Shown one piece after another: positions 1-64,000 of a DNA stretch of 64,000 nucleotides. Made by a program: the position numbers and the translations under genes. The DNA comes from a virus. Lineage: Duplodnaviria > Caudoviricetes. A model generated the notes under the pieces. It was given only the letters and a program-made list of their open reading frames with translations, ran no database searches and had not been told where the DNA came from. The stretch is taken from IMG/VR virus record IMGVR_UViG_3300030376_006980, positions 1 through 64,000 of that record. One strand, given 5' to 3'. Position 1 is the stretch's first letter. The number at the start of each line of letters is the position of its first letter.

Positions 1-1
1 T

Positions 2-1417
2 CCTGTAAACGGTGCCCTAGATACTGTAGCTGCTCCATTATTAATTAAAGTAAATGCAACTCTTGCTGCTGGTACTTTTGCTGTAGATGATATTATCTAT
101 GTAGATACTGCTGCTGCTATTGCAACTGCTACTGCTGCTGGATCTTACGAATTAACTTTTGTTGGACTGTCAAGAATTGACGGATTCCCAATATTCAGAG
201 TAAGAGCTAACACATCTGCTTTAGGTGGTGTTGGTACTGCTGGTGTTCATAACACAGGCTTTACTTTCCAACAAGGTGCTGAAACTGCTGCTAGTCCATT
301 ATACTCTTGTATAGTTGACGGTGGTAACTTCCACGGTGCTGCTAACTTACAAAATCCATTAAATGCTGTATTAGCTGGTGGTAACGTTGTAGGTACTTTT
401 GCAACTCCAAATGGTTTAAGTTTAGTTAAAGCATTAGAAGACCATATTACTGGTTTCTCTGGTAACGCTTTCCAACCTGTAAACGATCCTGCTGGCCAAG
501 TTGCTGCTGGTGGTTTTGCTGGTATGAATGGTGTTGATCCTTACTTAAGAGGTGTTGGAGAATCAACTGTTGATAACATTATGGGACTTAGCTTATTCAA
601 CAAGTCTGTTGCTGCTGATACTTTCCAAGTAGCTGCTGCTGTGACTAGAGAGCAAGTACAAGACCTTAAGCAATTCGGTATCGATGCAGTAGCTCAAGTA
701 GAAGCTGTATTAGTAAACGAATTGACTCAGTCAATCAACAAGTACATCTTGGACAGAATCTTTAGAAACGGTGTAACTAACAACGCAAACGTTGCGGCTG
801 TAAATGGTACACAGTTATCTCAACAGTTTGACCAAGCAGGTGGTGCAACTACTGCAATTGCATTAGGACCTAACAACACTGCAAACGCTAACGTCAATGC
901 TGCCGGACTTCCTGCTGCACAGACTAACGTTTTAGGTGGTGGTAATGTACAAGGTACTTTACAGAGAAGAATCTACACTAAGATTCTTGCTGCAAGTAAC
1001 TTAATTGCTACAAGAGGTAGAAGAGGACCAGCTACTTTCGCTGTAACAGGTGGAGAAATGGCTACTGCTCTTCAATCAGTTGCTGGATTCGTTGCATATC
1101 CGTTATCAAATACAGTTAATCAAGCTGGTGGATCTTTATATCCAATCGGTGCGATCGCTGGGGTAACAATTTATGTTGATCCAAACAGAGCCTTCAATGA
1201 CTACACAATCGCTGTAGGAAGAAAAGGTGATGGTAACTCACCTGGTTTAGTATTCATGCCTTACTTAATGGCTGAATCAGTAGAAACAATCGCAGAAGGA
1301 ACTATGGCTCCTAAAATCGCGGTTAAATCTAGATTCGCTTTAGTAGATGCTGGATTCAATCCTGAATTAATGTATTACACAATGAACTTTACGTTCACTG
1401 GTTGTTCTATTATCTAA
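2..1417 (+). CDS. gp23: Major capsid protein, T4 gp23-like (5' partial; frame open from window start)
   Basis: Frame open from nt 2 (PVNGALDTVAAP...). VTREQVQDLKQFGIDAVAQVEAVLVNELTQSINKYILD resembles gp23 ELAQDLKAVHGMDADAELSGILATEIMLEINRE; C-terminal YxG/PY...TMAPKIAVKSRFAL is HK97-fold-like; strong terminator follows. Confidence 0.9.
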   Translation, partial: PVNGALDTVAAPLLIKVNATLAAGTFAVDDIIYVDTAAAIATATAAGSYELTFVGLSRIDGFPIFRVRANTSALGGVGTAGVHNTGFTFQQGAETAASPLYSCIVDGGNFHGAANLQNPLNAVLAGGNVVGTFATPNGLSLVKALEDHITGFSGNAFQPVNDPAGQVAAGGFAGMNGVDPYLRGVGESTVDNIMGLSLFNKSVAADTFQVAAAVTREQVQDLKQFGIDAVAQVEAVLVNELTQSINKYILDRIFRNGVTNNANVAAVNGTQLSQQFDQAGGATTAIALGPNNTANANVNAAGLPAAQTNVLGGGNVQGTLQRRIYTKILAASNLIATRGRRGPATFAVTGGEMATALQSVAGFVAYPLSNTVNQAGGSLYPIGAIAGVTIYVDPNRAFNDYTIAVGRKGDGNSPGLVFMPYLMAESVETIAEGTMAPKIAVKSRFALVDAGFNPELMYYTMNFTFTGCSII

Positions 1418-1440
1418 TAATAGTTTAATACTTTATATAG

Positions 1441-1467
1441 AAAGCCACTCTTCGGAGTGGCTTTTTT
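1441..1467 (+). terminator. Rho-independent terminator after capsid gene
   Basis: AAAGCCACTC-TTCG-GAGTGGCTTT plus T tract; cUUCGg tetraloop. Confidence 0.92.
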
Positions 1468-1479
1468 GTTTTAATATCA

Positions 1480-1490
1480 TTGATATATAA
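1480..1490 (+). promoter_or_regulatory. Putative late promoter (GATATATAA / GAATATATAA class)
   Basis: TTGATATATAA about 25 nt before ATG 1515; the motif recurs before other structural genes. Confidence 0.6.
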
Positions 1491-1514
1491 TAAAAGATAA
1501 AAAATTAAACTATC

Positions 1515-2357
1515 ATGGTAAAATTAAAAACATATGATCAATTTGTTAATGAAGCATTAATAGATGCAGTTAAGAATCCGATTAAATGGAAGAAGATTAA
1601 AAACAATGCTAAGAAATATCAAAAGGCTAAAGTAGCACAAGCTCTTAACGATGTAGATTTTGCAAAGAAAAAGGCAAAAGGAAAAGTTAGTATGACTGCT
1701 AAACAAAAAGAAGTTTTGGCCCAAGCAAATAAAGCTAAGAATGCTGCACTTAAAGATCAGGCTGATGCTATTACACAAAGAATGAATGATTTAGCAACAA
1801 CTGATGGTTTAAAAAAGGTTGCTGCATTGGCAAGAACTAAATCTAATCTTGCTGCTAATAAGATAGTACTTAAGGCTGCTGATGGTGAAGAAGCTAAACA
1901 ATTAAAAATTAAACAAACTGCATTATCTAAAAAGGCTGCTGAACAAGGTAAAGCTTTAGCTGACTATGAAGATACCTCATCTGATTCTAAAGATGATAAT
2001 GAAGGAGAAGCAGCAGCAAAATTAGAAAAAGGTATTAAGGACTTTCAATCTAATATGGATGCTGCTCAAGAAACTAAGAAAAAAGCTAAAGAAGCTTTGG
2101 TTAAATTAGGAGATAAGAAAAAAGAACAAGAAAAGAAAGGTACTGGTGGTGAAGACGGTGAAAAGGCAATGGATAAAATTAATAAGGAAATCACTAAACA
2201 AGAAAGATTAGTAACTGGTGCTGATGAAGATTATGCTGAACTTAAAAAGAAAAGAGATGGCTTAAAAGATAAGTTAGCTAATTTAACTAGTGAATCTTTT
2301 GAATATGTAGCAGAATCTGTTTCTCAGAAATTTGCAAGATTAAGATCAAATCTGTAA
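1515..2357 (+). CDS. Lys/Ala-rich internal head protein with capsid-targeting-like N-terminus
   Basis: N-terminus MVKLKTYDQFVNE|A resembles the T4 internal-protein CTS MKTYQEFIAE; coiled-coil-like composition; directly after MCP. Confidence 0.6.
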   Translation: MVKLKTYDQFVNEALIDAVKNPIKWKKIKNNAKKYQKAKVAQALNDVDFAKKKAKGKVSMTAKQKEVLAQANKAKNAALKDQADAITQRMNDLATTDGLKKVAALARTKSNLAANKIVLKAADGEEAKQLKIKQTALSKKAAEQGKALADYEDTSSDSKDDNEGEAAAKLEKGIKDFQSNMDAAQETKKKAKEALVKLGDKKKEQEKKGTGGEDGEKAMDKINKEITKQERLVTGADEDYAELKKKRDGLKDKLANLTSESFEYVAESVSQKFARLRSNL

Positions 2358-2371
2358 AAATAATTATTAAT

Positions 2372-2437
2372 ATGAAATGTGATTGTAAAATATGCGGCTG
2401 TGGTAAATCATGTGAATGTACATGTTGTAGCTGTTAA
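2372..2437 (+). CDS. 21-aa metallothionein-like micro-protein (MKCDCKICGCGKSCECTCCSC)
   Basis: Translated by hand; 9 Cys in CxC/CxxC/CC clusters; A/T-rich leader; fills the intergenic gap. Confidence 0.75.
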   Translation: MKCDCKICGCGKSCECTCCSC

Positions 2438-2448
2438 ATTAAAACCTT

Positions 2449-2952
2449 ATGTATAAAGTTCGTAAAATAAACTTTGGATGGTATAAAAGGCGGTATGGTA
2501 TTCTTCTAGAAAACTTACCGCCTTTGAAGCAAAAATTGCTTTTAAATAACCGTCATATGAAATGGTTAGATTCTGATACTCAAGCTTTTGAAATTATATT
2601 TAAAGTAGAGGATATGAATGGCCATGAAAAGAATGTTAATAAACCTATTTGGAATCCTTTCAGAGAAACATTCACCACACTTAAAGAATTAGAAAAAGAT
2701 GCGGATCTTATTGATTGGAATTGTGGAATATGTAAAGTTCCTATTAAATCTAGAATGGACTCTAAGAAAGTAGAAAATTTTGTTTGTAGTAAATGTTCTA
2801 AGGCTCATAACTCACGGAACAAAAGTGTAGATGGTAGAATTATAGATACATCAATTAAATTTACTAAACACTGTAAACACCTCTTAAAAAAGGAACAAAG
2901 AGAGTTTATGACTTATGCTAAAAGATCATCTAAGGCTAGCCGCCTGATTTAA
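2449..2952 (+). CDS. Hypothetical protein with CxxC-x17-CxxC zinc finger
   Basis: CGIC...CSKC; 167-aa ORF. Confidence 0.6.
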   Translation: MYKVRKINFGWYKRRYGILLENLPPLKQKLLLNNRHMKWLDSDTQAFEIIFKVEDMNGHEKNVNKPIWNPFRETFTTLKELEKDADLIDWNCGICKVPIKSRMDSKKVENFVCSKCSKAHNSRNKSVDGRIIDTSIKFTKHCKHLLKKEQREFMTYAKRSSKASRLI

Positions 2953-3729
2953 TGTAATTTTAGGAAATACTTTTAATCTGCTATTAGGTGATGCATTAAT
3001 TACTTCTACTCCAGTTCCTTTCAATTCATCATAAAGTTGTTTAAATCCTGGTAAAAACTTTTCTTTATATACTTTATCACCAGATGATCTAGTTGGATAG
3101 CCATCATGAAAATGTGTATCTTTTCCATCTTCTGCCATATCAAATCCTAGTAAGACAATTCTTTTTGCACCTAAATGATATGCTAAATTAATTGCAGCAT
3201 ACCCACTATTAAAACCATGAGCTAATGTTTCAGGATCAATTTCTAATCCATAAGGTTTTCCTTTTCTTAATATTTTAATGTCGGATGTATATTGACTTCC
3301 AGGTTTTAATGCAAATTTTAAACCTTTAAAACTATCTACTTCATTCTTAAACCATGTGTAGAATCTGCCATCGGTCCAATATACAACATCTGGATCTGTA
3401 ACATAAATTAAGGCTTTATTAATTGCAATTGTTCTTTTTCCATATAAAGATCTAAAATCAAAACCTTTTAATGACGGACCTCCTCCAACTATAAAAATTG
3501 TTTCGTTAGGAAATAATTTAGGAACATAAGAATATCTTACTGTTCTTGGTTTTTCTTCTGCTGCATTTTTAAGAGAGTGTTGAATTTTTGTAATGTTTGC
3601 TGCAATTGCTTGATTATTAGTAGTCCTTACAGCACTCCTCTCATCATTCCTTCTTTGAATATTAGTTCTAACATTTTGAGTAAAAATGGGTTCTTGAATA
3701 ACTTTTCTAACACTTCTTCTTTTTTGCAT
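2926..3729 (-). CDS. Maf/DUF115 (MptE-like, CstII-like fold) putative nonulosonate/Kdo-type glycosyltransferase; only credible minus-strand gene
   Basis: IFIVGGGPSL, IAINKA, GFNSGYAAINLAYHLGAKRIVLLGFDM, THFH; paralog at 42486. Confidence 0.65.
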   Translation of the reverse strand: MQKRRSVRKVIQEPIFTQNVRTNIQRRNDERSAVRTTNNQAIAANITKIQHSLKNAAEEKPRTVRYSYVPKLFPNETIFIVGGGPSLKGFDFRSLYGKRTIAINKALIYVTDPDVVYWTDGRFYTWFKNEVDSFKGLKFALKPGSQYTSDIKILRKGKPYGLEIDPETLAHGFNSGYAAINLAYHLGAKRIVLLGFDMAEDGKDTHFHDGYPTRSSGDKVYKEKFLPGFKQLYDELKGTGVEVINASPNSRLKVFPKITLNQAASLR

Positions 3730-3761
3730 AATAATACCTATTTTAATATTTATTCAATGTG

Positions 3762-3789
3762 TAAACAATCTTATTTTTTTACATATAAA
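3762..3789 (+). promoter_or_regulatory. Class B promoter (TAAACA-N16-TATAAA)
   Basis: Conserved bipartite motif upstream of clamp loader; 11 copies seen in window. Confidence 0.65.
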
Positions 3790-3802
3790 AATAAACATAT
3801 TT

Positions 3803-4765
3803 ATGCGGAACATACAAAACATTTTACTTACAGAGAAATACCGACCTAAAGTATTAGAAGATTTGATAACACCTAAAAGAGTAGGTGAAAAATTAAGTAA
3901 AGGAGTTTATCAACATTTATTATTACATGGTAGTCCAGGTACAGGAAAAACCTCAGCTGCTAAAGTATTAGTTAAACATTTCAAACATCCTTATCTTTAT
4001 ATTAATGCATCAACAGATACCTCAGTTGATATTGTAAGAAATAGAATAACTGACTTCTGTGCTAACCGTTCAATAATGGATGAGCCAGGAAAAATGAAAG
4101 TTATTATCCTTGATGAGATTGATGGAGTATCAGATCAATTCTTTAAAGCATTAAGAGCAACAATGGATCAATTTGCAGTAAATGCAAGATTTATTGCAAC
4201 ATGTAATTATATTAATAAAGTACCAGATCCTATTCAGTCTAGATTTGAAATGATTGATTTTGATTTTTCAAAGGAAGAAGAAACTGAAATAATGAAAAGT
4301 TACATTATGAGGATTCTTAAAATATGTAAAGATGAAGGTATTAGTATTGATAAACATGCAGCTGTTGAATTAGTAAAAAGAAAATTTCCTGATTTAAGAA
4401 ATATGTTAAATCAACTTCAAGGTTTTCAATCACAAGGAAAAGATACAATAACCGTTGAGGATATTAAACAATTTAGTTCTGTCTATAAAGATATTTATGA
4501 TTTAGTTATAGATGGTACAGATCCTGTAAAGAATTATCAATATATGTTATCAAATTATGCAAATAGAACCGATGATGTTCTATCTTCATTAGGTGCAGAA
4601 TTTATTGAGTTTATTCAACAAGAAAGACAATCATATATTCAATTTATACCTCAGGTGGTAGTAACAGTAGCAAAATATCAAGCACAAAGACAACAAGTAA
4701 TTGATCCTGCAGTATCTATGCTTGCATGTATTTATGAACTGCAATCAATATTAAATGGCGTATGA
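3803..4765 (+). CDS. gp44: Sliding-clamp loader AAA+ subunit (T4 gp44/RFC-like)
   Basis: EKYRP, Walker A GSPGTGKT, IILDEID, SRF sensor, FPDLR. Confidence 0.92.
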   Translation: MRNIQNILLTEKYRPKVLEDLITPKRVGEKLSKGVYQHLLLHGSPGTGKTSAAKVLVKHFKHPYLYINASTDTSVDIVRNRITDFCANRSIMDEPGKMKVIILDEIDGVSDQFFKALRATMDQFAVNARFIATCNYINKVPDPIQSRFEMIDFDFSKEEETEIMKSYIMRILKICKDEGISIDKHAAVELVKRKFPDLRNMLNQLQGFQSQGKDTITVEDIKQFSSVYKDIYDLVIDGTDPVKNYQYMLSNYANRTDDVLSSLGAEFIEFIQQERQSYIQFIPQVVVTVAKYQAQRQQVIDPAVSMLACIYELQSILNGV

Positions 4766-4917
4766 GAGCACAATTTTTAGAAAAATTAATAAAGAAATTT
4801 CCTAATGATTATCAATTAGGACAAGCAGTTAGAAGATATTACATCTTAAGACAAAATAAATTAACAAAAGAGGAATGTGAGGAAACTGTCTTAAAACAAT
4901 CTTTCAGTTTAAACTAA
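4762..4917 (+). CDS. Small hypothetical protein, 51 aa (MRAQFLEKLIKKFPNDYQLG...)
   Basis: Hand-translated; ATGA overlap with the upstream stop. Confidence 0.55.
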   Translation: MRAQFLEKLIKKFPNDYQLGQAVRRYYILRQNKLTKEECEETVLKQSFSLN

Positions 4918-4930
4918 ATTTTGTTATAAT
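4902..4930 (+). promoter_or_regulatory. Class A promoter (TTTCAG-N17-TATAAT)
   Basis: Exact 17-nt spacer; five copies in window. Confidence 0.7.
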
Positions 4931-4948
4931 TATATTAAATAGATTATT

Positions 4949-6184
4949 ATGAGAAAAACAGGAAGGCATACTTTTGTAATTGACGGTAACTATTTTCTTT
5001 TTAGAACATTATATGTTTTACCTAGAAAATCTAAAAAGGCTGAAATGCTTGGCACTGAAGAAGATGCTAATGTATTTATGAGAAAGCTTGCAACTGACTT
5101 TGCATATCAAATCAGATTATTCGAAGGTCTTATTGATAAGGTTGTATGGACCATTGATTCAAGATCATGGAGAAAAGATTTTTATCCAGAGGCAGAATAT
5201 AAAGGTAATCGTAAACAAGACAGTTCAATTAACTGGGCAAACTTTTCTAAGGTTACTGAAGAGTTTACACAATTACTTATTAAACAAGGAGTTATTTATT
5301 CTAAAGTAGACGGAGCAGAAGGTGATGATTTAATGTATGCTTGGAATACTGAATGTTTGGCAAATAACAAATCAGTAATTATGTTTACTGGTGACAGAGA
5401 TTTAGTTCAATTAGTAAATAAAAGTCAAAGTAATAATACTCATACTATTCTATTTTCACCTGCTCATAAAAAATTATATACTTATCAAGGTTTTTCTGAA
5501 TGGCTAACTGAGGAATCAAAAGAAGAGTCAACAGACCTATTTGATGTACTTAAGGTATCATCATCACCAGAGGCACAATCCAAAAAACTACTTTCATCAG
5601 TTATTTCTAAAAAGAAAGTTTCAGTTGTAGAAGTAGACCCTGAAGAGTTCCGTTTCCGCAAGGTCTTAACAGGTGACTCTGGTGATAATGTACCTCCTGC
5701 TTATTGGTATACTTTAACCAAGAATAATAAAACTAGGAGATATGGTATAAGTGAAGGTAAAGCAACATCTATTATTAGTGAATTTAAAGAAAAGCATGGT
5801 TCCTTATCTCATATGTATTTATATGATGATGGTTACATTACTGATTTAGCTAATATACTAATTAGACATATGAAGGCTAAACATATGAGTAGAGAGCAAA
5901 TTATTTCTAATCTTAAATCAAACGTTAATCTTATGGTTCTTAGTTCTCATACTATTCCAGAAGGTATATTAGATGAAATGTTTCAGTCAGTAGAATCTCA
6001 AATAAATATTAATGAATTGGTTTTGCCTAATGTTTCTACAATGAAAAAATTAGTTGCTGGAACAAAATATGATGCAGATGATAATACCGCAATTAAATCT
6101 GCTATCTTTAAAGGCGAAAAAGATGAAGATAGTAACGACTTCTCATTTATAACTAATAAGAAAACGAAAGGTAAAATTTTCTAA
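4949..6184 (+). CDS. 5'-3' exonuclease / flap endonuclease (T4 RNase H-like)
   Basis: VIDGNY, YKGNRK, AEGDDLM, TGDRDLVQL, LTGDSGDNVP. Confidence 0.88.
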   Translation: MRKTGRHTFVIDGNYFLFRTLYVLPRKSKKAEMLGTEEDANVFMRKLATDFAYQIRLFEGLIDKVVWTIDSRSWRKDFYPEAEYKGNRKQDSSINWANFSKVTEEFTQLLIKQGVIYSKVDGAEGDDLMYAWNTECLANNKSVIMFTGDRDLVQLVNKSQSNNTHTILFSPAHKKLYTYQGFSEWLTEESKEESTDLFDVLKVSSSPEAQSKKLLSSVISKKKVSVVEVDPEEFRFRKVLTGDSGDNVPPAYWYTLTKNNKTRRYGISEGKATSIISEFKEKHGSLSHMYLYDDGYITDLANILIRHMKAKHMSREQIISNLKSNVNLMVLSSHTIPEGILDEMFQSVESQININELVLPNVSTMKKLVAGTKYDADDNTAIKSAIFKGEKDEDSNDFSFITNKKTKGKIF

Positions 6185-6230
6185 AATAGAAAACAAACCT
6201 ATCCATAAGTCATATAAATAATAAAAGGTA

Positions 6231-6641
6231 ATGAAATTATTTGATTACATAAAGGTCTTATTTGGCCGAGACCAGCAATGGGACAAATTAAAAGGATATG
6301 ATAAATCTAAAAATTCTTTTATGACAAATAGATTTATGAGTATAAAATTTCCTATTCAAGCCAATATGTTTAATGCATTAAAGATTGATCCTATAGGTCA
6401 AGCAGAGGCATGGAGAATGGTTGCATCAAAATTTAATAGAGTACCTGGTTTTATTTATACAAAAACAAAAGCTTCTAAAAAAGTAAAAAAATGGGATCCT
6501 AATCCTAAGGCGTTAGAAATGTATTTAAAGATTAATGAAATAGGTAAACGTGATTTTAATGAAGCAATGAAACATATGCCATCTGAAATTAAAAATGCAA
6601 TAAACGTATTAGAAAAACAGATGAGTAATGATGTTAGTTGA
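6231..6641 (+). CDS. Hypothetical protein, possibly clamp-loader small subunit (gp62-like)
   Basis: KLFDYIK...NSFMTNRFMS pattern and proximity to gp44; weak. Confidence 0.4.
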   Translation: MKLFDYIKVLFGRDQQWDKLKGYDKSKNSFMTNRFMSIKFPIQANMFNALKIDPIGQAEAWRMVASKFNRVPGFIYTKTKASKKVKKWDPNPKALEMYLKINEIGKRDFNEAMKHMPSEIKNAINVLEKQMSNDVS

Positions 6642-7296
6642 TAATAGATTTGAATTAGAAATACCAACCCATATTGCATTTACTCTGTATAAGAATGATT
6701 ATGTTGATAACTTAATTATTTCTAAAGTAAAAAAGGAATGCCGAAATGAATCCAAAAAGAAGAATGAATTTATTGTATCTTTAGAAGGATTCCAGAATGC
6801 CATAAATTCTTCCGCATTTTTAAGAGCTGAATTAAAGAAAACTATTGGCCAGGATTTATTACCTAATCCTAATTTTAAACCTAACTCTATTTTCTTTTTG
6901 CAATCTATAATTAATAGATTACCTAATCTTAATAAAATCACATTTAAGATATCAGATGAAAAAATATTTTCGAGATTAGTTAAGGTTGATGGTGGTAGAG
7001 AAATTGTAAGTTTTCATTTTAATATTATTGAAGGTATGTTTGATTTAACTCAAATTTTAGATAGAGTACAATTAGATACATTTAATAAGAGATTTATGGC
7101 CGTAGGAATTATGAAAAATAAGTATCTTGAAAGAATTCCTTATTTTTATATTAAAGCCACTGTTTTATTTGATATACTCTCAGAAATGGATGAAGCACAA
7201 GTTTTTGATGCTTTTGATATTATAACTTCTGTAGATCCTAAAATAGAAGAAGATGATCCAATACTTTTAGTTAAGACTGACTATACACCGTATTAG
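6628..7296 (+). CDS. Hypothetical protein
   Basis: 222-aa ORF with typical codon bias. Confidence 0.6.
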   Translation: MMLVDNRFELEIPTHIAFTLYKNDYVDNLIISKVKKECRNESKKKNEFIVSLEGFQNAINSSAFLRAELKKTIGQDLLPNPNFKPNSIFFLQSIINRLPNLNKITFKISDEKIFSRLVKVDGGREIVSFHFNIIEGMFDLTQILDRVQLDTFNKRFMAVGIMKNKYLERIPYFYIKATVLFDILSEMDEAQVFDAFDIITSVDPKIEEDDPILLVKTDYTPY

Positions 7297-7328
7297 AACA
7301 TGAATATATAAACAAAATATGTTTGTAT

Positions 7329-7589
7329 ATGAAAAAGATCATTAGTTGGATAAGCGGCCTTTTAAAAGATGAAAAAGGTACTCCGTCTTCAAAAAGATTT
7401 ATTGGTATTGTTGCAGGTTTATCTTTATGTGCGGCATTATTCATTAATCTTTATACCGAAACACCAGTAGAACCTACCCTTGTTAATGCGGTGGCGGCAA
7501 TATGTATTGGTGGTTTAGGATTGGCTTCTGCTGATAAGATTTTTGGAAAGAAAAAACCTATTGGAGGAGATCAACAAATAAATTCATAA
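7329..7589 (+). CDS. Small 2-TM membrane protein (holin-like family)
   Basis: DEKGTPSSKRFIG followed by two hydrophobic helices; resembles 39946..40170. Confidence 0.55.
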   Translation: MKKIISWISGLLKDEKGTPSSKRFIGIVAGLSLCAALFINLYTETPVEPTLVNAVAAICIGGLGLASADKIFGKKKPIGGDQQINS

Positions 7590-7590
7590 T

Positions 7591-9564
7591 ATGGCAGTAA
7601 CAGGATCCACTACGAATGCTAATGGCGACCAGTTATTAGTTAGTTTAAAAACACCTTATGAAAATGTAGTAGAAGTTACAGGATTTACTGATTCTATTAC
7701 TGGAGAATCTACATCTTGTTTTTATAATAAAGATTTTAGGTGGGGTATTGATGGTGTGACTTATTCGGATTGGGTTCCTTTAACTGATGTTAATTTACAA
7801 TCTTTAGTTTTAGATCCTGCTAAACCTTTTTGGATTCAATATAGGTATACACAACAAGGTGATTGTACATTAACTTTTAATTCTATTGCATTAGAGATAT
7901 TAACTGACGGTGGTGTAATTTGTAAAATACCACAAATTAATTGTGAAGGTGCGGATGGTTGTTCAGGAGCTTTAAACTTAGCATTCGATTGTTGTAGTGG
8001 TGGGTGGAATCCTTATGATATATCTCGGGCTGGTCAAATGTATACTCAACTTTCAGCAATGGCTAGCAATTTATTTGGATTTTGTGTTGATTATTATAAA
8101 ACTAAAGCTGACCAAAGAAGTAGGGATGTTATCTTAAAAGAATATTCTTTATTTGATGTTATTAAGGAAGGTGAAATAAAAATCATGATTCCTGATAATG
8201 AATTACCAACACGAGATATAAACTTTAATCCATTAATGATGGATTTTCCTGTTCAATTTGAAATTCATATTGTAAAATCTGCATTTGAAGCTGTCTTTGG
8301 TATTGGATCTAAACCTCAGATGAGAGACTATTTATATTTTAAACAATTTATGAATAGAATGTACGAAGTAGATGCAATAGCAGAAGCTGACGACTTTATG
8401 TACACGGGTTCTTATTGGAGAGTAAGTTTAGTTACTTATCAACAAAGAACAAATGTTGGATATGAAAATACTCCTGAAGGTTTAGCAGCTGAAGCATCAA
8501 CAGAATCATTAGTTTCTAATGTTGAAGAAAAGTTCAGGGTTGAAAGAGAAAATGAATTTAAGGATGTTAGAAAACCTAATGAATATAACACAATAGGTAG
8601 TCAAGCAAATGATTATGTAAGAAGGTCTTTAAATAAAAAGATGACTATTACAGAAGAAAATGTTTATAATCAGTGGACTATTATTTCTAAATATCATTAT
8701 GCGCTAGGTACATTAGCAGATAAAACTTTAGGGGTTAAATACAGATATAAAGAAGGTTGGACTAGTAATGATAATAGAGCCTTTACATTTTGGTTTAGAC
8801 CAGTATATAAAAAGCCTATAGGAAAAAATGTTTTAATAACACAAATAAGTAATAATGCTAGTTATCCTATGTTAACTACATCAGGTCTTCCGTTAGGTGT
8901 TGATGAAATAAAAGCAGGTGATTGGATTGCTATAAGAGGAACTAATTCTTATAATGGAATTCAAAAAGTAAAAAGTGTTGATATGCCAACTAATACTTTG
9001 ACTTTAGATATTCCTTATGTTGATGATACTATAACTAACACTGCTAAATTTAATAAAGAAGTAAGTAATTCATTTATACAATATGGTACTGATAATGGGA
9101 ATGTAACTCCTGTAGAATTTATATTTACAATAAATTGGTTTATCATTAAACTTGGTAATGTTTACTATAAATATGATTTATCTAAAAAGTCAATAACTTT
9201 ACTAAAAGGGGAGTGGTATGCAGCAGTAATTAATTTAAACAATATAGCTAAGCAACTATCATTATTTTTATACAATACACCAGAAATAACAGGATCTATT
9301 AATCCTGATAGAACAGCTGACCTAACCAACATATATACAAATACTCAAACTGTTCCGGATATAGAAATACCTAATGATTATGCATGGAAATTATTAGGGT
9401 GTGAAACTGATTTAACTAATATCAGAATATGGAGTGAACCAATAGAAGAAGAATTGCAAGAATTAATCTTAAGTCAATATGTAGTAAAGGATTCTCATTT
9501 GGCTTTAGTATTAGATAATGCTTCACCTGAATTATTACTCCCTACAGTTACTAACCCAAGATAA
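7591..9564 (+). CDS. Neck/head-completion protein (T4 gp14-like core) with N- and C-terminal beta extensions (LamG-like)
   Basis: FGFCVDYY...D.ILKEY...FEIHIVK..F...P..RDYLYF....MYEV resembles gp14; FTFWFRP/GEWYAAVIN/NIRIWS LamG-like; upstream of terminase. Confidence 0.6.
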   Translation: MAVTGSTTNANGDQLLVSLKTPYENVVEVTGFTDSITGESTSCFYNKDFRWGIDGVTYSDWVPLTDVNLQSLVLDPAKPFWIQYRYTQQGDCTLTFNSIALEILTDGGVICKIPQINCEGADGCSGALNLAFDCCSGGWNPYDISRAGQMYTQLSAMASNLFGFCVDYYKTKADQRSRDVILKEYSLFDVIKEGEIKIMIPDNELPTRDINFNPLMMDFPVQFEIHIVKSAFEAVFGIGSKPQMRDYLYFKQFMNRMYEVDAIAEADDFMYTGSYWRVSLVTYQQRTNVGYENTPEGLAAEASTESLVSNVEEKFRVERENEFKDVRKPNEYNTIGSQANDYVRRSLNKKMTITEENVYNQWTIISKYHYALGTLADKTLGVKYRYKEGWTSNDNRAFTFWFRPVYKKPIGKNVLITQISNNASYPMLTTSGLPLGVDEIKAGDWIAIRGTNSYNGIQKVKSVDMPTNTLTLDIPYVDDTITNTAKFNKEVSNSFIQYGTDNGNVTPVEFIFTINWFIIKLGNVYYKYDLSKKSITLLKGEWYAAVINLNNIAKQLSLFLYNTPEITGSINPDRTADLTNIYTNTQTVPDIEIPNDYAWKLLGCETDLTNIRIWSEPIEEELQELILSQYVVKDSHLALVLDNASPELLLPTVTNPR

Positions 9565-9595
9565 CTTGGAATATATATTATAAATTTACAGTATA

Positions 9596-10204
9596 ATGAA
9601 AGAATCATCGAAAGAAAAATTTCGTGATAGCCTAGGAGATTTATTAAATGATCTACCAGATGAAGTAGAAGGTTTACAAAATAATTCTGAAGAGCTACAA
9701 CCAGTAAGAGTAGATAGTGGACAGAGTGCCGCCTTAGTTAAAGCTAAAAATAAGGCTGAATCTGTAATGAATAGTTTACTAACTTTTTATTTAAGTGAAG
9801 ATATAATTGCAGAACACGAATACATTAGAGCTAAGGCTGCTTTAGATGAATCAGCACTATCTATGTTAATAAGACAAATGCAAAATAGTGAAACTGCAAT
9901 TACTTTGTTAATGGAAACGATTCATGAAGGTGATGTATCACCTAGAATGTTTGAAGTACTTAGTGATTTACAAAGAACTCTTCTAGATATAATTAAAAGT
10001 CAAACTATGTATATGGTGGCTATAGAAGAAAATGCTAAAAAGATATCACGTGATGTAGATGTTTATCATAATACTGAAGGTTCAACATCCAATAAACAAA
10101 GTGGTATTAAATCTCGTGGAACAAAAGATTTAATGAGAGCTTTACAAGACACAATCAAAGAAGAAGATATACAAGATGTCGATGGAAATGAAAATGAAGA
10201 ATGA
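9596..10204 (+). CDS. Helical protein, possible terminase small subunit
   Basis: Position between neck and TerL only; coiled-coil character. Confidence 0.35.
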   Translation: MKESSKEKFRDSLGDLLNDLPDEVEGLQNNSEELQPVRVDSGQSAALVKAKNKAESVMNSLLTFYLSEDIIAEHEYIRAKAALDESALSMLIRQMQNSETAITLLMETIHEGDVSPRMFEVLSDLQRTLLDIIKSQTMYMVAIEENAKKISRDVDVYHNTEGSTSNKQSGIKSRGTKDLMRALQDTIKEEDIQDVDGNENEE

Positions 10205-10445
10205 TTATCTGTTAATTCAGGAAATCGAACAACACGAAACAACAACAGCGTCAGGAATAATAATTCCTGTAGAAAAGCATAATCGTAAAGCAAAAGTAAT
10301 TAATGCTGGTGGTGCTGAACATTTAAAAGCTGGCGATGTTATATTAAAAAATATGGGCAAAGGAACAATGGTTACTTTAAATGATACAGAATTTGAAGTA
10401 ATTCATATAAATCAAATTATTGCCGTTATAGAAGAAAATGCCTAG
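10176..10445 (+). CDS. groES: Co-chaperonin GroES-like (T4 gp31 analog); true start probably 10188 or 10194
   Basis: DYLLIQ, mobile loop TTASGIIIP, AKVINAG, LKAGDVIL, QIIAVIE. Confidence 0.85.
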   Translation: MSMEMKMKNDYLLIQEIEQHETTTASGIIIPVEKHNRKAKVINAGGAEHLKAGDVILKNMGKGTMVTLNDTEFEVIHINQIIAVIEENA

Positions 10446-12252
10446 ACCTCAAGCAGAATCAGCAGGATTTGAATTTAAAGTATCTAAGGGTGCAGAATCT
10501 TTTGCATGGACTAGTGATAAAGTAGAACAACTTATGCTTGCATTAGATGAAGGTTATAAACCAAAGTCAACCCCGTTTTATGAAGGTAATCCTAATTTAA
10601 GAAAAGGTAACATTGTATTTAATTATACTGCTGAAGAATTAAAGGAAATTAAAAAATGCGCAACTGACATTGTATATTTTGCAAATACTTATTGTACAGT
10701 AATGACAGATGAAGGACTGCAAACTATTTCTCTTAGGCCATACCAAGAAGAAATGCTAAGGCAGTTTCAAGCAGAAAGATTTAATGTTTGTTTAGCAAGT
10801 AGGCAAGTAGGTAAAACTATATGCTCTTCAATTTTTATCGCATGGTATTCTGTATTTAACTTTGATAAGAACTCTTTAATACTGTCAAATAAAGGTGCTA
10901 CGACGAGGGAAATTATTGATAAAGGTAAAACCATATTAGAACACTTACCTTTCTTTCTAAAGCCCGGTACATTAAAATGGGATGTATTTAATTCTAAGTT
11001 TGATAATGGTTGTAGAATAATTGGTCAGACAACTACAAAGAAAGCAGCAATTGGTTTTACTATTCATTTATTATTCATGGATGAGTTTGCTCACATACCT
11101 GCAAACTTTGTAAATACTTTTTATGAAAACGTGTATCCAACGGTATCCGCTTCACAAAACTCTAAAGTTATTATAACAAGTACTCCTAATGGCTTTAATA
11201 AATTTTATGACATTTACACAGCAGCAGAAAAAGGACTTAGTGAATATACACCTTTCCGGGTTGACTGGTGGGATGTACCTGGTAGAGACGATGCTTGGAT
11301 GCAACAAGAGGTTGCTAACTTAGGGAGTGATGAAGCATTTAACAGACAATACGGAAATCAGTTTATTGCAAATTCTTCATTATTATTAAGTGCAGCTAGT
11401 TTACAGAAGTTAACTAAAGGTCAAGTAGAATTTGTGCATCAAGAAATTCCATTATTTGAAGAAGCTGAGATTGATTATTCTGGTTTGTTATGGCATCCTA
11501 AATTTAATTTGGATGAAGTTGAAGAAGATTATAATTACTGGGTTTTCTCTGTAGATATTGCTGAAGGTACAGGTGGTGATTATTCTGTTATTAACATTTT
11601 TCAAATAAAAATGCTTGATGAAAAAGATTGGAAGGGTGTAACCACGCCTGGAAGCTTTGTTGATTTTTTCGGAATTAAACAAATAGGAAGGTTTAGAAGT
11701 AATTCCCATACCATTGAGGAATTTGCAAAAGCTCTTTATATTTTAGGGTTTGATTTGTTTTATTCAGAAAATGTAAAATTAATAATTGAATGGAATATGT
11801 TTGGTGGTGAATTAATTAAAAGATTAGAAACTGTATTTCCACAAAGAAATCAATTTGACGAAGAATCGGTTGTAAAATTTAAACATAGAGTTGATGCTAA
11901 AACAAAACGATTTGGTTTAAAAGTAAAGAAAGATAATAAACCTATATTTTGTCAAAATTTTAAAAAATATATTGCTCAGAATAAAATAAGCATCTATGAT
12001 AAAGATACTGTAAAAGAATCTTCAACATTTGGTAAACTTCCAAATGGTTCATATGCAGGCCAATTAGGTAATGATGATTTAATTATGACTTGTATAAATA
12101 GTTCTGAGTTCTTCACAACATTAGATTTTTCAGATTTTGTTGAAGAGATTTATGATGAGATAGATCCTTCAATTCAAAATAAGATAGATGAAATTCTAGA
12201 AAAAGATTCAAAGGGTGGGAATCTAAATTTTGATATCTATGACTTAGTATAA
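10438..12252 (+). CDS. terL: Terminase large subunit (T4 gp17-like)
   Basis: LRPYQ, ASRQVGKT, FMDEFAH, ITSTPNG, VDIAEGTGGDYS, NDDLIM. Confidence 0.95.
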   Translation: MPRPQAESAGFEFKVSKGAESFAWTSDKVEQLMLALDEGYKPKSTPFYEGNPNLRKGNIVFNYTAEELKEIKKCATDIVYFANTYCTVMTDEGLQTISLRPYQEEMLRQFQAERFNVCLASRQVGKTICSSIFIAWYSVFNFDKNSLILSNKGATTREIIDKGKTILEHLPFFLKPGTLKWDVFNSKFDNGCRIIGQTTTKKAAIGFTIHLLFMDEFAHIPANFVNTFYENVYPTVSASQNSKVIITSTPNGFNKFYDIYTAAEKGLSEYTPFRVDWWDVPGRDDAWMQQEVANLGSDEAFNRQYGNQFIANSSLLLSAASLQKLTKGQVEFVHQEIPLFEEAEIDYSGLLWHPKFNLDEVEEDYNYWVFSVDIAEGTGGDYSVINIFQIKMLDEKDWKGVTTPGSFVDFFGIKQIGRFRSNSHTIEEFAKALYILGFDLFYSENVKLIIEWNMFGGELIKRLETVFPQRNQFDEESVVKFKHRVDAKTKRFGLKVKKDNKPIFCQNFKKYIAQNKISIYDKDTVKESSTFGKLPNGSYAGQLGNDDLIMTCINSSEFFTTLDFSDFVEEIYDEIDPSIQNKIDEILEKDSKGGNLNFDIYDLV

Positions 12253-12311
12253 AAAGTGGATACTTGGTAGATATATAAAAAAACAAATAAACAAAAAAAA
12301 TATATTATAAG

Positions 12312-15300
12312 ATGGCACTAGATCCAAAAATAGCTTCTCTTAAGGCTGCAGGAACATACAGGTTTGAATTTGATAAAAGTCAAGTTGTAAGTATTCCAGC
12401 AAATCAAACTCGACTGGTGGTCGGTTTTTCTAAGACAGGCCCGTTCAATACACCCGTCTTTGTTCCCGATACTGCTTTCTTTAAGCAAGTATACGGTGAT
12501 ATAGATAGAAATTTAGAAAGAAAAGATTCTTTTTTCCACAGAAGCTGTTTATCAGCTCTTGAAAGAGGACCTATTCTTGCTCTTAATTTATTAGCATTAG
12601 ATGCAGAAGATAAAGTTAACGCTCTTCGTTTTGCAACTGCTGCAACACCAGAAGCACAATCAAATATTGGTGCTGATTATGAATATGCAAGATTTTATAA
12701 TAGAGATAAATTCTGGTTTCCATCAACAGACGACTTTTTAACTAATGTTGGTGCTGATACTACTCAGTTAAGTGCATTAACTGTAAATGATTTATTAGAT
12801 ATTACAAACTTAGGACAGAATCCAAAATCAGTAATTGTTAAAAAATCTGCTGCTCAAAATGTATTACCTTTCCAAGTAACTGTTGAAGAATGGTATGGTG
12901 CAGCAAATGTACCTGGGTATTTAAATAAAGATAGTTTAATTTCTGACTTCTTTGTAGATATATTTGTAATAGATGGTAATTTTGGTGGAGACTTCGGTAC
13001 AACTACTCCTTATTCAAGATTTGCATCTGATCCAATCTTTCAAAAGTATTTTTCACCAACACAAGGTTTATTAAGAAAGAAATTTGCATCAGATTCTACT
13101 GATACGTTATTACAAGAATTCTTTAATGAAACAGAAGTAACATTACAAGCAACTTATACTGCATGTTTACTTCCTGATTTTGTAGATTTATTAGGTAATA
13201 ATCTTTTTGTTGAAAAATTAGTTAATGCTGAAACTGCTTCTACTGGAATATTTGTTACAGTGAATGAAGATTTATTCGATGGTGATACATTAATTGACGG
13301 TGTACAAGGTGGAATTGATATGATAGGACATAATATTGAGTGGACACAAGCTAATTCAATTCAAGATGATGTTAACTTCTTATCATACAGTGGATCAATT
13401 GTTTCTGATTTAGCTTATGATAGAACTCAAGGAATTTCTACAACTGTAGTAAATGATACAAGTACTATTACAGTAGGAGCCCCAACAGGTGGAGGAATTC
13501 AAATACAAGTGGTTAATGCTAATACACCTAAAGATGCTATATGGGATGCTTTTTCAGGTATGAGAGCAAATACTTCTACACTAGTAGGAACGTTTATATT
13601 AGATCCTGTTGCTTTGGAATGGGTTCCAGTAACATCTGTTCAAACTTCAGGTAATACTGTAACTGTATTGTTATCAGATGCAGGTAATCCTGTTGCAGCT
13701 AACTTTCCAACTGGAGCAGCTGCGAGTTATACATTTATAAATGAAGCTGACTTTGGATTTGTAAGAAATGAAAATCCAAGCGGTGGAGCTGCTGGAATTA
13801 TCGGTTCTTATGGAACATTATTACAGGCTCAATTTGCTAACGGTACATTAACTGATGGTGATGAGGCAGTTTATAAAGATGCATTAGGTCAATATACTTC
13901 ATTCTTAGCAATGAATGCTATAGATTTTGGATGGATTATTGATGGACCAGGTGCAACTACTGCTAATAATAAATTACCAATTTCTGATAATAATTATTAT
14001 TTACCAGCAGTAAGGGTAACACCTTATCAAGAAGATTCATATACAAATCTAACTCCACAAGCTGAATTTACTATTGATGGAGCAGGTCAATTTGAAAAAT
14101 CTGATAGTACTGCATTAAATCCATTATTATTTGGACCAAATGTATTTGGTGTACAAACTTTAAAAGGTGCTCTTAACCTAACTGTAGATATTATAGGAGA
14201 TTCATTAAATGAACCAACTCTTAAACCAAATGAAATTCTTATAGCAACAAATTCACCAGAAGCTGCTGATATAGTAGTAGGAAATTATATGGTACATGAT
14301 GAAGGTGGTGTAAACGGACCTTCAAGATTAACCAGAATTAATGTTGTAGAAGGTGGATTAACACCAACAGAATATCCAATTATTCCAGCTGGGACAACTG
14401 CAATGAAAGTAACATGCCAATCTGAAATAAGTGTAACTTCACAAGGTGCTATAAAAACTATAGAGGTTTATTATCCAATTGATTCATGGGTAGATTACCT
14501 TAATGTATTTGAATTACCTGGATTTGCATTAGATGCAACTAAACATGTACCAGATGGAACAAATTCTAGACAGAATAAATGTTTAAGTCCAATTTTAGGT
14601 GGAACAAATTTATTTAAAGCTTTAATTGATAGAGAAACAATTAACTTCCGTTATGTAGTAGATACATTTGGAAATGGAATTGAGGCAAATTGTAAAGCTA
14701 TTTATACAAATTTATGTATGAGTAGAAAAAATGCATTTGCTATCGTTAATGCTCCATCGGCTAAAGACTTTAAGAAAAATACAAACCCAAGCTTTACAGA
14801 TGCAATTGGCGGTTTATCATCTAAGTTTATATCTGAAGGTGGAAACCTTGCATTGAATCCAACAGTTAGATTCTCATTACCTTCTGCAACAAGCGGAGGT
14901 TCATTTGGTGGATATTATTATCCATTCTTAACTGTTAGAGATTTAGGAAAGAACATAAGTGTTCCTCCTGCTGCAAATGTATCAAATAACTTTATTCTTA
15001 AATATGAAAACGCATTACCTTGGTCAATCGTGGCAGGTGTAAGACGTGGAGTAATAGGCGGAAATGGAGTTGTAGGATTAGAAATTAATCTTGATCAAGA
15101 AGATCGTTTCTTCTTAGAGCCATTTGGAATCAATCCAATTGTATTCCAAAGTGGAACAGGGCCAACTATCTTTGCAAATAAAACTGCACAACAGGTTCCG
15201 AAATCTGCATTAAGCTCAATTAATGTTAGAGAGGTTGTAATTTATATCCAAGATGGTATAGAAGCAATTTTGAAAAACTACTTATTTGAATTTAATACAG

Positions 15301-15539
15301 CTCAAACAAGGTTAGAAATAAAAACATTAGCTGATAACTTCTTAGCAACTGTTCAAAATGATGATGGTGTATTTGATTTTAGAAATATAATGGATGAAAC
15401 TAATAACACACCAGAGGTCATTGATCAAAATGTAGGTATCCTAGATACATATATTGAACCAGTAAGAGGAATGGAAATTTTAGTACAAAGAACAACTATT
15501 TTAAGAACTGGAGCAATTAGTTCAGGAAACTTCCAATAA
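12312..15539 (+). CDS. gp18: Contractile tail sheath protein (gp18-like), enlarged to 1075 aa
   Basis: N-terminal AAGTYRFEFD; C-terminal GINPI, SALSSINVR, YLFEFNTAQTR, NNTPEVIDQN. Confidence 0.92.
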   Translation: MALDPKIASLKAAGTYRFEFDKSQVVSIPANQTRLVVGFSKTGPFNTPVFVPDTAFFKQVYGDIDRNLERKDSFFHRSCLSALERGPILALNLLALDAEDKVNALRFATAATPEAQSNIGADYEYARFYNRDKFWFPSTDDFLTNVGADTTQLSALTVNDLLDITNLGQNPKSVIVKKSAAQNVLPFQVTVEEWYGAANVPGYLNKDSLISDFFVDIFVIDGNFGGDFGTTTPYSRFASDPIFQKYFSPTQGLLRKKFASDSTDTLLQEFFNETEVTLQATYTACLLPDFVDLLGNNLFVEKLVNAETASTGIFVTVNEDLFDGDTLIDGVQGGIDMIGHNIEWTQANSIQDDVNFLSYSGSIVSDLAYDRTQGISTTVVNDTSTITVGAPTGGGIQIQVVNANTPKDAIWDAFSGMRANTSTLVGTFILDPVALEWVPVTSVQTSGNTVTVLLSDAGNPVAANFPTGAAASYTFINEADFGFVRNENPSGGAAGIIGSYGTLLQAQFANGTLTDGDEAVYKDALGQYTSFLAMNAIDFGWIIDGPGATTANNKLPISDNNYYLPAVRVTPYQEDSYTNLTPQAEFTIDGAGQFEKSDSTALNPLLFGPNVFGVQTLKGALNLTVDIIGDSLNEPTLKPNEILIATNSPEAADIVVGNYMVHDEGGVNGPSRLTRINVVEGGLTPTEYPIIPAGTTAMKVTCQSEISVTSQGAIKTIEVYYPIDSWVDYLNVFELPGFALDATKHVPDGTNSRQNKCLSPILGGTNLFKALIDRETINFRYVVDTFGNGIEANCKAIYTNLCMSRKNAFAIVNAPSAKDFKKNTNPSFTDAIGGLSSKFISEGGNLALNPTVRFSLPSATSGGSFGGYYYPFLTVRDLGKNISVPPAANVSNNFILKYENALPWSIVAGVRRGVIGGNGVVGLEINLDQEDRFFLEPFGINPIVFQSGTGPTIFANKTAQQVPKSALSSINVREVVIYIQDGIEAILKNYLFEFNTAQTRLEIKTLADNFLATVQNDDGVFDFRNIMDETNNTPEVIDQNVGILDTYIEPVRGMEILVQRTTILRTGAISSGNFQ

Positions 15540-15579
15540 GAAGATAAAGAAGACGAATATATAAAAAAACAAATAAAAT

Positions 15580-16134
15580 ATGCCACTACCACATTATACC
15601 CAATCAAGGGCCAGTAGCCAAAGGTATGAACCTATTCAGCCTAACCTATTTGAGGTGACTGTATTTTCACCACTAGGGGATGATACGGGTTTAATCCTAG
15701 AGCAAGTAAAGTCTATTGGAGGTTTAAATAACTTAAATCCATCAATTGATGCCGTAAATCAAAAATACAAGTTTGCTGATAGATCTTATGCAGGTATGCC
15801 AGCACAGACGTTTGTTGATTTAACTCTTAACTTCAGTCTTAACTTGAATGAAGCTAACGAAAACTACATCTACAATACTTTCCGTAATTGGAATAATTTA
15901 ATCTATGATCCATTAACAGGTGAAATGGGGTTAAAGAAAGATTATGTAGGAAGTATGATTGTAGTTCAATATAACAGAGCAGGTGATATTTTCAGAAAGA
16001 TTACATTTAAAGATGTATTCCCAACTGGACAACCTGATTTTGTGGATGAATTGAATTATGAAACTCAAGATCCTGCTGAATTAACAATGACTTATCGTTG
16101 TGATCACTGGGTTGAAGAGAACGTAGGAGCATAA
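15580..16134 (+). CDS. gp19: Tail tube protein (gp19-like)
   Basis: Follows sheath; EPIQPNLFEV, FRNWNNLIYDP, FKDVFPT, LTMTYRCDHW. Confidence 0.85.
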   Translation: MPLPHYTQSRASSQRYEPIQPNLFEVTVFSPLGDDTGLILEQVKSIGGLNNLNPSIDAVNQKYKFADRSYAGMPAQTFVDLTLNFSLNLNEANENYIYNTFRNWNNLIYDPLTGEMGLKKDYVGSMIVVQYNRAGDIFRKITFKDVFPTGQPDFVDELNYETQDPAELTMTYRCDHWVEENVGA

Positions 16135-16141
16135 AACTATT

Positions 16142-16177
16142 AAAAACTGGGATTAGTAAAATATTCCCAGTTTTTTT
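16142..16177 (+). terminator. Rho-independent terminator after tube gene
   Basis: AAAAACTGGGA...TCCCAGTTTTT plus T tract. Confidence 0.85.
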
Positions 16178-16218
16178 GTCCTCACTCTAATATATAATAT
16201 AAAATATATAATATAGAA

Positions 16219-16689
16219 ATGATAATCTATAAACTACAACAGAACAAAACAAACAAAGTTTATGTAGGATATTCGGTAAATGATAATCCTAATAACTACG
16301 GAACTGGTAAATACATCAAAAGAGCAGTTAAAGATTTTGGTACTAAAGCTTTTAAAAGAGAAGTATTAGAAGTTTTTGATAATGATGAATCTTTAAGTGA
16401 TGTTTTAAAAAGAGTTGAATATTGGATTAATAAATACAAATCCGATAATCCTAAATATGGTTTTAATGAAACAGTACAAGAATTAGTTCCTCAGAAAAAA
16501 AGACTTACTAAAAAATTACAGGTTTTACTAACACCTGAAGACGAAGATAGTCTAAATACAATAATTATACAAAAATCAATGGAAAACGGTACAAAACCTG
16601 TAGCCATTTCTAGATATGTAAGACAATTAATAGTAGAACATATCGTTGATGAAAATAAAATTGAAAAACAATTAATAAAAAACAATTAA
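16219..16689 (+). CDS. GIY-YIG-like domain fused to a ribbon-helix-helix-like C-terminus
   Basis: IIY..VYVG, YGTGKYIKRAVKDFG, FKREVLE, YWI, YGFN; C-terminal KKLQVLL-helix-ISRYVRQLI. Confidence 0.65.
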   Translation: MIIYKLQQNKTNKVYVGYSVNDNPNNYGTGKYIKRAVKDFGTKAFKREVLEVFDNDESLSDVLKRVEYWINKYKSDNPKYGFNETVQELVPQKKRLTKKLQVLLTPEDEDSLNTIIIQKSMENGTKPVAISRYVRQLIVEHIVDENKIEKQLIKNN

Positions 16690-16692
16690 AAA

Positions 16693-17691
16693 ATGTCAAA
16701 AGAGCACGAAGAAAATATTAAAAAGGAATTTGCTGCTGCCGAAGGAATTGCAGTAGAGGCTACAGAAACTCCTAAAGAAACTGTTAAAGATTTAGGAAAG
16801 GTAGATGTACAAAGACAAATGGATCATACATCCCCAGATGATCCAGAAATAAAAAGATTAAATTCATTAGTAGGTTATACTAAGTTAGATTTAAATCAAT
16901 TTCCATCAGGTGGAGCATTCTATAGAGATGATTTTGAAATTCATATTAGAGCTGCAAAGGTTGCTGAAATTAGAGCATTCTCTACATTAGATGAAAATAA
17001 CCTAAAAGAAGTAGATGATGGATTAAACAACATAGTTTTATCATGTACTAAAATAATGTATGGTAATCAAAGAGGATCTTATAAAGATATTTTAGAGGAA
17101 GATAGAATTTATTTAATTTTAGCAATTAGAGAATTAACATTTAAAACAGGTGAACAAACATTAATGATGCCAGTAGGTAAAAAATCTTGTAAAACTTCAC
17201 AGTGCAAATCACAAGAATCAGTGGAGTTAAGAACTGAGAATCTACAATTTAATAATGTAGTAGAGTCCATCGAAAAATACTATGATCCAGCAGATAAATG
17301 TTATACTATAACTACAAAGAGTTATGGTGAAATAAAAATGGCACCACCTACTATCGGTGTTATGAGGGCCATAACTGAATATATCAGAGATAGAGAAGAG
17401 AAAAACCAGAGTTGGGATAAATCTACATTAGCTATCTTGCCTTATCTACAAAGAGAGTGGAGAGGATGGAATGAAAAAGATATTTTTGCAAAGATTACAT
17501 CCTTTCAAGGTTGGGATGCTACTAAATATACAATTGTATATAGATTAGCTGAAGATATGAAAGTTGGTGTTAAACCTGAAATGGGATTCCCATGTAAAAG
17601 CTGCGGTGAGGAGGTCACCGTTCCGCTGACGTTTCCCGGCGGCATCAAGGCTCTCTTCATTATTCCAGATATCTCTTCTGAACTTTTATAA
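16693..17691 (+). CDS. Baseplate hub / tail assembly chaperone (T4 gp26/gp51-like)
   Basis: Upstream of tape measure; RAAKVAEI, C-terminal CKSC zinc motif, LTFPGGIKALF ending. Confidence 0.65.
   Translation: MSKEHEENIKKEFAAAEGIAVEATETPKETVKDLGKVDVQRQMDHTSPDDPEIKRLNSLVGYTKLDLNQFPSGGAFYRDDFEIHIRAAKVAEIRAFSTLDENNLKEVDDGLNNIVLSCTKIMYGNQRGSYKDILEEDRIYLILAIRELTFKTGEQTLMMPVGKKSCKTSQCKSQESVELRTENLQFNNVVESIEKYYDPADKCYTITTKSYGEIKMAPPTIGVMRAITEYIRDREEKNQSWDKSTLAILPYLQREWRGWNEKDIFAKITSFQGWDATKYTIVYRLAEDMKVGVKPEMGFPCKSCGEEVTVPLTFPGGIKALFIIPDISSELL
17604..17642 (+). other. Putative programmed +1 frameshift signal (two GC hairpins, TTT CCC G)
   Basis: CGGTGA-GGAGG-TCACCG and CCGCTG-ACGTTTCC-CGGCGG; +1 frame open 17630..17941 with no upstream ATG. 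Confidence 0.6.
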
Positions 17692-17941
17692 AGTTAGAGT
17701 TTTATTATTAGAAAAGTTGCATCTCCAGCCTACCGAGCTGGATTTGCTACCTTTTTATGAGTATGAGTATACTCTAGAAATTTATAATGATCTATTAAAA
17801 GAGCGTAATAAACAAGAGCAACAAAATACTAAAGATGCAGAAGATAAATATAATGTATCAGGTATGCAAAGACAAGCATCTAAGAATATGAGTCAATATA
17901 AAGCTCCTAGGATGCCTGCAATTAAAATGCCTAAACTATAA
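17630..17941 (+). CDS. Second (probably frameshift-fused) part of the tail chaperone; track start 17717 is TTG
   Basis: SLLNFYKVRVLLLEKLHLQPTELDLLPFYEYEY resembles the T4-like SLENYY...YSLTELENMxPWE segment, and the resemblance begins upstream of the TTG. Confidence 0.6.
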   Translation, partial: RFPAASRLSSLFQISLLNFYKVRVLLLEKLHLQPTELDLLPFYEYEYTLEIYNDLLKERNKQEQQNTKDAEDKYNVSGMQRQASKNMSQYKAPRMPAIKMPKL

Positions 17942-17957
17942 AAATAAAATCTAACAA

Positions 17958-20948
17958 TTGGCAGCGGTAACACTAAAAGATTTAATGGATCCATTAACAA
18001 AGATCCAAGCAGCGACCGAGTCTTCTGCTGAGTCTTTAGATAACTTAACGTTAGCTTTAGCTACGAGTGTACAAACTAACCAAGCTACTTCAGATAAAAC
18101 TAGTGATTCTATAAATGCATTAACTGCAACCTTAAGTGCACCAGATGCCTTTATGGATTCTATTCAGACTGCTATATTAGCAGAACTTCAATTACAAACT
18201 CAGTTAATGAGAAAGAAAGGTGGTGGAGGACTTGCTACTTTATTTGGTGGAGGTGGTGGAGGTAAAGGTTCTAAATCTGCTTTTGCAGAAGGAGCTAGTG
18301 CATTTGAAATGTTAGGTGCTGGGACAATAAGTATGGCTAAAGGTTTATTGTTATTTATGTTAGTACCTGTAAAGACCGTTAACAAATTTAATGATTTTGT
18401 CAGAAATCAGATAGAGATGTGGGCAGATTCAGATCCTAAAAAGATGTCAGAAGGAACTGCCACTTTAATGTTAATGGGTGATTCTATATTTAATTTTGCA
18501 AAGTCATTAGCATTAGCTGCTCTTTTATTAATACCTGCCGCTATAGGTATTCCAATGTTATATTTAGCCACTGCTCTAACTGTGCCATTATTTTTGTTAT
18601 TAGGAATGGGAGCTAAGACCATACAATCAGGTGGAGAAGCATTAGAACAAATGGGAACTTCTATAGCTAAGTTTGCATTAGGACTAGCTGCGTTTGCTCT
18701 AGTAACAGCTTTAGTATTAATGGGTGGTCCAGTATTAATGATGGGAATGGTTGGAACTTTATTATTAATAGGTGGAGCCGTAGCCGTTTTAGGATTAGTA
18801 GATAAAACTATTAAGAAAGGATCTGTGGCATTGGCAGTAATGGGACTTGGGTTAGCTGTCTTTGGTTTAGGATATGCCGTATTTGCATTAACAGTTGCTG
18901 CAACTGCTCCAACATTAGAAAGTTTATTATTACAGGCTGGAGTTTTAGTAGGTATAGGAATAGCCACAGCAATATTAGGATCTCTATTTAGTTTGATTAT
19001 TCAAGGTGCAGCTTCAATGGCAGCAATGGGAATAGGTTTATTTGTATTTGGTTTAGGTTATATACCATTTGCTTTTGCTACTAAAGATACAACACTGGAG
19101 GATGTCGGTGTACAAGGTGCATTATTATTAATGTTAGGTTTAGAATTTGCAGCAGCAGGATTAGGCGCATTATTTATTATTCCAGGTGCAGCTGCATTTG
19201 CTGCAATAGGTGGAGCTTTACTCTTACTAGCTCCAGGGTTAGCAGCTATTCAAAAAGTAGATTTTACAGAAAAAGATGCTCTTAAATTAACAACAACATT
19301 AGCTGGTGTAAAAGCAGCATTTATAGGACCTCCTGGTAAAGGTGGTATAGGTGGATTCTTTAAGAGTATAGGTGGAGCTTTAACTGGAGCAGTTGATTCA
19401 GTTAAGATGATTGCTGCTGCCGCAGGTTTTGCTGCTGCTGGTGTTGCTCTTTCAAAATTATCTGTAGGATTAAAAGATTATCAAAAATTAGATTGGACTG
19501 ATAATGACAGTTTAAGATTAACTGGAGTTTTATCTGGTATAACAACAGCGTTTGCACAAGCAGGTGGTGAACCTGCAACACCAACAGGTTTATTTGGTGC
19601 TGTCTTTGGAAATGCATTTAGTCCTAATGCAACAAAAAGAGGTATTGATTCAGTGATGGGTGCAGGTAAAGCATTAACTAGTATTGCTGAAGGTTTAACG
19701 GCATTTTCTAAATTAGTAGAAAAGGATGTTGATTTTGAATATGTTGGTCAACAAATAGAATTAACGGTAGGATTTATACAAAGAGCATTTGCTGCTGTTG
19801 CTGATGAAGGTAATGTTGAAGCAGGTGGATTCTTTAATTCATTATTTGGAATTAAGAAGAATAAAGTTGCTGAAGGTTTAAGTGCGGTGCAAGGTGCAGG
19901 TGCTGCGTTAAAAGATATTGCAATAGGTTTAACTGAATTTCAAAAATTAGTTGAATCTAAAGTAGACTTTGATGCGGTCGGAGCTGCTATATCTAAATCA
20001 GTTGGTTTTGTACAAGAAGCATTTTCAGCCGTTGCAGAACAAGGTAATGTACAGGCTGGTGGTTTTTGGGGAAGTTTATTAGGAATTAAGAAGAATAAAG
20101 TACAAGAAGGTATACAATCAGTACAAGGAGCAGGAACTGAATTAGAAAAAATTGCTAATGCATTATCTACATTCTCCGGTATAGAAAACGTAGAAGAGGT
20201 GGCTGGAAAAATCAAAGTAACTTTAGGTTTAGTTGGTGATGCATTTGCTTCTATCGGTGGATCTGAAAATGAAGAAAGTGATTCAGCTTTCTTTGGCATG
20301 ATTAAATGGGATGAAAATAAAATACAAAAAGGTATTGAAGCTGTTGATGGGGCTGGTGCTGCATTAACTGATATTGCCGAAGGACTCAAATCTTTTAGTG
20401 GTGACTTTCAACCAGAAGCAGTTGCTACATCTGTAGGTAAATTATTAACTTCTATAGGAACAGCGTTCAGTGATCTTTATACAGCTAACCCTGAAATGTC
20501 TGAAGAGTTAGATGATTTTAAATCCTTTATTGTAACTTTAGGAGATGTAGCAGAAAAAGGACAATTAGATAAAGCTGCTGATGGTATTTCTAAAATAGCT
20601 GATTCAATTAATAAAATAGATGTTGATAAAGCAGTATCATTCGGTAACTTATTTAACAGTGCATCTGATTTATCTTCTAACAGAGGAGCATATCGTGCTC
20701 TAGCTCGAGCAGTTGAAGATATCCGAGATATAATGGTTGCAGATACTGGAGGTAGCGATGGTGGTGTCGTTGGAGCAATTAAAGATAAGGTATTTGGTAA
20801 GTCTGAACCTAAATCATCTAGCAGTGGTGGAAATAAAGCATTAACTAGTACTCTTAATAATCTTAATAGAACTATAGGTGCATTACCTAATCAAATGAAA
20901 ACTGCTCTTGCAACTGCTACTATTACAGTTGAAGATCCTAATCGTTAA
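17958..20948 (+). CDS. Tape measure protein (TTG start)
   Basis: 996 aa, Ala/Gly/Leu-rich with hydrophobic central segment and periodic helical repeats; follows chaperone. Confidence 0.8.
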   Translation: MAAVTLKDLMDPLTKIQAATESSAESLDNLTLALATSVQTNQATSDKTSDSINALTATLSAPDAFMDSIQTAILAELQLQTQLMRKKGGGGLATLFGGGGGGKGSKSAFAEGASAFEMLGAGTISMAKGLLLFMLVPVKTVNKFNDFVRNQIEMWADSDPKKMSEGTATLMLMGDSIFNFAKSLALAALLLIPAAIGIPMLYLATALTVPLFLLLGMGAKTIQSGGEALEQMGTSIAKFALGLAAFALVTALVLMGGPVLMMGMVGTLLLIGGAVAVLGLVDKTIKKGSVALAVMGLGLAVFGLGYAVFALTVAATAPTLESLLLQAGVLVGIGIATAILGSLFSLIIQGAASMAAMGIGLFVFGLGYIPFAFATKDTTLEDVGVQGALLLMLGLEFAAAGLGALFIIPGAAAFAAIGGALLLLAPGLAAIQKVDFTEKDALKLTTTLAGVKAAFIGPPGKGGIGGFFKSIGGALTGAVDSVKMIAAAAGFAAAGVALSKLSVGLKDYQKLDWTDNDSLRLTGVLSGITTAFAQAGGEPATPTGLFGAVFGNAFSPNATKRGIDSVMGAGKALTSIAEGLTAFSKLVEKDVDFEYVGQQIELTVGFIQRAFAAVADEGNVEAGGFFNSLFGIKKNKVAEGLSAVQGAGAALKDIAIGLTEFQKLVESKVDFDAVGAAISKSVGFVQEAFSAVAEQGNVQAGGFWGSLLGIKKNKVQEGIQSVQGAGTELEKIANALSTFSGIENVEEVAGKIKVTLGLVGDAFASIGGSENEESDSAFFGMIKWDENKIQKGIEAVDGAGAALTDIAEGLKSFSGDFQPEAVATSVGKLLTSIGTAFSDLYTANPEMSEELDDFKSFIVTLGDVAEKGQLDKAADGISKIADSINKIDVDKAVSFGNLFNSASDLSSNRGAYRALARAVEDIRDIMVADTGGSDGGVVGAIKDKVFGKSEPKSSSSGGNKALTSTLNNLNRTIGALPNQMKTALATATITVEDPNR
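19287..20650 (+). repeat. About six imperfect 74-79 aa repeats in the tape measure protein
   Basis: Repeat starts 19287, 19518, 19755, 19989, 20211, 20433 (e.g. IELTVGFIQRAF / ISKSVGFVQEAF / IKVTLGLVGDAF; GIKKNKV twice). Confidence 0.75.
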
Positions 20949-20953
20949 TTTTT

Positions 20954-21403
20954 ATGAAATACGCAATTTTTAAAATGGATAGAGGCGATATTAAGTTTCG
21001 TCTTTATGAAGAAGCTCCTATACAAGTTAGAAGATTTATAGATAATGCCAATAATGGATTATTTAAAGAAATTAAATTTGGTAGAGTAGTTCCTAACTTT
21101 ATAATTCAAGCTGGTCCTAACCCAAGACCAGATAATAAACCACATTCTTATATGTGGGATGAACACCAACCTCCACGTAGAACTAAAGATAATAATTTTC
21201 ATGCATACGGTGTATTAAGTGCAGCCAATGCTAGCCAAGAACATACATCAATGGGGGCGTTTTTTATTTGTTTAGGTAGATGGAATACTAAAAGATTAGA
21301 TAAACATCATACTACATTTGGTCATGTAATAGAAGGTATACAATTAATTGAACAAATAGAAAAAGATGAGGTTATTCATAATATAATCATTACCGATTCT
21401 TAA
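20954..21403 (+). CDS. Cyclophilin-type peptidyl-prolyl isomerase
   Basis: FGRVVPNFIIQAG, GVLSAANA, FFICLG, LDKHHTTFGHVIEG. Confidence 0.85.
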   Translation: MKYAIFKMDRGDIKFRLYEEAPIQVRRFIDNANNGLFKEIKFGRVVPNFIIQAGPNPRPDNKPHSYMWDEHQPPRRTKDNNFHAYGVLSAANASQEHTSMGAFFICLGRWNTKRLDKHHTTFGHVIEGIQLIEQIEKDEVIHNIIITDS

Positions 21404-21430
21404 AACTATCTCTTATTTCAGCTATATAAT
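21402..21430 (+). promoter_or_regulatory. Class B promoter (AAAACT-N17-TATAAT)
   Basis: Upstream of DEDDh exonuclease. Confidence 0.55.
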
Positions 21431-21462
21431 ATTTAATAACAGTTAAAGTTAAATAGAATAGT

Positions 21463-22266
21463 ATGAAGAAAAATATAGTTTGGTTTGATTTAGAAACCAC
21501 AGGAATAAGTACCTCAGCCGACCGCATAATTGAAATCTGTATGATAAAGACTGATTTTGATGGAAATGAAATTGACACTTATCATCAATTAGTTAATCCA
21601 GGTAATGTTCAGATGCGAGCCGAAGCTGAAGATAAACATGGAATTTCAATAGAGATGCTAAAGAATAAACCTACCTTTGAAATGATAGCATCTGAAATAA
21701 ACGATTTTATAGGCGATTGTGATCTAGGAGGATATAATGCATTATTCTTTGATGTACCTTTCTTATGTGAAGAGTTTATGAGATGTGGTATTGTATTTAA
21801 CCACAGAAGTAGAGCCGTAATGGACCCTTTCCTTATTTACAGTAATTATGAAAAGAGAGATTTAACTAATGCTTATAAAAAGTATACAGGAAAATCTTTA
21901 GAAGGTGCACATAGAGCTGAAGCAGATGTTAGAGCTACAATGGAAATATTTCAAAAACAGAGAGAAGTTTATGAAATGCCACAGACTGCTGAAGAAATTG
22001 ATAAAACAGTAAATACTCGTAGAGCAGATCAGGTAGATTTAGGAGGTAAGCTAAAATTTGATGAAGTAAACGGAAAGAGAACTATTGTATTCAATTTTGG
22101 TAAAAATAAAGGTAAGCCTTTTAAAGAAGTGTTTGAAATGGATGCTAGGTATATTGATTGGATTATTGATAAAGGTGAATTCTCTAAAGAATTAAAAGTT
22201 ATCTGTAGAAAGCTGGTAGAAAAATTTAAAGCCGAGGAAAACAAAAATATAGAAATGCCATACTAA
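21463..22266 (+). CDS. DEDDh 3'-5' exonuclease (DnaQ/epsilon-like)
   Basis: FDLETTG, GYNALFFD, AHRAEADV; C-terminal FNFGKNKG motif. Confidence 0.88.
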   Translation: MKKNIVWFDLETTGISTSADRIIEICMIKTDFDGNEIDTYHQLVNPGNVQMRAEAEDKHGISIEMLKNKPTFEMIASEINDFIGDCDLGGYNALFFDVPFLCEEFMRCGIVFNHRSRAVMDPFLIYSNYEKRDLTNAYKKYTGKSLEGAHRAEADVRATMEIFQKQREVYEMPQTAEEIDKTVNTRRADQVDLGGKLKFDEVNGKRTIVFNFGKNKGKPFKEVFEMDARYIDWIIDKGEFSKELKVICRKLVEKFKAEENKNIEMPY

Positions 22267-22268
22267 TC

Positions 22269-22297
22269 TTTCAGAATGAGAGAAAGTTTGTTATTAT
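22269..22297 (+). promoter_or_regulatory. Class A promoter (TTTCAG-N17-TATTAT)
   Basis: Exact 17-nt spacer, TTTGT just before the -10. Confidence 0.7.
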
Positions 22298-22323
22298 TAT
22301 AATATACTAAACATTAATATAAG

Positions 22324-22653
22324 ATGATAAAAAGATTAGAAAACTACAGCTTAGAAGATACTCGCTTTCATGGCCATTATTTTGAAGCTACTTTAGATGA
22401 TCTTGAAAAGGTGTGTGGTAAAGTAATGTACACTGATAATGATATTAAAGAAAAAACTCAAAATGAGTGGGAGATGTCAACTAAAGATGATGTACACTTT
22501 ACTATTTACGATTGGAAAGAATATCGAGAATATGATAGGGATGAAATGATTGAATGGCATATAGGTACAGAAAACAGATTTGGATCTCTAAAAGCGTATG
22601 AAGCAATGAAACGTGCATTTCATTTACATCCTAAAGTAAACTACAATATATAA
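22324..22653 (+). CDS. Hypothetical protein
   Basis: 109-aa ORF (FTIYDWKEY, WHIG). Confidence 0.6.
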   Translation: MIKRLENYSLEDTRFHGHYFEATLDDLEKVCGKVMYTDNDIKEKTQNEWEMSTKDDVHFTIYDWKEYREYDRDEMIEWHIGTENRFGSLKAYEAMKRAFHLHPKVNYNI

Positions 22654-22672
22654 AACCGATCTTTGAAATTAT

Positions 22673-23009
22673 GGGGGTGCCTGGCTTTGACATTTTGATT
22701 GAAGTTTTAAACACAGCACTGGGTGATGACCTACATCAATGTTAAGTGGAAACACTGAACTTGCAATGGCTGCCTAAGAGGTAAGTAAATGCACATCATA
22801 TTATTGAGTATACTTGTAAATAAGTTAGATGTAAAAGGAAGTAGTAACGTGTGAAAGGAAATGATAGCTTATTCCGTGAACCACACCACCCAAAGAGTTC
22901 TAATAAAAGTTATCCATTTTTGGAAGTTTAAGAAAACTTATCCTAAGCTGTAATAATGTTTTTTATGAATGCTTAATGGACGTGGGTTCGATTCCCACCA
23001 CCTCCACCA
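22673..23009 (+). ncRNA. ssrA: tmRNA, tag peptide (A)GNTELAMAA*
   Basis: 5' GGGGGTG pairs with CACCTCC-A-CCA 3' including G3:U alanine identity; T-arm GTGGG-TTCGATT-CCCAC; internal ORF 22748..22777 ending AA-stop; 337 nt. Confidence 0.93.
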
Positions 23010-23012
23010 CAT

Positions 23013-23086
23013 GGGGAATTAGCTCAGCTGGCTAGAGCGCCTGCCTTGCACGCAGGAGGTCATCGGTTCGACTCCGATATTCTCCA
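23013..23086 (+). tRNA. tRNA-Ala(UGC), CCA not encoded
   Basis: Cloverleaf GGGGAAT/ATTCTCC, D-arm GCTC/GAGC, anticodon arm CCTGC-CTTGCAC-GCAGG, T-loop TTCGACT. Confidence 0.95.
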
Positions 23087-23098
23087 CAAAAAATAAAC

Positions 23099-23287
23099 AT
23101 GATGAAAGAAGATTTTGAATTTGCGATTAGGGTTATTAGAAATAAGAAGAATAAATTCATACATTACCCAGCTATTAAACAATTAATTAAAAACTGGGCA
23201 TTTAAATGGAAAGAATATGATCACACTCCTCTTTATGCTGTTTATTTAAATTCTTTAAATATGAATCTTAAAAAATCTTTTAAATGA
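23099..23287 (+). CDS. Small hypothetical protein
   Basis: 62-aa ORF coupled to the next gene. Confidence 0.5.
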   Translation: MMKEDFEFAIRVIRNKKNKFIHYPAIKQLIKNWAFKWKEYDHTPLYAVYLNSLNMNLKKSFK

Positions 23288-23709
23288 AAGACATTAAATT
23301 TAGGCCAGTAGAACAAAAAGACTTTGCTGAAATATGTATACTTCTTAATCAACTAAAAGAACAAGAAATTAATCCATTTGAATCAGAAAGAATTTGGAAA
23401 GATTTTCTAGAAAATACAAGTAATAACTCTATTGTTGGTGTAGATGAAAATGATTTTGTAGTTGCTTATGGTAGCTGTGTAATTGAAAATAAAATCAGAG
23501 GAGAAGTTGCAGGACATATTGAAGATATTGTTGTAGATAAGAAAATGAGAGGAAAGAATGTAGGTGTAGATCTGATTAACGAATTAGTTAATTCTGCAAA
23601 GAAAAGAGGATGTTATAGGATAACACTGTTTTGTAAAGAAGAGCTTATAAATTTTTATTCTAAGAACGGTTTTAAGGTTAATAATGTTGTAATGAAAAAA
23701 TACTTATAA
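23284..23709 (+). CDS. GNAT acetyltransferase, GNA1 (glucosamine-6-P N-acetyltransferase)-like
   Basis: GHIEDIVVDKKMRGKNVG, GCYRITLFC, FYSKNGF. Confidence 0.8.
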   Translation: MKDIKFRPVEQKDFAEICILLNQLKEQEINPFESERIWKDFLENTSNNSIVGVDENDFVVAYGSCVIENKIRGEVAGHIEDIVVDKKMRGKNVGVDLINELVNSAKKRGCYRITLFCKEELINFYSKNGFKVNNVVMKKYL

Positions 23710-23738
23710 TAAACAAACTTAAGATATTACCATATAAA
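23710..23738 (+). promoter_or_regulatory. Class B promoter (TAAACA-N17-TATAAA)
   Basis: Upstream of topoisomerase. Confidence 0.65.
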
Positions 23739-23749
23739 AATAAACATAC

Positions 23750-25624
23750 ATGGCAGTAAGCATTGAAAAGAAGTACCAGAAATTAACCGATACAGAACAT
23801 GTATTATTAAGACCAGGTATGTATGTAGGATCAATTAAGCCACATACTGAAGAAGTATTTTTACCTATTAAAGGAAAAGATCAATTTCAATTAACTGAAG
23901 TAACATATAATCCAGGTTTCTTAAAACTCTTTGATGAAATTATTTCTAACTCTGTTGATGAGCATAAAAGAAATCCTAAACTTAATCGAATTAAAATAGA
24001 ATTAAATCAAGAAAGTGGTTTAATTTCTGTTTGGGATAATGGAGGTATACCTGTAGAGATTCATAAAGAGTATGATGAGTGGGTTCCTGAAATGATATTT
24101 TCAAATTTAAAGACAGGAAGTAATTTTGATGATAGTGAAGATAGAATTGTTGTAGGAACAAATGGTGTAGGTAGTACATTAACAAATATATTTAGTAAAG
24201 AATTTAAAATTCAAACTTGTGATGGTAAAAAACAATTCAACCAAACCTTTACCAATAATATGGCTGAAAGAACAAAGCCAAAGATAACTAAAAAGAAAAC
24301 AAAACATACTGAAATAACTTATCTTACTGATTTTGAAAGATTTGGTTTAAAAGGTATTGATAGGCATCATTACTTAATGATAACAAAAAGGCTTATTGAT
24401 ATTGCTGCATGTAATCCTTCCTTAAAAATATTCTTAAATGGTAATCCTATTTCTTTTAGAACATTTAAAGATTATGCAAGCAGATATGTTACTCCAATAT
24501 TTTATGAACAATCAGAACATTGGAAAATAGGTATAGGTCATTCAACAACTGGCTTTAAAGCTATATCATTTGTTAACTCTGTTGAAACTAAAGATGGAGG
24601 AACCCATGTGAATGATATTGATTGGCAGATAACTTCATTCCTTAGAGAAAAGATAAAAAGAAAATATAGGGTTGATGTAAAACCTTCTGAATTAAGGCAA
24701 CATTTATATTTGTTTATAAATTGTACAATTATTAATCCAGCATTTTCATCTCAAACAAAAGAAAAGTTAATTACATCACCTAAAGATTTTGGTACTAAAC
24801 ATATTTTAAGTGATAAAGTTTTAAGGCAAGTTTTAAATTCTGAAATCATACAATCTGTATTAGATTGGGTACAGAGAAAAAAGGATGCTGATGAAAGAAA
24901 AAAGTTAAGAAGACTTAATAAAGGTTTAGATAAAACAAAAGTACTTAAACTTATTGATGCAAAGAAAAGAGGTATCAGAGATAAATGTACACTTGCAATT
25001 TTTGAAGGTGATTCTGCATCATCTGCATTTAGAAGATATAGAGAACCACAATACCAAGGAGCCTTTCCATTAAGAGGTAAATTTATTAATGTAAGAGAAT
25101 TACCACCATCTAAAGTTGTACAGAATAAAGAGGTACAATCCCTGATGGCTGCTATAGGATTAAAGATTGGTCATGAACCTAAGGATTTAAGATATGGTAA
25201 AATTTTATTGTACACTGATGCTGATGTTGATGGTAATTCAATTTCTGCTTTATTAATTAATTTCTTAGGTAAGTATTGGCCAGAACTATTTAGTGAAGGA
25301 AAGATACTCAAAGTAGAAACTCCTTTAATGGTTGCAAAGAAAGGTAATGAATCTTTAAATTTTTATACAGAAGAAGATTATAAAGAATGGGAATCTAAAC
25401 AGAGAAGTTTAAGTAAATGGTCTATTGAATACAAAAAAGGTTTAGCTGCATTAGAGGATGCAGAATACAAGGAGATCATTAGAAGCCCGAAAACATTCAC
25501 CTTAACTAAAGATAAAGAATTTAACAGTACATTAGATATATGGTTTTCTAAGAACTCTGAACCTCGTAAAAGAAAGATATTAGGTCAAGCCGTAGAAATT
25601 AAAAACAAAAAATCATTATTTTAA
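23750..25624 (+). CDS. gp39: Type IIA DNA topoisomerase ATPase/TOPRIM subunit (T4 gp39+60 fused)
   Basis: EHVLLRPGMYVGS, DEIISNSVD, GTNGVGS, FEGDSA, PLRGK, YTDADVDG. Confidence 0.95.
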   Translation: MAVSIEKKYQKLTDTEHVLLRPGMYVGSIKPHTEEVFLPIKGKDQFQLTEVTYNPGFLKLFDEIISNSVDEHKRNPKLNRIKIELNQESGLISVWDNGGIPVEIHKEYDEWVPEMIFSNLKTGSNFDDSEDRIVVGTNGVGSTLTNIFSKEFKIQTCDGKKQFNQTFTNNMAERTKPKITKKKTKHTEITYLTDFERFGLKGIDRHHYLMITKRLIDIAACNPSLKIFLNGNPISFRTFKDYASRYVTPIFYEQSEHWKIGIGHSTTGFKAISFVNSVETKDGGTHVNDIDWQITSFLREKIKRKYRVDVKPSELRQHLYLFINCTIINPAFSSQTKEKLITSPKDFGTKHILSDKVLRQVLNSEIIQSVLDWVQRKKDADERKKLRRLNKGLDKTKVLKLIDAKKRGIRDKCTLAIFEGDSASSAFRRYREPQYQGAFPLRGKFINVRELPPSKVVQNKEVQSLMAAIGLKIGHEPKDLRYGKILLYTDADVDGNSISALLINFLGKYWPELFSEGKILKVETPLMVAKKGNESLNFYTEEDYKEWESKQRSLSKWSIEYKKGLAALEDAEYKEIIRSPKTFTLTKDKEFNSTLDIWFSKNSEPRKRKILGQAVEIKNKKSLF

Positions 25625-26964
25625 TGAATAGAACAGTAACTTCATTTTTTGATAAAGAATATTTAGAATATGCTAAATATGTTGTAGAGAACAGAGCAAT
25701 ACCAAGTTGTATTGATGGTCTTAAACCTACACAAAGAAAAGTTGTTTATATCGCAAATAAGATATGGAAAACCGGTAATGAAAAGCCAATGAAATTATTT
25801 CAGCTTGCAGGTAGAGTAGCAGCTGAGGCATTTTATCATCATGGTAATACTTCATTAGAATCTTCAATGGTTGGTATGGCTCAAAAGTTTAAAAATTCAT
25901 TACCATTATTAGAAGGTATAGGTCAGTTTGGATCTTTAAGATCTCCTGCTGCTGGTGCACCTCGTTACATAAGTGCTAAACTACATCCTAACTTTAGACT
26001 GCTTTACCAAGATTTTGAATTACTTGGTAATAAAATAGAAGAAGGTGAAAAAATTGAACCAGAGTATTTCTTACCTATTGTTCCTACTGTTATTTTAAAT
26101 GGTACATCAGGTATTGCTGTAGGTTTTGCTACAAATATTTTAAATAGAAATCCTATAGATGTTGTTAATGCATGTATTTCCGAAGTTAACGGAAAGAGAA
26201 TGAAAACATTAACTCCTTGGGTTAAAGAATTCAGAGGAACATTTACTAGAGATACTGAAAATCCTAAAACATGGAAAATAAGTGGCTCATATGAAATTGT
26301 AAATTCAAATACAATAAAAATAACTTCTATTCCTCCAAATTATACATATGAAAGATATGAAGAAATTTTAAATCTTTTAATGGAGAAAGGAATTATTATT
26401 GCTTATGATGATAACTCCTCAGAAACTATTGAATATGTTTTAAAATTTAAAAGAGCTGTCTTAAAAGATTTACTTTCAAAAAATAGATTAGAAAGAGTAT
26501 TAAGATTGAATACTCAAGAAACTGAAAACTTAACAACGATTGATGAGAACGGTGAATTAAAGATTTTTAATAAAGCTGAGGAAATTGTAAAACATTTTGT
26601 ACAAGTTAGGTTAGGTTGGTATCAAACAAGAAAAGATTATTTAATTGATAAAACAGAAAAACAATTAGCATTAGTTACAAATAAAGCTAGATTTATTAAA
26701 GATATTATTGAAGGTAAATTAAAAGTTAATAATATACCTAAAGAAAAGATTGTTAATTACTTAAAAACAAATGATTATGATACAGTACATGGATCATATG
26801 ATTATCTTTTATCAATGGCTATTCATTCTTTAACAAAAGAAAGATATGAAAAATTATTACAGGAGAAAGAAGGTTGTATTATTGCTCTTAAAACATTAAA
26901 AGCAACAGATCCTAAAGAAATGTATTTGACAGATTTAAAAAAATTAAAGGCAGCAATTAAGTAA
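25624..26964 (+). CDS. gp52: Type IIA topoisomerase breakage-reunion subunit (T4 gp52-like)
   Basis: RAIPSCIDGLKPTQRK, YHHG, GAPRY (catalytic Tyr), GIAVGFAT. Confidence 0.95.
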   Translation: MNRTVTSFFDKEYLEYAKYVVENRAIPSCIDGLKPTQRKVVYIANKIWKTGNEKPMKLFQLAGRVAAEAFYHHGNTSLESSMVGMAQKFKNSLPLLEGIGQFGSLRSPAAGAPRYISAKLHPNFRLLYQDFELLGNKIEEGEKIEPEYFLPIVPTVILNGTSGIAVGFATNILNRNPIDVVNACISEVNGKRMKTLTPWVKEFRGTFTRDTENPKTWKISGSYEIVNSNTIKITSIPPNYTYERYEEILNLLMEKGIIIAYDDNSSETIEYVLKFKRAVLKDLLSKNRLERVLRLNTQETENLTTIDENGELKIFNKAEEIVKHFVQVRLGWYQTRKDYLIDKTEKQLALVTNKARFIKDIIEGKLKVNNIPKEKIVNYLKTNDYDTVHGSYDYLLSMAIHSLTKERYEKLLQEKEGCIIALKTLKATDPKEMYLTDLKKLKAAIK

Positions 26965-26989
26965 ACTTTTTTTAAAAAAAGCATATAAA
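26962..26989 (+). promoter_or_regulatory. Class B promoter (TAAACT-N16-TATAAA)
   Basis: Upstream of the KTSC/kinase operon. Confidence 0.65.
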
Positions 26990-26995
26990 AATAAA

Positions 26996-27151
26996 ATGGT
27001 AAAATATAGGTTTTGTATTAAAGATGATTGTAGATTGGCCTGTAAAGCAGAGACAGAAAAAAAGGCATGGGAATGGTTAGCTGCCACTAAACATTTATCT
27101 GTAACGGAAGTTAAAAAACTATACTATATAAAAATAGAAGAAAATGATTAA
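26996..27151 (+). CDS. Small hypothetical protein, 51 aa (MVKYRFCIKDDCRLAC...)
   Basis: Hand-translated; fills the gap after the promoter and overlaps the next start. Confidence 0.55.
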   Translation: MVKYRFCIKDDCRLACKAETEKKAWEWLAATKHLSVTEVKKLYYIKIEEND

Positions 27152-27371
27152 AGAACAAACAACAACTGTTGATTCATCAATGATCAACAAATATATTTAC
27201 AATTTTGCAAGTAAAACATTAAAGGTAGAATTTAATGGTGGTGCATTATATGAATATAAAAATGTTGAATCAGATTTATATGATGAACTATGTAAATCAG
27301 AATCAACAGGTAAATTCTTCAACGAGAAGATTAAAAATAATTATGAACATACTCAACTTTTAATAGATTAA
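27144..27371 (+). CDS. KTSC domain protein
   Basis: SSMI..Y...TLKVEFNGGALYEY..V....Y..L..SESTGKFFN..IK. Confidence 0.85.
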   Translation: MIKEQTTTVDSSMINKYIYNFASKTLKVEFNGGALYEYKNVESDLYDELCKSESTGKFFNEKIKNNYEHTQLLID

Positions 27372-27372
27372 T

Positions 27373-27606
27373 ATGACAACAAATAAAAATGTACTTTATG
27401 ATGCTCTTAAAGCTCAATTTGAAGCAAAGAAGCAAAAGGCGTTAGCAACACTAACAATTTATTTAACTAATCCTGTAGGAATTGGTGAACACCCTCAACA
27501 TATAGAGGAAATGGTAAAGTTAGCTGAAGAATTGGCTGAAGCCGATGATGTGGTTAAAACTTTAGAAAAAACATTTGAAACACCACAACCTACTGCTGAT
27601 GAATAA
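27373..27606 (+). CDS. Conserved small phage protein (PVGIGEH motif)
   Basis: NPVGIGEHPQHIEEM; helical. Confidence 0.55.
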   Translation: MTTNKNVLYDALKAQFEAKKQKALATLTIYLTNPVGIGEHPQHIEEMVKLAEELAEADDVVKTLEKTFETPQPTADE

Positions 27607-28078
27607 AGTTATACTTATAGGAAAGGCCGCTGCCGGAAAAGATCATATGAGAAAGGTCTTAGAAGGTAGAGGCTTTAAATATGGTACTTCTTATACTACT
27701 CGGCCTCCTAGAAAAGGTGAAATTGATGGTAGAGATTACTACTTTATATCAGAAGAAGATTTTAAACATTATGCTGAAAATAATTTTTGGTATGAATATG
27801 TTCAATTTAATGGTTGGTATTACGGATCTAGTATAGAACAATTTAAAGAGACTTGTAATTTATTTGTTATGACACCAAAAGGTGTAAGTGCAATCAATCC
27901 AATTGAAAGAAAAAAATGTACTATCATTTATTTAGATATACCTTTAGAAATCAGAAGAAAGAGATTAGAAGAAAGAGGTGATGTAAATGATAAAATTGAA
28001 AGAAGGTTAGCCGCTGATGAAAAAGATTTTGAAGGCTTTACTGATTTTGATATTGTAGTAAACAATCCTAACTTTTAA
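27599..28078 (+). CDS. gmk: Guanylate kinase-like nucleotide kinase
   Basis: GKAAAGKD, SYTTRPPRKGEIDGRDYYF, FNGWYYG; start corrected to 27599. Confidence 0.88.
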   Translation: MNKVILIGKAAAGKDHMRKVLEGRGFKYGTSYTTRPPRKGEIDGRDYYFISEEDFKHYAENNFWYEYVQFNGWYYGSSIEQFKETCNLFVMTPKGVSAINPIERKKCTIIYLDIPLEIRRKRLEERGDVNDKIERRLAADEKDFEGFTDFDIVVNNPNF

Positions 28079-28087
28079 ACATATAAA
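28059..28087 (+). promoter_or_regulatory. Class B promoter (TAAACA-N17-TATAAA)
   Basis: Upstream of dNMP kinase and gp42-like gene. Confidence 0.65.
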
Positions 28088-28096
28088 AATAAACCG

Positions 28097-28708
28097 ATGC
28101 AAAAATTCATTATTATAGAAGGTACCGATAATGTAGGTAAAGATACTCAACAAAATTTAATAATTGAAAGAATGTCTAATCACGTCTTTCATAAATTACA
28201 TTATTCCTCTTTACCGTTTAGAAATGATAAGGATCTACATGCAACTTATTCTAAAAAGATGTATGATGGAATGTTTAAATTAATGATGAAATCTAAAATT
28301 GCAGAGCAACCTGGTGATGAACCTATTAACCTTATATTTAATAGATCTCATTTAGGTGAAACTGTTTATTCTCCTCTTTATAGAGGTTACTCTGGTGATT
28401 ATGTTTTTGATATTGAAAAGAAATATACAAAAGCATTAAGAGAGAATTTATATTTAATTACATTAACAAATAGTCCTCATAACATTCTAAAAAGAGATGA
28501 TGGAAAATCATTCTATGGTAATGAAGAAGAAGTTAAAGCTGAGATTGATGGTTTTAATAGGGCTCATAAATTAAGTACAATTAAAAATAAGCTACATATT
28601 GATGTAGGTAATATGAGTGCATTAGAGGTATCACATCTTATTTTAAGTTTCCTAAAACATGAAAATGCTGTTACTGGAGAACAAGAACAATTAAAACTTT
28701 TTTCATAA
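28097..28708 (+). CDS. Thymidylate-kinase-like dNMP kinase
   Basis: IIIEGTDNVGKDT P-loop, IFNRSHLGETVYSPLYRG. Confidence 0.75.
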   Translation: MQKFIIIEGTDNVGKDTQQNLIIERMSNHVFHKLHYSSLPFRNDKDLHATYSKKMYDGMFKLMMKSKIAEQPGDEPINLIFNRSHLGETVYSPLYRGYSGDYVFDIEKKYTKALRENLYLITLTNSPHNILKRDDGKSFYGNEEEVKAEIDGFNRAHKLSTIKNKLHIDVGNMSALEVSHLILSFLKHENAVTGEQEQLKLFS

Positions 28709-28887
28709 TGGGAACCTGGGAAGATCTGTTTTATGAAATCACTACTGAAGTAGAAGAATTAGGTTTAAGAAAAGAATTTGATGAAAAATTAAAAGAGCTA
28801 CGTAATGATGATAAGTACAAATACCACGAGGTAAGAGATAGATGGCAAGTAGCATTAAAAGAAATAAAAGAAGAAAATAAAAAATGA
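28708..28887 (+). CDS. Small hypothetical protein, 59 aa (MGTWEDLFYEITTEVEE...)
   Basis: Hand-translated; overlaps both neighbours (TAATG, ATGA). Confidence 0.6.
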   Translation: MGTWEDLFYEITTEVEELGLRKEFDEKLKELRNDDKYKYHEVRDRWQVALKEIKEENKK

Positions 28888-29768
28888 GAACATACAGAGG
28901 AGATACATTTGCGGATGTTTATGAATTAGCATTAAGAGATACATTAGAAAGTCCTGAATATACTTCTTCACCAAGAGGTATGGAGATTAAGGAAATATGT
29001 AATGCAGCTTTAATAATAGATGATCCTTATTTTCCACTTTATGAAAATGAAGTAAGGAGTAGTCAATTTAAATATATTGCAGGTGAAACTGTTTGGTATT
29101 TTACAGGCAGGAAGGATATTGAATTTATTGATAAGTTTTCAAAGTTTTGGAAACAATTAGATAACGGTGATGGTACTGTAAATTCTGCTTATGGTAATCT
29201 TATATTTAAAGAACCTCTTTCTGATGGTAGAAATCAATGGCAATGGGCATTAGATTCTTTAATAGAAGATAGAGATTCAAGACAAGCAATTTTACATTTT
29301 AATAAACCATCTCATCAATGGCAAGGTAATAAAGATTTTGTATGTACTCTTAATGGTGTATTTCAAATCAGAGATAACAGATTAAACTTTACAGTTGATA
29401 TGAGATCAAATGATCTTATCTTAGGTACAGCAACTGACATTGCATTTTTCTGTTTATTACAACAACAAATGTTAAAGCATTTACAAGTGTGGTATCCTAA
29501 TCTTAAAATGGGTAACTATACTCATATTGTACATTCACTTCATATTTATGAAAGGCATTTTGATTTAGTTAAAAGAATGTTAGATAAACCTTTTATGCAA
29601 ATGTCTTATCCACCTTTAAAAGAAAATCTTATTACAACTAAAGGTCATCCTACTGATAATATGAATCTTTTAGAAGATAACATATTAGATGATACTCCAA
29701 TTGTAGAAATTTTCAATGATCCACTATTCCGATGGTTATCATCTTATAGTAAGGACTCTGATATATAA
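28884..29768 (+). CDS. Thymidylate-synthase-family enzyme, T4 gp42 dCMP hydroxymethylase-like
   Basis: VNSAYG, DSRQA, DFVCT, MRSNDLILGTATDIAF (Asp at the ThyA N177 position), SLHIYERHF. Confidence 0.8.
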   Translation: MRTYRGDTFADVYELALRDTLESPEYTSSPRGMEIKEICNAALIIDDPYFPLYENEVRSSQFKYIAGETVWYFTGRKDIEFIDKFSKFWKQLDNGDGTVNSAYGNLIFKEPLSDGRNQWQWALDSLIEDRDSRQAILHFNKPSHQWQGNKDFVCTLNGVFQIRDNRLNFTVDMRSNDLILGTATDIAFFCLLQQQMLKHLQVWYPNLKMGNYTHIVHSLHIYERHFDLVKRMLDKPFMQMSYPPLKENLITTKGHPTDNMNLLEDNILDDTPIVEIFNDPLFRWLSSYSKDSDI

Positions 29769-29782
29769 TAAAATAAATCAAA

Positions 29783-31594
29783 GTGTTGAAATATCTAAAA
29801 CTTTTTGAAGAATTCATAACAGAGAAGAAACCTAAGGGAGCTCCTGACTTCCACCATTCTGATGCACCTGATGCTGAAGGTCGCTTTAGAGATTTAAGTC
29901 CTAAGAAATTAGCCGCATGGTTAATTAAAACCAGAAAGAAAGACTTAAAAAGAATTAGCGGTTCTTTAACTCAACAAGTAGTATTTAATAGAAAGAGTGA
30001 TCCTAAATATGCTGATAAGATGGAAAAGACCAGAATTGAAGTATATAAGCAATTAGGTAGAGATGATTTATTAAATAAAGATGAATCAGTACAATTTGTA
30101 AATGAAGGAATTGACTTCCAGGCTATTTTACTAAAAGATGCAATGTTAAAGTATAACATTCAACCAACTGGTGGAATTCCACGTACATTACAGTTTGCTG
30201 GTAAAGGTTATATGAAAGCTCCTAAAGGTACATTCTTAATTGGTTTACCTGGTGGTCTATTTGCCGTTAATCTGAAAAAGAAATTTGCTGTTCAACTCAC
30301 AAGCGGAAGTAGAGCTTACTTAGATGCTCAAGATAAGTTAAAAGATAATGAGGTTGGAGGAACTAATATGGCTCCTGAATATAGAGAATGGAAAAAGTAC
30401 CTAAATGAATCAGTAGTTACTGAAGGTAAACTAAAAATATCTGGACCTGCTTACGATCTTTGGGATGAGAAAGAAGTCCAAAGAAAATTAAGAGGCGTTA
30501 AGATAAAGATAGTTGGAGATATTGGAGGTGTTGCAACAATTAAAGGTGACGATAAAGAACTACAAAAAGTTAAAGACATATTAGGTTTAAATGAAGCAGC
30601 TGAACATGAAGATTATTTAAACAAAGTTAATTTTTTACTAGCAGGAGAAAAATTAGAAGGTCTTACTGGAAAAAATAATAAAAGAATTTATGGTGAAATA
30701 AACGATGTTTGTTTAGAAAAGCTATATAATTCATTTTATGCAAAAGGTGATTATGGAAAAGTATTAGAAGTTAATTCTGATTTACCTCTTATTTATTATG
30801 GTGGAAATTCTAAAGAAGGATTAGATTTTATAAAGAGATATAACATATCTGAAAATGTTATGTATAATTCACCAAAGGCAATGAAGGTGAGCGGTAATAA
30901 AAGTAAGTTTTATAAAATGTTTGAGGATACTGATTTTATTCCAAAGGCTGTTTATAAAAAAGAAGATGCAAAAGATTTACAATTTCCTGTAATTGCAAAA
31001 CCTGATGATGGTCATTCAGGTTTAGGTATTGAGATATTTGATACTTATGAAGACTTAGAAAAAAGTAAAGGTAAATTTGAAAATTATTCAGAGGCAAAGG
31101 ATTTAGATAAAGAATTCAGAGTTTTGTTAATGAATGAAGAACCTGTGTTAGTTCATGAAAGAGTTTCTTTAAATGAAAATGAAATTAAAGATAAAGATGC
31201 AGATGAGCAAACTGAATTTACCTATGTAGATCAAGATATGAATAAATTAGATTTTATGAATGAAGTAAATAACATTTGTAAAACTATTAGAGAAAAATTA
31301 AAACTTGGTCTTTGGTCAATCGACTTAATGATTGATAAGAGTGGTAATTGTTGGGTTGCAGAAATTAACTCAGCATCAGGAATGGCCGCTGATAAGATGG
31401 CAAGAGTTTATGTCAAAGTATATGAAGATTTTTATGGTAAGGAATTACCACAAGAATTTAAAACCTATTTAAATGAAGAATACATACAACCTATTTACAA
31501 AATTAATTTGAAGGAAAATGCAGCTCAAATTAAAAAATCTAAATGCTGCGTTAACTATCAAAATATCATTGATGGTAAAGAATTTATTCTCTAA
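29783..31594 (+). CDS. Multi-domain internal head protein: CTS-like N-terminus, small domains, C-terminal RimK-like ATP-grasp
   Basis: MLKYLKLFEEFITE; internal VNE/VTE/LNE sites; VIAKPDDGHSGLGI, EFRVL, WSIDLMID, VAEINSASG. Confidence 0.7.
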   Translation: MLKYLKLFEEFITEKKPKGAPDFHHSDAPDAEGRFRDLSPKKLAAWLIKTRKKDLKRISGSLTQQVVFNRKSDPKYADKMEKTRIEVYKQLGRDDLLNKDESVQFVNEGIDFQAILLKDAMLKYNIQPTGGIPRTLQFAGKGYMKAPKGTFLIGLPGGLFAVNLKKKFAVQLTSGSRAYLDAQDKLKDNEVGGTNMAPEYREWKKYLNESVVTEGKLKISGPAYDLWDEKEVQRKLRGVKIKIVGDIGGVATIKGDDKELQKVKDILGLNEAAEHEDYLNKVNFLLAGEKLEGLTGKNNKRIYGEINDVCLEKLYNSFYAKGDYGKVLEVNSDLPLIYYGGNSKEGLDFIKRYNISENVMYNSPKAMKVSGNKSKFYKMFEDTDFIPKAVYKKEDAKDLQFPVIAKPDDGHSGLGIEIFDTYEDLEKSKGKFENYSEAKDLDKEFRVLLMNEEPVLVHERVSLNENEIKDKDADEQTEFTYVDQDMNKLDFMNEVNNICKTIREKLKLGLWSIDLMIDKSGNCWVAEINSASGMAADKMARVYVKVYEDFYGKELPQEFKTYLNEEYIQPIYKINLKENAAQIKKSKCCVNYQNIIDGKEFIL

Positions 31595-31616
31595 GAGAAA
31601 AAAGTTCTTAAAACCT

Positions 31617-31645
31617 TTTCAGTTCCCAACAAAATTGTTTATATT
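31617..31645 (+). promoter_or_regulatory. Class A promoter (TTTCAG-N17-TATATT)
   Basis: Upstream of the phosphoesterase-sigma operon. Confidence 0.7.
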
Positions 31646-31686
31646 TAATCTGTATATTATGAAACAATATACTGTAAATCAATTAT

Positions 31687-32214
31687 ATGAATAAAGAAAT
31701 ACCTAAAGATTTTTATATTACTTCTGATACATGGTTCGGTAGACCACAAATACTTCAGATAGCCAACAGAAAATTTCAAAATGTAGAAGAGATGAATTCT
31801 ACTTTAATTAAGAATTGGAATAAAAAGGTAAAAAAGAATGATGTAGTATTTCATTTAGGAAATTTTGCATGGGATCCTACTACTGCTCGTAAAGTATTGA
31901 AAAAACTTAATGGAAGAATTTATTTTTTAGAAGGTAATTCGGATAAAGCATTAAAGGAAGTAATTCATGAATTTCCTAAAGCTGAGTTTTTAAAAGATGC
32001 AATAATGGATCTTATAGATTTTGATACTGTTATTTGTCATTATCCTTTATCCGTTTGGAATGGTAAAGATTCAGGCACTCTTCATATGCATGGCCATACA
32101 GTATTCTCTCATAAAACAGATCTCAGTACTGAAAATAGATTTAATGTTTGTACTGATTTTTGGGGATATGCACCTATAAATTATTTAACTTTAAAAGACT
32201 TCATAAATGGCTAA
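31687..32214 (+). CDS. Calcineurin-like metallophosphoesterase fold with degenerate active site
   Basis: SDTWFG, HLGNF, GNSD, CHYP, HGHTV versus canonical SDTHFG, HLGDF, GNHD, HGHxH. Confidence 0.8.
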   Translation: MNKEIPKDFYITSDTWFGRPQILQIANRKFQNVEEMNSTLIKNWNKKVKKNDVVFHLGNFAWDPTTARKVLKKLNGRIYFLEGNSDKALKEVIHEFPKAEFLKDAIMDLIDFDTVICHYPLSVWNGKDSGTLHMHGHTVFSHKTDLSTENRFNVCTDFWGYAPINYLTLKDFING

Positions 32215-32845
32215 AAGAACAAAGAAAACGTATAAAGAACTTGCATTAGAATTTAAAAAGACAAGGAGTGAAAAAGTATACAATGAACTGTATGCAAAAA
32301 TGAGACCAGGATTATGGTCATATGTAAATAATATTGTAAAAGATCCACATGTTGCTGATGATATAGTTTCAACAACTTTAACAACTGTGTATTTAAAAAT
32401 TGATCAATACAACGAAGATTATCAAATTACCACATGGGCATATCGTATCGCTTATAATGAATGCATAGGTTGGATAAGATATAGAAATAGAAAGGTAAGT
32501 ATGAATGCATTTACTGATAAAGGAATAGATCCTCCAACATTTATGTTACCTAATATTGAGGTTGATAATTCAATGCCACCAACTGAAGCAGATCACTGGG
32601 AAGCAGAGCATCTTTTAACTGAAAAAGTAAGATTAACTACTGAAGCAATTAAAGCATTGCCTCCAATGTATAAGAGATTTATGGAAGAAAGGTTTCTAAA
32701 TAAAAAGTCATATAATGAAATTTTAGACCTAATGAAAAGTCACGAAAAAGGCATTAACTTGCAAACTGTGAAAAACCGCATATTTCGTGGAAGAAAAATA
32801 GTCAGAAAACAACTAGAAAGTATGAAAGTCTTTTCGGAGGCATAG
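32207..32845 (+). CDS. RNA polymerase sigma factor (sigma70 family, ECF-like regions 2 and 4)
   Basis: ADDIVS..L..VY..I..Y...YQITTWAYRIAYN; AIKALPP...SYNEI...TVKNRIFRGRK. Confidence 0.85.
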   Translation: MAKRTKKTYKELALEFKKTRSEKVYNELYAKMRPGLWSYVNNIVKDPHVADDIVSTTLTTVYLKIDQYNEDYQITTWAYRIAYNECIGWIRYRNRKVSMNAFTDKGIDPPTFMLPNIEVDNSMPPTEADHWEAEHLLTEKVRLTTEAIKALPPMYKRFMEERFLNKKSYNEILDLMKSHEKGINLQTVKNRIFRGRKIVRKQLESMKVFSEA

Positions 32846-32868
32846 ATACATAAAAAACAGATAATACT

Positions 32869-33321
32869 ATGTACATCTTTGATTTATATAATGAAATAAA
32901 AATTTGGCTTAAGATTAGATCTATCGCCAAAAAAGCAGAAAAGCAATTAATCGAAAAAGGGTTTAGGGTTGACTGGGTAGGAAGAATCTATACAGTTATC
33001 AATTTACCAGAAGAAGTTGTATCAGCTCCGATATCCCAAGAAGGTTATGTGTTAATGCAATTAAGGAAACATGATAAATTTTTACTAGAGTTAGGAATTG
33101 CAGATTATGTTTCACCAGAATTTAATCCTATTCCTGATACGGATTCATTTCTTTTAGTGTTATCTCCTGATAGAGAATTTCTAAAACTATGGCCATTCGC
33201 AAAATCAGCTATTAAGACTTTAGGACTAATCCTTATATTAAGATTAGCTTATGTAGCTTTTGAATTTCATGGTGGAAAAATATCTGAGTTATGGAACAAG
33301 ATAATCAACATAATATTTTAA
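32869..33321 (+). CDS. Hypothetical protein with C-terminal TM helix
   Basis: 150-aa ORF; late-type motif TAGATACATAA upstream. Confidence 0.55.
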   Translation: MYIFDLYNEIKIWLKIRSIAKKAEKQLIEKGFRVDWVGRIYTVINLPEEVVSAPISQEGYVLMQLRKHDKFLLELGIADYVSPEFNPIPDTDSFLLVLSPDREFLKLWPFAKSAIKTLGLILILRLAYVAFEFHGGKISELWNKIINIIF

Positions 33322-33521
33322 ATAACATAAATCACATTGAAAATAAATTAAAAGAATTAGAAAAAGAAAAACAAATCATTCAAGATAATTGTAAACATAA
33401 AGAGTGGACAATTAATTTTGATGAACAAAGATCAATTAAAAGGTATTGCTCAGAATGCAAGAGGGAGTTAGGTTATGCGACAAAAGAAGAAGAGCAAAAC
33501 TTTTTAAAGCCGAAAGGCTAA
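33291..33521 (+). CDS. Small coiled-coil/zinc-binding hypothetical protein
   Basis: CxH...CxxC. Confidence 0.5.
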   Translation: MEQDNQHNILNNINHIENKLKELEKEKQIIQDNCKHKEWTINFDEQRSIKRYCSECKRELGYATKEEEQNFLKPKG

Positions 33522-33568
33522 CAAAATACATAGGAAAAGGTTTTCTATGTTAGGGGAAATAGTTCCCC
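33508..33568 (+). other. Three tandem RNA hairpins upstream of the OMP gene
   Basis: AGCC-GAAA-GGCT; CATAGGAAA-AGG-TTTTCTATG; GGGGAA-ATAG-TTCCCC. Confidence 0.55.
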
Positions 33569-33604
33569 GCTTAATTAAATTAATAACAAAAAAAAATTTT
33601 AAAA

Positions 33605-34030
33605 ATGAAAAAATTAATTTTAAGTTTGATGTTAGTAGTTGGAATTACACTTTCAACTTCTGCGCAAAATGCAAAAGGAGATTGGTACGTAGGTACAGGT
33701 GACATCGCTGATGTTGCATGGACTGAGTGGTCAGTTTCGCCAACTTTAGGTTACGGAGTTTCCGATAAGTTTATGGTTGGTTTATCTTTGGCACAAGCTG
33801 ATTCGTCTGAGGACTTATCAATGGATTTACATGCTAGATACTTTGTAAATGCAGGTGGACAAGACTTTTTCTTGTATGCTGCAATGGGCGACATGGAAAC
33901 TGATAACCTTTCATTAGGTTTAGGTAAAATGTTTACTATACACAAAAGTGTTTTTGTAGAGCCAAAGGTTGTTTATCACACGGGTGAAAAAACAACAAAC
34001 ATGATGTTAGGTTTCGGATTGAAATTTTAA
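33605..34030 (+). CDS. Secreted outer-membrane beta-barrel protein (Bacteroidota type)
   Basis: Signal peptide ...TSAQ, alternating beta strands, C-terminal GFGLKF BAM signal. Confidence 0.8.
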   Translation: MKKLILSLMLVVGITLSTSAQNAKGDWYVGTGDIADVAWTEWSVSPTLGYGVSDKFMVGLSLAQADSSEDLSMDLHARYFVNAGGQDFFLYAAMGDMETDNLSLGLGKMFTIHKSVFVEPKVVYHTGEKTTNMMLGFGLKF

Positions 34031-34051
34031 TAACATAAAAACCAAAAGTAT

Positions 34052-34083
34052 AAGGAGACCAGGTCATTAGATCTGGTTTCCTT
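34052..34083 (+). terminator. 14-bp hairpin between the OMP and small membrane gene (terminator or processing site)
   Basis: AAGGAGACCAGGTC-ATTA-GATCTGGTTTCCTT with two G:U pairs; weak U tract. Confidence 0.55.
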
Positions 34084-34105
34084 TAATTTAAAAAAAATCA
34101 AAATT

Positions 34106-34330
34106 ATGAAAGATATATTTTCAAAAATAGGTGACTTCTTAGGAGGTCTTACAACAATTTTGTTATCATTCGTTTCTTTAAGTATCTTAGCTGAAGTTAT
34201 TTTCGGTTTAGGTATCTTCGGAACTTCTGTAGTAACAAATGTTATGGAGATTGTTAAAGTATTAGGTGACGGTGGTTTCATCGGCTTAGTTGCTTTATTA
34301 ATCCTTTGGTCAGTATTTGATAAAAAATAA
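34106..34330 (+). CDS. Small inner-membrane protein (2-3 TM)
   Basis: Hydrophobic, Gly-rich 74-aa ORF. Confidence 0.65.
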   Translation: MKDIFSKIGDFLGGLTTILLSFVSLSILAEVIFGLGIFGTSVVTNVMEIVKVLGDGGFIGLVALLILWSVFDKK

Positions 34331-34350
34331 TACTTAAACTAATTCATATT

Positions 34351-34382
34351 AAACCAGTAGCAGAAATGTTACTGGTTTTTTT
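34351..34382 (+). terminator. Rho-independent terminator
   Basis: AAACCAGTAGCA-GAAA-TGTTACTGGTTT plus T tract. Confidence 0.88.
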
Positions 34383-34386
34383 GTCT

Positions 34387-34414
34387 TAAACTTTCTTAAT
34401 TATTTCCATATAAA
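34387..34414 (+). promoter_or_regulatory. Class B promoter (TAAACT-N16-TATAAA)
   Basis: Directly after the terminator. Confidence 0.65.
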
Positions 34415-34429
34415 AATAAACAATCTTTA

Positions 34430-34573
34430 ATGAGTAATTTAGAACAACAAAACGGTAATCCTCATACCAATGAAACTAGGAATCAATTTAATAGAAAAGT
34501 TGATAGATTAGAATATATGGGTAAAACTAAAAAGAATCAGTGGGATGGGAAAAGAAGAAACAGGTCAATATAA
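34430..34573 (+). CDS. Small basic protein, 47 aa (MSNLEQQNGNPH...KRRNRSI)
   Basis: Hand-translated; first ORF after the promoter. Confidence 0.5.
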   Translation: MSNLEQQNGNPHTNETRNQFNRKVDRLEYMGKTKKNQWDGKRRNRSI

Positions 34574-34583
34574 AATAAACACA

Positions 34584-34811
34584 ATGAAAAGAATAGAAAA
34601 AGTAATGAATTTTTGGGGTATCTATTATCCTATCATTTTAGCATTTATATCTTTCTTATTTTCAGTATCCCTCTGGTTTACAGGAAATCAGTTAGAAGGA
34701 ATCTTTGTAGGTATTTGGGTACCTTCAATATTATCTGCATCTGTAGCAATCAGACAGAGAAGAAGTATAGTATTTAAACCAACCACTAAAAAGAAGAAAC
34801 GTGCAAAGTAG
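34584..34811 (+). CDS. Small 2-TM membrane protein with basic tail
   Basis: GIFVGIWVPSILS; start corrected to 34584. Confidence 0.6.
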   Translation: MKRIEKVMNFWGIYYPIILAFISFLFSVSLWFTGNQLEGIFVGIWVPSILSASVAIRQRRSIVFKPTTKKKKRAK

Positions 34812-35043
34812 TATATTCCTCGCAGCAAAACCTTTGACAGTCGGTATGTTTGTCGTAGGTTTGATTATCTTTATACTTTACATGGTAGGTTACTTATACA
34901 TGGTAACAACTGCTCATAAACAACAAAGGAGAGAATTAGAAGGCGATCCTGAATATAGAAAATACCAAGATCGTCTTAAAGAAAACTCTGATAGCGTTGA
35001 TTATGATGGTGGAGGTAATTGGGGTAGATTTGATAATAAGTAA
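34801..35043 (+). CDS. Small single-TM membrane protein
   Basis: Hydrophobic N-terminus; DYDGGGNWGRF tail. Confidence 0.55.
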   Translation: MQSSIFLAAKPLTVGMFVVGLIIFILYMVGYLYMVTTAHKQQRRELEGDPEYRKYQDRLKENSDSVDYDGGGNWGRFDNK

Positions 35044-35046
35044 TAA

Positions 35047-35784
35047 ATGGCTACAAAAGAATCATTAGCAACAACCGAAACAATAAACGGAAAGAGGTAC
35101 TATAATATTGGAGAAGGTATAAAGTATCCATCAGTTACAACTATCTTAGGAGCAATGACTGATAAATCAGGAATTGATAAATGGAGAAAAAGAGTAGGTG
35201 AAGAAAAGGCAGATGCTATATCAAAGTTTTCAGCTAATAGAGGAACTGTTATGCATCAGCTTTGTGAATACTTTTTAGGTTCTGATAAAGAAACTCAAAG
35301 AGATAGATTAATGGATGCTCAAATAAAGATAGGTCCTTTTGTAGAAGAAAATGGTTTTACAGAAGAAGAAACTACTGTAGGTAGAAAACTTTTCTTTAAT
35401 TTTTACAATTCTAAATGTTTTGATCGTATTAACAATGTAGTGTCCATAGAAGATACCCTTTTCTCACCTCTAATGGGAGGGTATGCTGGTAGGGTAGATA
35501 TTATATATGAAAATGAAAAAGGGCATCTAGTGATCTTAGATTTTAAATCATCTAAAAAACCTAAAAAGGAAGATTGGATAGAAAATTATAAAATGCAAAT
35601 TGCTGCATATTCATTAGCTTATTGGGAAATGAATAAAAGAAAACCTAAAGGTGGTGAAATATGGATAAGTAATGAAGCTGATGGTTTTCCACAAGTATTT
35701 GAAATGACCTTTGATGATATTACTAAATATGGAAAAATGTTTTTAAACCTAGTAAAGGAATTTCATAATAAGTATCCTCTTTGA
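35047..35784 (+). CDS. PD-(D/E)XK (Cas4/RecB-like) exonuclease of T4-like phages
   Basis: YPSVTTIL, RGTVMH, YAGRVD, ILDFKSS, QIAAY. Confidence 0.85.
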   Translation: MATKESLATTETINGKRYYNIGEGIKYPSVTTILGAMTDKSGIDKWRKRVGEEKADAISKFSANRGTVMHQLCEYFLGSDKETQRDRLMDAQIKIGPFVEENGFTEEETTVGRKLFFNFYNSKCFDRINNVVSIEDTLFSPLMGGYAGRVDIIYENEKGHLVILDFKSSKKPKKEDWIENYKMQIAAYSLAYWEMNKRKPKGGEIWISNEADGFPQVFEMTFDDITKYGKMFLNLVKEFHNKYPL

Positions 35785-35811
35785 TTGAATATATAAAAAA
35801 AATCAAATTCA

Positions 35812-36108
35812 ATGTTTATTAAAAACTACAGTGAATTCCTTTTAGAAGTTAGAGATAAAAAACCTAAAGTAGCAGGAGAAAAGACTGAAAAAGATCATAA
35901 GGATGGAAATCACAAAGGAGTTGACAAAGAATTAGAGAAAAAAGTAAACGATGAACTGGAAGCCGTTGAAGAAGAATGTGTCCGATGCGGAGAGCATATC
36001 GAGTCTTGTAAATGTGAGGAGGAGGACCCATGGTCAACTCAAAATTATCACAGAGTTCCAAAAGGAAAAGAACAGACAGCAAAACCAAAACAAGAATTTA
36101 AAAAGTAA
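35812..36108 (+). CDS. Small charged internal head protein candidate (CTS-like)
   Basis: MFIKNYSEFLLE; CxxC...CxC; late motif TTGAATATATAA upstream. Confidence 0.55.
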   Translation: MFIKNYSEFLLEVRDKKPKVAGEKTEKDHKDGNHKGVDKELEKKVNDELEAVEEECVRCGEHIESCKCEEEDPWSTQNYHRVPKGKEQTAKPKQEFKK

Positions 36109-36112
36109 TAAA

Positions 36113-36400
36113 ATGAATAAATTTGACCAATTTTTTGCAAAACATGGAATTAAAATAATAATAGTATTATTGTTATTAACTTATTTTAAATCATGTAGTG
36201 TTGATTCTGAAGTAGAAAGAATCAAAAAAGAACAAAGAACATTAACTAATGAGATTGATACATTATCTTCTCAAATAGTAAATGAGGAGGAAATGATTTT
36301 CTTAATTAAAACAGTTCCTGCTTGGAAAACTCTAAGAATTGAAGAAATTTCTGATAAAGAAAGAATTTCTATTAATGCCTTAGAAGAAAAAGAAGATTAA
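36113..36400 (+). CDS. Single-TM coiled-coil protein (i-spanin-like topology)
   Basis: N-terminal TM then coiled coil; real start 36113. Confidence 0.45.
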   Translation: MNKFDQFFAKHGIKIIIVLLLLTYFKSCSVDSEVERIKKEQRTLTNEIDTLSSQIVNEEEMIFLIKTVPAWKTLRIEEISDKERISINALEEKED

Positions 36401-36402
36401 AT

Positions 36403-36921
36403 GTGGCTAATACACCAATAATACCTGGAGTACCTACACCTATTAGTGGAGATCCTAAATGTGCATTAACTTTATGTGGTAAAATTATTGCACAAGTTGA
36501 TTGTATTATTGTAATTATGCAAGGTACAAATGGCTGTATTGATTTACAGTTTTTTGGTAAAGATGGAAAACCTTTAGATTTAACAAGATTTACATCTATT
36601 CAAATAATGTTGTATAATGAATTTGATTGTACCATTGCTAATTTTTGGTGGCCTGATATTCCTACGGGATGTAAAGGTTTACTAATGACTATTTTACAAT
36701 ATACAGATGCAAAAGGTATAATTCATAACAAAGGTAAAGTTAGAATATGTTTAGACCCAGCTTGTACAAAAACTAGTCCAAGTGCAATCTTTGCAGAAAT
36801 CTTATTAACTGAACTAACAACCGCAGGTACTGCTGAAACTTCAGGAATACCATGTTTGCAAGTAGCAAAAATAATTCCATCTAGAATTTATGAAAATGGA
36901 TGTGATGACGGTTGTAGTTAA
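36403..36921 (+). CDS. Cys-rich beta protein, BppU-N/Ig-like virion candidate
   Basis: IDLQFFGKDGKPLDLT, GKVRICL; GTG start. Confidence 0.4.
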   Translation: MANTPIIPGVPTPISGDPKCALTLCGKIIAQVDCIIVIMQGTNGCIDLQFFGKDGKPLDLTRFTSIQIMLYNEFDCTIANFWWPDIPTGCKGLLMTILQYTDAKGIIHNKGKVRICLDPACTKTSPSAIFAEILLTELTTAGTAETSGIPCLQVAKIIPSRIYENGCDDGCS

Positions 36922-36933
36922 AAAATATTAAAT

Positions 36934-37773
36934 ATGGAAAAGAATAAAATAGTACATTTAGGTATCATTGGAATATTTTTAAGTTTATACTTTTTAGTAG
37001 CAACAATTTCAATGATTAATTCTGTAGCATTTTTTGATTTAGCCCACGACGGTTTAATGAACTGGGCATTGGCTATAGGATTTGAATTAGGTGCAGCTGC
37101 TTCTTTAGCTGCTATCATTATTTTAGATAAAACTAATAGAACAATGGTTTGGGGTTTGTTTATCCTCTTAACATGTTTTCAAATGATGGCTAATTCATTT
37201 CATGCTTTTATAAATTTAGAAGATTATATGGGATGGATTGAATTATTTGGTTTAGAGGAAGAAGAACCTATATTCCAAAAAAGAGTTTTATCAATTGTAA
37301 GTGGTGCTATACTTCCTATTGTTGCATTAGGTTTTATTAAATCTTTAGTTGATTATATTAGACCAGAACAACCAGAAGATCCTAATCCTAAATATAGCCC
37401 ACAACCTATAATGCCTCAACCTATAGTAGAGAAAACTGTAGAAGTTGAAACACCTGTAGCTGGATCGGCAGAACCAGTTATAGAAGAAGAAATAATCCCT
37501 GAGACTAGCGAGAAAGTACAGGAAGAAGATTTATATTCTCGTGATGCCGAAAAGGCAAAACCCCCTGTTGAAATTGGAGAAGTACACATAGCACCTGAGA
37601 CGGTGAAGACCGAGAATGCGGTTGCTGATGTTGTAGAAAAGCCAGTTCCTACGGAGCATATTACACCAGTTGGAGATCCTATAGTAATTCCAACGCCGAA
37701 AACTCAATCAGATAAACCTAAGAAGGCACCATTGACTACTAGACCGTTTATCAGAGGTGAGTCAAAACCATAA
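36934..37773 (+). CDS. Membrane protein with about 4 TM helices and a Pro/Glu-rich tail
   Basis: Hydrophobic first 140 aa, disordered C-terminus. Confidence 0.6.
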   Translation: MEKNKIVHLGIIGIFLSLYFLVATISMINSVAFFDLAHDGLMNWALAIGFELGAAASLAAIIILDKTNRTMVWGLFILLTCFQMMANSFHAFINLEDYMGWIELFGLEEEEPIFQKRVLSIVSGAILPIVALGFIKSLVDYIRPEQPEDPNPKYSPQPIMPQPIVEKTVEVETPVAGSAEPVIEEEIIPETSEKVQEEDLYSRDAEKAKPPVEIGEVHIAPETVKTENAVADVVEKPVPTEHITPVGDPIVIPTPKTQSDKPKKAPLTTRPFIRGESKP

Positions 37774-37827
37774 TCCTTTGAGATTAGATTTTATTATTTC
37801 GGAGGATTTTAAAAATAAAACTTTAAT

Positions 37828-38529
37828 ATGCCCGCACGTACATACGATGACGAAGTCTTTCGCGAAAAGAGAAAAGTCAAAAATCCGATAACATTTAAAT
37901 TAAAACTTAATGAAGAGCAAAAGCTTGCTAAAGATGTTATTTTATCAAATACAATAACCTTATTAGCAGGTAAAGCCGGTTCTGGAAAAACCTTATTAGC
38001 ATGCCAAGTTGCATTAGATGGTTTATTTAGAAGGCATTATGAAAAGATCATAATTACAAGACCTACTGTATCTAAAGAAGATATTGGTTTCTTGCCAGGT
38101 GATCTTCATCAAAAAATGGATCCATGGGTCCAGCCAATTTATCAAAATATGTACAGCTTATACGGAAAAGATAGGGTTCAACCTTATATTGAAAGTGGAC
38201 AAATAGAAATTGTACCTGTTTCATTTATGAGAGGTAGAACATTTGTAGATAGCTGTGTAATAGTAGATGAAGCACAGAATGTAACAAATGAACAAATGGA
38301 AATGATTGTTACTCGTATCGGTTTAAGATCTAAGATGATCATATGCGGAGACGACGGGCAAGTAGATTTAAAAGGAAGATCTCATTCAGGTTTTAGATTT
38401 TTATATAATCAATCTTCTAAAATAAAAAAGCTAGCTTCAATTACATTATGGGAAAATCATAGAGACCCTATTGTAGATGATTTGTTAGAAATTTATGAAA
38501 ATGAGAAATACAAAAGATCTGCAAAATAA
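37828..38529 (+). CDS. phoH: PhoH-family ATPase
   Basis: GKAGSGKT, IIITRP, IGFLPGD, FMRGRTF, VDEAQN, GDDGQVD. Confidence 0.93.
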   Translation: MPARTYDDEVFREKRKVKNPITFKLKLNEEQKLAKDVILSNTITLLAGKAGSGKTLLACQVALDGLFRRHYEKIIITRPTVSKEDIGFLPGDLHQKMDPWVQPIYQNMYSLYGKDRVQPYIESGQIEIVPVSFMRGRTFVDSCVIVDEAQNVTNEQMEMIVTRIGLRSKMIICGDDGQVDLKGRSHSGFRFLYNQSSKIKKLASITLWENHRDPIVDDLLEIYENEKYKRSAK

Positions 38530-38549
38530 ATATAGAAAACGATAACATT

Positions 38550-38813
38550 ATGATACCAGCAAAAGGAAAAGTATTAGTAGATTTTTGGGCACAATGGTGT
38601 GGACCATGTAAAGCAATGAAGCCTACATTAAATAAGTATAAAGAATCATCTAAAGTTCCTTTAGTGGAAATTAATGTTGATGAAGAAAATGAAATAGCAC
38701 AAAAGTATGGGGTACGAAGTATCCCGTGCTTTATTGTTATAGAAGATGGAAAAGAAATAGCCAGAAAAATAGGCATGCAAAGCGTGGATCAATTAACTGA
38801 GCTTGTAAAATAA
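38550..38813 (+). CDS. trxA: Thioredoxin
   Basis: VDFWAQWCGPCK, YGVRSIP. Confidence 0.93.
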   Translation: MIPAKGKVLVDFWAQWCGPCKAMKPTLNKYKESSKVPLVEINVDEENEIAQKYGVRSIPCFIVIEDGKEIARKIGMQSVDQLTELVK

Positions 38814-38822
38814 AGTATAAAA

Positions 38823-39719
38823 ATGATATTAAAGAAAGGATCATACGGAAAATTAGTTAAAATATTACAAGAATATCTTGGAATAGAAGCTGATGGGCAT
38901 TTTGGTCCAGCTACTAAAGATGAAGTAATGTTATGGCAAGAAAAACATAATCTAAAACCTGATGGTATAGTTGGTCCTATGACATGGGATAAAATGGGTT
39001 TATGCACAACTGATATTGAGGAAGCTTCTAATTCATTCGATAAAAAAACATATGAAACATTAAATGGATTACATGTACATGTACATATGTTACCTAAAGA
39101 TGAATATATGAAATATAGTAAACCTGAATGGGTTTTTTTACACCATACAGCTGGTTGGCATAATCCTTTTAGAACCGTGGATCATTGGGCTAATGATGAC
39201 AGAGGAAAGGTTGCAACTGAATTTGTATTAGGTGGACCATCTATAAAAGGTAATGATGATAAATATGATGGTGTTTTAGTTCAATGTACACCGCAAGGTG
39301 GTTGGGGTTGGCACTTAGGAACAGGAAGAAGCAATATGCACCAACACTCTGTAGGAATTGAAGTAAATAATTTTGGGTGGATTAAAAATGGTAGAACCTA
39401 TGCAGGTACCATTGCAGCTGAATCTCAAATTGTTACATTGGATAAACCTTTTAGAGGGCATACGACATGGCATAGATATTCTAATAGGCAAATAGAAGTA
39501 TTAAAGGATTGGCTTTACTTTATAGGTGAAAGAGATAGTATTGATATTAGAGAAGGTTTACCAAAATTAGTAAAATCAATTGGAGCTGATGCTTTTGAAT
39601 ATATTCCAGATGTTAGGGCTGGTAAATTAAAAGGTGTATGGACACATACTAATGTTCGTCAAGATAAAGTAGATATGTTTCCTCAGCAAGAATTAATGGA
39701 TATGTTAGTATCTTTATAA
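38823..39719 (+). CDS. Endolysin: peptidoglycan-binding domain plus Zn N-acetylmuramoyl-L-alanine amidase
   Basis: LKKGSYG..VKILQ..L, DGHFGP, DGIVGP; LHHTAG, VGIE, THTNVRQDKVD. Confidence 0.88.
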   Translation: MILKKGSYGKLVKILQEYLGIEADGHFGPATKDEVMLWQEKHNLKPDGIVGPMTWDKMGLCTTDIEEASNSFDKKTYETLNGLHVHVHMLPKDEYMKYSKPEWVFLHHTAGWHNPFRTVDHWANDDRGKVATEFVLGGPSIKGNDDKYDGVLVQCTPQGGWGWHLGTGRSNMHQHSVGIEVNNFGWIKNGRTYAGTIAAESQIVTLDKPFRGHTTWHRYSNRQIEVLKDWLYFIGERDSIDIREGLPKLVKSIGADAFEYIPDVRAGKLKGVWTHTNVRQDKVDMFPQQELMDMLVSL

Positions 39720-39739
39720 AAATAAAAAAGACGGAAATT

Positions 39740-39931
39740 ATGAAAAAGAAAATTACAGCTTTATTGTTTTCCGCATTACTTTTAACAAGTAGTTGTGGAT
39801 CGACAAAACCAGCTGCTGATGAATGTTGCAAACAAAAAACAGAAGTTAGAAGTAATGATAAAGATCCTGTAATGAATTTATTGGCATCGGCATTAATAAT
39901 ATTTGCAATTCAGATACTTGTGACTAAATAA
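39740..39931 (+). CDS. Lipoprotein with C-terminal TM helix (u-spanin-like topology)
   Basis: MKKK-hydrophobic-LTSSC lipobox; C-terminal VMNLLASALIIFAIQILVT. Confidence 0.55.
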   Translation: MKKKITALLFSALLLTSSCGSTKPAADECCKQKTEVRSNDKDPVMNLLASALIIFAIQILVTK

Positions 39932-39945
39932 AATAAACGGAAATT

Positions 39946-40170
39946 ATGTGGAACATTTTTAAAGATGATAACAACTGGAATGAAAAGGCGATAGTTGGTT
40001 TTATTGCCTTTTTAGTAATGTGTCTTATTATGATAGCTGACTTGGTAACAGGTTGGTTTGGAAAGGACTTAGTGATTAATGAGTTTGTTTATGATTCATT
40101 TACATTAGTAGTTCTTGGCTGCTTTGGTATAGCAGGATTAGAAAAATTTGCAGGAAAGAAAAAAGAATGA
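39946..40170 (+). CDS. 2-TM holin candidate
   Basis: Two TM helices, charged C-terminus, within the lysis cassette. Confidence 0.55.
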   Translation: MWNIFKDDNNWNEKAIVGFIAFLVMCLIMIADLVTGWFGKDLVINEFVYDSFTLVVLGCFGIAGLEKFAGKKKE

Positions 40171-40535
40171 TACATTTTCTAACTTACAAAGATTTTTTAG
40201 TTGAAGCTGATAAAAGAATAGCTCGTAAAGAAGGACAGCCAGCAGGATCTGATAAACATTCTGATTTATATACAGATGAAGATCCTAAAGGCACAATTCA
40301 TGGTTTAGGTTTTAAAGATGCTGAAACGGCAAATAAAAGTATTGATATAATTAAAAAGGCAAAAAGAACTCATGCTCATAAAGTACAAGCAACACTTGTA
40401 ATGCAGCAAAGAGGAAAGGTTGCTATTGAAAGGACTAAAGATCCTGAAAAGAAAAAGAATCTCAAAGCTGCTAATAAAATATGGACTGCATTTTTAGAAG
40501 AAATGAAAAAGAAAACAAAAGAAAGAAATGGATAA
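40167..40535 (+). CDS. Basic internal head protein candidate (CTS-like)
   Basis: MIHFLTYKDFLVE|A; HSDLYTDEDPKGTIHGLGFKD. Confidence 0.55.
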   Translation: MIHFLTYKDFLVEADKRIARKEGQPAGSDKHSDLYTDEDPKGTIHGLGFKDAETANKSIDIIKKAKRTHAHKVQATLVMQQRGKVAIERTKDPEKKKNLKAANKIWTAFLEEMKKKTKERNG

Positions 40536-40911
40536 GTATATTTATAGAGGCAAATTAGAAAGGGTTGTAGATGGAGATACTATTGATGCTCTTATTGATG
40601 TAGGTTTTGATATTTGGGTAAAAAAGAGAATCAGGTTTGTTGGAATGGATGCGTGGGAAAGTAGAACCAGAAACTTAGAAGTAAAGAAAAAAGGATTAGC
40701 AGCTAAGGAGAGATTAAAGGTCTTATTAAATGAAGTCAGTAGTAAACCAGGATTCTTTAGGATCAAGTCTGAGGGTGTAGGTAAATATGGTAGAGTATTA
40801 GGTCAGATTTATATAATGGATGTAGAAGGAAAGCAATGGGATATAAACCAAACACTAATTACAGAAGGTCATGGATATGAATATCATGGAGGTAAAAAAC
40901 GGACATCCTGA
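40528..40911 (+). CDS. Thermonuclease (SNase-like) family nuclease
   Basis: VVDGDTID, IRFVGMDAWE, KYGRVLG. Confidence 0.85.
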   Translation: MDKYIYRGKLERVVDGDTIDALIDVGFDIWVKKRIRFVGMDAWESRTRNLEVKKKGLAAKERLKVLLNEVSSKPGFFRIKSEGVGKYGRVLGQIYIMDVEGKQWDINQTLITEGHGYEYHGGKKRTS

Positions 40912-40956
40912 CATAGAGAATAGGAAAAAGTGGACATTGTGTCAGAAATATCACTC

Positions 40957-40972
40957 TGGCACGGTTTTTTCA
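40957..40972 (+). promoter_or_regulatory. sigma54-like -24/-12 promoter upstream of Hsp20
   Basis: CTGGCACG-N4-TTTCA versus YTGGCACG-N4-TTGCW; CTGACA/TGTCAG inverted repeat upstream. Confidence 0.5.
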
Positions 40973-41028
40973 GTATATTAATTAAAATAAGGAACTAATC
41001 CTTGTTTAAAACTAAAAAAAGAAAAACA

Positions 41029-41427
41029 ATGTACACATTTATTAACGGCTTTAAGCCAGTAACACAAGCAAGAAAAATCAATGAAAATATTGATACTTTA
41101 TTAAAAGATCCTTTCTGGGATGAATTTGAAAACTTTTTTACAAAACCATCAAAAGGTTGGCATTGTATTAAAGAAGATAAAAATTGGATATTGGAAATCG
41201 CAATACCAGGATTAACTAAAGAAGATTTAAAAGTAAAAATGATTAAAGGTGAATTAAGTATTGTCTCCACTAATGAAGATAACATTTGGTTAGGATCCTT
41301 TGATAAACGCTTTACTTTACCTGAAGAAATTAATACTAAAAAGATTAAGGCAAAGGTAGAGAATGGAGTTCTAACTTTAACATTACCAATAAAAGAAGAA
41401 ACTGAAAATTTTATTGATGTAAAGTAA
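41029..41427 (+). CDS. Small heat-shock protein (Hsp20/alpha-crystallin)
   Basis: LEIAIPGLTKEDLKV, FDKRFTLPE, KAKVENGVLTLTLP; start corrected to 41029. Confidence 0.9.
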   Translation: MYTFINGFKPVTQARKINENIDTLLKDPFWDEFENFFTKPSKGWHCIKEDKNWILEIAIPGLTKEDLKVKMIKGELSIVSTNEDNIWLGSFDKRFTLPEEINTKKIKAKVENGVLTLTLPIKEETENFIDVK

Positions 41428-41454
41428 AACAATCTGTTTAGTTATGTATATAAA
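41426..41454 (+). promoter_or_regulatory. Class B promoter (AAAACA-N17-TATAAA)
   Basis: Upstream of 41485. Confidence 0.55.
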
Positions 41455-41484
41455 TATTAAATATATTTAAAAATTAACGTTAAC

Positions 41485-41760
41485 ATGAACAAAGAAGAAA
41501 ATACTCAAGAAAATCCAGAACAAGTAAACCCAACCGGTGAACTTAATGGTCAGCAGGCATTAAATGTTTTAATCCAAGCTGTTAGAATTGCACAAGGTAA
41601 AGGCGCATATACTTTGGAGGATGCAGAATTAATTGCGAGAGCTATTAAAGTATTCGTTCCACCAACTCCTGCTGGAGAAGAAGGGACAGAAAATGATCCA
41701 GTAGTAAACACAGAAGAAGAAGCTCCGGCTGAACCTGTAATGACTAAAGTTGAGAATTAA
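41485..41760 (+). CDS. Small acidic hypothetical protein
   Basis: ALNVLIQAVRIAQGKGAYTLEDA core; followed by a terminator. Confidence 0.65.
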   Translation: MNKEENTQENPEQVNPTGELNGQQALNVLIQAVRIAQGKGAYTLEDAELIARAIKVFVPPTPAGEEGTENDPVVNTEEEAPAEPVMTKVEN

Positions 41761-41781
41761 ACTTACTTGTAATTCTGAAAG

Positions 41782-41807
41782 AGGGATCCAGAAATGGGTC
41801 CCTTTTT
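41782..41807 (+). terminator. Rho-independent terminator
   Basis: AGGGATCCA-GAAA-TGGGTCCCT plus T tract. Confidence 0.85.
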
Positions 41808-41829
41808 AGTTAATATATAATACAAATAT

Positions 41830-42489
41830 ATGGCAATGGTTGAGTTAGAAGAATTAAAGAAATATTGTGAAGGTAAAAAAATTATTATTGTAGGTAATTC
41901 TTCAAAAATACTTAACGGTACACATGGTCGTTTAATTGATAGTTATGATATTGTAGTTAGAATTAATAAAGGATATTTCCAGAGACAAGGCCTTTATTCT
42001 AGACAAATTGGTATAAAGACAAATATTTTATCATTAGGTATGAAATCGGCTTCTTTTGCTGCTAATGTTATTCGAGGAAATCTTATTAAGTACATTTTAA
42101 GCCCTATCATATATAGTGAAAGATTGGAATATTCTAATGTATATGATGTACAAGCAGATGTTTATAATCAATTAAAAAATGAATTAGGAGGATTTAAACC
42201 TTCTACTGGAATAAGTACTTATAATTTTTTAAATAGAAATATGAATTTTGAGAGATTAGATTTAATAGGATTTGATTTTTTTGAAAGTTCAGTTAGGCAG
42301 AGAAATCAATTAGGACATTGCTATGTTCCAGATCATCATGGTATTAAAGAATCTAAATTTTTTGAAAACTCAAAGGATCCTAATAAAACTTTACTTCATC
42401 CAATTCATGGCCCTAATAATGCCGTGATAAATAATCTACCAGTATATCATAAATCAAATTTTATAATTAAAAACAATCGAAAGAGATGA
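41830..42489 (+). CDS. Glycosyltransferase family 29 (sialyltransferase-fold, CMP-sugar dependent)
   Basis: Sialylmotif L IVGNS..L...HG..IDSYD.VVRIN; S PSTG...LIGFD; III HCY; VS H-x4-E. Confidence 0.85.
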   Translation: MAMVELEELKKYCEGKKIIIVGNSSKILNGTHGRLIDSYDIVVRINKGYFQRQGLYSRQIGIKTNILSLGMKSASFAANVIRGNLIKYILSPIIYSERLEYSNVYDVQADVYNQLKNELGGFKPSTGISTYNFLNRNMNFERLDLIGFDFFESSVRQRNQLGHCYVPDHHGIKESKFFENSKDPNKTLLHPIHGPNNAVINNLPVYHKSNFIIKNNRKR

Positions 42490-44015
42490 GTCGTCGAAGA
42501 ATAAAGAAAATAACACAAGATCCTCATTCTTATGGTAATGAACCAAAGCAGTTTCCACGAGTGTCTGTTAGACCTAATAGCGTTAATCATATCCATAATG
42601 TTAAACAAAATATACAGAAAAGAAGTTTTAATAGAACTCCTAGAACTCCTTTAACACAACCTATTAAAAAACCTATTAATTTTATAACCAATGAATTTAA
42701 AAATGTAAAAAAAGATATATGTTTTGTTATTGGAGGCGGACCTTCATTAAATGGGTTTGACTTTACACAGCTTAACGGTTTTGATACTATAGCGGTAAAT
42801 AAAGCAGTAGAGTATGTTCCTAATCCTACATACTTTATCACTACAGATTATTCTTATTTTATTAAAGCTTCATTACCAATAGATCAAATTAAACTAAAAA
42901 CTCATAAGTGTTATTTTGTAGCTAATATGTCTCATCATTATATGAAATTAAAAGGAGGGCAAATTATTGATACACGTAGAAATTTTGCTTATGAAGATCT
43001 TTGGCAGTATGACGGTGTAATTCAATCTTATAATAAAGAAGGGTTTTCATCTAGCATAAATGAATTTTCAAATGGAGAAAACAGTGGACACTGTGGTATT
43101 CAGCTTGCATTATTATTAGGATATAAAAAGATTTATTTGTTAGGTTTTGATTTAAATGATACTGGCCAAACTCATTTCCATCAATCATATAGAGAACATG
43201 ATCAAAGGTCTTTTAAAAAGAGAGTAGGTAGTTATGCGCAAACTTTACTAGGATCTTTAGCTAATTACAAAGGATCACAGAAAATTATTAACTTATCTCA
43301 ACAAAGTATATTAAATAATTCACCACATATTAAAACAGAATCTTTTAGAGATGTTTTAGAAAAACATAATGGAACATCACAACAAAATATAGATCCTAAT
43401 GATAATTCTACTTTAGATAATTTGATGATAGTTGGTTACTATACTGTAAACACACCATACGAGGAAGAGGCTCAAAATTTATTAGAATCTTTAAATAGGT
43501 TAGGTTTAAATCATGATATTAGTGGAGTAAAAACTTTAGGTAATTGGCAAGCTAATACCAGATTTAAGGCTGGGTTTATGTTAGATATGTTAATTAAGTG
43601 GCCTAATCATCGACTACTTTATGTTGACTGTGATGCTGTAATTCATAAGTCTCCTGATCTATTTAAAAATTATAAATGTGATATTGCTGTAAGGTGGCAA
43701 GACTTTAGATGGAGAAAGAATGAATGTTTAAGTGGAACTATTTATATGGAAAACAACGAAAGAACAAAACAGATATGTGAAATGTGGAGAGACATTAATA
43801 TTGAGGAAGGTAATAAGACTAAACGTATGGAACAGTGGAATCTTGATACAGTTATTAATAAAATGAAAAAGAATTCTAATTTTACTTACAAAAATTTACC
43901 ACCAGAGTATACTATGATATTTGATAGTATGAGAGGTATGTATCCTAACATAGTACCTGTCATTGAACACTTCCAGGCAAGTAGGAGATTTAGAAATGAT
44001 GTAAATAAGAAATAA
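42486..44015 (+). CDS. Bifunctional glycosyltransferase: Maf/DUF115-like domain plus GT-A (DxD) domain
   Basis: VIGGGPSL, NSGHCGIQLALLLGYKKIYLLGFDL, THFH; second domain YYTVNTPY, LYVDCDA. Confidence 0.7.
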   Translation: MSRRRIKKITQDPHSYGNEPKQFPRVSVRPNSVNHIHNVKQNIQKRSFNRTPRTPLTQPIKKPINFITNEFKNVKKDICFVIGGGPSLNGFDFTQLNGFDTIAVNKAVEYVPNPTYFITTDYSYFIKASLPIDQIKLKTHKCYFVANMSHHYMKLKGGQIIDTRRNFAYEDLWQYDGVIQSYNKEGFSSSINEFSNGENSGHCGIQLALLLGYKKIYLLGFDLNDTGQTHFHQSYREHDQRSFKKRVGSYAQTLLGSLANYKGSQKIINLSQQSILNNSPHIKTESFRDVLEKHNGTSQQNIDPNDNSTLDNLMIVGYYTVNTPYEEEAQNLLESLNRLGLNHDISGVKTLGNWQANTRFKAGFMLDMLIKWPNHRLLYVDCDAVIHKSPDLFKNYKCDIAVRWQDFRWRKNECLSGTIYMENNERTKQICEMWRDINIEEGNKTKRMEQWNLDTVINKMKKNSNFTYKNLPPEYTMIFDSMRGMYPNIVPVIEHFQASRRFRNDVNKK

Positions 44016-44016
44016 A

Positions 44017-44748
44017 ATGAAAAGAGTAACTATACTTATACCTACACATAATAGAGGAGATTTATTAGGAAAAACAATTAGTAATTGTTTTAAACAAACC
44101 TATAAAGATTTTAATATTTTAATTTATGATGATGGAAGTACTGATAATACTTCTACTATTATTAAGAATTTGCAACTTAGTTTTCCTAATAGAATTCAAT
44201 ATCTTAAAGGTAAGAGTAACCACGGAATAGGTTATTCCAGGCATAAATTATTAAAGAATCTTTCTACTGAATTTGGTGTTTGGTTAGATAGTGATGATTA
44301 TATGAAAGGTGATAGGCTAGCCAAATGCGTTAATTACTTAGATTCTAATCCTAGTGTTGATATTGTTTTTTCTTATCTTAAAAGATTCCATGAAGAAAAT
44401 AAAGGAGCATTTACTCCAATGGGTGATGAGATTAAAATTGATGTTTCTACTTATGATAAAACTAATTATAGAAGCTTACATTCTAATACTGCTTGCGCTA
44501 CTGCATTCTTTAGAAAAAGTTTACAAAAGCATGAAGTTGTTCCATTAAGATATGGTAGTGAAGATGTTTTATGGTTATGGAAATTATTAAATGCTGATAT
44601 TAAAGTTGGACAAATAAATGAAGCTTTATATTTTTATCGTTCACATAATCAAAGATTAGGTATACAGAAAAAGAAATTAAATAAAGAAGATAAAATACCT
44701 GAAGAAATTATAATTCATCAAAAAATAGAAGAATATAGAAATGGATAA
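44017..44748 (+). CDS. Glycosyltransferase family 2
   Basis: ILIPTHNR, IYDDGSTD, WLDSDD, SED. Confidence 0.88.
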   Translation: MKRVTILIPTHNRGDLLGKTISNCFKQTYKDFNILIYDDGSTDNTSTIIKNLQLSFPNRIQYLKGKSNHGIGYSRHKLLKNLSTEFGVWLDSDDYMKGDRLAKCVNYLDSNPSVDIVFSYLKRFHEENKGAFTPMGDEIKIDVSTYDKTNYRSLHSNTACATAFFRKSLQKHEVVPLRYGSEDVLWLWKLLNADIKVGQINEALYFYRSHNQRLGIQKKKLNKEDKIPEEIIIHQKIEEYRNG

Positions 44749-45508
44749 TACAATATATGCAAGATGGTATAAACATACACCTAACTGGGGAGATGCGTTA
44801 AATAAAGTAATGATTGAAAGAATATCAGGTAAAAAACTTAAATGGGTTAATACTAATGATGGTAATACAAAGCAAAAATATATTGTATTAGGAAGTATTT
44901 TACAGTGGGCAGATGAACATACTATTTTATGGGGTCCAGGTTTTATAGGGGATGATCGTAGATTATCTAAAAAACCAAAAAAGATTTGTGCTGTAAGAGG
45001 TCCTCTTACTAGAGAAATAATTATAAATCAAGGATTTGATTGTCCTGAAGTTTATGGAGACCCTGCTTTACTTTATCCAAGATTATATAATCCTATGCAT
45101 ATTAAAAAGAAACATAAGATAGGAATTATTCCTCATTACATTGATGCAAAGAATCCTTGGATCCAAAGATGTAAAAGATACGGAGTTAAAATAATTAACA
45201 TATTAGATCCTGTTAACAAAGTAGTTGATGAAATATTAGAATGTGAAAAAATAGCTGCAAGTTCTTTGCATGGTATTATTGCAGCTGATGCTTATGGTGT
45301 ACCTTCTACTTGGATAGAACTTTCGGATAAAGTTCTTGGTAAAGGATTTAAATTCAGAGATTACTTTATGTCTGTAGGAAGAAAAGATAGAGAACCCTTA
45401 AGAATAACTGAAACCACTAGATTGAAAGAAGTTTATAATCAATTTTATGACTATAAGATTAATATAGATTTAGATAAATTATGGGCAGCTTGTCCATTTA
45501 AAAAATAA
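44741..45508 (+). CDS. Polysaccharide pyruvyl transferase (ExoV-like)
   Basis: NWGDAL, VRGPLT, GDPALL, IIPHY, SSLHGIIAADAYGVP. Confidence 0.8.
   Translation: MDNTIYARWYKHTPNWGDALNKVMIERISGKKLKWVNTNDGNTKQKYIVLGSILQWADEHTILWGPGFIGDDRRLSKKPKKICAVRGPLTREIIINQGFDCPEVYGDPALLYPRLYNPMHIKKKHKIGIIPHYIDAKNPWIQRCKRYGVKIINILDPVNKVVDEILECEKIAASSLHGIIAADAYGVPSTWIELSDKVLGKGFKFRDYFMSVGRKDREPLRITETTRLKEVYNQFYDYKINIDLDKLWAACPFKK
45029..45084 (+). repeat. 56-bp perfect direct repeat, copy 1 (copy 2 at 46682..46737)
   Basis: CAAGGATTTGATTGTCCTGAAGTTTATGGAGACCCTGCTTTACTTTATCCAAGATT identical in both pyruvyltransferase domains. Confidence 0.9.
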
Positions 45509-45517
45509 ATTCATATA

Positions 45518-47188
45518 ATGAATAATCATAAAATAAGAATAAACTTTTCTCATCATTATACGAGGCATATCTTAGCAGCATTAAAAACTACTGGTGCTGA
45601 TATAGAGCACGATCCTAACATTAAACCAGAATTTATTTATGTTAATGATGAATTGGTTGGTTACATTGCATGGTGGGACTCTCTTAAATTTACTCCAGCT
45701 AATCTTAAAGATATGGCAGATCATGATTTTAAAATTATTTTTAAGTTTCATTACAGTCCTAATGTTATAGATTATTCAATATATGGTAAATATGAAAATA
45801 GAATAGTACCTTGTGGATTATGGAGAACCTGGGAGACTGAAGATTCTAATTATAAATGGGATAAGAATAATATACTTAATAGACCAAGACCTATTGATCT
45901 TACTGCTCAAATGAGACATATTAATACAAGCAAACAATGGTACCCATGGTCTCATGCAAGATTTAAACTTAAAAAGATTGCAGAGGATATGAATAAGAGA
46001 GGATTTAATACTTCTTTTAAAATGATAGGTAGAAAAAATTATGAGAAAAGATTATTAGATACTAATGCAGCTTTTATTTGGAGTGCTACATCATACTTAG
46101 GTTGGAAAGTATGTGAATTTTTAGAACAAGGTGTTATAATGATAACAGAGCCATTAGGTAAGGATTATCCATTATGTAATGATGTTGTATTAGAAGATAA
46201 TGTTCATTGTGTATTTTGTGATGATCCTAATAAATTTGAAGACACTGTTAAAAAACTATTAGCAGATCCTCAGAGAATTAGAAGAATAAGAAAAAATATT
46301 TTGCATCTGTGGGAAACTAAATTAACACAAAAGCACGTAGGAAAATGGTATTTAGAAAAAATAATAAAAACTTACGAAGAAATGAAACCAAAAGAAAGCA
46401 TAAATGTTTCTTGGTGGAATAAAGATGGAAAAAACTGGGGTGATGCTCTTAATCCTGTTTTAGCAAAACATATTTCAGGTAAAAATATTAATTGGATAAA
46501 AACCGGTGAAAAGAGTAATGAACAAAGATATTATTGTATAGGAAGTATATTACAATCATCTATGTCTGAAGGGAGTGAAATATGGGGTACAGGTTTAATG
46601 AGATATGAACATAAATTAAAAGTTAAACCTAAAAAAATTCATGCAGTAAGAGGACCTTTAACTAGAGATAGTTTAATTAAACAAGGATTTGATTGTCCTG
46701 AAGTTTATGGAGACCCTGCTTTACTTTATCCAAGATTTTACAATCCTAATATTGATAAGAAATATGAATGGGGTATTATTCCTCATTACGTAGATAAAAA
46801 CCATCCTTGGTTAGACAGGTTTAGAAAAATGAAACATGTAAAAATCATTGATATTTTCGATCCTATTAATAAAGTGGTAGATGAAATAAAAAGTTGTAAT
46901 AGAATATTGTCCAGTTCTCTACATGGTGTTATTGCTGGAGATGCTTATGGTGTACCTTCTAAGTGGATAGTTCTTGGTGGAACAATTGGTGGTATGGAAA
47001 GATATGAAGGAAAGGTTTCGTGTTTTAAGTTTAGAGATTATTATGCATCAGTTAAAAGGACTGACATTGAACCTATTTTATGTACTCCTAACATAAGATT
47101 ATTAGATATTAAAAAACAATTTGTAGATTATAAAATTGATATTGATTTAGATCTTCTTTATGAATCTTGCCCTTTTAAACAATCTTAA
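45518..47188 (+). CDS. Fusion: GT-B (CgeB/GT1-like) domain plus polysaccharide pyruvyl transferase
   Basis: N-terminal WKVCEFLEQG..MITE, EDNVHCVF; C-terminal NWGDAL, VRGPLT, GDPALL, SSLHG. Confidence 0.7.
   Translation: MNNHKIRINFSHHYTRHILAALKTTGADIEHDPNIKPEFIYVNDELVGYIAWWDSLKFTPANLKDMADHDFKIIFKFHYSPNVIDYSIYGKYENRIVPCGLWRTWETEDSNYKWDKNNILNRPRPIDLTAQMRHINTSKQWYPWSHARFKLKKIAEDMNKRGFNTSFKMIGRKNYEKRLLDTNAAFIWSATSYLGWKVCEFLEQGVIMITEPLGKDYPLCNDVVLEDNVHCVFCDDPNKFEDTVKKLLADPQRIRRIRKNILHLWETKLTQKHVGKWYLEKIIKTYEEMKPKESINVSWWNKDGKNWGDALNPVLAKHISGKNINWIKTGEKSNEQRYYCIGSILQSSMSEGSEIWGTGLMRYEHKLKVKPKKIHAVRGPLTRDSLIKQGFDCPEVYGDPALLYPRFYNPNIDKKYEWGIIPHYVDKNHPWLDRFRKMKHVKIIDIFDPINKVVDEIKSCNRILSSSLHGVIAGDAYGVPSKWIVLGGTIGGMERYEGKVSCFKFRDYYASVKRTDIEPILCTPNIRLLDIKKQFVDYKIDIDLDLLYESCPFKQS
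46682..46737 (+). repeat. 56-bp perfect direct repeat, copy 2
   Basis: Identical to 45029..45084. Confidence 0.9.
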
Positions 47189-47203
47189 TTTTAAACATAT
47201 AAA
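47176..47203 (+). promoter_or_regulatory. Class B promoter (TAAACA-N16-TATAAA), internal to the glycan cluster
   Basis: Upstream of the aminotransferase. Confidence 0.65.
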
Positions 47204-47219
47204 AATAAATACTCTTATT

Positions 47220-47861
47220 ATGAAAAACATATATGATGTAACTGAAACATTTGAAAATCAATTAGCAAATTACACTGGTGCTAAATATGTTGTGACTGTA
47301 GATAATGCAAGTAATGGGCTCTTTTTAGCTTTATACTATGAAAATCATGTAAAGAAGAGTATTAAGAACAATACAATAACTATTCCTAATCGTACTTACC
47401 CATCAGTACCTTGTGAGATTATTCATGCAGGTTTAAAAGTAGGTTGGGAAAAGGTAAAAGGAAAAACAATTAAAGGTGCGTATCCACTTAAAGGATCTAA
47501 TGTATGGGATGCTGCATTATCTTTTACTCATAATATGTATAAACCTAATACTCATATGTGTTGTTCCTTTACAGGACCTTATAAACATTTTAAATTATCT
47601 AAAGGTGGTGCCATCTTAACTGATGATTATGATGCCTATCTTTGGTTTAGGAGAGCAAGATATAGCGGGAGAAGACCAGTTTCATATCATGATGATAATT
47701 TTGATATGTTAGGTTGGAATTTTTATATGATGCCAGAATTAGCAGCAAGAGGAATATTATTGATGGGCCAGTTTTATGATTTAAATGGAATGCCTATTTA
47801 TAATGAAGATAAAGAAATGCCATATCCAGATTTAAGTAAGTTTAAAATTTACAATCAATAA
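47220..47861 (+). CDS. Short DegT/DnrJ/EryC1/StrS PLP-dependent sugar aminotransferase
   Basis: FENQLANYTG, VDNASNGL, SFTGPYKHF..GGAILTDD, GWNFYM; start corrected to 47220. Confidence 0.78.
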   Translation: MKNIYDVTETFENQLANYTGAKYVVTVDNASNGLFLALYYENHVKKSIKNNTITIPNRTYPSVPCEIIHAGLKVGWEKVKGKTIKGAYPLKGSNVWDAALSFTHNMYKPNTHMCCSFTGPYKHFKLSKGGAILTDDYDAYLWFRRARYSGRRPVSYHDDNFDMLGWNFYMMPELAARGILLMGQFYDLNGMPIYNEDKEMPYPDLSKFKIYNQ

Positions 47862-47869
47862 ATTATAAG

Positions 47870-48655
47870 ATGAGCGAATATTTACACCCATCAATAAATG
47901 ATAATACATTAGTTGAAATTTTAAAAGAAAAAGTTAGAACTAATACACCATTTGCTTTAACTAGATTTGGAGATGGCGAAATTTTTATTATCAATAAAAA
48001 TGCTCGTGAAAAATTCTTAATTAAAAATTTAAACCTTTGGGGTTATAAGTATCCTAGTGAAATTAATTCTTTTTATAATGATTGCAATAGAGTATTAAAA
48101 AATGCTTTTATCAAATCAGATATAATAGGATTAATGAATAAAGATTGGGCTTTTGGAAATTTATCACATTCAGCAAGTCAATTAAGATCTTTTTATAGGG
48201 CATGGTCTATTAACACTGATATTGTAAAAGGTATGGGTTTAAATCCAGAAAAATTGAAAATATGTAATCACATGGTAAGTAGGTCACGTGAACTAGGTTC
48301 TATTCAAGGTTTTAAAGATATTATCCAAGGTAAAGATTTTCATATAATTTCACCTAATGTAGAATTACATAAAAGTAAAAATTTAGAAAAGTTTTTTGAT
48401 GTTAATATAGGTTACACTCATCATCCACATTCTCTTAATTTTAATAACAGAAAGGAATTTATAAGTAACTTTAAAAACATAAAAGAAGATATTGTAATTA
48501 TGGGAATAGGTTTACAAAAAGATTATGGTGTTATTCTTAGAGATGAATGTGGAAAGATTGCTATAGACATGGGTGCAACGATGGATGCATGGGCAGGGAT
48601 TAAAAGTAGAGCATGGTTTAAAGAAGGAGGAAAACAAGACTATTTATTATTATGA
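47870..48655 (+). CDS. GT-D fold (DUF1792-like) glycosyltransferase
   Basis: FALTRFGDGE, IAIDMG..MDAW. Confidence 0.65.
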   Translation: MSEYLHPSINDNTLVEILKEKVRTNTPFALTRFGDGEIFIINKNAREKFLIKNLNLWGYKYPSEINSFYNDCNRVLKNAFIKSDIIGLMNKDWAFGNLSHSASQLRSFYRAWSINTDIVKGMGLNPEKLKICNHMVSRSRELGSIQGFKDIIQGKDFHIISPNVELHKSKNLEKFFDVNIGYTHHPHSLNFNNRKEFISNFKNIKEDIVIMGIGLQKDYGVILRDECGKIAIDMGATMDAWAGIKSRAWFKEGGKQDYLLL

Positions 48656-49311
48656 AAATATTTTGTATAGGATATAATAAGACCGGTACAACTTCTCTTT
48701 ATCAATCTATTAAAGAATTAGGTAAATACAATCGTAATGCAAAAAGAGTGTTTATGCCTGAAGGAGAATTACTAATGCATAGTGTAGCAAAAGGTAATTT
48801 AAAAGCTGTTACTGATTGGGTTGAGAAAAGAAATGATATAGAATTATTTAAGGATGTTCCGTTTAGTATACCCGGTGTGTGGAAAGCTATTTATAAAAAA
48901 TATCCAGATGCTATTTATATTTTAAGTGAAAGAGATTCAAGTGAACAGTGGTATAATTCTATTGTTAATTTTCACCGAGGTTTTTATTCCTCTGATAATC
49001 CTTCATGGGACGATGTTTCTGAAGTTTCATACGGATATAAGAAAACTGAAAACTATAATAGTTTTATGTATGATTACTTATCTTATACATTTGGTAAAGA
49101 ATTACAACCTTATGATAAAGATAATTTTATAGCTTCATATGAATCATATAATAACGAAATCAAAGAATTTTTTAAAGATAAGGATAACTTTATTTCTATC
49201 AATGTTTCTAATGATAATGATTATTTAAAAGTATGTTCACTTCTAGGAAAGAATCCTATAAGTAATAAATTCTTAAAGCTTAAGGTAACTGGATTACCAG
49301 AAACTTGGTAA
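48652..49311 (+). CDS. Sulfotransferase-family protein
   Basis: KIFCIGYNKTGTTSL 5'-PSB loop, ILSERDSSEQWYNS. Confidence 0.72.
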   Translation: MKIFCIGYNKTGTTSLYQSIKELGKYNRNAKRVFMPEGELLMHSVAKGNLKAVTDWVEKRNDIELFKDVPFSIPGVWKAIYKKYPDAIYILSERDSSEQWYNSIVNFHRGFYSSDNPSWDDVSEVSYGYKKTENYNSFMYDYLSYTFGKELQPYDKDNFIASYESYNNEIKEFFKDKDNFISINVSNDNDYLKVCSLLGKNPISNKFLKLKVTGLPETW

Positions 49312-49327
49312 ATAAAAATACAATATA

Positions 49328-49972
49328 ATGATAGAAAATATTAAAAAGATTTTACAAAAAGAAATTGATGCTATTGGAAATATTCCTTTAGATAATAATT
49401 ATAAAGGTGCAGTTAATTTAATTATAGGTTGTAATAAATTAGTAACTTCAGGAATGGGTAAAGCTGGGCAAATTGCTTTAAACATTTCAACCACATTTAG
49501 TTCAACTGGAACACCATCTGTTTACTTACATCCTAGTGAAGCACAACATGGAGATTTAGGAATTTTACAAGAAGGTGATGTTTTACTTTTACTTTCCAAT
49601 TCAGGAAAGACTAGAGAAATTTTAGAATTAATACAATTAGCAAAAAACATATATCCTAATATTCATATAATCAGCATAACAGGCAAAAAAGAAAGTGAAC
49701 TATGTAAACAATCAGATATATGTTTACACATTGGTGATGCTGAAGAAATTTGCCCTTTAGGATTAACACCTACAATTTCAACAACTCTTATGACTGTTAT
49801 GGGTGATCTGCTTGTAGTTGAAACAATGAAAGCAATAGGCTTTACTAAAAAGGAATATTCAAAAAGACATCACAGTGGTTATTTAGGACAAAAAAGTAAA
49901 GAAGAATCAAAATATCCACCTGGTAGTTTATTAAATGAATTACCTCCTAGTGATTATCAATTAGATAACTAA
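49328..49972 (+). CDS. kdsD: Arabinose-5-phosphate isomerase (SIS-only, no CBS domains)
   Basis: SGMGKAGQIA, STGTP, HPSEAQHGDLG, SNSGKTRE, E.CPLGLTPT.ST, HHSGYLG. Confidence 0.88.
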   Translation: MIENIKKILQKEIDAIGNIPLDNNYKGAVNLIIGCNKLVTSGMGKAGQIALNISTTFSSTGTPSVYLHPSEAQHGDLGILQEGDVLLLLSNSGKTREILELIQLAKNIYPNIHIISITGKKESELCKQSDICLHIGDAEEICPLGLTPTISTTLMTVMGDLLVVETMKAIGFTKKEYSKRHHSGYLGQKSKEESKYPPGSLLNELPPSDYQLDN

Positions 49973-50682
49973 TGAAAAAAGTAATTGCAATTATACCTGC
50001 AAGGTGGGGATCCACTAGGTTACCAGGAAAACCTTTAGCTGACATTAATGGCAAGCCTATGATACAGTGGGTATATGAAGCCGTACAAAAATCTAAAGCA
50101 GATAAAGTTGTAGTGGCTACCGATCATAATCTTATCTTTGAAGCAGTAAATAATTTTGGTGGAGAAGCAGTCATGACTAATCCTAAACATTTAACAGGAA
50201 CTGATAGAATTTTAGAAGCTTATCAATCCTACAAGGATGATTATAATTTTGTAATAAATGTACAAGGTGATGAACCTATAATTAATGAACAGGATATTAA
50301 TAATCTGATTGCTACATTATATAGAGATCCTTATTGTATAGCAACTTTAATAGGTTCAATTACCCCGAAGCAAAAACTTGATAGAAATACTGTTAAAGCT
50401 ATTTATGATCAAGAAAGAATAATAATGTTTACTAGGAGCCCATTATTCGGATCTCCTTTATTTGTTAAAAGACATATTGGAATTTATGGGTTTAATAAAG
50501 CAATGGCAGAACGTATTGATAATAACATAATGATTGAAACTTCAAATGAAATTGTAGAAAACCTTGAGCAACTAAGATGGGGTGAGAATGGAATTGAATT
50601 TACATATGCTTTTGCGGATGGTTTATATAAAGGAATAGATACACAAGAAGATTTAGATTATGTAAGAACTTACTTAAACTAA
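49972..50682 (+). CDS. kdsB: CMP-Kdo synthetase (3-deoxy-manno-octulosonate cytidylyltransferase)
   Basis: IPARWGSTRLPGKPL, TGTDR, NVQGDEP, RHIGIYG, ENLEQLRW. Confidence 0.9.
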   Translation: MKKVIAIIPARWGSTRLPGKPLADINGKPMIQWVYEAVQKSKADKVVVATDHNLIFEAVNNFGGEAVMTNPKHLTGTDRILEAYQSYKDDYNFVINVQGDEPIINEQDINNLIATLYRDPYCIATLIGSITPKQKLDRNTVKAIYDQERIIMFTRSPLFGSPLFVKRHIGIYGFNKAMAERIDNNIMIETSNEIVENLEQLRWGENGIEFTYAFADGLYKGIDTQEDLDYVRTYLN

Positions 50683-50702
50683 ATTTAAAAATTACATATA
50701 AT
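50675..50702 (+). promoter_or_regulatory. Class B promoter (TAAACT-N16-TATAAT)
   Basis: Upstream of 50715. Confidence 0.6.
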
Positions 50703-50714
50703 AATAAATGGATT

Positions 50715-50945
50715 ATGTTTAAATTATATCAGAAAATTAGAAGTTGGTTTTTACCAAAACACGAAGGATCATTTGGATGGTCACCAGAAGAATTTGTAAA
50801 GGCTAGGAGATGGGCTAAAACACAACCTCATCCTTCAGTTCCACAATTAAGCTTATGGGACTTTGTGAATTCTAATCATATTGATTCTGAATATAAATTA
50901 AATGCAATTAATAAAGTTAAAACAAATAATAAGTCCACCATATAA
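50715..50945 (+). CDS. Hypothetical protein
   Basis: 76-aa ORF. Confidence 0.55.
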   Translation: MFKLYQKIRSWFLPKHEGSFGWSPEEFVKARRWAKTQPHPSVPQLSLWDFVNSNHIDSEYKLNAINKVKTNNKSTI

Positions 50946-50952
50946 TTAAATA

Positions 50953-51210
50953 ATGGCAATGGAAGGAAAACAAATGAACATTGATTTAGATTCAACATTA
51001 GAAATAGTGTGTGATGAATGTGGTCATAATGTATTCAGACCGGCTTTCTTTTTAAGAAAGGTAAGTAGGTTTATTTCACCAGACGGCCAAGATAGATTAT
51101 TACCATTAGATACGATGGAATGTAGTAAATGTGGAAACATTAATAAAGAATTTCAGGCAGCAACGCCGAAACCTAAAACAAAAACAAATAAAGATGGCAA
51201 AAGAAATTAA
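50953..51210 (+). CDS. Zinc-ribbon hypothetical protein
   Basis: CDECG...CSKCG. Confidence 0.65.
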   Translation: MAMEGKQMNIDLDSTLEIVCDECGHNVFRPAFFLRKVSRFISPDGQDRLLPLDTMECSKCGNINKEFQAATPKPKTKTNKDGKRN

Positions 51211-51802
51211 ATTAAACACAGAAGAAAAATCTGAATACACTCCAAGAAAAATGAGTGAAATTATTGCAGATAAAAGAGCTGCATTAAAAAAGAATGAAGA
51301 ATTGCTTAGAAGTCTTCAAACTAATCAGTATGATATTCCAGTAGGTTCTGTAAAACTTTATAAACAAATAATGAAGTTTTTAGAAAAAGAAGCTGATTGG
51401 GGTCATACTACTGCAACAGGTTTGATTATGTTATACTCTAATATGAAAGAACAACAACCAGTAACTAGAGAAAAGGACTGGGATGGAATTATTAAATTAA
51501 GAGGTACAAGTATTACTATCTTTTGGACAATGATTACTTCAATGAAAGGTAAAGGATTTTATGCTGCTCGTGATTTTGTAGAATTGATGGCTGCATTTGG
51601 TTCAGATCTTTCTAGTGTAGTTGGAAAGGTTCATGAAGATAACCAAGCTCTTAGAGAAAATCATGCTCGTATGTCTGAATTGGATCAAGAAGTAAATCAC
51701 CCAGAGGTTATTCTTGATGTTGCAATTGATAAATACAATGCAGTTGAAGAGGAGTTAAACCAATTAATGGATGAAGTTGATCCAGTTGTAGAAACAGTGT
51801 AA
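51194..51802 (+). CDS. Hypothetical helical protein
   Basis: Start corrected to 51194. Confidence 0.6.
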   Translation: MAKEIKLNTEEKSEYTPRKMSEIIADKRAALKKNEELLRSLQTNQYDIPVGSVKLYKQIMKFLEKEADWGHTTATGLIMLYSNMKEQQPVTREKDWDGIIKLRGTSITIFWTMITSMKGKGFYAARDFVELMAAFGSDLSSVVGKVHEDNQALRENHARMSELDQEVNHPEVILDVAIDKYNAVEEELNQLMDEVDPVVETV

Positions 51803-51804
51803 GT

Positions 51805-52053
51805 ATGGGATTCCACAAAAGACATATTGATAACGAACAAGTTTTAAGGCTTTATGAAGATGGTGGAATTAATAGAATACGTGATTGGTACACAAAAGGT
51901 GTAGATGCATTAATAACAGAAACCGGCCTGGCTTCACGGGTCGGTCATGTTATTTCAGACGATGAATGGACTCAAATGGGCACAGTTCGACAAGACGAGG
52001 AAATATTCAAATTAATTAGAGAAGAATACGGAACTCCTGTAGTTAAAAAATAA
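51805..52053 (+). CDS. Hypothetical protein (MGFHKRHI)
   Basis: 82-aa ORF. Confidence 0.55.
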   Translation: MGFHKRHIDNEQVLRLYEDGGINRIRDWYTKGVDALITETGLASRVGHVISDDEWTQMGTVRQDEEIFKLIREEYGTPVVKK

Positions 52054-52095
52054 CTTCTTCCTTGTTGAATAAATAAAGAAAACAAACTATTTAAC

Positions 52096-53157
52096 ATGGA
52101 ACATATTAAAGACTATAAATTATTTAAAGAGTCTCTACAAACCGATTTAATTACTGAAAGATTTAGTTCATCTATTCTTAGAGATTTTGCTTCTCAAGAT
52201 GGATTAAAATCAAGATGGAGAGGTAACTTAGCAAAGGATATGCAAAAATTTGCTAACCTTGCTATTGATAAAATTTCAGATGCAGATTTTACTACAACCA
52301 CACCAGCAGCTTATTGGAAAGGCCCTGATGCTAAAGATCCTAACAAAGTAGGATTCTTTGTTGATGATGACAAAAATTTCATTAAGTGGGCAAAGGCAAA
52401 CAAAAAATATTTACCAGGTTCATTAGATTTAAATAACATTTCTAAATATGGAGTGGTACTTTCTGTTGTTAGAGGTGGTGTTGGTATGTGGTCTGGTTTC
52501 CAAATGGATAGAGGATCAACTTACAGCAGACATAGAAAAGGTGCAGATGATAGATATGGAGTTCTTGCAAAAGATTATGAAACCAGTTCTTTATATAAGG
52601 GATGGGACGGTGCTCCTGCTGCTAAAGTAACAAGAAAGAATCTTATTGATGCCGCAACTCGTGTATATGTTTTAGATTTAAATAGTTTAAGAGACAAATA
52701 CGATGTAAGTGGATTAAAATCAGATCGTGCAAATTCTAAAGCTGGTGCAACTGCCTTAAAAACTGCTAAAGAGATTAAAGATGAAAACCGTAAAAGGTAT
52801 ACTGCTATCTTACAAGATAAAGCAGCAATGACTGATATTGATAAAGCCGTTAGAGATTCAATTGAATTATTAAACACTCATATCTCTGATGCTTTAGATA
52901 AAGGTGAAATGGATCAATTTGGAAACTTTGTTATTGGCAAAAGTCCTAGAGGTAGATCTGTATCAATTAAAGACGGTGCAGGTGCTATCAGAAATATGTT
53001 AGATGACTACCAAAGATATAAGGATTATGAAAGGCAAGATAAAGAAGCAAAGGCTGAAGGTAGAGAAGATAACTATTATGCAAGAGAAGTAAAGGCTTAT
53101 GCTAAAAGACTTACTGATTATGCTAAGAAAGTAAAGGATAAAAATTACGGCTGGTAA
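52096..53157 (+). CDS. Internal head protein candidate (CTS-like)
   Basis: MEHIKDYKLFKES...LITE|R; late motif TTGAATAAATAA upstream. Confidence 0.6.
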   Translation: MEHIKDYKLFKESLQTDLITERFSSSILRDFASQDGLKSRWRGNLAKDMQKFANLAIDKISDADFTTTTPAAYWKGPDAKDPNKVGFFVDDDKNFIKWAKANKKYLPGSLDLNNISKYGVVLSVVRGGVGMWSGFQMDRGSTYSRHRKGADDRYGVLAKDYETSSLYKGWDGAPAAKVTRKNLIDAATRVYVLDLNSLRDKYDVSGLKSDRANSKAGATALKTAKEIKDENRKRYTAILQDKAAMTDIDKAVRDSIELLNTHISDALDKGEMDQFGNFVIGKSPRGRSVSIKDGAGAIRNMLDDYQRYKDYERQDKEAKAEGREDNYYAREVKAYAKRLTDYAKKVKDKNYGW

Positions 53158-53159
53158 TT

Positions 53160-54662
53160 ATGAAATATATTAGAGGAATAAATGAAGCTTTCATTGGCCC
53201 TTTTGTTTTTAGTGAAAGAATGTCCGATGATGAATTAAAAGGAATGTATAATGCAGCTATTGATGGTTACTCTTATCATCAAAAAGGTATGCAATATTCT
53301 AAGTCAGATTACAAGAAAGCATATATGGCTATTGAAAAGATCTTAAAGAAAAGGGGAATTAAGGTAGATGAAGGCAGGAGAATTGATGAAGCTTTGCTTG
53401 AAAATGCAGTTAGAGATCTACATTTTGAAACAGATCCTAAAAAAGCAGAAGAAATGAAAATAGCTATCGGTGCATCTCAAGGAGAAGTTATAAGGCGTAA
53501 ACAAATTGAAGGCGGTAATTATTCATTAAGAAGATTTAGAAAAGAGATTAAATATGATAAGACTGGTAAAGATCTTGGTGTATTTAAACCTGGCAGTTAT
53601 ATGGCTGCTACTTCTAAATTAGGTGATGGCCCTCACAAGAAAGCTGTTGCTAAAGTAAAATGGAATAGAAAGAAATATGACCAATGGTTAAAAGATGTCG
53701 CGTCAAACGATGGTTGGAGAAATGCTTATGACATGGCGCAAAATGCTAAACACGAACCAGGTCTATTACAATGGGCTAAAAAAGAATTTAGAGGTGAAGA
53801 TGTAATGCAAAGAATTCAATGGGATATTGAAGCATTTGCAGAATCTGTAGTTAACGAAAAGAACTTTATTAAAAAATATACAGAATTTTTATTAGAAAAG
53901 AAAAAGGAAAAAGAATCCTTTGAAGATAAAATTGAAGGTGATGGATACTATAAAGGTATATCTACATCAACCGCTCGCCAAAAGGTGGATCAAATGAAAA
54001 AGCAATCTCAGATGTCTGATGATGATCCAGATGCTTATAAAGAAATGCCAGGTGATACTAAAGGTAAAAAACTTTTAAAGAAATCTAAACACACTAAAGC
54101 ATTTGATGATTTATATGCTGATGAAGCCTTAGAAGAAATGGTTACTAATGAAAGTGTAATGAGTGAATTACATGTAATGATGGAGGAGGCTAAAAACTTT
54201 AATCAGTTTAGAAAAATGTTTTATGAAGAGTTTAGTGATAAAGTTAAACCTAATAAAGATATGGATTCTTGGTTAAAATCATTATATGAAGAAGGTTTAG
54301 GTGAAAGTCTTGAAGAAAAGGCAGGTGGAGATAGAAGTCCTATTAAAGGAAAAGGAATAGAGACAGGCCTTAAAAAGAAATCAGAACAAACAGGTGTATC
54401 ATTACCATTATTAAGATTAGTAATGAGGAGAGGTATGGCTGCATGGAAAAGTGGACATAGACCTGGTGCTGGGCAAGAACAATGGGGTTATGCTAGAGTT
54501 AATTCATTTTTAACTAAAGCTCCTGGTACTTGGGGAAGACCATTAGATAATCCTAAAAAGAATGGACCTAAAGGAAAATTTGGAGCTGATGCTGATATTG
54601 CTAAAGAAGTAATTAAAAAAGGCGAGGATAAGAAATTAAAAACAACAGGCTTACCTAAGTAA
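53160..54662 (+). CDS. Multi-domain internal head polyprotein candidate
   Basis: MKYIRGINE|A; internal NFIKKYTEFLLE; C-terminal RRGMAAWKSGHRPG..QEQWGYARVNSF domain. Confidence 0.6.
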   Translation: MKYIRGINEAFIGPFVFSERMSDDELKGMYNAAIDGYSYHQKGMQYSKSDYKKAYMAIEKILKKRGIKVDEGRRIDEALLENAVRDLHFETDPKKAEEMKIAIGASQGEVIRRKQIEGGNYSLRRFRKEIKYDKTGKDLGVFKPGSYMAATSKLGDGPHKKAVAKVKWNRKKYDQWLKDVASNDGWRNAYDMAQNAKHEPGLLQWAKKEFRGEDVMQRIQWDIEAFAESVVNEKNFIKKYTEFLLEKKKEKESFEDKIEGDGYYKGISTSTARQKVDQMKKQSQMSDDDPDAYKEMPGDTKGKKLLKKSKHTKAFDDLYADEALEEMVTNESVMSELHVMMEEAKNFNQFRKMFYEEFSDKVKPNKDMDSWLKSLYEEGLGESLEEKAGGDRSPIKGKGIETGLKKKSEQTGVSLPLLRLVMRRGMAAWKSGHRPGAGQEQWGYARVNSFLTKAPGTWGRPLDNPKKNGPKGKFGADADIAKEVIKKGEDKKLKTTGLPK

Positions 54663-55207
54663 TGAAATTTATAAAAGGCTTTAAGGATTTTAAAAATGTA
54701 TCTGAAGAATTAAAATATCATGTGGATAATGGTATAGGTTTAGATGATACTGTTTTTCGTTTAGGATCTGATGCTCATAGTAAACTTTTTGAAGAAGCTA
54801 AACAATATTGGGATGAAGGAAATCTAATATTAAAAGGTAAAAGTGGGTGGATGGCTAAGAACCTTGAAGTAGGTAAGAAAGCAATTTATAAAGATCGTAA
54901 ATCAGGTAGAACAAAAGATGTTAAACTTGATTCACCAGAAAGAGGAGGCAACAGAAAGTTTATTGTTTATCGTAATAGTGGAAGAACTGATAAAGAAACA
55001 GGAAAGATAGTTGCTAAGAAAATAGAATGGGGCGATCCTAAATTAGCTGTTAAGAATGATGATCCAGGAAGAGCTGCTAGTTTTTGGGCAAGACACCAAT
55101 GTGATCAAAAGAAAAAGATGGATCCTAATAAAGCTGGTTTTTGGGCATGTTATGGGCCAAGTCTATTTGGAAAGCAGTTAGGATTAAAAAGTACTAATCC
55201 TTGGTAA
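54662..55207 (+). CDS. Internal head protein candidate (CTS-like)
   Basis: MKFIKGFKDFKNVSE|E; WGDP...RAASFWARHQC...AGFWAC. Confidence 0.55.
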   Translation: MKFIKGFKDFKNVSEELKYHVDNGIGLDDTVFRLGSDAHSKLFEEAKQYWDEGNLILKGKSGWMAKNLEVGKKAIYKDRKSGRTKDVKLDSPERGGNRKFIVYRNSGRTDKETGKIVAKKIEWGDPKLAVKNDDPGRAASFWARHQCDQKKKMDPNKAGFWACYGPSLFGKQLGLKSTNPW

Positions 55208-55235
55208 ATAAATAATAAAATAAAAATAATAAACA

Positions 55236-56264
55236 ATGGCATACGGAGAAGATTATTCTAGGAGCGCATCTGAGCCTACTTCTGAACAAAGTACTAGGAG
55301 TTTTAGAAAAATGTTCAATAAACAAGGTGATACTCTAGGTTGGGTAGCTGGAAAGGATGTACCTATATATTATACATCAGACCTACCGAATGGTCAACAA
55401 AATGGTTATTCTGTAGATAGTGGTTATTGTGAGTGGAGTAACGGAAATAGGATTTATATAGGTGATACTTATAGTAGCGGTACTCAACCAGCTGGGCTTA
55501 ATGATGGAGCATCTTCAAGATATTGTTATCAATGGACAAGAATAGGTGGTGTAGTAACTGGTTCAGGAAGGGTACAGTTAGGTGTTAACGGTGGAACAAC
55601 CGGTACTTCCGCAACATGGTTAAAATTTGGAGGGAATACCACTTCTTCATTAGCTAATGAAGCTTTAATAACAAGTTATGATATAGGTGAAGGTGATAAA
55701 AACTCCAATGCTTATTGTGTAGCAACTATTCCATTACCTGTTTATTATCAAACAAATGAAAATATACAATCCGGTATTGCTCTAAACCCACCAATGGCTA
55801 GTAGAGCCGATACTACAGCTGGAATCCAAAACTCTCTTCAAGCAAACGCCCTCCAGGGAGTAAAAAAGGATTTTAATGATGATTATATAGGTGGGTCAGG
55901 TACTGTGGTCGGTTTATGGTATAATACAATTGGAGATGAAGGGTTTGACTTTAGGCCAATATTTCCGGATGGAACTGTTACTAGTGCTATAGATCCTCCA
56001 ATAGCAAATGTTACTGGTATGGTACATTTTGGCTATAATACTTTTTGGTATGAACACAGTTTGAATAACAACTATCCTGCAAGATATATGAATATAATAG
56101 TTAAAGCTGTACAAACGCCAAATGGAAGTGATGGTGGCCTAAGAAATTATGTCCCAAGTAGTTCATATACGGGGAATCAATATAGAAATATATTGCCGCC
56201 AATGTATCATTTTACATTTAGTTATGTATTAGGTGGGTATGAAGCAACTGAGACTCTCGGTTAA
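55236..56264 (+). CDS. Gly/Ser/Thr/Tyr-rich beta protein, probable virion component
   Basis: Composition and late-cluster context. Confidence 0.5.
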   Translation: MAYGEDYSRSASEPTSEQSTRSFRKMFNKQGDTLGWVAGKDVPIYYTSDLPNGQQNGYSVDSGYCEWSNGNRIYIGDTYSSGTQPAGLNDGASSRYCYQWTRIGGVVTGSGRVQLGVNGGTTGTSATWLKFGGNTTSSLANEALITSYDIGEGDKNSNAYCVATIPLPVYYQTNENIQSGIALNPPMASRADTTAGIQNSLQANALQGVKKDFNDDYIGGSGTVVGLWYNTIGDEGFDFRPIFPDGTVTSAIDPPIANVTGMVHFGYNTFWYEHSLNNNYPARYMNIIVKAVQTPNGSDGGLRNYVPSSSYTGNQYRNILPPMYHFTFSYVLGGYEATETLG

Positions 56265-56278
56265 AAATAAAAGAAGTA

Positions 56279-57973
56279 ATGAAAAATTTAAAAAGAATAG
56301 ATGAAGCAGTAGGTTCTATCGAAGAAAGAAGAGTTGCTGCTGATAGATTACTTAAAGATGTTGTAAAAGGATCTACCTCATCAGTAGAGGGTATTAAATT
56401 ATCTAAAGAAATGGCTCAAGCATTTTTAGATTGGCAAAGAATGTCTACTTATGGAAAGAAATTCGGTAAGTTACCTTTTTACATGTTATTCACTGCTGCT
56501 TTTAATTGGGGATTGGACAGATACATTGGTAAAGATAAAAAGATTAAAGACGAGTATAAAGAACTTAAGGCTAAGGCTAAAGAAATGAGTAAGCAGCAAA
56601 AAATGAAAGGGGAATCAGTAAACGAAATGTCATTAGGGCATGCAGAGGTAAAAAAAGTAGTAAAAGATTTATCTCGAAATCAAAAAATAGCACTTGAAAG
56701 AGCTATTAAAGACGGAACAATAAAAACATCTGAAGATTTAAGTAATTGGGCAAAATCTATTCATGAATCACTTAATGAAGAGGAAACTCTTATATACGAT
56801 GAATTAGGTACTGAATTACAAAGCATAGAGGATAAGATTAATGATTTAGCTGCTTCTGCTGCCGATCCTAAATGGGCACGTGCATTAGATAGTATAGGAA
56901 GTCAGTTAGATAAATTAATGATGACAATCAATAAGCATGACAGAAAACTTGGTGCTATTGAGTTAAATGAATCTGATGAAATAAATGAAGCATCTGCTAA
57001 AAATGTTTTAAAAGATGCTGTAAATGCATTAACCAAAACATTTGCTGGAAAGAAATTAGATAAATCTTATGTTAAAGATTATTTAGCATCAATGGAGAGA
57101 ATGGCTAAAAAGAAGCCTATGGACTTTGTAAAAGATTATATGAACTTTTCAAATGATGATTGGATAGAAGATGTAGAATATAACATGGCTAATGAAAAAG
57201 TCAATGAAGCTAGATTTGTTAAGTCATATGATACTAAAGTAAATGATGCTGAAACAGAAAAAGAAGTTTTAAAAATATATCCAAAGGCTAAATTCTTTGT
57301 TGGTAAAATGAGTCATTTCTTTGGAGAACTTGAACCTAATCTTTTCTTTAAAGCTTATTATCCTAAATACTATAAACAAGATACAGGTAAATCTATTAAA
57401 GGTGATTTTAAAATTACTTCAGTATATTCTCAAAAAGGAAGTAAGTATGTAGAATTAATGAAAGAATCTATTAATGAAGCTAAATTTAGTTTTTCTGAAG
57501 ATGAAGTAAAGGATGTTGCTGAATTGATAGCAAAAGCAATTGCAAAATTAGATAAAACTAAAACAGCAGTACATGATATGGATTATGTTGCAGGCCGTGG
57601 TGCTGGATTTGAAGTATCAATGGACGGTGAGAAATATGAAGGTGGAAGTTATGTTGTAAGACCTAACGGTGATGTTGTTAATGCTGCTATCGGTAATTCA
57701 TTTCCTAATGCTATATATGCAAAGATAGGAGATAAGGATATTAAAAAAGTTATGAAGAACATTAAAAAGTTTGAATCTGTTGAAATAAATGAAGCTGCAC
57801 CTAAAATGAAAAAGAGTAAAGAAGTAGGAGAATTAGAAAAGCTAAGAATGTTAGTAATTAATTCTAAGAAAGGTGGAGCTGGTAATAGATACGGTAAAGA
57901 ATTTGATAAAGAAAAAAATAAAGCTGTCGTTGCTTTGGATAATATGATAAGCTACGCAAAAATAGGAATATAA
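56279..57973 (+). CDS. Polyprotein-like internal head protein with about 7 (I/V/L)NE| sites
   Basis: IDE|A, VNE|M, LNE|E, INE|A, VNE|A, INE|A, INE|A. Confidence 0.6.
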   Translation: MKNLKRIDEAVGSIEERRVAADRLLKDVVKGSTSSVEGIKLSKEMAQAFLDWQRMSTYGKKFGKLPFYMLFTAAFNWGLDRYIGKDKKIKDEYKELKAKAKEMSKQQKMKGESVNEMSLGHAEVKKVVKDLSRNQKIALERAIKDGTIKTSEDLSNWAKSIHESLNEEETLIYDELGTELQSIEDKINDLAASAADPKWARALDSIGSQLDKLMMTINKHDRKLGAIELNESDEINEASAKNVLKDAVNALTKTFAGKKLDKSYVKDYLASMERMAKKKPMDFVKDYMNFSNDDWIEDVEYNMANEKVNEARFVKSYDTKVNDAETEKEVLKIYPKAKFFVGKMSHFFGELEPNLFFKAYYPKYYKQDTGKSIKGDFKITSVYSQKGSKYVELMKESINEAKFSFSEDEVKDVAELIAKAIAKLDKTKTAVHDMDYVAGRGAGFEVSMDGEKYEGGSYVVRPNGDVVNAAIGNSFPNAIYAKIGDKDIKKVMKNIKKFESVEINEAAPKMKKSKEVGELEKLRMLVINSKKGGAGNRYGKEFDKEKNKAVVALDNMISYAKIGI

Positions 57974-57975
57974 AA

Positions 57976-58317
57976 ATGGAACATTTTAAAACATACGGTG
58001 AATTTATAACTGAAGGCCAATTAAACGAAAAAGATTATTCTACTGAGCAAAGAAAAGAAATGGCAGAAAAAGGATTAGCTTTACCTGATGGTAGTTTTCC
58101 TATTGCTAATGTTCAGGATTTAAAAAATGCTATTTTATCTTATGGCAGATCAAAAGATCATTCAAAAGTTGCTAAGTTTATAGCAAAAAGAGCAAAGGCA
58201 TTAGGTGCTGAAGATCTTATTCCAGATACAGAAGATTTTCAAAAGGCACTTAAAGAAGTTGCTATGAGAGTTCCTGCAAAAACAATTGCAATTGATTCAG
58301 AAGAAGACGAGGACTAA
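57976..58317 (+). CDS. Internal head protein candidate (CTS-like)
   Basis: MEHFKTYGEFITE; ALPDGSFPIANVQDLKNAI..YGR. Confidence 0.6.
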   Translation: MEHFKTYGEFITEGQLNEKDYSTEQRKEMAEKGLALPDGSFPIANVQDLKNAILSYGRSKDHSKVAKFIAKRAKALGAEDLIPDTEDFQKALKEVAMRVPAKTIAIDSEEDED

Positions 58318-58646
58318 TGGCATGTAAATCTTGTAAATGTGGTAAACATGCTCATGATAAGGTTATAGAGCAAATGGATGATTTGACTAAACCTTTTACG
58401 CAAATTCATACAACAGAAGCAGTCGTAAGACATTTTGATAAATCAGCACCTGATCATTTATATAAATGGCATGCCGATGATGAAGATCGTTATGTACAAT
58501 CTTTAAATGAAAATGATTGGAGCTTTCAATTTGATAATGAATTACCTCAATCAATGGAACCTGACAAAATTATTTATATTCCTAAAGGTTTAATACACCG
58601 CTTAATTAAAGGTACTTCTGAATTAAGTATTTCTATAAAGTTTTAA
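58317..58646 (+). CDS. Small cupin-fold protein
   Basis: WHADDEDR...FQFDNELP...IYIPKGLIHRLIKG. Confidence 0.6.
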   Translation: MACKSCKCGKHAHDKVIEQMDDLTKPFTQIHTTEAVVRHFDKSAPDHLYKWHADDEDRYVQSLNENDWSFQFDNELPQSMEPDKIIYIPKGLIHRLIKGTSELSISIKF

Positions 58647-58649
58647 CTT

Positions 58650-58678
58650 AAAACAATCTCTCAACTTCATAGTATAAT
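58650..58678 (+). promoter_or_regulatory. Class B promoter (AAAACA-N17-TATAAT)
   Basis: Upstream of clpC, in tandem with a class A site. Confidence 0.55.
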
Positions 58679-58698
58679 TAATATAGATTAATAACCAC

Positions 58699-58727
58699 TT
58701 TCAGAAATGGTTATTTTTTGTTATTAT
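58699..58727 (+). promoter_or_regulatory. Class A promoter (TTTCAG-N17-TATTAT), overlapping an AATAACCA/TGGTTATT hairpin
   Basis: Exact 17-nt spacer. Confidence 0.65.
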
Positions 58728-58756
58728 TACAATATAATTATACTACAAATAAAACT

Positions 58757-60784
58757 ATGGGAGAAATTTATCCAGAAGAAGAACAAGAAAAACAAAGAAA
58801 ACCTAGATTTAAAAAGCAAACTTTAGTTTTAGATACTTATGGTACTAATTTAAGTAAAAGAGCAATTGAAGGTAAGCTTGATCCTGTCATCGGTAGAACG
58901 GATGAAATTCTTAGGACTATACAAATTTTAGGAAGACGTAGAAAAAACAATCCAGTATTAGTTGGAGAACCTGGTGTTGGTAAAACTGCTATCGTTGAAG
59001 GTTTAGCTTTAAAAATGGTAGAAGGGAATGTTCCTGTATCATTACAAGGTAAAATCATTTATACATTAGAATTATCCACAATTGTTGCTGGGACAAAATA
59101 TCGTGGCCAATTTGAAGAAAGAATGAAATCTATCGTAGATGAATTAATTCTTAATCCACACATCATTGTTTTTATTGATGAATTACATACTTTGGTTGGA
59201 GCCGGTGGTTCTACGGGATCTTTAGATGCGTCCAATATTATTAAGCCAGCTTTGGCGAGAGGTGAAATCAGATGTATAGGTGCAACAACATTTGATGAGT
59301 TTAGAGAAAACATTGAAGGTGATGGGGCATTGGATAGAAGGTTTCAAAAAGTAACAGTTGAGCCTCCAACATTAGAACAAACAATTGAAATACTTTCTAA
59401 TATCAGACATAAGTATGAAGAACACCATAGTGTTTCATATGATGATAATATAATTGATCTTATTGTTAAGTTAGCAGATCGCTATGTTATGGATAGATAC
59501 TTTCCTGATAAAGCTGTTGATATTTTAGATGAAGTAGGATCTTATAAGCATTTAACAAATATGAAAGTTCCTCAAAAGATTAAATCTTTAGAAGAAAAAT
59601 TAGTAGAAAAAGAAAATGCTAAAAGAAAAGCCGTATCACGACAACTTTATGAAGTAGCAGCTAAAGAAAGAGATGCATGTTTAACACTAAAAGAAAGAAT
59701 TAAACAAGATCTTGCAATATGGAAAGAACAGATGGCTGTTAATCAATTAGAAATAACTGAAGATGATGTTTTAAAAGTTGTATCAAAATCAACAGGAGTT
59801 CCTATAGAAAAGATATCGGATAAAGAAAACAAAAATCTTTTAGGAATTAATAAGCACTTATCTTCAAGAGTAATAGGCCAAGATGAAGCAATTGATAAAA
59901 TTTCTGTAACTGTACAAAGAAACCGAGTAGGAATTAGAAAAAGAAACCGAACAATGGGTAATTTTATTTTCTTAGGTCCTACTGGTGTTGGTAAAACTCA
60001 ATTAGCAAAAGAATTAACAGAATATCTTTTTAATAGTGAAGATTCATTAATTAGAGTTGATATGTCTGAATACATGGAACCTCATTCTATTTCTAAATTA
60101 ATCGGAGCTCCTCCGGGATATGTAGGATTTGAAGGTGGTGGGTTTTTAACAGAGCAGGTAAAGAGAAAGCCACACTCAGTTATATTATTTGACGAGATAG
60201 AAAAAGCTCATCCAGAGGTCTTTAATGTATTACTACAAATGTTAGATGATGGACAGTTAACTGATTCATTAGGCAGAACTGTTGATTTTAGAAATTGTTT
60301 AGTAATACTTACTTCAAATACAGGATCTAGAAAATTACAAGATTTTGGTTCTGGTATAGGATTTGAAAGTTCTTCTAAAATGGTTAATCAAGCCGAAGAG
60401 GAAAAATCTATTTTAAGAAAGGCTTTAAAGAATAAATTTTCACCAGAATTTTTAAATAGAATTGATGAAATTGTAGTATTCAACAGATTAACCGAAGATA
60501 ATGTAATGGATATTTTAACTAAAGAGTGTAAAGAACTTGCAACTAATTTAGAAGAAGTAGGAGGTTATAATTTTAAAATAACTAAAGGAGCTAAAACCTT
60601 AATCTTAAATCAGGGATATGATCCTAAGTTTGGAGCAAGGCCATTAAGAAGAACAATTGAAAGAATGATTGAAAATAAAATATCTGAGTACATTCTTAAA
60701 GGCGAATTAAAAGAAGGTGGTACAATTAATGTAAAAGGTATTAAAGGTGAATTAATAATTGACATAACTAATATAAAAGAATAA
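58757..60784 (+). CDS. clpC: ClpC-type AAA+ unfoldase lacking the N-terminal repeat domain
   Basis: Two P-loops ([16 protein letters not shown]), UVR-like middle domain, [15 protein letters not shown] ClpP-docking loop; ATG at 58757. Confidence 0.88.
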
Positions 60785-61452
60785 TGAATTACGGAAAAGA
60801 ATTTCAAAAATATGCAATGAGTGATCATAATGTAAGTTCATCAACATTGGACTATTATGAAAAACATATTGAGAACTCAATGACTCCTTATATTTTAGAG
60901 GAGAGGGAAATGAGAGCCACTCAAATTGATATATTTTCAAGATTAATGATGGATAGGTTACTGTGGGTGGCTGGACCAGTCAATGATAACATGTCTACAA
61001 TTGTGCAAGCTCAATTAATGTTTTTGGATAGTGTAGAGAAAAAGGATATTACAATGCATATTGATTCTCCAGGAGGTTCAGTTAAATCAGGACTTTCAAT
61101 GGTGGATGTTATGGATTATATTAAATCAGATATTAGAACGGTTAATACTGGAATGGCTGCATCTATGGGTTCAGTTCTATTAGGAGCAGGGACAAAAGGT
61201 AAAAGAAGTTCTTTAAAACATTCTAAAACAATGCTGCATCAATCAAGCGGTGGTTTTAGAGGAAATATACAAGATGCTGAAATTGATTGGAAAGAATGGC
61301 AAAAAGTAAACAAAGAATTGTTTATTCTTTTAGGTAAGTATTGTGGAAAGAAAGCAGATAAAGTAGCAAAAGATGCAACAAGAGATTTTTGGATGAATGC
61401 TGAAGAAGCTGTTAAGTATGGAATAATCGACGAGGTAATCGGAGCTAAATAA
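60784..61452 (+). CDS. clpP: ClpP protease proteolytic subunit
   Basis: DSPGGSV, AASMG (Ser), MLHQ (His), RDFW (Asp); TPYILEER..DIFSRLMMDR. Confidence 0.95.
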   Translation: MNYGKEFQKYAMSDHNVSSSTLDYYEKHIENSMTPYILEEREMRATQIDIFSRLMMDRLLWVAGPVNDNMSTIVQAQLMFLDSVEKKDITMHIDSPGGSVKSGLSMVDVMDYIKSDIRTVNTGMAASMGSVLLGAGTKGKRSSLKHSKTMLHQSSGGFRGNIQDAEIDWKEWQKVNKELFILLGKYCGKKADKVAKDATRDFWMNAEEAVKYGIIDEVIGAK

Positions 61453-61459
61453 ATATAAT

Positions 61460-61618
61460 ATGAAAATACTAATTTGGATTAAAAGAGAGGACGCCGTAAG
61501 CGGAATCATTACCAAATACTATACTTATTTACCTATCAGTGAAAAATTTCATGAATGGGTACAAGTAGAAATAACACAAGATGAATTTACAAAATTAGAA
61601 GATGATCAAATTTATTAA
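61460..61618 (+). CDS. Small hypothetical protein, 52 aa (MKILIWIKREDAVSG...)
   Basis: Hand-translated; overlaps the next gene. Confidence 0.55.
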   Translation: MKILIWIKREDAVSGIITKYYTYLPISEKFHEWVQVEITQDEFTKLEDDQIY

Positions 61619-61793
61619 AAAAATATTTAAAGGAAAAACAGAATTAGAAAAATTAGAAGCTCAGCATAAAGATCTTTTAGGACAAGCATTCATTGCATCT
61701 AAATCAAATCGAACTTTAAGTGACACTTTAACATTTGAGGCAAGTAAGATAGAAGAAAAAATAATTGAACTAAGAAAGAATGAAACTAATTAA
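61602..61793 (+). CDS. Small helical protein resembling the Flavobacteriaceae Lacal_2735 family
   Basis: KTELEKLEAQHKDLL..A...S..NRT.SD....EA..IE. Confidence 0.55.
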   Translation: MIKFIKKIFKGKTELEKLEAQHKDLLGQAFIASKSNRTLSDTLTFEASKIEEKIIELRKNETN

Positions 61794-61860
61794 AAAATTA
61801 ATATTCTTAATTAGATTAAAGTTCGCAAAAAGAAAAAGAAAATCAGTATGGGATCTATAA
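61780..61860 (+). CDS. 26-aa cationic amphipathic peptide (MKLIKKLIFLIRLKFAKRKRKSVWDL)
   Basis: Hand-translated; overlaps both neighbours. Confidence 0.45.
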   Translation: MKLIKKLIFLIRLKFAKRKRKSVWDL

Positions 61861-62153
61861 AAGAACTAACCGATAAAATATCATTTAGATTATTAGCCAC
61901 TCGTAAGCACGAAGATTATGATTGGTTAGAAGATCAAATGAAACAAGTTGTAAAACCAAAATCATTTTTAGATAATAAGTGGGTAAAGATAATTTTTAGT
62001 CTTGCTATAATGGGATCTGCTATACCTTCAATCTATCAAGATTTTACTTATGGACATCAAGGAACTTGGACACATTATGGAATGGCCTTAGTTGGAGTTT
62101 TATATTTTATTGAATCTTTACTGTGGACACTAGATTTATGGAAAAAGAATTAA
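61848..62153 (+). CDS. 2-TM membrane protein
   Basis: Two hydrophobic segments. Confidence 0.6.
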   Translation: MGSIKELTDKISFRLLATRKHEDYDWLEDQMKQVVKPKSFLDNKWVKIIFSLAIMGSAIPSIYQDFTYGHQGTWTHYGMALVGVLYFIESLLWTLDLWKKN

Positions 62154-62515
62154 AGAAAAAGTTAGAAAAATACGAAGATCTTATTTTTGAAGGTCATTCA
62201 ATAAACAATAAAGATTTTTATAATTTAAAAAGGCAACTTTTAAAAGGTGAACATTTAGATCTTATTCAAATCTTTGAGGTTTTAGAATCTATGATTGAAA
62301 AAAGAAATAATGATTTAATGAATAGAAGATTAAACCTTCTTACCATTTGGTCAACTATATTTTTACCTCTCTCATTTTATACTGGGCTTTGGGGAATGAA
62401 TTTTGATGATGTACCTTTAATTTCAGATGATAACGGTTTTTGGATATTTACTGTACTTTCTTTATTAACTATAGGAGGTATGTGGTGGTATTTTAAAAAG
62501 CATAAATGGATATAG
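62138..62515 (+). CDS. corA: Miniature CorA-family Mg2+ channel (stalk plus two TM helices only)
   Basis: MNRRLNLLTIWSTIFLPLSFYTGLWGMNF (GMN), WYFKKHKWI; 125 aa. Confidence 0.8.
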   Translation: MEKELKKKLEKYEDLIFEGHSINNKDFYNLKRQLLKGEHLDLIQIFEVLESMIEKRNNDLMNRRLNLLTIWSTIFLPLSFYTGLWGMNFDDVPLISDDNGFWIFTVLSLLTIGGMWWYFKKHKWI

Positions 62516-62516
62516 A

Positions 62517-63593
62517 ATGAGATTACATATACTAGGTATACCGAGAAATGCATCAACATCTAAACTTACGATGGATCCTTATGCAATGATTAGTTATTAT
62601 ACTACAACATATTTGCATAGAGCTGGTCATGAAGTACATTATTATGGATATAAAGAATCAACTGTAGAGTGTACACAGAAATGGGAATGTGGAGATAGAG
62701 ATTTTTTAGAAAAATATTATATCACTAAAGGGTTTGAAAAAACTCACTGGAAAAATTCAGAAGAAGCTTGTGAAATATTTTCTAATAAAGCAAAAGATCA
62801 TTTACTAAATAATTATAAAGAAGGAGATATTATTATATGTAATTGGAGTCCTTCTGTTGATATTTTAAGAAGATCATTTAAATATGCTAAAATAGTAGAT
62901 GGTAATATTAATCATCGTTCACCTTCATCAGCAACTAATTACCATGTACATTCTTCTATAGCTAATCAACATTTTTTGTATGGTGCAGCTGCTGAAAGAA
63001 AGGGTGATTATGATACTGAAGATCATTGGCAAGATACTGTAATATATCCTATGGCTAATGAATTAGATAATTTTGTTTACAAAAAAGATAAAGAAGATTA
63101 TTTTTTCTTTATGGGTAGGTTAGGTTTAAATAAAGGTATTCATATTCTGAGAGATCTTGCTGCTCATTTCCCAGATAAAAAATTTATTATTGCTGGTCAA
63201 GGAACAATGATTATAGATCTTTTACCTAATATGGAATTTGTAGGATGTTTAGACGGAGAAGAGAAAAAAGAATATCTTTCAAATGCTAAAGCAATGATAT
63301 CTCCATCAACATATTCTGAACCGTTTGGCTTAACACCCGTAGAAGCAGGTTTATCAGGTACTCCTACTATTTGTACTGATTGGGGTGGATATACCGAAAA
63401 TGTCTTAGATGGTATTACTGGTTTTAGGTGTACATATTTTAATGATTTTGTAAATGCTATTAATAATATTGAAACACTTAAACCTGAAGACTGTAGAAAA
63501 TTCAGTGAACGATTTGCTGCTGAAACTTTGGTAAAAGATTGGGAAAAATACTTACATAAAATAGATCGTGACAGTTGGTATGATTTGGATTAA
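62517..63593 (+). CDS. Glycosyltransferase family 4 (GT-B)
   Basis: FMGRLGLNKG, IIAGQG, EPFGLTPVEAGLSGTP.I.TDWGG..E.V.DG.TGF. Confidence 0.88.
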   Translation: MRLHILGIPRNASTSKLTMDPYAMISYYTTTYLHRAGHEVHYYGYKESTVECTQKWECGDRDFLEKYYITKGFEKTHWKNSEEACEIFSNKAKDHLLNNYKEGDIIICNWSPSVDILRRSFKYAKIVDGNINHRSPSSATNYHVHSSIANQHFLYGAAAERKGDYDTEDHWQDTVIYPMANELDNFVYKKDKEDYFFFMGRLGLNKGIHILRDLAAHFPDKKFIIAGQGTMIIDLLPNMEFVGCLDGEEKKEYLSNAKAMISPSTYSEPFGLTPVEAGLSGTPTICTDWGGYTENVLDGITGFRCTYFNDFVNAINNIETLKPEDCRKFSERFAAETLVKDWEKYLHKIDRDSWYDLD

Positions 63594-63597
63594 AATC

Positions 63598-63626
63598 TTT
63601 CAGATATGAATTTAATTTGTTATATT
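63598..63626 (+). promoter_or_regulatory. Class A promoter (TTTCAG-N17-TATATT)
   Basis: Upstream of uvsE. Confidence 0.7.
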
Positions 63627-63643
63627 TAATTTAAATACATAAT

Positions 63644-64000
63644 ATGAAAACAAGACTAGGTTACTGTTGTATCAATCTGAATTTAAGAAAAAACTTAATG
63701 GTAAACAGAACATGTAGAAAAGCTACATTTGAACAAAAAGGTTTATCATATGTAAGCAGTCTTGCTTTACAGAATATCCGAGATCTTATTGAAATAATTA
63801 AATGGAATGAAAAGAACGGTTTTAAAGTATACCGTATGTCATCTAATATGTTTCCTTGGATGTCTGAATATGAATTTACAGATTTACCAGATTATAAAAA
63901 GATATGTACTCTCTTAAGAGGTATAGGTAATCTTTCTTCAAAATATGGTCAAAGATTATCATTTCACCCAGGGCCATTCAATGTTCTAGGTTCTCCTAAT
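63644..64000 (+). CDS. uvsE: UV DNA damage endonuclease UvsE/UVDE (3' partial)
   Basis: Hand-translated MKTRLGYCCIN...YRMSSNMFPW...RLSFHPGPFNVLGSPN. Confidence 0.9.
   Translation, partial: MKTRLGYCCINLNLRKNLMVNRTCRKATFEQKGLSYVSSLALQNIRDLIEIIKWNEKNGFKVYRMSSNMFPWMSEYEFTDLPDYKKICTLLRGIGNLSSKYGQRLSFHPGPFNVLGSPN

Follow-up and report, generated by a model that had tools for sequence, protein, structure and literature searches.

The internal proteins of phage T4 begin with a short tag, which reads MKTYQEFIAE in ipII and ipIII as translated from NC_000866. According to PMC9026906, residues 4 and 7 of this tag act in targeting and residues 8 and 10 in processing, and PMC3012670 describes the targeting sequence as the only part conserved among the T-even internal proteins. 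Reviews of T4 ascribe to the tag an affinity for the scaffold core, naming no specific partner in their text, and Alt is described as a packaged T4 head protein. For the giant phages phiKZ, 201phi2-1 and SPN3US, PMC5694885 reports dozens of head-internal proteins with N-terminal propeptides, mostly longer than 100 residues, which the prohead protease trims after x-x-E (cut motif A/S/G-x-E); paralogous ejection proteins of these phages have conserved N-termini in common. Polyvalent proteins, as described by Iyer et al. 2017 (PMC5512222), combine several unrelated modules in one polypeptide, which is believed to reach the host together with the DNA.

The 64,000-nt stretch analysed here (the window) belongs to an uncultured marine relative of T4 and opens with the 3′ part of a gp23-type major capsid protein gene (2..1417; phrog_138 major head protein, E = 8.3e-24). 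A capsid search by itself recovered 550 related stretches in IMG/VR. No cultured close relative was found, the best-matching entry of the phage collection being the uncultured 462-kb LR756500.1 (51% capsid-protein identity); another relative used throughout is G001. Related Tenacibaculum and Flavobacterium phages point to a marine member of Bacteroidota as the probable host. The capsid gene, the leader-bearing and multi-module genes, the internal leader and the upstream motifs given below all lie on the + strand, and a slash marks a predicted cut site.

A leader shared by unrelated proteins

The leader consists of an aromatic core, [YF]-x-x-F, mostly behind a Lys, and an [ILV]-x-E triplet, which in the canonical form follows directly and in variants comes 4 to 11 residues further on. 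Window leaders are 12-21 residues long, with I, L or V at P3. The canonical motif [YF]xxF[ILV]xE, starting within residues 1-10, occurs in 5 of 85 window ORFs (1515, 29783, 35812, 40167 and 57976), where the rate at inner positions predicts about 0.09 and 2000 shuffles of each N-terminus gave 0.09 on average and never more than 2. LR756500.1 has 20 such leaders among 717 ORFs (0.80 expected; 0.84 in shuffles keeping N-terminal composition), and G001 has 4 among 227 (0.20 expected). The core alone, as K.[YF]..F, opens six of the 85 window ORFs against 0.44 expected. A scoring matrix trained only on the 20 LR756500.1 leaders and run across all 19,256 window positions returned as its top five a site inside ORF 53160 (residue 236), 35812, 40167, 1515 and 57976; the remaining leaders ranked 7 (29783), 10 (54662) and 25 (52096). 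The last two are the variants, in which K-x-[YF]-x-x-F comes first and [ILV]xE later (LITE at residue 21 in 52096; VSE at residue 15 in 54662). Both variants are kept in orthologues, and one body family occurs with either form.

The original prediction had named nine ORFs. All nine N-termini read as quoted, five being canonical and two variant, and those of 53160 and 56279 fell away: their short [ILV]xE[AGS] N-terminus is found in 3 of 85 window ORFs against 2.92 expected. The leader family is real, and smaller than the nine first proposed. Its bodies had been called unrelated, which holds: the 85 leader ORFs among 1449 ORFs (window and loci) form 13 blastp clusters (1e-5), and with two clusters that resemble chance matches set aside, the leader heads at least 11 unrelated protein families. 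Predicted mature bodies have a pI of 8.9-9.9 in seven of the nine. An equal frequency of the motif in replication genes had been named beforehand as contrary evidence; all replication and nucleotide-metabolism genes identified in the window lack the leader, as do the sheath gene, the tube gene and the relatives' capsid genes. In the T4-like phages Syn9 and HTVC008M, the pattern at DNA level is not in excess.

Several leader genes had also been said to sit behind a late-type motif, and for three of them this is borne out. The promoter-like motif ATATATAATAAA lies upstream of 1515 (1483..1494) and of 29783 (29761..29772), and ATATATAAAAAA, conserved in G001, lies upstream of 35812 (35789..35800). 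The pattern ATATATAAWAAA has five window matches against 0.64 expected, one ahead of each of these three genes and the other two ahead of the tail sheath and tail tube genes; none of this type was seen before 52096. The clamp-loader, topoisomerase and kinase genes are preceded by another motif.

Leader genes and their modular bodies

The first leader gene (1515..2357) directly follows the capsid gene and encodes the canonical MVKLKTYDQFVNE/A and a 267-aa basic, low-complexity body rich in Lys and Ala (pI 9.6). Among 80 sampled loci, the leader is kept in 55 ORFs orthologous to it behind the capsid gene. Across 29 distinct DNA versions, K5, F10 and E13 are invariant, Y7 is present in 28 and F is followed by V, I or L, variation at the x positions is free, and codons differ synonymously while the conserved residues stay.

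The second (29783..31594, GTG start) encodes MLKYLKLFEEFITE/K and then a series of fused modules that is jointed by VNE/LNE at residues 106, 207 and 269 and ends in a domain matching ATP-grasp families. This last part is a 343-aa gene of its own with the leader MKKVKLFEKFLLE in two relatives (L099, L103), and in two others (L101, L104) module A stands alone as a gene with a leader. The third (35812..36108) carries MFIKNYSEFLLE/V before an 86-aa body with a CxxC...CxC cluster and overlaps a longer listed ORF. By sequence comparison 35812 is the real gene of the two, because its G001 orthologue is conserved end to end, with equal length and stop, and the differences favour third codon positions (20, against 10 and 6 at the others). 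The fourth (40167..40535) encodes MIHFLTYKDFLVE/A and a 109-aa basic body of pI 9.9, matching phrog_727, a family of unknown function.

The remaining genes are clustered between 52096 and 58317. The variant gene 52096..53157 encodes MEHIKDYKLFKESLQTDLITE/RFSS and a conserved 332-aa body with 82 homologues. An [IL]xE triplet precedes the body start in 7 of 7 sequences compared, namely the window's and six homologues down to 33% identity, and the homologue in P0199 has additional modules between leader and body. The fusion gene 53160..54662, whose own N-terminus MKYIRGINE/A is not beyond chance, ends in a DUF5824-like region (E = 4.7e-13) and contains the canonical leader FIKKYTEFLLE at residues 236-246 (53865..53897), preceded by VNE at 231-233. 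This internal site is the best of all positions for the LR756500.1 matrix and also for the scaffold-repeat matrix described below. Three relatives (L081-L083) have two genes in its place, the second opening with the leader MEFIKKYTEFLLE.

The other variant gene (54662..55207) encodes MKFIKGFKDFKNVSE/E and a highly conserved 166-aa body from a family of 403 homologues, with a mean column identity of 81% over 30 aligned. In these 30, M1, K5, V13 and S14 are invariant, and position 15, the last of VSE, shows E in 16 and P in the other 14; cutting there therefore cannot be a conserved requirement. Two of the Pro-15 homologues also lack an adjacent Glu, and in Flavobacterium phage immuto the same body comes without an aromatic leader. 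The multi-module gene 56279..57973 begins with MKNLKRIDE/A, a cleavage-like site only with no aromatic core, and contains seven [ILV]NE sites. In G001 its module behind INE/A (residue 398) exists as a gene of its own with a leader, and the module at about residues 310-398 is found again in P0199. The last leader gene (57976..58317) encodes MEHFKTYGEFITE/G and a 100-aa acidic body; it is missing at its site in L081 and L082 and present in G001 (L083 ends before the site). Residues ~19-91 of this body are 45-65% identical to a domain under the capsid maturation protease gene of actinophages (four records), and in Gordonia phage ChisanaKitsune this domain stands at the C-terminal end of the protease gene, adjoining the capsid gene.

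Beyond residue 20, the nine proteins contain [ILV]NE 13 times in 2634 residues, compared with 18 times in 15,748 residues outside them (Fisher 1.7e-4; this motif was picked after the data had been viewed). Neither control, [ILV]NK or general [ILV].E, shows enrichment in these proteins (37/2634 against 267/15,748 residues for the latter). Domain searches of 29783, 53160 and 56279 found none of the domains typical of polyvalent proteins.

The tag had been described as modular, which fits the way bodies are swapped, split and fused among relatives at leader or [ILV]NE boundaries. A set far beyond the three internal proteins of T4 had been foreseen, and the complete relative genome LR756500.1, with its 20 leader genes, has one. 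Its tagged proteins include five leucine-rich-repeat (LRR) proteins, a polynucleotide-kinase 3′-phosphatase and a metallopeptidase/VWA protein. The further idea of effectors for host takeover and anti-defence thus finds effector-like proteins in LR756500.1; for the window it was a guess, with only the ATP-grasp domain of 29783 recognisable.

Head machinery and scaffold repeat of the relatives

T4-type head proteins were seen in the relatives L003, G001 and LR756500.1. Next to the relatives' capsid gene lie matches to Portal_T4 (8e-72), Peptidase_S77 (8.6e-14) and Gp23 (1.4e-28, in full-length capsid orthologues). The protease, present also in G001 and LR756500.1, matches S77 better than S80 (6.1e-7), and the T4 prohead protease structure (PDB 5jbl) matches it at 1.4e-4. 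The capsid protein itself has the N-terminus ..LINE/AE in both lineages (MYANQLINE/AEV in the full-length orthologues). As the window opens inside the capsid gene, its own protease gene lies outside view; we infer a gp21-family protease for the window phage from relatives whose capsid proteins are 64-90% identical to its own.

In the relatives, the S77 protease is fused to the scaffold in a gene directly upstream of the capsid gene. Among 42 distinct relatives, this scaffold contains nine 14-residue repeats with [YH]xx[YH][ILV]xE, plus one FMNFL[SGT]E. The new observation is that these nine repeats share the leader's seven-residue pattern. A matrix built from the repeats, run on 19,147 window positions, ranked the six canonical leaders, that of 53160 included, at 1, 5, 24, 85, 295 and 319, and placed the two variants poorly (5058 and 8298). 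The repeat motif is absent from the T4 core proteins gp22, gp67, gp68 and gp21 and from the scaffold of Tenacibaculum phage PTm1.

Proposed function and known systems

We consider it fairly likely that the leaders are T4-type capsid-targeting propeptides. Since a T4-like leader heads at least seven otherwise unrelated window proteins, the phage probably ships changeable protein cargo along with its DNA. The aromatic core would dock the new protein on the scaffold core of the assembling prohead, the scaffold-fused gp21-family (S77) protease would cleave behind the Glu, and the mature body, mostly basic, would be retained in the head beside the DNA, with which at least some bodies may exit at infection. 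The long members 29783, 53160 and 56279 would be strings of bodies joined by [ILV]-N-E sites or an internal leader, and with bodies so strung in one long gene, one gene could load several proteins.

A tentative extension, to which we give somewhat less than even weight, takes the leader for one copy of the scaffold repeat. The scaffold-protease fusion would form a double-heptad array built from aromatic-x-x-aromatic-[ILV]-x-E units, whatever protein has one such unit N-terminally could co-assemble into it, and the same protease that dismantles the array would cut the unit off. Loading of host-delivered cargo would then be a plug-in matter, with cargo genes free to appear, disappear, divide or line up as polyproteins with [ILV]NE joints, and the cargo would comprise enzymes and binding proteins, such as the ATP-grasp protein here and the LRR proteins, phosphatase and metallopeptidase/VWA protein of LR756500.1. 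If the leader does imitate the scaffold repeat, this would give a concrete docking rule for the lineage. The T4 core proteins lack the repeat motif, and the idea therefore leaves T4 unexplained.

The shared pattern can also be turned the other way. The tagged proteins might be accessory core or scaffold parts that, like T4 gp22, gp67 and gp68, are broken down and expelled ahead of DNA packaging, with nothing injected; the motif would then be an extended prohead protease recognition site or a scaffold-type assembly element. The coincidence of the leader's pattern with the scaffold's own repeat unit suits this alternative, as do the low-complexity Lys/Ala-rich 1515 family beside the capsid gene and the 52096 and 54662 families, conserved as core genes are; several leader bodies are indeed strongly conserved, core-like genes and not fast-changing effectors. 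We nevertheless judge it unlikely: several bodies, here and in LR756500.1, are enzyme-like and of folded-domain size, which would be odd for disposable scaffold, and genes like 57976 are gained and lost between relatives. The bodies show no enrichment of general [ILV]xE sites; T4 gp22 is described as cut to short fragments (PMC5694885).

Directly after the 52096-58317 cluster lie genes for a two-ring ClpA/B-type AAA+ protein (58718-60784) and ClpP (60784-61452), and ClpP is encoded in the leader-bearing G001 and twice in LR756500.1. The leader could accordingly be a tag for another phage enzyme, either this unfoldase with ClpP or a leader-directed modifying enzyme. An ATP-grasp enzyme is itself among the tagged proteins, and that class includes leader-guided peptide ligases. 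Such a role appears improbable, because T4 carries the tag yet has no ClpP (co-occurrence was compared in T4, G001 and LR756500.1), the conserved positions are those that mapping in T4 assigned to capsid targeting and to processing by gp21, the tag is similar to the scaffold repeat, and three leader genes are preceded by the motif also found ahead of the sheath and tube genes. A by-product of AT-rich composition (genome G+C 28-34%, with AT-rich codons for Lys, Tyr, Phe, Ile and Glu), or a 5′ translation-start signal in start regions where no obvious Shine-Dalgarno pairing is seen by eye, with no role at the protein level, is already close to refuted by the composition-keeping shuffles in both the window and LR756500.1, by residues kept through synonymous codon changes with free x positions, by sheath, tube and capsid genes without the motif, and by its use as an internal junction.

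Taken as capsid-targeting propeptides, the leaders would carry a feature special to T-even phages over to an abundant group of marine phages and to a 462-kb huge phage. They would also make it possible to predict from sequence, among the many unknown genes of such phages, those whose products are delivered by the virion and are the first of the phage's proteins that the host meets. They also suggest natural leaders and joints for putting foreign proteins into phage heads.

Among known systems, the PTm1 ‘prohead core scaffolding protein and protease’ likewise combines a protease with a long scaffold-like region at its C-terminal end, in a gene immediately before the capsid gene; it differs in its scaffold, which does not match the repeat pattern, and in the two small ORFs checked behind its capsid gene, which have no leader. 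The ejection proteins of phiKZ and SPN3US were rejected as a model: the leaders here are short and T4-like, with I, L or V at P3 and not the A/S/G-x-E cut motif, and the relatives' protease is closer to S77 than to S80. Unlike those of polyvalent proteins, the modules here are parted by protease-type sites and also exist as single leader-bearing genes.

The likeness to T4 is closest. Window leaders keep the four T4 positions that matter, Y4, F7, I8 and E10 (KTYGEFITE here, KTYQEFIAE in T4), and T4 IPI, IPII, IPIII and Alt likewise carry a short N-terminal propeptide on otherwise unrelated bodies. The S77 protease, portal and capsid families of the relatives are those of T4, and an enzyme is among the T4 cargo (Alt, an ADP-ribosyltransferase) as it is among the predicted cargo here (an ATP-grasp protein). 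The present system, known from sequence alone and with a probable host among marine Bacteroidota, differs in its relatives' protease, which is fused to a scaffold with a leader-pattern 14-residue repeat not found in T4 gp22, gp67 and gp68, and in variant leaders with a spacer ahead of the predicted cut site. It differs further in having genes that fuse several modules, with [ILV]NE joints and internal leaders, and in its larger number of tagged genes, at least seven in the 64 kb of the window and 20 in the 462-kb relative.

An N-terminal leader shared by unrelated proteins

The window begins within a major capsid gene of gp23 type (phrog_138), has a G+C content of 28–34% and carries nearly every gene on the + strand. 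It encodes the large terminase, a 1075-aa tail sheath, the tail tube, a gp44-type clamp loader, a 5'-3' exonuclease, both topoisomerase II subunits, a thymidylate-synthase-like enzyme, guanylate kinase, a sigma factor, PhoH, an amidase, a staphylococcal-nuclease homologue, a ClpA/B-type ATPase and ClpP. The phage collection contains no close relative of this phage; the best match is LR756500.1, an uncultured relative of 462 kb (47% identity in the sheath, 51% in the capsid protein), followed by Lak, Tenacibaculum and Flavobacterium phages, and tblastn of ORFs 1515 and 17958 (named by start position) against the same collection gave no match. A related capsid protein is encoded by 550 stretches in IMG/VR, and the best 80 of these, with capsid-protein identities of 64–100%, supplied the loci of relatives.

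The original prediction described nine ORFs sharing a T4-like leader. All nine N-termini read as quoted and seven stand as leaders, but those of 53160 and 56279, which carry I-x-E-A alone, show no excess over chance. The canonical pattern [YF]xxF[ILV]xE (1515, 29783, 35812, 40167 and 57976), which T4's own tag also fits, begins at residue 10 or earlier in 5 of the 85 window ORFs, against 0.09 expected from the rate at inner positions; 2000 shufflings of the N-termini averaged 0.09 and never exceeded 2. In the variant layout of 52096 and 54662, the aromatic core comes immediately and [ILV]xE follows later; the motif K.[YF]..F is found at 6/85 N-termini (0.44 expected). Both variant layouts are kept in orthologues, and in one body family the leader is canonical in a single relative and spaced in three more. 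Short [ILV]xE[AGS] N-termini were considered as a second class and dropped, with three observed and 2.92 expected.

A scoring matrix trained solely on 20 leaders of LR756500.1 was run over 19,256 window positions. The five highest-ranking were an internal site of 53160, followed by 35812, 40167, 1515 and 57976, with 29783 ranked 7th, 54662 10th and 52096 25th; the internal leader of 53160 had been missed. In the 1515-type leader, of which 29 distinct DNA versions were compared, F and E never change, Y is present in 28 and the residue that comes next is V, I or L. Synonymous codon changes (TAT/TAC, GAA/GAG) and free variation at the x positions argue for selection on the peptide and not on the RNA. 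The gene after 35812, listed from 35951, has its true start at 36110 (36110–36400) and encodes a small membrane-anchored product; its N-terminus, MNKFDQFFAKH, is leader-like, and the counterpart in the related genome G001, MNKFNKFFAEH, meets the strict pattern.

The motif ATATATAAWAAA occurs at five sites in the window (0.64 expected), all of them 5' of the sheath or tube gene or of 1515, 29783 or 35812, and would thus be a regulatory mark common to three leader genes and the tail structural genes. The expectation that several leaders lie behind a late-type motif holds for these three, but no such site lies directly upstream of the 52096–58317 cluster. A different, promoter-like motif, CATATAAAAATAAA, has seven matches (0.78 expected; 3782, 23731, 26982, 28080, 34407, 47196 and 50695), placed just 5' of clamp-loader, topoisomerase, kinase and other non-structural genes.

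Modular bodies and putative cargo

In the window and the fetched loci together, the leader is found on 85 of 1449 ORFs, and the bodies that follow it form 13 blastp clusters, two of them chance-like. The 500-aa protein of 53160 corresponds to two genes in the related loci L081–L083, the second of which starts MEFIKKYTEFLLE; this is the internal leader of 53160, where VNE stands just before it. In L099 and L103 the ATP-grasp part of 29783 is encoded by a 343-aa gene of its own, which begins with a leader; at the corresponding point the window's protein has an LNE|A joint. L101 and L104 encode the first module of 29783 as an independent leader gene. For the 56279 module located behind INE|A (residue 398), G001 has a distinct gene that begins MKHIKTFDSINE|A. 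For the 52096 family, an [IL]xE triplet precedes the body in 7/7 sequences (the window and six homologues, identity down to 33%), and in one homologue, P0199 (561 aa), two modules are inserted between leader and body, one of them being a module of 56279. Past residue 20, [ILV]NE, a motif picked after the data were seen, occurs at 13/2634 residues in the nine proteins against 18/15,748 elsewhere (4.3-fold enriched, Fisher 1.7e-4), and the controls [ILV]NK and general [ILV].E showed no enrichment in these proteins.

The DUF5824-like end of 53160 and the body of 54662 also adjoin in Methylophilales phage Melnitz and in Pelagibacter phage HTVC008M (L148, 107221–109412), where a 596-aa ‘cytidyltransferase’ ends C-terminally in the DUF5824-like part. 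Two neighbouring ORFs are without a leader: 40528–40911, a staphylococcal-nuclease homologue (SNase, 2.5e-7) that shares eight bases with the end of leader gene 40167, and 55236–56264, a 342-aa Gly/Ser/Thr/Asn-rich ORF inside the cluster, which has no family match and is missing at this site in L081 and L082.

Searches of Pfam, PHROGs and NCBIfam gave no named function for seven of the nine window bodies, ATP-grasp being the sole recognisable domain. The predicted mature bodies are basic in 7/9. The ESM Atlas offered no usable lead for 57976 or 52096, and PDB sequence matches of 57976 (designed TIM barrels, low-complexity) were dismissed. The body of 57976 is 45–65% identical to a domain found in actinophage records, in four of which it falls under a gene annotated as capsid maturation protease; the protease gene of Gordonia phage ChisanaKitsune, which adjoins the capsid gene, has this domain at its C-terminal end. 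This placement lends independent support to a location in the head interior.

LR756500.1, a complete genome, gives a measure of scale. There, MKYIxxYxxF[ILV]xE starts 20 of 717 ORFs (0.80 expected), scattered from 13 kb to 455 kb. The 20 proteins comprise five with leucine-rich repeats, one DUF2201 metallopeptidase with a VWA-like domain, one polynucleotide-kinase 3'-phosphatase, one DUF5661 protein and twelve without a Pfam match.

Head protease and scaffold repeats

The region 5' of the capsid gene falls outside the window and was read from relatives. The order there is a gp15-like protein, a small sigma-like protein, a T4-type portal (8e-72), a protein of 570–646 aa, the capsid protein and the 1515 orthologue. 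The first ~140 residues of the 570–646-aa protein match Peptidase_S77 (8.6e-14) as well as the solved T4 protease 5jbl; S77 was found in T4, G001 and LR756500.1. In the window's group the capsid protein begins MYANQLINE|AEV, and that of LR756500.1 begins MIKLINE|AEI; this N-terminus is a putative short propeptide whose closing triplet is of leader type.

In L003 (7661–9484) and 41 other relatives, this gp21-type protease is fused to a scaffold-like region. Behind the protease, each of the 42 distinct proteins shows consecutive, exact 14-residue repeats that read K-x-I-x-Y-[ST]-E-Y-[ILV]-[AGS]-E, of which the pattern scored nine in 40 proteins and eight in the remaining two; the number of repeats stays constant, whereas the length of the tail behind them differs by up to ~85 residues. 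One FMNFL[SGT]E lies farther along, beyond the repeats. The repeat core is the leader's seven-residue pattern with the second Phe replaced by Tyr or His. A matrix built from the repeats alone ranked the six canonical leaders 1, 5, 24, 85, 295 and 319 of 19,147 window positions and the variant leaders poorly (5058 and 8298). LR756500.1 has four repeat matches spaced by multiples of 14; the pattern was not found in the scaffold of Tenacibaculum phage PTm1, nor in T4 gp21, gp22, gp67 or gp68.

This likeness suggests either that the leader docks as a further member of the repeat array or that leader and repeats are extended substrates of one protease; in both cases the prohead would be where the tagged proteins go. 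ORF 1515 carries SFEYVAES near its C-terminus (2283–2306, residues 257–264); its five residues EYVAE are identical to part of a scaffold repeat, so both ends of the 1515 protein may undergo processing or docking.

Functional reading and comparison with T4

We consider it probable, judging from these sequence patterns, that the leader belongs to a T4-type system of capsid targeting and protease processing whose cargo is enlarged, modular and in part encoded as polyproteins. The original prediction, which saw in the leaders an exported arsenal of injected effectors, is upheld in part in its observation and in part in its interpretation. Several points count against it. The Glu of VSE is Pro in 14/30 aligned members of the 54662 family, the 54662 homologue of Flavobacterium phage immuto has no leader, and 54662, 52096 and 1515 show a conservation like that of core genes, not that of fast-evolving effectors.

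A much less likely alternative is that the leader is a Clp tag. Right after the leader-gene cluster, at 58718–61452, lie genes for a ClpA/B-type double-ring AAA+ protein (688 aa; AAA_2 7e-65, ClpB_D2-small 3e-23) and, directly behind it, ClpP (222 aa; 2.9e-59). The pair is kept in L081, L082, G001 and LR756500.1, and it is this adjacency, together with co-occurrence with leaders in two relatives, that makes such a role conceivable, whereas T4 has the tag without ClpP. A leader general to T4-like marine phages was dropped, as the DNA pattern in Syn9 and HTVC008M did not exceed the reversed control, a result that also counts against the T4-type reading.

The cultured phage PTm1, for which there is reportedly a virion proteome, was rejected as a leader carrier, with no ORF bearing the canonical leader in the 10-kb locus around its capsid gene. 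In the literature searched (subscription journals and supplements lay outside the search), the targeting sequence is discussed solely for T4, T-even relatives, SPN3US-type giants, P1 and engineering; marine or Bacteroidota T4-like phages were not among these reports, and we found no publication on such leaders beyond those phages.

As a positive control, a degenerate DNA pattern run on the T4 genome (NC_000866) recovered ipII and ipIII, both of which translate to MKTYQEFIAE; a match at 136,349, considered as ipI, was rejected, the position falling in rnlA. On the minus strand of LR756500.1, the ATP-grasp homologue LR_255749 starts MKFIKPYEEFKIND, with the aromatic core present and Asp in place of Glu. 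In T4, according to an excerpt of PMC9026906, a Glu-to-Asp change in the tag blocks processing and still allows targeting. The same paper describes the first ten residues of IPIII as enough for packaging, residues 4 and 7 of the tag serving mainly in targeting and residues 8 and 10 in processing. The constrained positions of the leader described here are exactly these targeting (4, 7) and processing (8, 10) positions of T4.

Follow-up and report, generated by a model that had tools for sequence, protein, structure and literature searches.

The 64,000-nucleotide stretch of phage DNA analysed here (the window) carries a micro-gene of 21 codons on its plus strand (2372-2437, with the ATG at 2372 and a TAA stop codon at 2435-2437). 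Its product, MKCDCKICGCGKSCECTCCSC, contains nine cysteines in 21 residues, as the original prediction had described. The conservation pattern makes it highly probable that the micro-gene is real and that selection acts on its peptide. By analogy with known metallothioneins, the product is probably (at a probability of roughly 0.6) a minimal metal-thiolate peptide encoded by a host-like auxiliary gene.

The micro-gene and its setting in the window

Cysteine accounts for 43% of the product (9/21 residues), with the spacing CxCxxCxCxxxCxCxCCxC; the mean cysteine content of the window's long ORFs is 0.84%. No other start-to-stop ORF in the 64-kb window combines a cysteine content of at least 18% with more than four cysteines, and the two further 21-codon stretches with nine cysteines are out-of-frame readings within long genes. 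In 30 mononucleotide shuffles, the best stop-free 21-codon stretch reached at most six cysteines.

Gene finders miss the micro-gene, which lacks a Shine-Dalgarno sequence. A Shine-Dalgarno signal is absent throughout the window, where gene starts are preceded by A-rich leaders, as is expected for Bacteroidota and their phages. The leader of the micro-gene, AAATAATTATTAAT (2358-2371, plus strand), is an A/T-rich segment of 14 nt, also without a Shine-Dalgarno sequence, which travels together with the micro-gene in the window's lineage and is kept in sister loci. The start context of the micro-gene resembles the real gene starts of this phage: it scored 3.93 with a position weight matrix under which the 57 long genes of the window average 3.65, and just 1.5% of the other ATGs reach this score. 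No RNA fold signal was detected in the micro-gene stretch (z = +0.32) and an Rfam scan of the same stretch gave no match; the possibility that it is an RNA element was rejected on these two results.

The G+C content of the window is about 30% and one strand carries nearly all genes. The micro-gene had been placed after the capsid operon, but it does not directly succeed the capsid gene. The gp23-like major capsid gene (2-1417, PF07068) is followed by an intrinsic terminator-like hairpin (1439-1466, plus strand; 12-bp stem with five G-C pairs, and a T run), then by the gene of a 280-aa Lys/Glu-rich coiled-coil protein (1515-2357, plus strand), and then by the micro-gene. The hairpin marks the start of the transcription unit that contains both the 280-aa gene and the micro-gene and ends at a convergent minus-strand gene (2926-3729). 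The capsid protein shares 50% identity with that of the uncultured 462-kb phage LR756500.1 and 33-38% with those of the Prevotella Lak megaphages and of Tenacibaculum phages, while DNA-level matches of the window came from its clamp-loader gene only.

The stop codon of the 280-aa gene lies 14 nt from the micro-gene ATG. The region of this stop, CTGTAA, makes up one side of the indel microhomology described below. Orthologues of the 280-aa protein precede the micro-gene in 31 contexts. The N-terminus of this protein, MVKLKTYDQFVNEA (1515-1556, plus strand), resembles the capsid-targeting sequence of T4 internal proteins, MKTYQEFIAE, which is cleaved after Glu. Moreover, several of the small proteins encoded after the micro-gene in other loci (L123, L127, L140, L175 and L184) start with MKLSxIILE. 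Judging from their N-termini, the 280-aa protein and the MKLSxIILE proteins may be head-internal and processed by the prohead protease.

On the other side, 11 nt downstream of the micro-gene as originally claimed, the ATG at 2449 opens the gene of a 167-aa protein with a Zn-ribbon-like CxxC-x17-CxxC motif (CGIC-x17-CSKC; 2449-2952, plus strand).

Conservation, spread and mobility

The 167-aa neighbour was used as anchor to collect sister loci, so that the search was blind to cysteines, and 80 related IMG/VR loci with neighbour identities of 70-100% were retrieved. In 35 of them, a 21-codon ORF lies 9-11 nt before the 167-aa gene. Five others hold the micro-gene 1-1.8 kb upstream, with an O-fucosyltransferase-like gene inserted between, 37 are without the micro-gene, and three were set aside as they had too little upstream sequence. 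The 35 syntenic copies correspond to 20 DNA versions, every one of which runs from ATG to TAA over 21 codons. Silent TGT/TGC swaps were seen at eight of the nine cysteine positions. The sole cysteine replacement among these copies is Cys16 to His (TGT to CAC), which involves two base changes; histidine is another metal ligand. The non-cysteine positions vary among K, N, D, E, S, T, G and A, and position 7 holds I, V, T, K, E or N. Nei-Gojobori estimates gave pS 0.74 versus pN 0.008 for the cysteine codons and a dN/dS of about 0.6 for the non-cysteine codons. The check that had been suggested with the original prediction, whether related phages keep the frame and the cysteine pattern, was run on these 35 syntenic loci (20 DNA versions), and both were conserved.

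A second anchor blind to cysteines was provided by a 119-aa gene located upstream of the micro-gene in flavobacterial cells, for which 22 relatives of one genome were examined. An intact nine-cysteine 21-codon ORF lies 24-31 nt downstream of the anchor in all 15 relatives whose anchor identity reaches 61% or more, and the seven with 55-59% anchor identity are without a nine-cysteine ORF. In order- and family-level samples of Flavobacteriales, only the query genome was clearly matched by the 119-aa anchor; the order-level sample contained one further weak match (E = 1.9e-4), which is interrupted by a stop. A total of 124 DNA versions and 110 peptide versions were collected; the invariance of the cysteines in the pattern-derived sets is circular and carries evidential weight only in the two synteny-anchored sets. 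The product has 21 residues in all 110 distinct peptides. At their non-cysteine positions, except position 7, 1.5% of the residues are hydrophobic and 0.09% aromatic, versus 34% and 10%, respectively, in the proteome of the window. Taken together, the frame, the cysteine codons and the selection pattern are the signature expected for a translated peptide with essential cysteines.

These counts also bear on a proposed function. The micro-gene had been suggested to buffer metal for the many zinc-finger proteins of the window, an idea that found no support, the window having only two CxxC...CxxC proteins. A dedicated zinc-supply role toward the 167-aa neighbour is not supported, because 37 sister loci have the 167-aa gene without the micro-gene. 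Their pairing is not obligatory, given these 37 of the 80 loci and the five with an inserted gene, and the micro-gene is also present outside this pairing in many unrelated contexts and on host chromosomes.

The spread of the family was assessed with a degenerate DNA pattern for the cysteine spacing, run over IMG/VR and over one-genome-per-species prokaryote contigs. In IMG/VR, it picked out at least 120 stretches, whose gene contexts are of several unrelated kinds. The prokaryote contigs gave 35 matches, about 31 of which are real, the rest being poly-Cys repeats; one of the real matches (L219) lies in a phage-like context. The real matches come from metagenome-assembled and single-cell genomes of marine Flavobacteriales, including Cryomorphaceae MED-G11, Marisimplicoccus and 'uncultured Bacteroidetes' AG-xxx, and the carrier genomes that were checked measure 0.8-1.4 Mb. 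In cells the micro-gene occupies a fixed chromosomal site after the 119-aa gene, for whose product no family and no usable Atlas match were found. The cellular versions mostly begin with MDCNC and the phage versions with MKC. Small-genome marine Flavobacteriales are the likely host group. The pattern is absent from the cultured Flavobacterium phage immuto and from LR756500.1.

In the cellular loci L202-L235, a conserved motif, AAAGTTATTAACAATTT, is found about 40-60 nt after the micro-gene stop, and in L236 a strong terminator with a 15-bp stem (2186-2219) lies about 235 nt after it. Possible identities of this downstream region are a 3' UTR, a small RNA and an operator.

Where sister loci have no micro-gene, the upstream gene is joined directly to the 167-aa gene. 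In L025, CTGTAA is immediately followed by ATTAAAAC, while a remnant of the end of the micro-gene, CTGTTAA, persists in L022 and L029. The indel, judged from these junctions, thus spans about 80 nt and is cleanly bounded by CTGT(T)AA microhomologies. On the tree of the 167-aa neighbour, the presence and absence of the micro-gene take six changes, at least four of which are forced by well-supported branches. The micro-gene is accessory and mobile. A second junction type was observed at the same site, roughly 10 nt ahead of the micro-gene ATG, in L010, L015 and L024, where the 14-nt leader is missing and the ATG falls within the end of the upstream gene, whose TGA overlaps micro-gene codons 3-4.

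Outside the window's lineage, the micro-gene occurs in at least three other settings. In 29 loci, it stands between an 81-95-aa gene and the gene of a flavoprotein of about 430 aa. In about 18 loci, the same 81-95-aa gene and the micro-gene are followed by the small MKLSxIILE proteins, within a replication module that encodes a primase, a PD-(D/E)XK exonuclease and a SegE-like GIY-YIG endonuclease; this primase shares 62% identity with that of the cultured Flavobacterium phage immuto. In the third setting, the micro-gene precedes a dCMP deaminase gene, tail-fibre-like genes and others. When neighbours within 3 kb on either side were clustered over 111 contexts, only the 81-95-aa protein (a predicted mini-cupin, see below), the flavoprotein, the GIY-YIG endonuclease and replication or head genes were recurrent. 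No metal-sensor, transporter or chaperone gene is consistently adjacent to the micro-gene in phages or in cells. In L161 (414-920) and about 17 related loci, the gene of the SegE-like GIY-YIG homing endonuclease (PF19835, E = 4e-25) stands 1-1.5 kb upstream of the micro-gene and may help the region spread.

Chance, regulatory, redox and cupin-linked alternatives

A chance or non-functional frame, such as a TGT-rich repeat, could be suspected in an ORF that is very short, without a Shine-Dalgarno sequence and ignored by gene finders. This is extremely improbable in view of the shuffles, which never exceeded six cysteines per 21 codons, of the frame, start, stop and cysteine codons kept over 124 DNA versions with third-position variation, and of the conservation in two independently anchored synteny sets. 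The micro-gene might instead be a Cys-codon-rich uORF whose translation senses the supply of Cys-tRNA and tunes the downstream gene. The mycobacterial polycysteine leader ORFs, which are leaderless short first cistrons attenuating cysteine-related operons (bioRxiv 10.1101/834739), are like the micro-gene in being very short, dense in cysteine codons and upstream of another gene. Nine of the 21 codons specify cysteine, the next gene begins 11 nt downstream in the window, and selection on the cysteine codons alone would be expected for such a sensor too. However, the mycobacterial ORFs are first cistrons, whereas the micro-gene is an internal or last cistron, never the first in the window's lineage, with conserved peptide features and varied or absent downstream genes. 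The 11-nt spacer is too small for alternative hairpins, no fold signal was detected, and cysteine-metabolism genes are absent among the neighbours; of the features of an attenuating uORF, namely a first-cistron position, alternative hairpins and genes of the matching pathway, none was found. Moreover, 37 sister phages express the 167-aa downstream gene without any micro-gene, and the length of the peptide, its cysteine spacing and the polar character of its other residues are conserved. What lies downstream varies greatly from copy to copy, and immediately behind many copies there is either a terminator or no co-directional gene. An intrinsic terminator lies about 50-90 nt after the micro-gene in 21 contexts and directly after it in at least eight further contexts, and in the cellular loci a strong terminator separates the micro-gene from the next gene, which is convergent or lies 290 nt or more away. 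In the flavoprotein setting, the 124-143-nt spacer contains a conserved hairpin, then an intrinsic terminator and then a conserved CGTATATT box, and the micro-gene therefore closes its transcription unit there. Since the micro-gene is in these contexts followed by a terminator or has no nearby downstream gene, it is its product that matters and not the regulation of a downstream gene. Sensing of Cys-tRNA is thus very improbable: the conserved unit is the peptide, not the act of translating the micro-gene.

Two further alternatives accept the peptide as the functional product and give it another role. It could act as a thiol or redox peptide, whose nine thiols would either soak up oxidants, electrophiles or sulfane sulfur, sacrificially or recyclably, or serve as redox partner to the flavoprotein, which it precedes by 112-143 nt in 29 loci (24 peptide variants). 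The N-terminus of the flavoprotein is of the pyridine-nucleotide-disulfide-oxidoreductase type (PF07992, E = 3e-8) and the protein matches phrog_12409 'dehydrogenase'. This role is nevertheless unlikely, as the terminator and the promoter-like CGTATATT box between the two genes separate their transcription units, the flavoprotein is absent from the window and from the cellular loci, and coordination geometry accounts better than bulk thiol chemistry for the strictly fixed cysteine spacing and the Cys-to-His replacement. The flavoprotein was rejected as an operon partner of the micro-gene on account of the intervening terminator. Alternatively, the peptide could be the partner or substrate of the mini-cupin, with metal handed over in either direction, or with the cupin modifying the cysteines in a thiol-dioxygenase-type or RiPP-like manner. 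Of about 97 distinct phage contexts, 32 have the ATG of the micro-gene overlapping or abutting the stop of the 81-95-aa gene: 18 through an ATGA overlap, 10 through an overlap of 11 nt, and four with a single nucleotide between the two genes. In nine more, the cupin gene lies 0.2-2.2 kb upstream. The 81-95-aa protein is a predicted cupin (AF2 pLDDT 93), its top PDB matches all being cupins, e.g. the Mn-cupin TM1459 (TMq 0.67-0.69), and its residues H25, D27, E29, D30 and H67 are invariant. The homologue in the window stands alone among those seen in starting with an N-terminal tag, MACKSCKCGKHAH, which is missing from the coupled homologues. Against this stands the reverse control, in which a Cys-rich micro-ORF followed the cupin in only five of the 80 best loci out of at least 600 IMG/VR mini-cupin stretches, and this result weakened the cupin as an obligatory partner. 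In Flavobacterium phage immuto_3-5A (MW353176.1, L340:2384-2736), the same slot is filled by a 31-aa hydrophobic peptide with an ATGA overlap. Judging from the immuto slot and the reverse control, the post-cupin position appears to be a variable micro-gene slot that closes a transcription unit, and the cupin link is only a lead. In addition, the cellular copies of the micro-gene have no cupin neighbour, and neither feature of a RiPP precursor was found: there is no leader peptide, the first cysteine being residue 3, and no known maturase gene (radical SAM, MNIO, LanM, YcaO and so on) lies within 3 kb on either side in 111 contexts. A partner or substrate role for the peptide is accordingly quite unlikely. 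It is equally doubtful that the nine-cysteine peptide and the mini-cupin form an unrecognised two-part module, translationally coupled in many marine phages and, in the phage of the window, replaced by a cupin bearing a Cys/His tag of its own. If such a module existed, the peptide would load or unload the metal site of the cupin, or the cupin would modify its thiols, and this would be a new phage system for metal trafficking or peptide modification, going beyond a metal sponge.

Several observations were made on these neighbours. The mini-cupin of the window (109 aa; 58317-58646, plus strand; hmmsearch with the A2 profile, E = 8e-26) is distant from the micro-gene and is a possible partner. 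All three of its cysteines are inside the Cys/His tag MACKSCKCGKHAH, and no other ORF of the window has three or more cysteines in its first 16 residues; the tag hints at a functional link of the cupin with Cys-rich modules. A terminator-like hairpin lies at about 58692-58720, after the mini-cupin gene. In L262, the slot after the mini-cupin holds a 28-aa peptide with six cysteines. Some homologues of a protein of about 261 aa, named here 'PSLQYH' (L178:8900-10123, L157, L200, L143, L108, L095 and L154), have Cys-rich N-terminal extensions (MCQKCGCNKCE, MCDCGCNTCE, MSCNCENK) and others do not; these phages seem to make repeated use of Cys-rich tags. The hairpin of the flavoprotein spacer, found in L088 (820-946) and 20 further loci including L082, L090, L092, L094, L097, L108 and L109, has a fixed loop, ATTCATAGC, and a stem of 5-6 bp with compensatory changes (GACTG/CAGTC, GTCCG/CGGAC, GCTCG/CGAGC, GCCTG/CAGGC and GACAG/CTGTC). 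It has no Rfam match and is absent from the window.

Likeness to metallothioneins and significance

General metal buffering is, by analogy, the best reading of the role of the peptide. Three descriptive features of metallothioneins, a class whose defining property is the metal-thiolate cluster with its characteristic spectroscopy, are present: a low mass, in a single short chain of 21 residues; a very high cysteine content, arranged in CxC, CC and CxxC motifs; and a composition almost devoid of aromatic residues and poor in hydrophobic ones. Membership in a known family (PF00131, PF01439, PF02069 and others; NCBIfam) was not found. The window peptide matched nothing in Pfam at E <= 1, and scans of NCBIfam and PHROGs with this peptide and the 110 versions gave no significant match. 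PF01439 (Metallothio_2) was reached by 16 of the 110 peptides, at E >= 1.3 only, and a PDB search with a profile of the 110 peptides returned only the wheat Ec-1 metallothionein (2KAK), at E = 9.5. Eight peptide versions looked up exactly in a collection of about 15 billion proteins were absent, tblastn of the peptide against cultured phages, run with a low-complexity filter that makes its outcome uninformative, gave no match, and a literature search for phage or Bacteroidota metallothioneins returned nothing relevant. Of the proposal that this is a minimal phage metallothionein, the real gene and the metallothionein-like composition are upheld, but not the homology to a known metallothionein family. 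The peptide is best read from its sequence as metallothionein-like by composition only, and as a new peptide family.

The closest likeness in cysteine number is to the beta-type metallothionein domains of vertebrates and crustaceans, which hold an M(II)3Cys9 cluster; the original prediction was right that the counts agree. Both have nine cysteines forming four CxC pairs plus one, set among small polar residues (Lys, Asn, Ser, Thr, Gly, Asp) without aromatics. The beta-type domain, however, has about 30 residues, whereas the peptide has 21, with another spacing, and is a free-standing gene product; homology between them is undetectable. The fungal Cu(I) metallothionein of the Neurospora crassa type, of about 25 residues with seven cysteines, is also a gene-encoded, single-domain chain of similar length made almost only of Cys and Gly/Ser/Asn. 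It differs in having seven rather than nine cysteines and a different motif order, whereas the micro-gene peptide is of bacterial or phage origin, and PDB and Pfam searches with the micro-gene peptides returned nothing from this family. Wheat Ec-1 (2KAK) and PF01439 share a local xCxCGxxCxCxxCxC with the peptide, a weak resemblance with E-values far short of significance; Ec-1 is much longer and multi-domain and has His ligands. Among prokaryotes, the Cys-rich metal buffers SmtA/BmtA (PF02069) and mycobacterial MymT are longer than the peptide, at about 53-56 aa, and show no sequence match to it; SmtA has His ligands and folds in a zinc-finger-like manner. No ArsR/SmtB-type regulator is adjacent to the micro-gene in the cellular and phage loci inspected. 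SmtA-type proteins are used by marine picocyanobacteria, which offers an ecological precedent.

The metal-thiolate reading may be put together as follows. The micro-gene would be a translated accessory gene, and the nine cysteine thiolates of its product would enclose a small metal-thiolate cluster, which on the model of known metallothioneins would hold three Zn(II)/Cd(II) ions or some four to six Cu(I) ions; dimers or other chemistry are possible for a 21-residue peptide. As a miniature metallothionein, it would buffer, store or detoxify soft metal ions in the infected cell. Phages would carry the chromosomal peptide gene of Flavobacteriales as an auxiliary cassette of about 80 nt, moving between sites and lineages.

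We know of no metallothionein as short as 21 residues; if the peptide binds metal, it would be the shortest gene-encoded metallothionein known to us. Standard annotation overlooks the family, because genes so short are not reported by common gene callers. A 21-residue peptide is cheap to synthesise, which makes the central claim directly testable. With its cassette of about 80 nt, the family illustrates neatly how micro-genes pass between hosts and phages. The family is common in uncultured ocean Flavobacteriales with genomes of 0.8-1.4 Mb and in several phage lineages, and it could matter for the handling of Zn, Cu and Cd in surface-ocean heterotrophs and for the redirection of these metals during infection.

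Follow-up and report, generated by a model that had tools for sequence, protein, structure and literature searches.

A hub/tail-assembly chaperone gene of a jumbo phage very probably carries a programmed +1 ribosomal frameshift near its 3' end, as judged from the sequence and its conservation among relatives. The analysed sequence is a 64,000-nt window (IMGVR_UViG_3300030376_006980:1-64000) with a GC content of 30.8%. Most ribosomes would read the chaperone gene, here termed ORF-A, to its TAA at 17689 and produce a 332-aa protein ending in ...SSELL. A fraction of ribosomes would move forward by one base at UUU-CCC-G (17632-17638) and read on in the +1 frame, termed ORF-B, to position 17941. 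The long product would share the common 315 N-terminal residues and carry a 100-residue alternative C-terminus, with ...VPLTFP-AASR... as the junction sequence. An earlier reading of the same DNA, made from the sequence only, had proposed +1 recoding at or next to TTT CCC G to give a fusion chaperone; comparison with relatives supports this proposal, and the computed fusion is 415 aa long. More than 90 related phage sequences, cultured jumbo phages and Lak megaphages included, keep the arrangement.

Gene neighborhood and protein family

All genes of the locus lie on the plus strand. The tail sheath gene (1075 aa, 12312-15539) precedes the tail tube gene (184 aa, 15580..16134), the latter matching phrog_45 (E 8e-8) and phrog_3629 (E 2e-7). 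A GIY-YIG-like ORF of 156 aa (16219-16689) is located between the tube gene and ORF-A (16693..17691), and ORF-A is followed by ORF-B (17633..17941), which spans 102 codons from shift to stop. Next comes a probable tape-measure gene of 996 aa (17958..20948), recognized by its size, position and Gly/Ala-rich hydrophobic repeats; a family search with this candidate gave no match. The same gene order is found in Sphingomonas phage PAU, Chryseobacterium phage MA9V-2 and Tenacibaculum phage pT24, and in PAU (gp97) and MA9V-2 the large ORF that comes next is homologous to our tape-measure candidate. Two overlapping ORFs between the tube and tape-measure genes represent a G/GT-type placement.

When GenBank phages were searched by tblastn, the chaperone family was found only in jumbo and mega phages. 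Members include PAU (gp93), Tenacibaculum phages pT24 and PTm1/PTm5, Chryseobacterium phages MA9V-1 and MA9V-2, Flavobacterium phage MaF61, Prevotella Lak megaphages and huge uncultured phages of 462-735 kb. The phage described here is an AT-rich, giant, marine phage of the PAU/Lak/Bacteroidota jumbo type. It had been called T4-like in the sequence-only reading, a label that does not apply in the strict sense given this grouping.

ORF-A most likely belongs, as a divergent member, to the hub-assembly-chaperone family of T4 gp26 and gp51 (PF12322) and is not a homologue of gpG. Its closest profile, phrog_36717 (E 8e-28), is of unknown function, and its match to PF12322, a model that covers both T4 gp26 and gp51, reaches 18.7 bits (E 0.0015) against a curated cut-off of 24.5 bits. 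PF12322 matches 38 of 99 diverse relatives at E<0.01 (best E 6.7e-10), PAU gp93 lies above the cut-off with 33.7 bits and is the sole PF12322 match in its genome, and no second PF12322 gene was found within the 64-kb window. The AF2 model of ORF-A (pLDDT 91) retrieved models of baseplate hub subunits and hub assembly proteins from BFVD (E 1e-9 to 4e-4, TM 0.3-0.5), including gp26 of Aeromonas phage 25 and a gp51-like protein from Campylobacter. Likewise, hhalign aligned the ORF-A family with T4 gp26 and gp51 at ~70% probability (E 4e-5), and the frame-0 C-terminus (CxxCG...GGIKALF...ELL-stop) resembles that of T4 gp26 (CPECG...RGLKEFFELL-stop). No relatives of ORF-A were found in the PDB by sequence profile or Foldseek, and Pfam tail-chaperone families matched neither ORF-A, ORF-B nor any of the 99 relatives.

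The +1 extension may be the counterpart of the gp51 C-terminal extension, which is only weakly indicated. The phrog_634 profile, corresponding to the C-terminal half of gp51, weakly matched 3 of 12 +1 reads from distant phages (best E 8e-4), and with the two frames fused the phrog_150 match reached profile position 251, past the point (235) at which gp26 stops. ORF-B and gp51 also have the motif K-L-x-L-[NQ]-P-[DS]-E ... F-Y in common. Three hhalign tests that compared the ORF-B profile with gp51 itself or with a profile of 34 gp51 sequences returned probabilities <1%. The Pfam family PF28602, listed for gp51 homologues, did not come up in a Pfam scan of T4 gp51. A complex prediction for tube protein plus +1 extension scored 0.00 and was uninformative either way. 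By position and family, both products would cooperate in hub and tape-measure assembly.

Purifying selection passes from frame 0 to frame +1

The +1 frame is closed by a TGA at 17627-17629 and then open over 17630-17941, so that it overlaps frame 0 at 17630..17691; in the window the -1 frame meets a stop within 9 codons. That the +1 frame opens right after this TGA and holds no ATG before its 3' half had already been pointed out in the sequence-only reading, and the coordinates agree, with the first ATG at 17864. The other start codons in this frame are TTG 17717 and TTG 17744. As there is no ATG, GTG or TTG in 17630-17716, only ribosomes already on ORF-A can enter the +1 frame.

We compared the locus with 80 close relatives from IMG/VR (76-97% protein identity), 78 of which reach the junction. 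ORF-B was in the +1 frame in 78/78, and its tblastn alignment with the related loci starts at the first codon past the TGA. Codon tables and pN/pS ratios (Nei-Gojobori) were derived from 51 distinct close-relative sequences. Upstream, pN/pS was 0.13 in frame 0 and 1.45 in frame +1, and similar values were obtained over 17597-17650 (0.09 and 1.79 respectively). The relation is reversed in the overlap at 17651-17688, with 0.81 in frame 0 and 0.10 in frame +1, and downstream (17692-17809) frame +1 remained at 0.07, with 3.41 in frame 0, which is not coding there. Purifying selection thus passes from frame 0 to frame +1 at about 17650, inside the dual-coding overlap, and acts on both sides of this point. 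The same switch is visible codon by codon. Between 17620 and 17649, in codons for Val, Pro, Leu, Gly, Gly, Ile and Lys, nearly all changes are synonymous in frame 0. Starting at 17651 they are synonymous in frame +1, as in Leu CTC/CTA/CTT, Ser TCA/TCC/TCG and Leu CTT/CTG/CTA and in other Leu, Phe, Lys, Arg and Val codons, and these same changes alter frame-0 residues (I/L/V, I/V, P/S, S/A/T). In 25/51 relatives a TAA or TGA closes the +1 frame at 17627. Together, this stop and the selection switch confine entry into the +1 frame to about 20 nt, from 17630 to ~17651.

The arrangement extends to phages with highly diverged proteins. Our distant set included 12 phages with 19-48% identity (PAU, pT24, PTm1, MaF61, MA9V-2, Lak and huge uncultured phages). 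A long +1 ORF was present in 12/12 and reached 52-133 codons beyond the ORF-A stop, with overlaps of 59-143 nt; the -1 frame was closed in 11/12. From the proposed shift site on, the +1 reads of 11 of these phages can be aligned colinearly with ORF-B. Common motifs are F-S-L-F-Q within the overlap, followed by Q-P-S-E, P-[FY]-Y-E and a basic M-P-K tail. The frame-0 tail (G-G-I-K-x-L-F ... E-L-L-stop) is conserved across lineages as well, which suggests that both products are in use. Of the five annotated GenBank records that we checked, none carries a frameshift annotation. A search for related loci in IMG/VR with proteins P0214 and P0150 found nothing. There were no homologues with A and B fused in frame among proteins of 169-2000 aa, which is weak evidence; one candidate, P0154 (387 aa), was rejected as such a fusion because it diverges after residue 252.

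These data weigh against the possibility that ORF-B is a separate small gene with a start of its own, at TTG 17717, ATA 17669 or CTG 17678, and that no fusion is made. TTG 17717 is invariant in the 51 sequences, but it encodes a conserved Leu, and purifying selection in the +1 frame (pN/pS 0.10) is evident from 17651, that is, 66 nt before this TTG and upstream of the ATA and CTG too. A weak start context would not disqualify ORF-B, since Shine-Dalgarno (SD) sequences seem to play little or no part in these phages. Separate small ORFs are in fact called in the GenBank records of PAU, MA9V-2, pT24, MaF61 and PTm1; however, the annotated starts are inconsistent in place, two of them falling inside or after the P-[FY]-Y-E motif, and the conserved FSLFQ lies in the overlap ahead of any shared start codon. 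We therefore regard independent initiation as very unlikely and a frameshift as the reading to be preferred.

The proposed shift site and its RNA context

Near the 3' end of ORF-A, the sequence-only reading had recognized a GC-rich island, for which we measured 59% GC over 17597..17660 against 30.8% in the window. The island takes up the last 90 nt of ORF-A and is composed of codons that are rare in the window (TGC, GAG, GTC, ACG, CCC, GGC and CTC). Alignment of relatives at synonymous sites, by which that reading had suggested its proposal be checked, showed both overlap and island to be conserved, with pS reduced to 0.254 in the island vs 0.509 upstream (51 sequences). A conserved CxxCGEEV...FPGG peptide explains part of the island conservation.

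Within the island, the in-frame ACG TTT CCC G singled out by the same reading was found at 17629-17638, where ACG, UUU and CCC would occupy the E, P and A sites ahead of the next base. ACG, TTT and CCC are each invariant in 51/51 sequences, at all three synonymous sites, and the four-fold neighbors of the site vary freely (GTN in 4 forms, CCN in 4, CTN/TTA in 4 and GGN in 3). The long ORFs of the window comprise 16,612 codons, among which TTT CCC occurs in frame only once. CCC is the rarest Pro codon there (10/593 Pro codons, 2%; 0.6 per 1000 codons), and ACG makes up 4% of Thr codons. The rarity of in-frame TTT CCC and the presence of the arrangement in 78/78 loci show that these features are more than chance. 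Re-pairing one base forward is possible for both codons, from UUU to UUC and from CCC to CCG. In the most likely step, the P-site peptidyl-tRNA-Phe would move from UUU, read through a G:U wobble, to UUC, a Watson-Crick match, with the A site still waiting at CCC; an identical peptide would result if tRNA-Pro slipped from CCC to CCG. The site lacks an X_XXY_YYZ heptamer for -1 shifting as well as the prfB-type SD located 3 nt ahead of the shift codon, the GGAGG ending 17 nt before UUU.

Among the distant phages, the candidate site is located 57-75 nt before the ORF-A stop (57-66 nt except in PTm1), and TTT-C is found at the homologous position in 9/12. The codon pair is TTT CCC in PAU, pT24 and three huge phages, TTT CAA in Lak, LR756500 and PTm1, and TTT CGA in MaF61. 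CAA is a common codon, so the argument from a hungry A-site codon fails for Lak, LR756500 and PTm1. Without TTT-C at this position, MA9V-2 and LR756504 must shift elsewhere; candidate sites in these two are ATT TTT CTA and CCC A or an A run.

Recoding might also be real and follow another route, by a -2 shift or from a site elsewhere in 17639-17653. The selection data bound entry only to 17630-17651, and -2 and +1 shifts arrive in the same frame. On the other hand, re-pairing two bases back is impossible for every codon in 17629-17653, and GCT CTC TTC, which the sequence-only reading had offered as a -2 alternative, varies freely, its CTC codon taking 7 forms among the 51 sequences. Within the interval, TTT CCC alone is both slippery and frozen at synonymous sites, and it recurs in distant phages. 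Any such route appears highly improbable to us compared with a +1 slip at UUU CCC.

Hairpin conservation was scored across 48 sequences. The first hairpin (17604..17620; CGGTGA/GGAGG/TCACCG; -10.3 kcal/mol, z -1.97) is a candidate 5' stimulator. It has a 6-bp stem presenting GGAGG (17610-17614) in its loop, and it ends 11 nt upstream of UUU. The sequence-only reading had drawn attention to this SD-like loop; the hairpin is present and shows one compensatory pair in relatives, with 98.6% of cells paired. The pair in question, 17605-17619, is G-C in 36 sequences, A-U in 10 and G-U in 2, and the G-C to A-U replacement in those 10 amounts to a Gly-to-Ser change plus a synonymous change. Covariation in hairpin 1 is limited to this single pair, with only 3-4 changes on the tree. 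In 10/12 distant phages GGAGG or GAGG is found 14-22 nt (17 in most) before TTT, and the flanking residues differ. Six of these have a hairpin at the motif, built from unrelated stems such as TGTGG/CCACA and GTAG/CTAC, and none folds at this position in PTm1 or the Lak phages. On 70S ribosomes in vitro, +1 shifting is stimulated by a hairpin or an SD duplex located upstream (Huang et al. 2018, PMC6321510), which makes hairpin 1 a reasonable but unproven stimulator. Re-forming behind the ribosome, the GGAGG-loop hairpin may promote the forward slip. Bacteroidota ribosomes sequester their anti-SD, and this counts against a shift driven by GGAGG. To our knowledge, a 5' hairpin presenting GGAGG as a stimulator has so far been seen only in engineered constructs.

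The second hairpin (CCGCTG/CGGCGG, 17623-17642; -9.1 kcal/mol, z -1.76) was described in the sequence-only reading as enclosing the slip site. It is indeed present in the window, but we rejected it as a conserved element: pairing (80.9%) equals that of shuffles, and the closing pair and full pairing are found in 4/48 sequences. The third hairpin, which the same reading placed over TTG 17717, is present inside ORF-B at 17719..17747 with one compensatory pair. It is the most stable of the three (-14.6 kcal/mol, z -4.86), and 99.8% of cells are paired. Its pair 17728-17738 is G-C in 27 sequences, A-U in 19 and G-U in 2, with 9-11 changes on the tree and co-change in 5/5 independent pairs. Being 80 nt past the shift site, hairpin 3 is unlikely to be a classical stimulator; a scan for a terminator or promoter at this hairpin found none. 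The stretch that follows the site (17639-17716) is unstructured (z +0.19), so any stimulator would be unconventional. An Rfam search over 17500-17850 returned no family. An alternative GGAGG:UUUCC pairing suggested by RNAalifold was dropped, as relatives with TTT CAA cannot form it. As to frameshift efficiency, the slipping tRNA and the roles of the hairpins, we infer these from the sequence.

Least probable of all is that the overlap is kept for a nucleotide-level reason, such as an RNA structure, a protein-binding site or the opposite-strand ORF at 17505-17660, with the +1 frame untranslated: synonymous variation in the island is halved, two hairpins hold a compensatory change and the 51-codon minus-strand ORF does exist, but the variation shows clear +1-frame codon periodicity, phages with unalignable DNA still share a conserved +1 peptide, and the minus-strand ATG (17658-17660) is lost in more than half of relatives, being destroyed where 17659 varies among A, C and G.

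Relation to known systems and significance

The closest functional parallel to the proposed +1 shift is the lambda gpG/gpGT pair, which represents the conserved tail-chaperone frameshift of long-tailed phages (Levin et al. 1993; Xu, Hendrix and Duda 2004; reviewed in PMC5009743). In both cases two overlapping ORFs are found between the tube and tape-measure genes, the second ORF is without its own start and the arrangement is conserved despite sequence divergence. In contrast to the -1 shift of lambda, the shift proposed here is +1 and involves no X_XXY_YYZ heptamer. ORF-A is also much longer than gpG (332 aa vs ~140 aa), has a PF12322-like fold with two Cys-knuckle modules and no Pfam tail-chaperone match, and is separated from the tube gene by the GIY-YIG-like gene. 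The analogy to lambda drawn by the sequence-only reading therefore holds for the layout, a fusion made upstream of the tape-measure gene, but not for homology to gpG, and the direction is opposite. Overall, the locus follows the G/GT principle in function and layout and differs in direction, site type, protein family and size of the first product.

By HMM and predicted fold, ORF-A appears to belong to the same protein family as T4 gp26 (208 aa) and gp51 (249 aa), which are hub assembly chaperones (Leiman et al. 2010, PMC3004832). In each case, assembly of the hub and tape measure would have a pair of related proteins at its disposal. T4 encodes them by two paralogous genes plus an internal start, 26', with no frameshift, whereas the gene with the proposed frameshift is the only PF12322 match in PAU and, for our phage, in the 64-kb window.

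The site itself resembles other +1 sites, namely bacterial UUU_Y (Yersinia YopN-TyeA), influenza PA-X UCC_UUU_CGU, and the rare CCC at which the low-GC Listeria phages PSA, A118 and A500 shift +1 (review by Atkins et al., PMC5009743). As in these, the P-site codon re-pairs perfectly one base forward, a rare codon comes next and the genome is AT-rich. Unlike them, our site is neither next to a stop codon nor followed by a pseudoknot; the conserved hairpin with its SD-like loop lies on the 5' side, 11 nt upstream, and an assembly chaperone is affected and not a capsid or tube protein. It differs from prfB, where the working SD spacing is 3 nt, in that GGAGG is 17 nt upstream. A +1 version of the G/GT-type frameshift has also been predicted for the tail chaperone of the haloarchaeal myovirus HSTV-2 (cited in PMC5009743), likewise a contractile-tailed virus; both shifts are predictions, and the host of HSTV-2 is archaeal.

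Frameshift-made chaperone pairs are the rule for long-tailed phages, with T4 cited as an exception (PMC5009743), and our literature search found no paper describing a +1 frameshift in this chaperone family. According to the comparison above, a forward shift beside the tape-measure gene is very probably conserved within the T4-type hub chaperone family too, from cultured jumbo phages to Lak. A broader and tentative scenario, which we consider possible though on balance doubtful, is that in PAU, Lak and Bacteroidota jumbo phages a single gene uses an ancient +1 shift at UUU_C to make both a gp26-like protein (frame 0, ending in ...ELL) and a gp51-like protein (trans-frame, with an extra C-terminal domain), that the slip would be driven by the 5' GGAGG hairpin, and that T4, with its paralogous genes 26 and 51, would have reached the equivalent by duplication and without a frameshift.

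The proposed frameshift would correct the annotation of these genomes, where the small downstream ORFs have arbitrary starts. Mechanistic work would also gain a naturally occurring bacterial +1 site with deep conservation (UUU_C, preceded by a hairpin and not followed by a structure), in a system that can be studied in Bacteroidota, whose translation signals are unusual. For T4 gp26/gp51-like proteins the proposed frameshift suggests a testable function as the G/GT counterpart in large myoviruses. If the reading of gp26 and gp51 as products of one gene is true, T4 would be no real exception to the G/GT rule, and this rule would reach a second, unrelated chaperone family.

Apparent modular organization of the chaperone-like ORF

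ORF-A, which encodes a protein resembling the T4 gp26/gp51 family of hub assembly chaperones, looks like two tandem modules (16693-17688, plus strand). Residues ~106-169 line up with T4 gp26 in its C-terminal Cys-knuckle module; for gp51, the alignment covers its N-terminal module and ORF-A residues ~236-317 (CPKCKKEKTVPF). As two segments of the same protein align with the gp26 and gp51 modules, sequence comparison suggests an internal duplication within the family.

The +1 ORF in related phages

In GenBank, the +1 ORF is entered as a separate small hypothetical protein in PAU (gp94, L081:5010-5147), MA9V-2 (L082:4863-5039), pT24 (L083:4800-5021), MaF61 (L084:3339-3509) and PTm1 (L085:3414-3536). 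The annotated start codons lie at non-homologous places across these five phages, and those of PAU and MA9V-2 fall inside or past the conserved P-[FY]-Y-E motif. In the Prevotella phage Lak-B5 (L087:3078-3689), the +1 ORF is interrupted by in-frame TAG codons and reaches full length, 131 codons beyond the ORF-A stop as in Lak-C1, only with TAG readthrough. Stop-codon recoding is known from some Lak phages, and the interrupted ORF fits with it.

Within ORF-B, the +1-frame extension of ORF-A in the window, a hairpin (17719-17747) is located 28 nt past the ORF-A stop. It is strongly conserved with repeated compensatory change, and no terminator, promoter or Rfam match accounting for it was found. 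A 51-codon ORF on the minus strand (17505-17660) overlaps the GC island near the 3' end of ORF-A. We rejected it as a gene: over half of the relatives lack its ATG, with A, C or G occurring at position 17659, and the ORF is just a side effect of this GC-rich stretch.

Neighboring genes of the tail module

Downstream, the alignment places the start codon of the candidate tape-measure gene at a TTG (17958-17960) in the window and its two closest relatives, and most other relatives carry ATG GCT GC... at the matching position. Upstream, a GIY-YIG-like ORF (16219-16689, plus strand) sits between the tube gene and ORF-A. Because the distance from the tube gene end to ORF-A in relatives is the same as in the window, ~560 nt (for example, tube gene at 2887-3438 and ORF-A from 4001 in L003), this ORF seems to be a fixed component of the tail module rather than a sporadic insertion.
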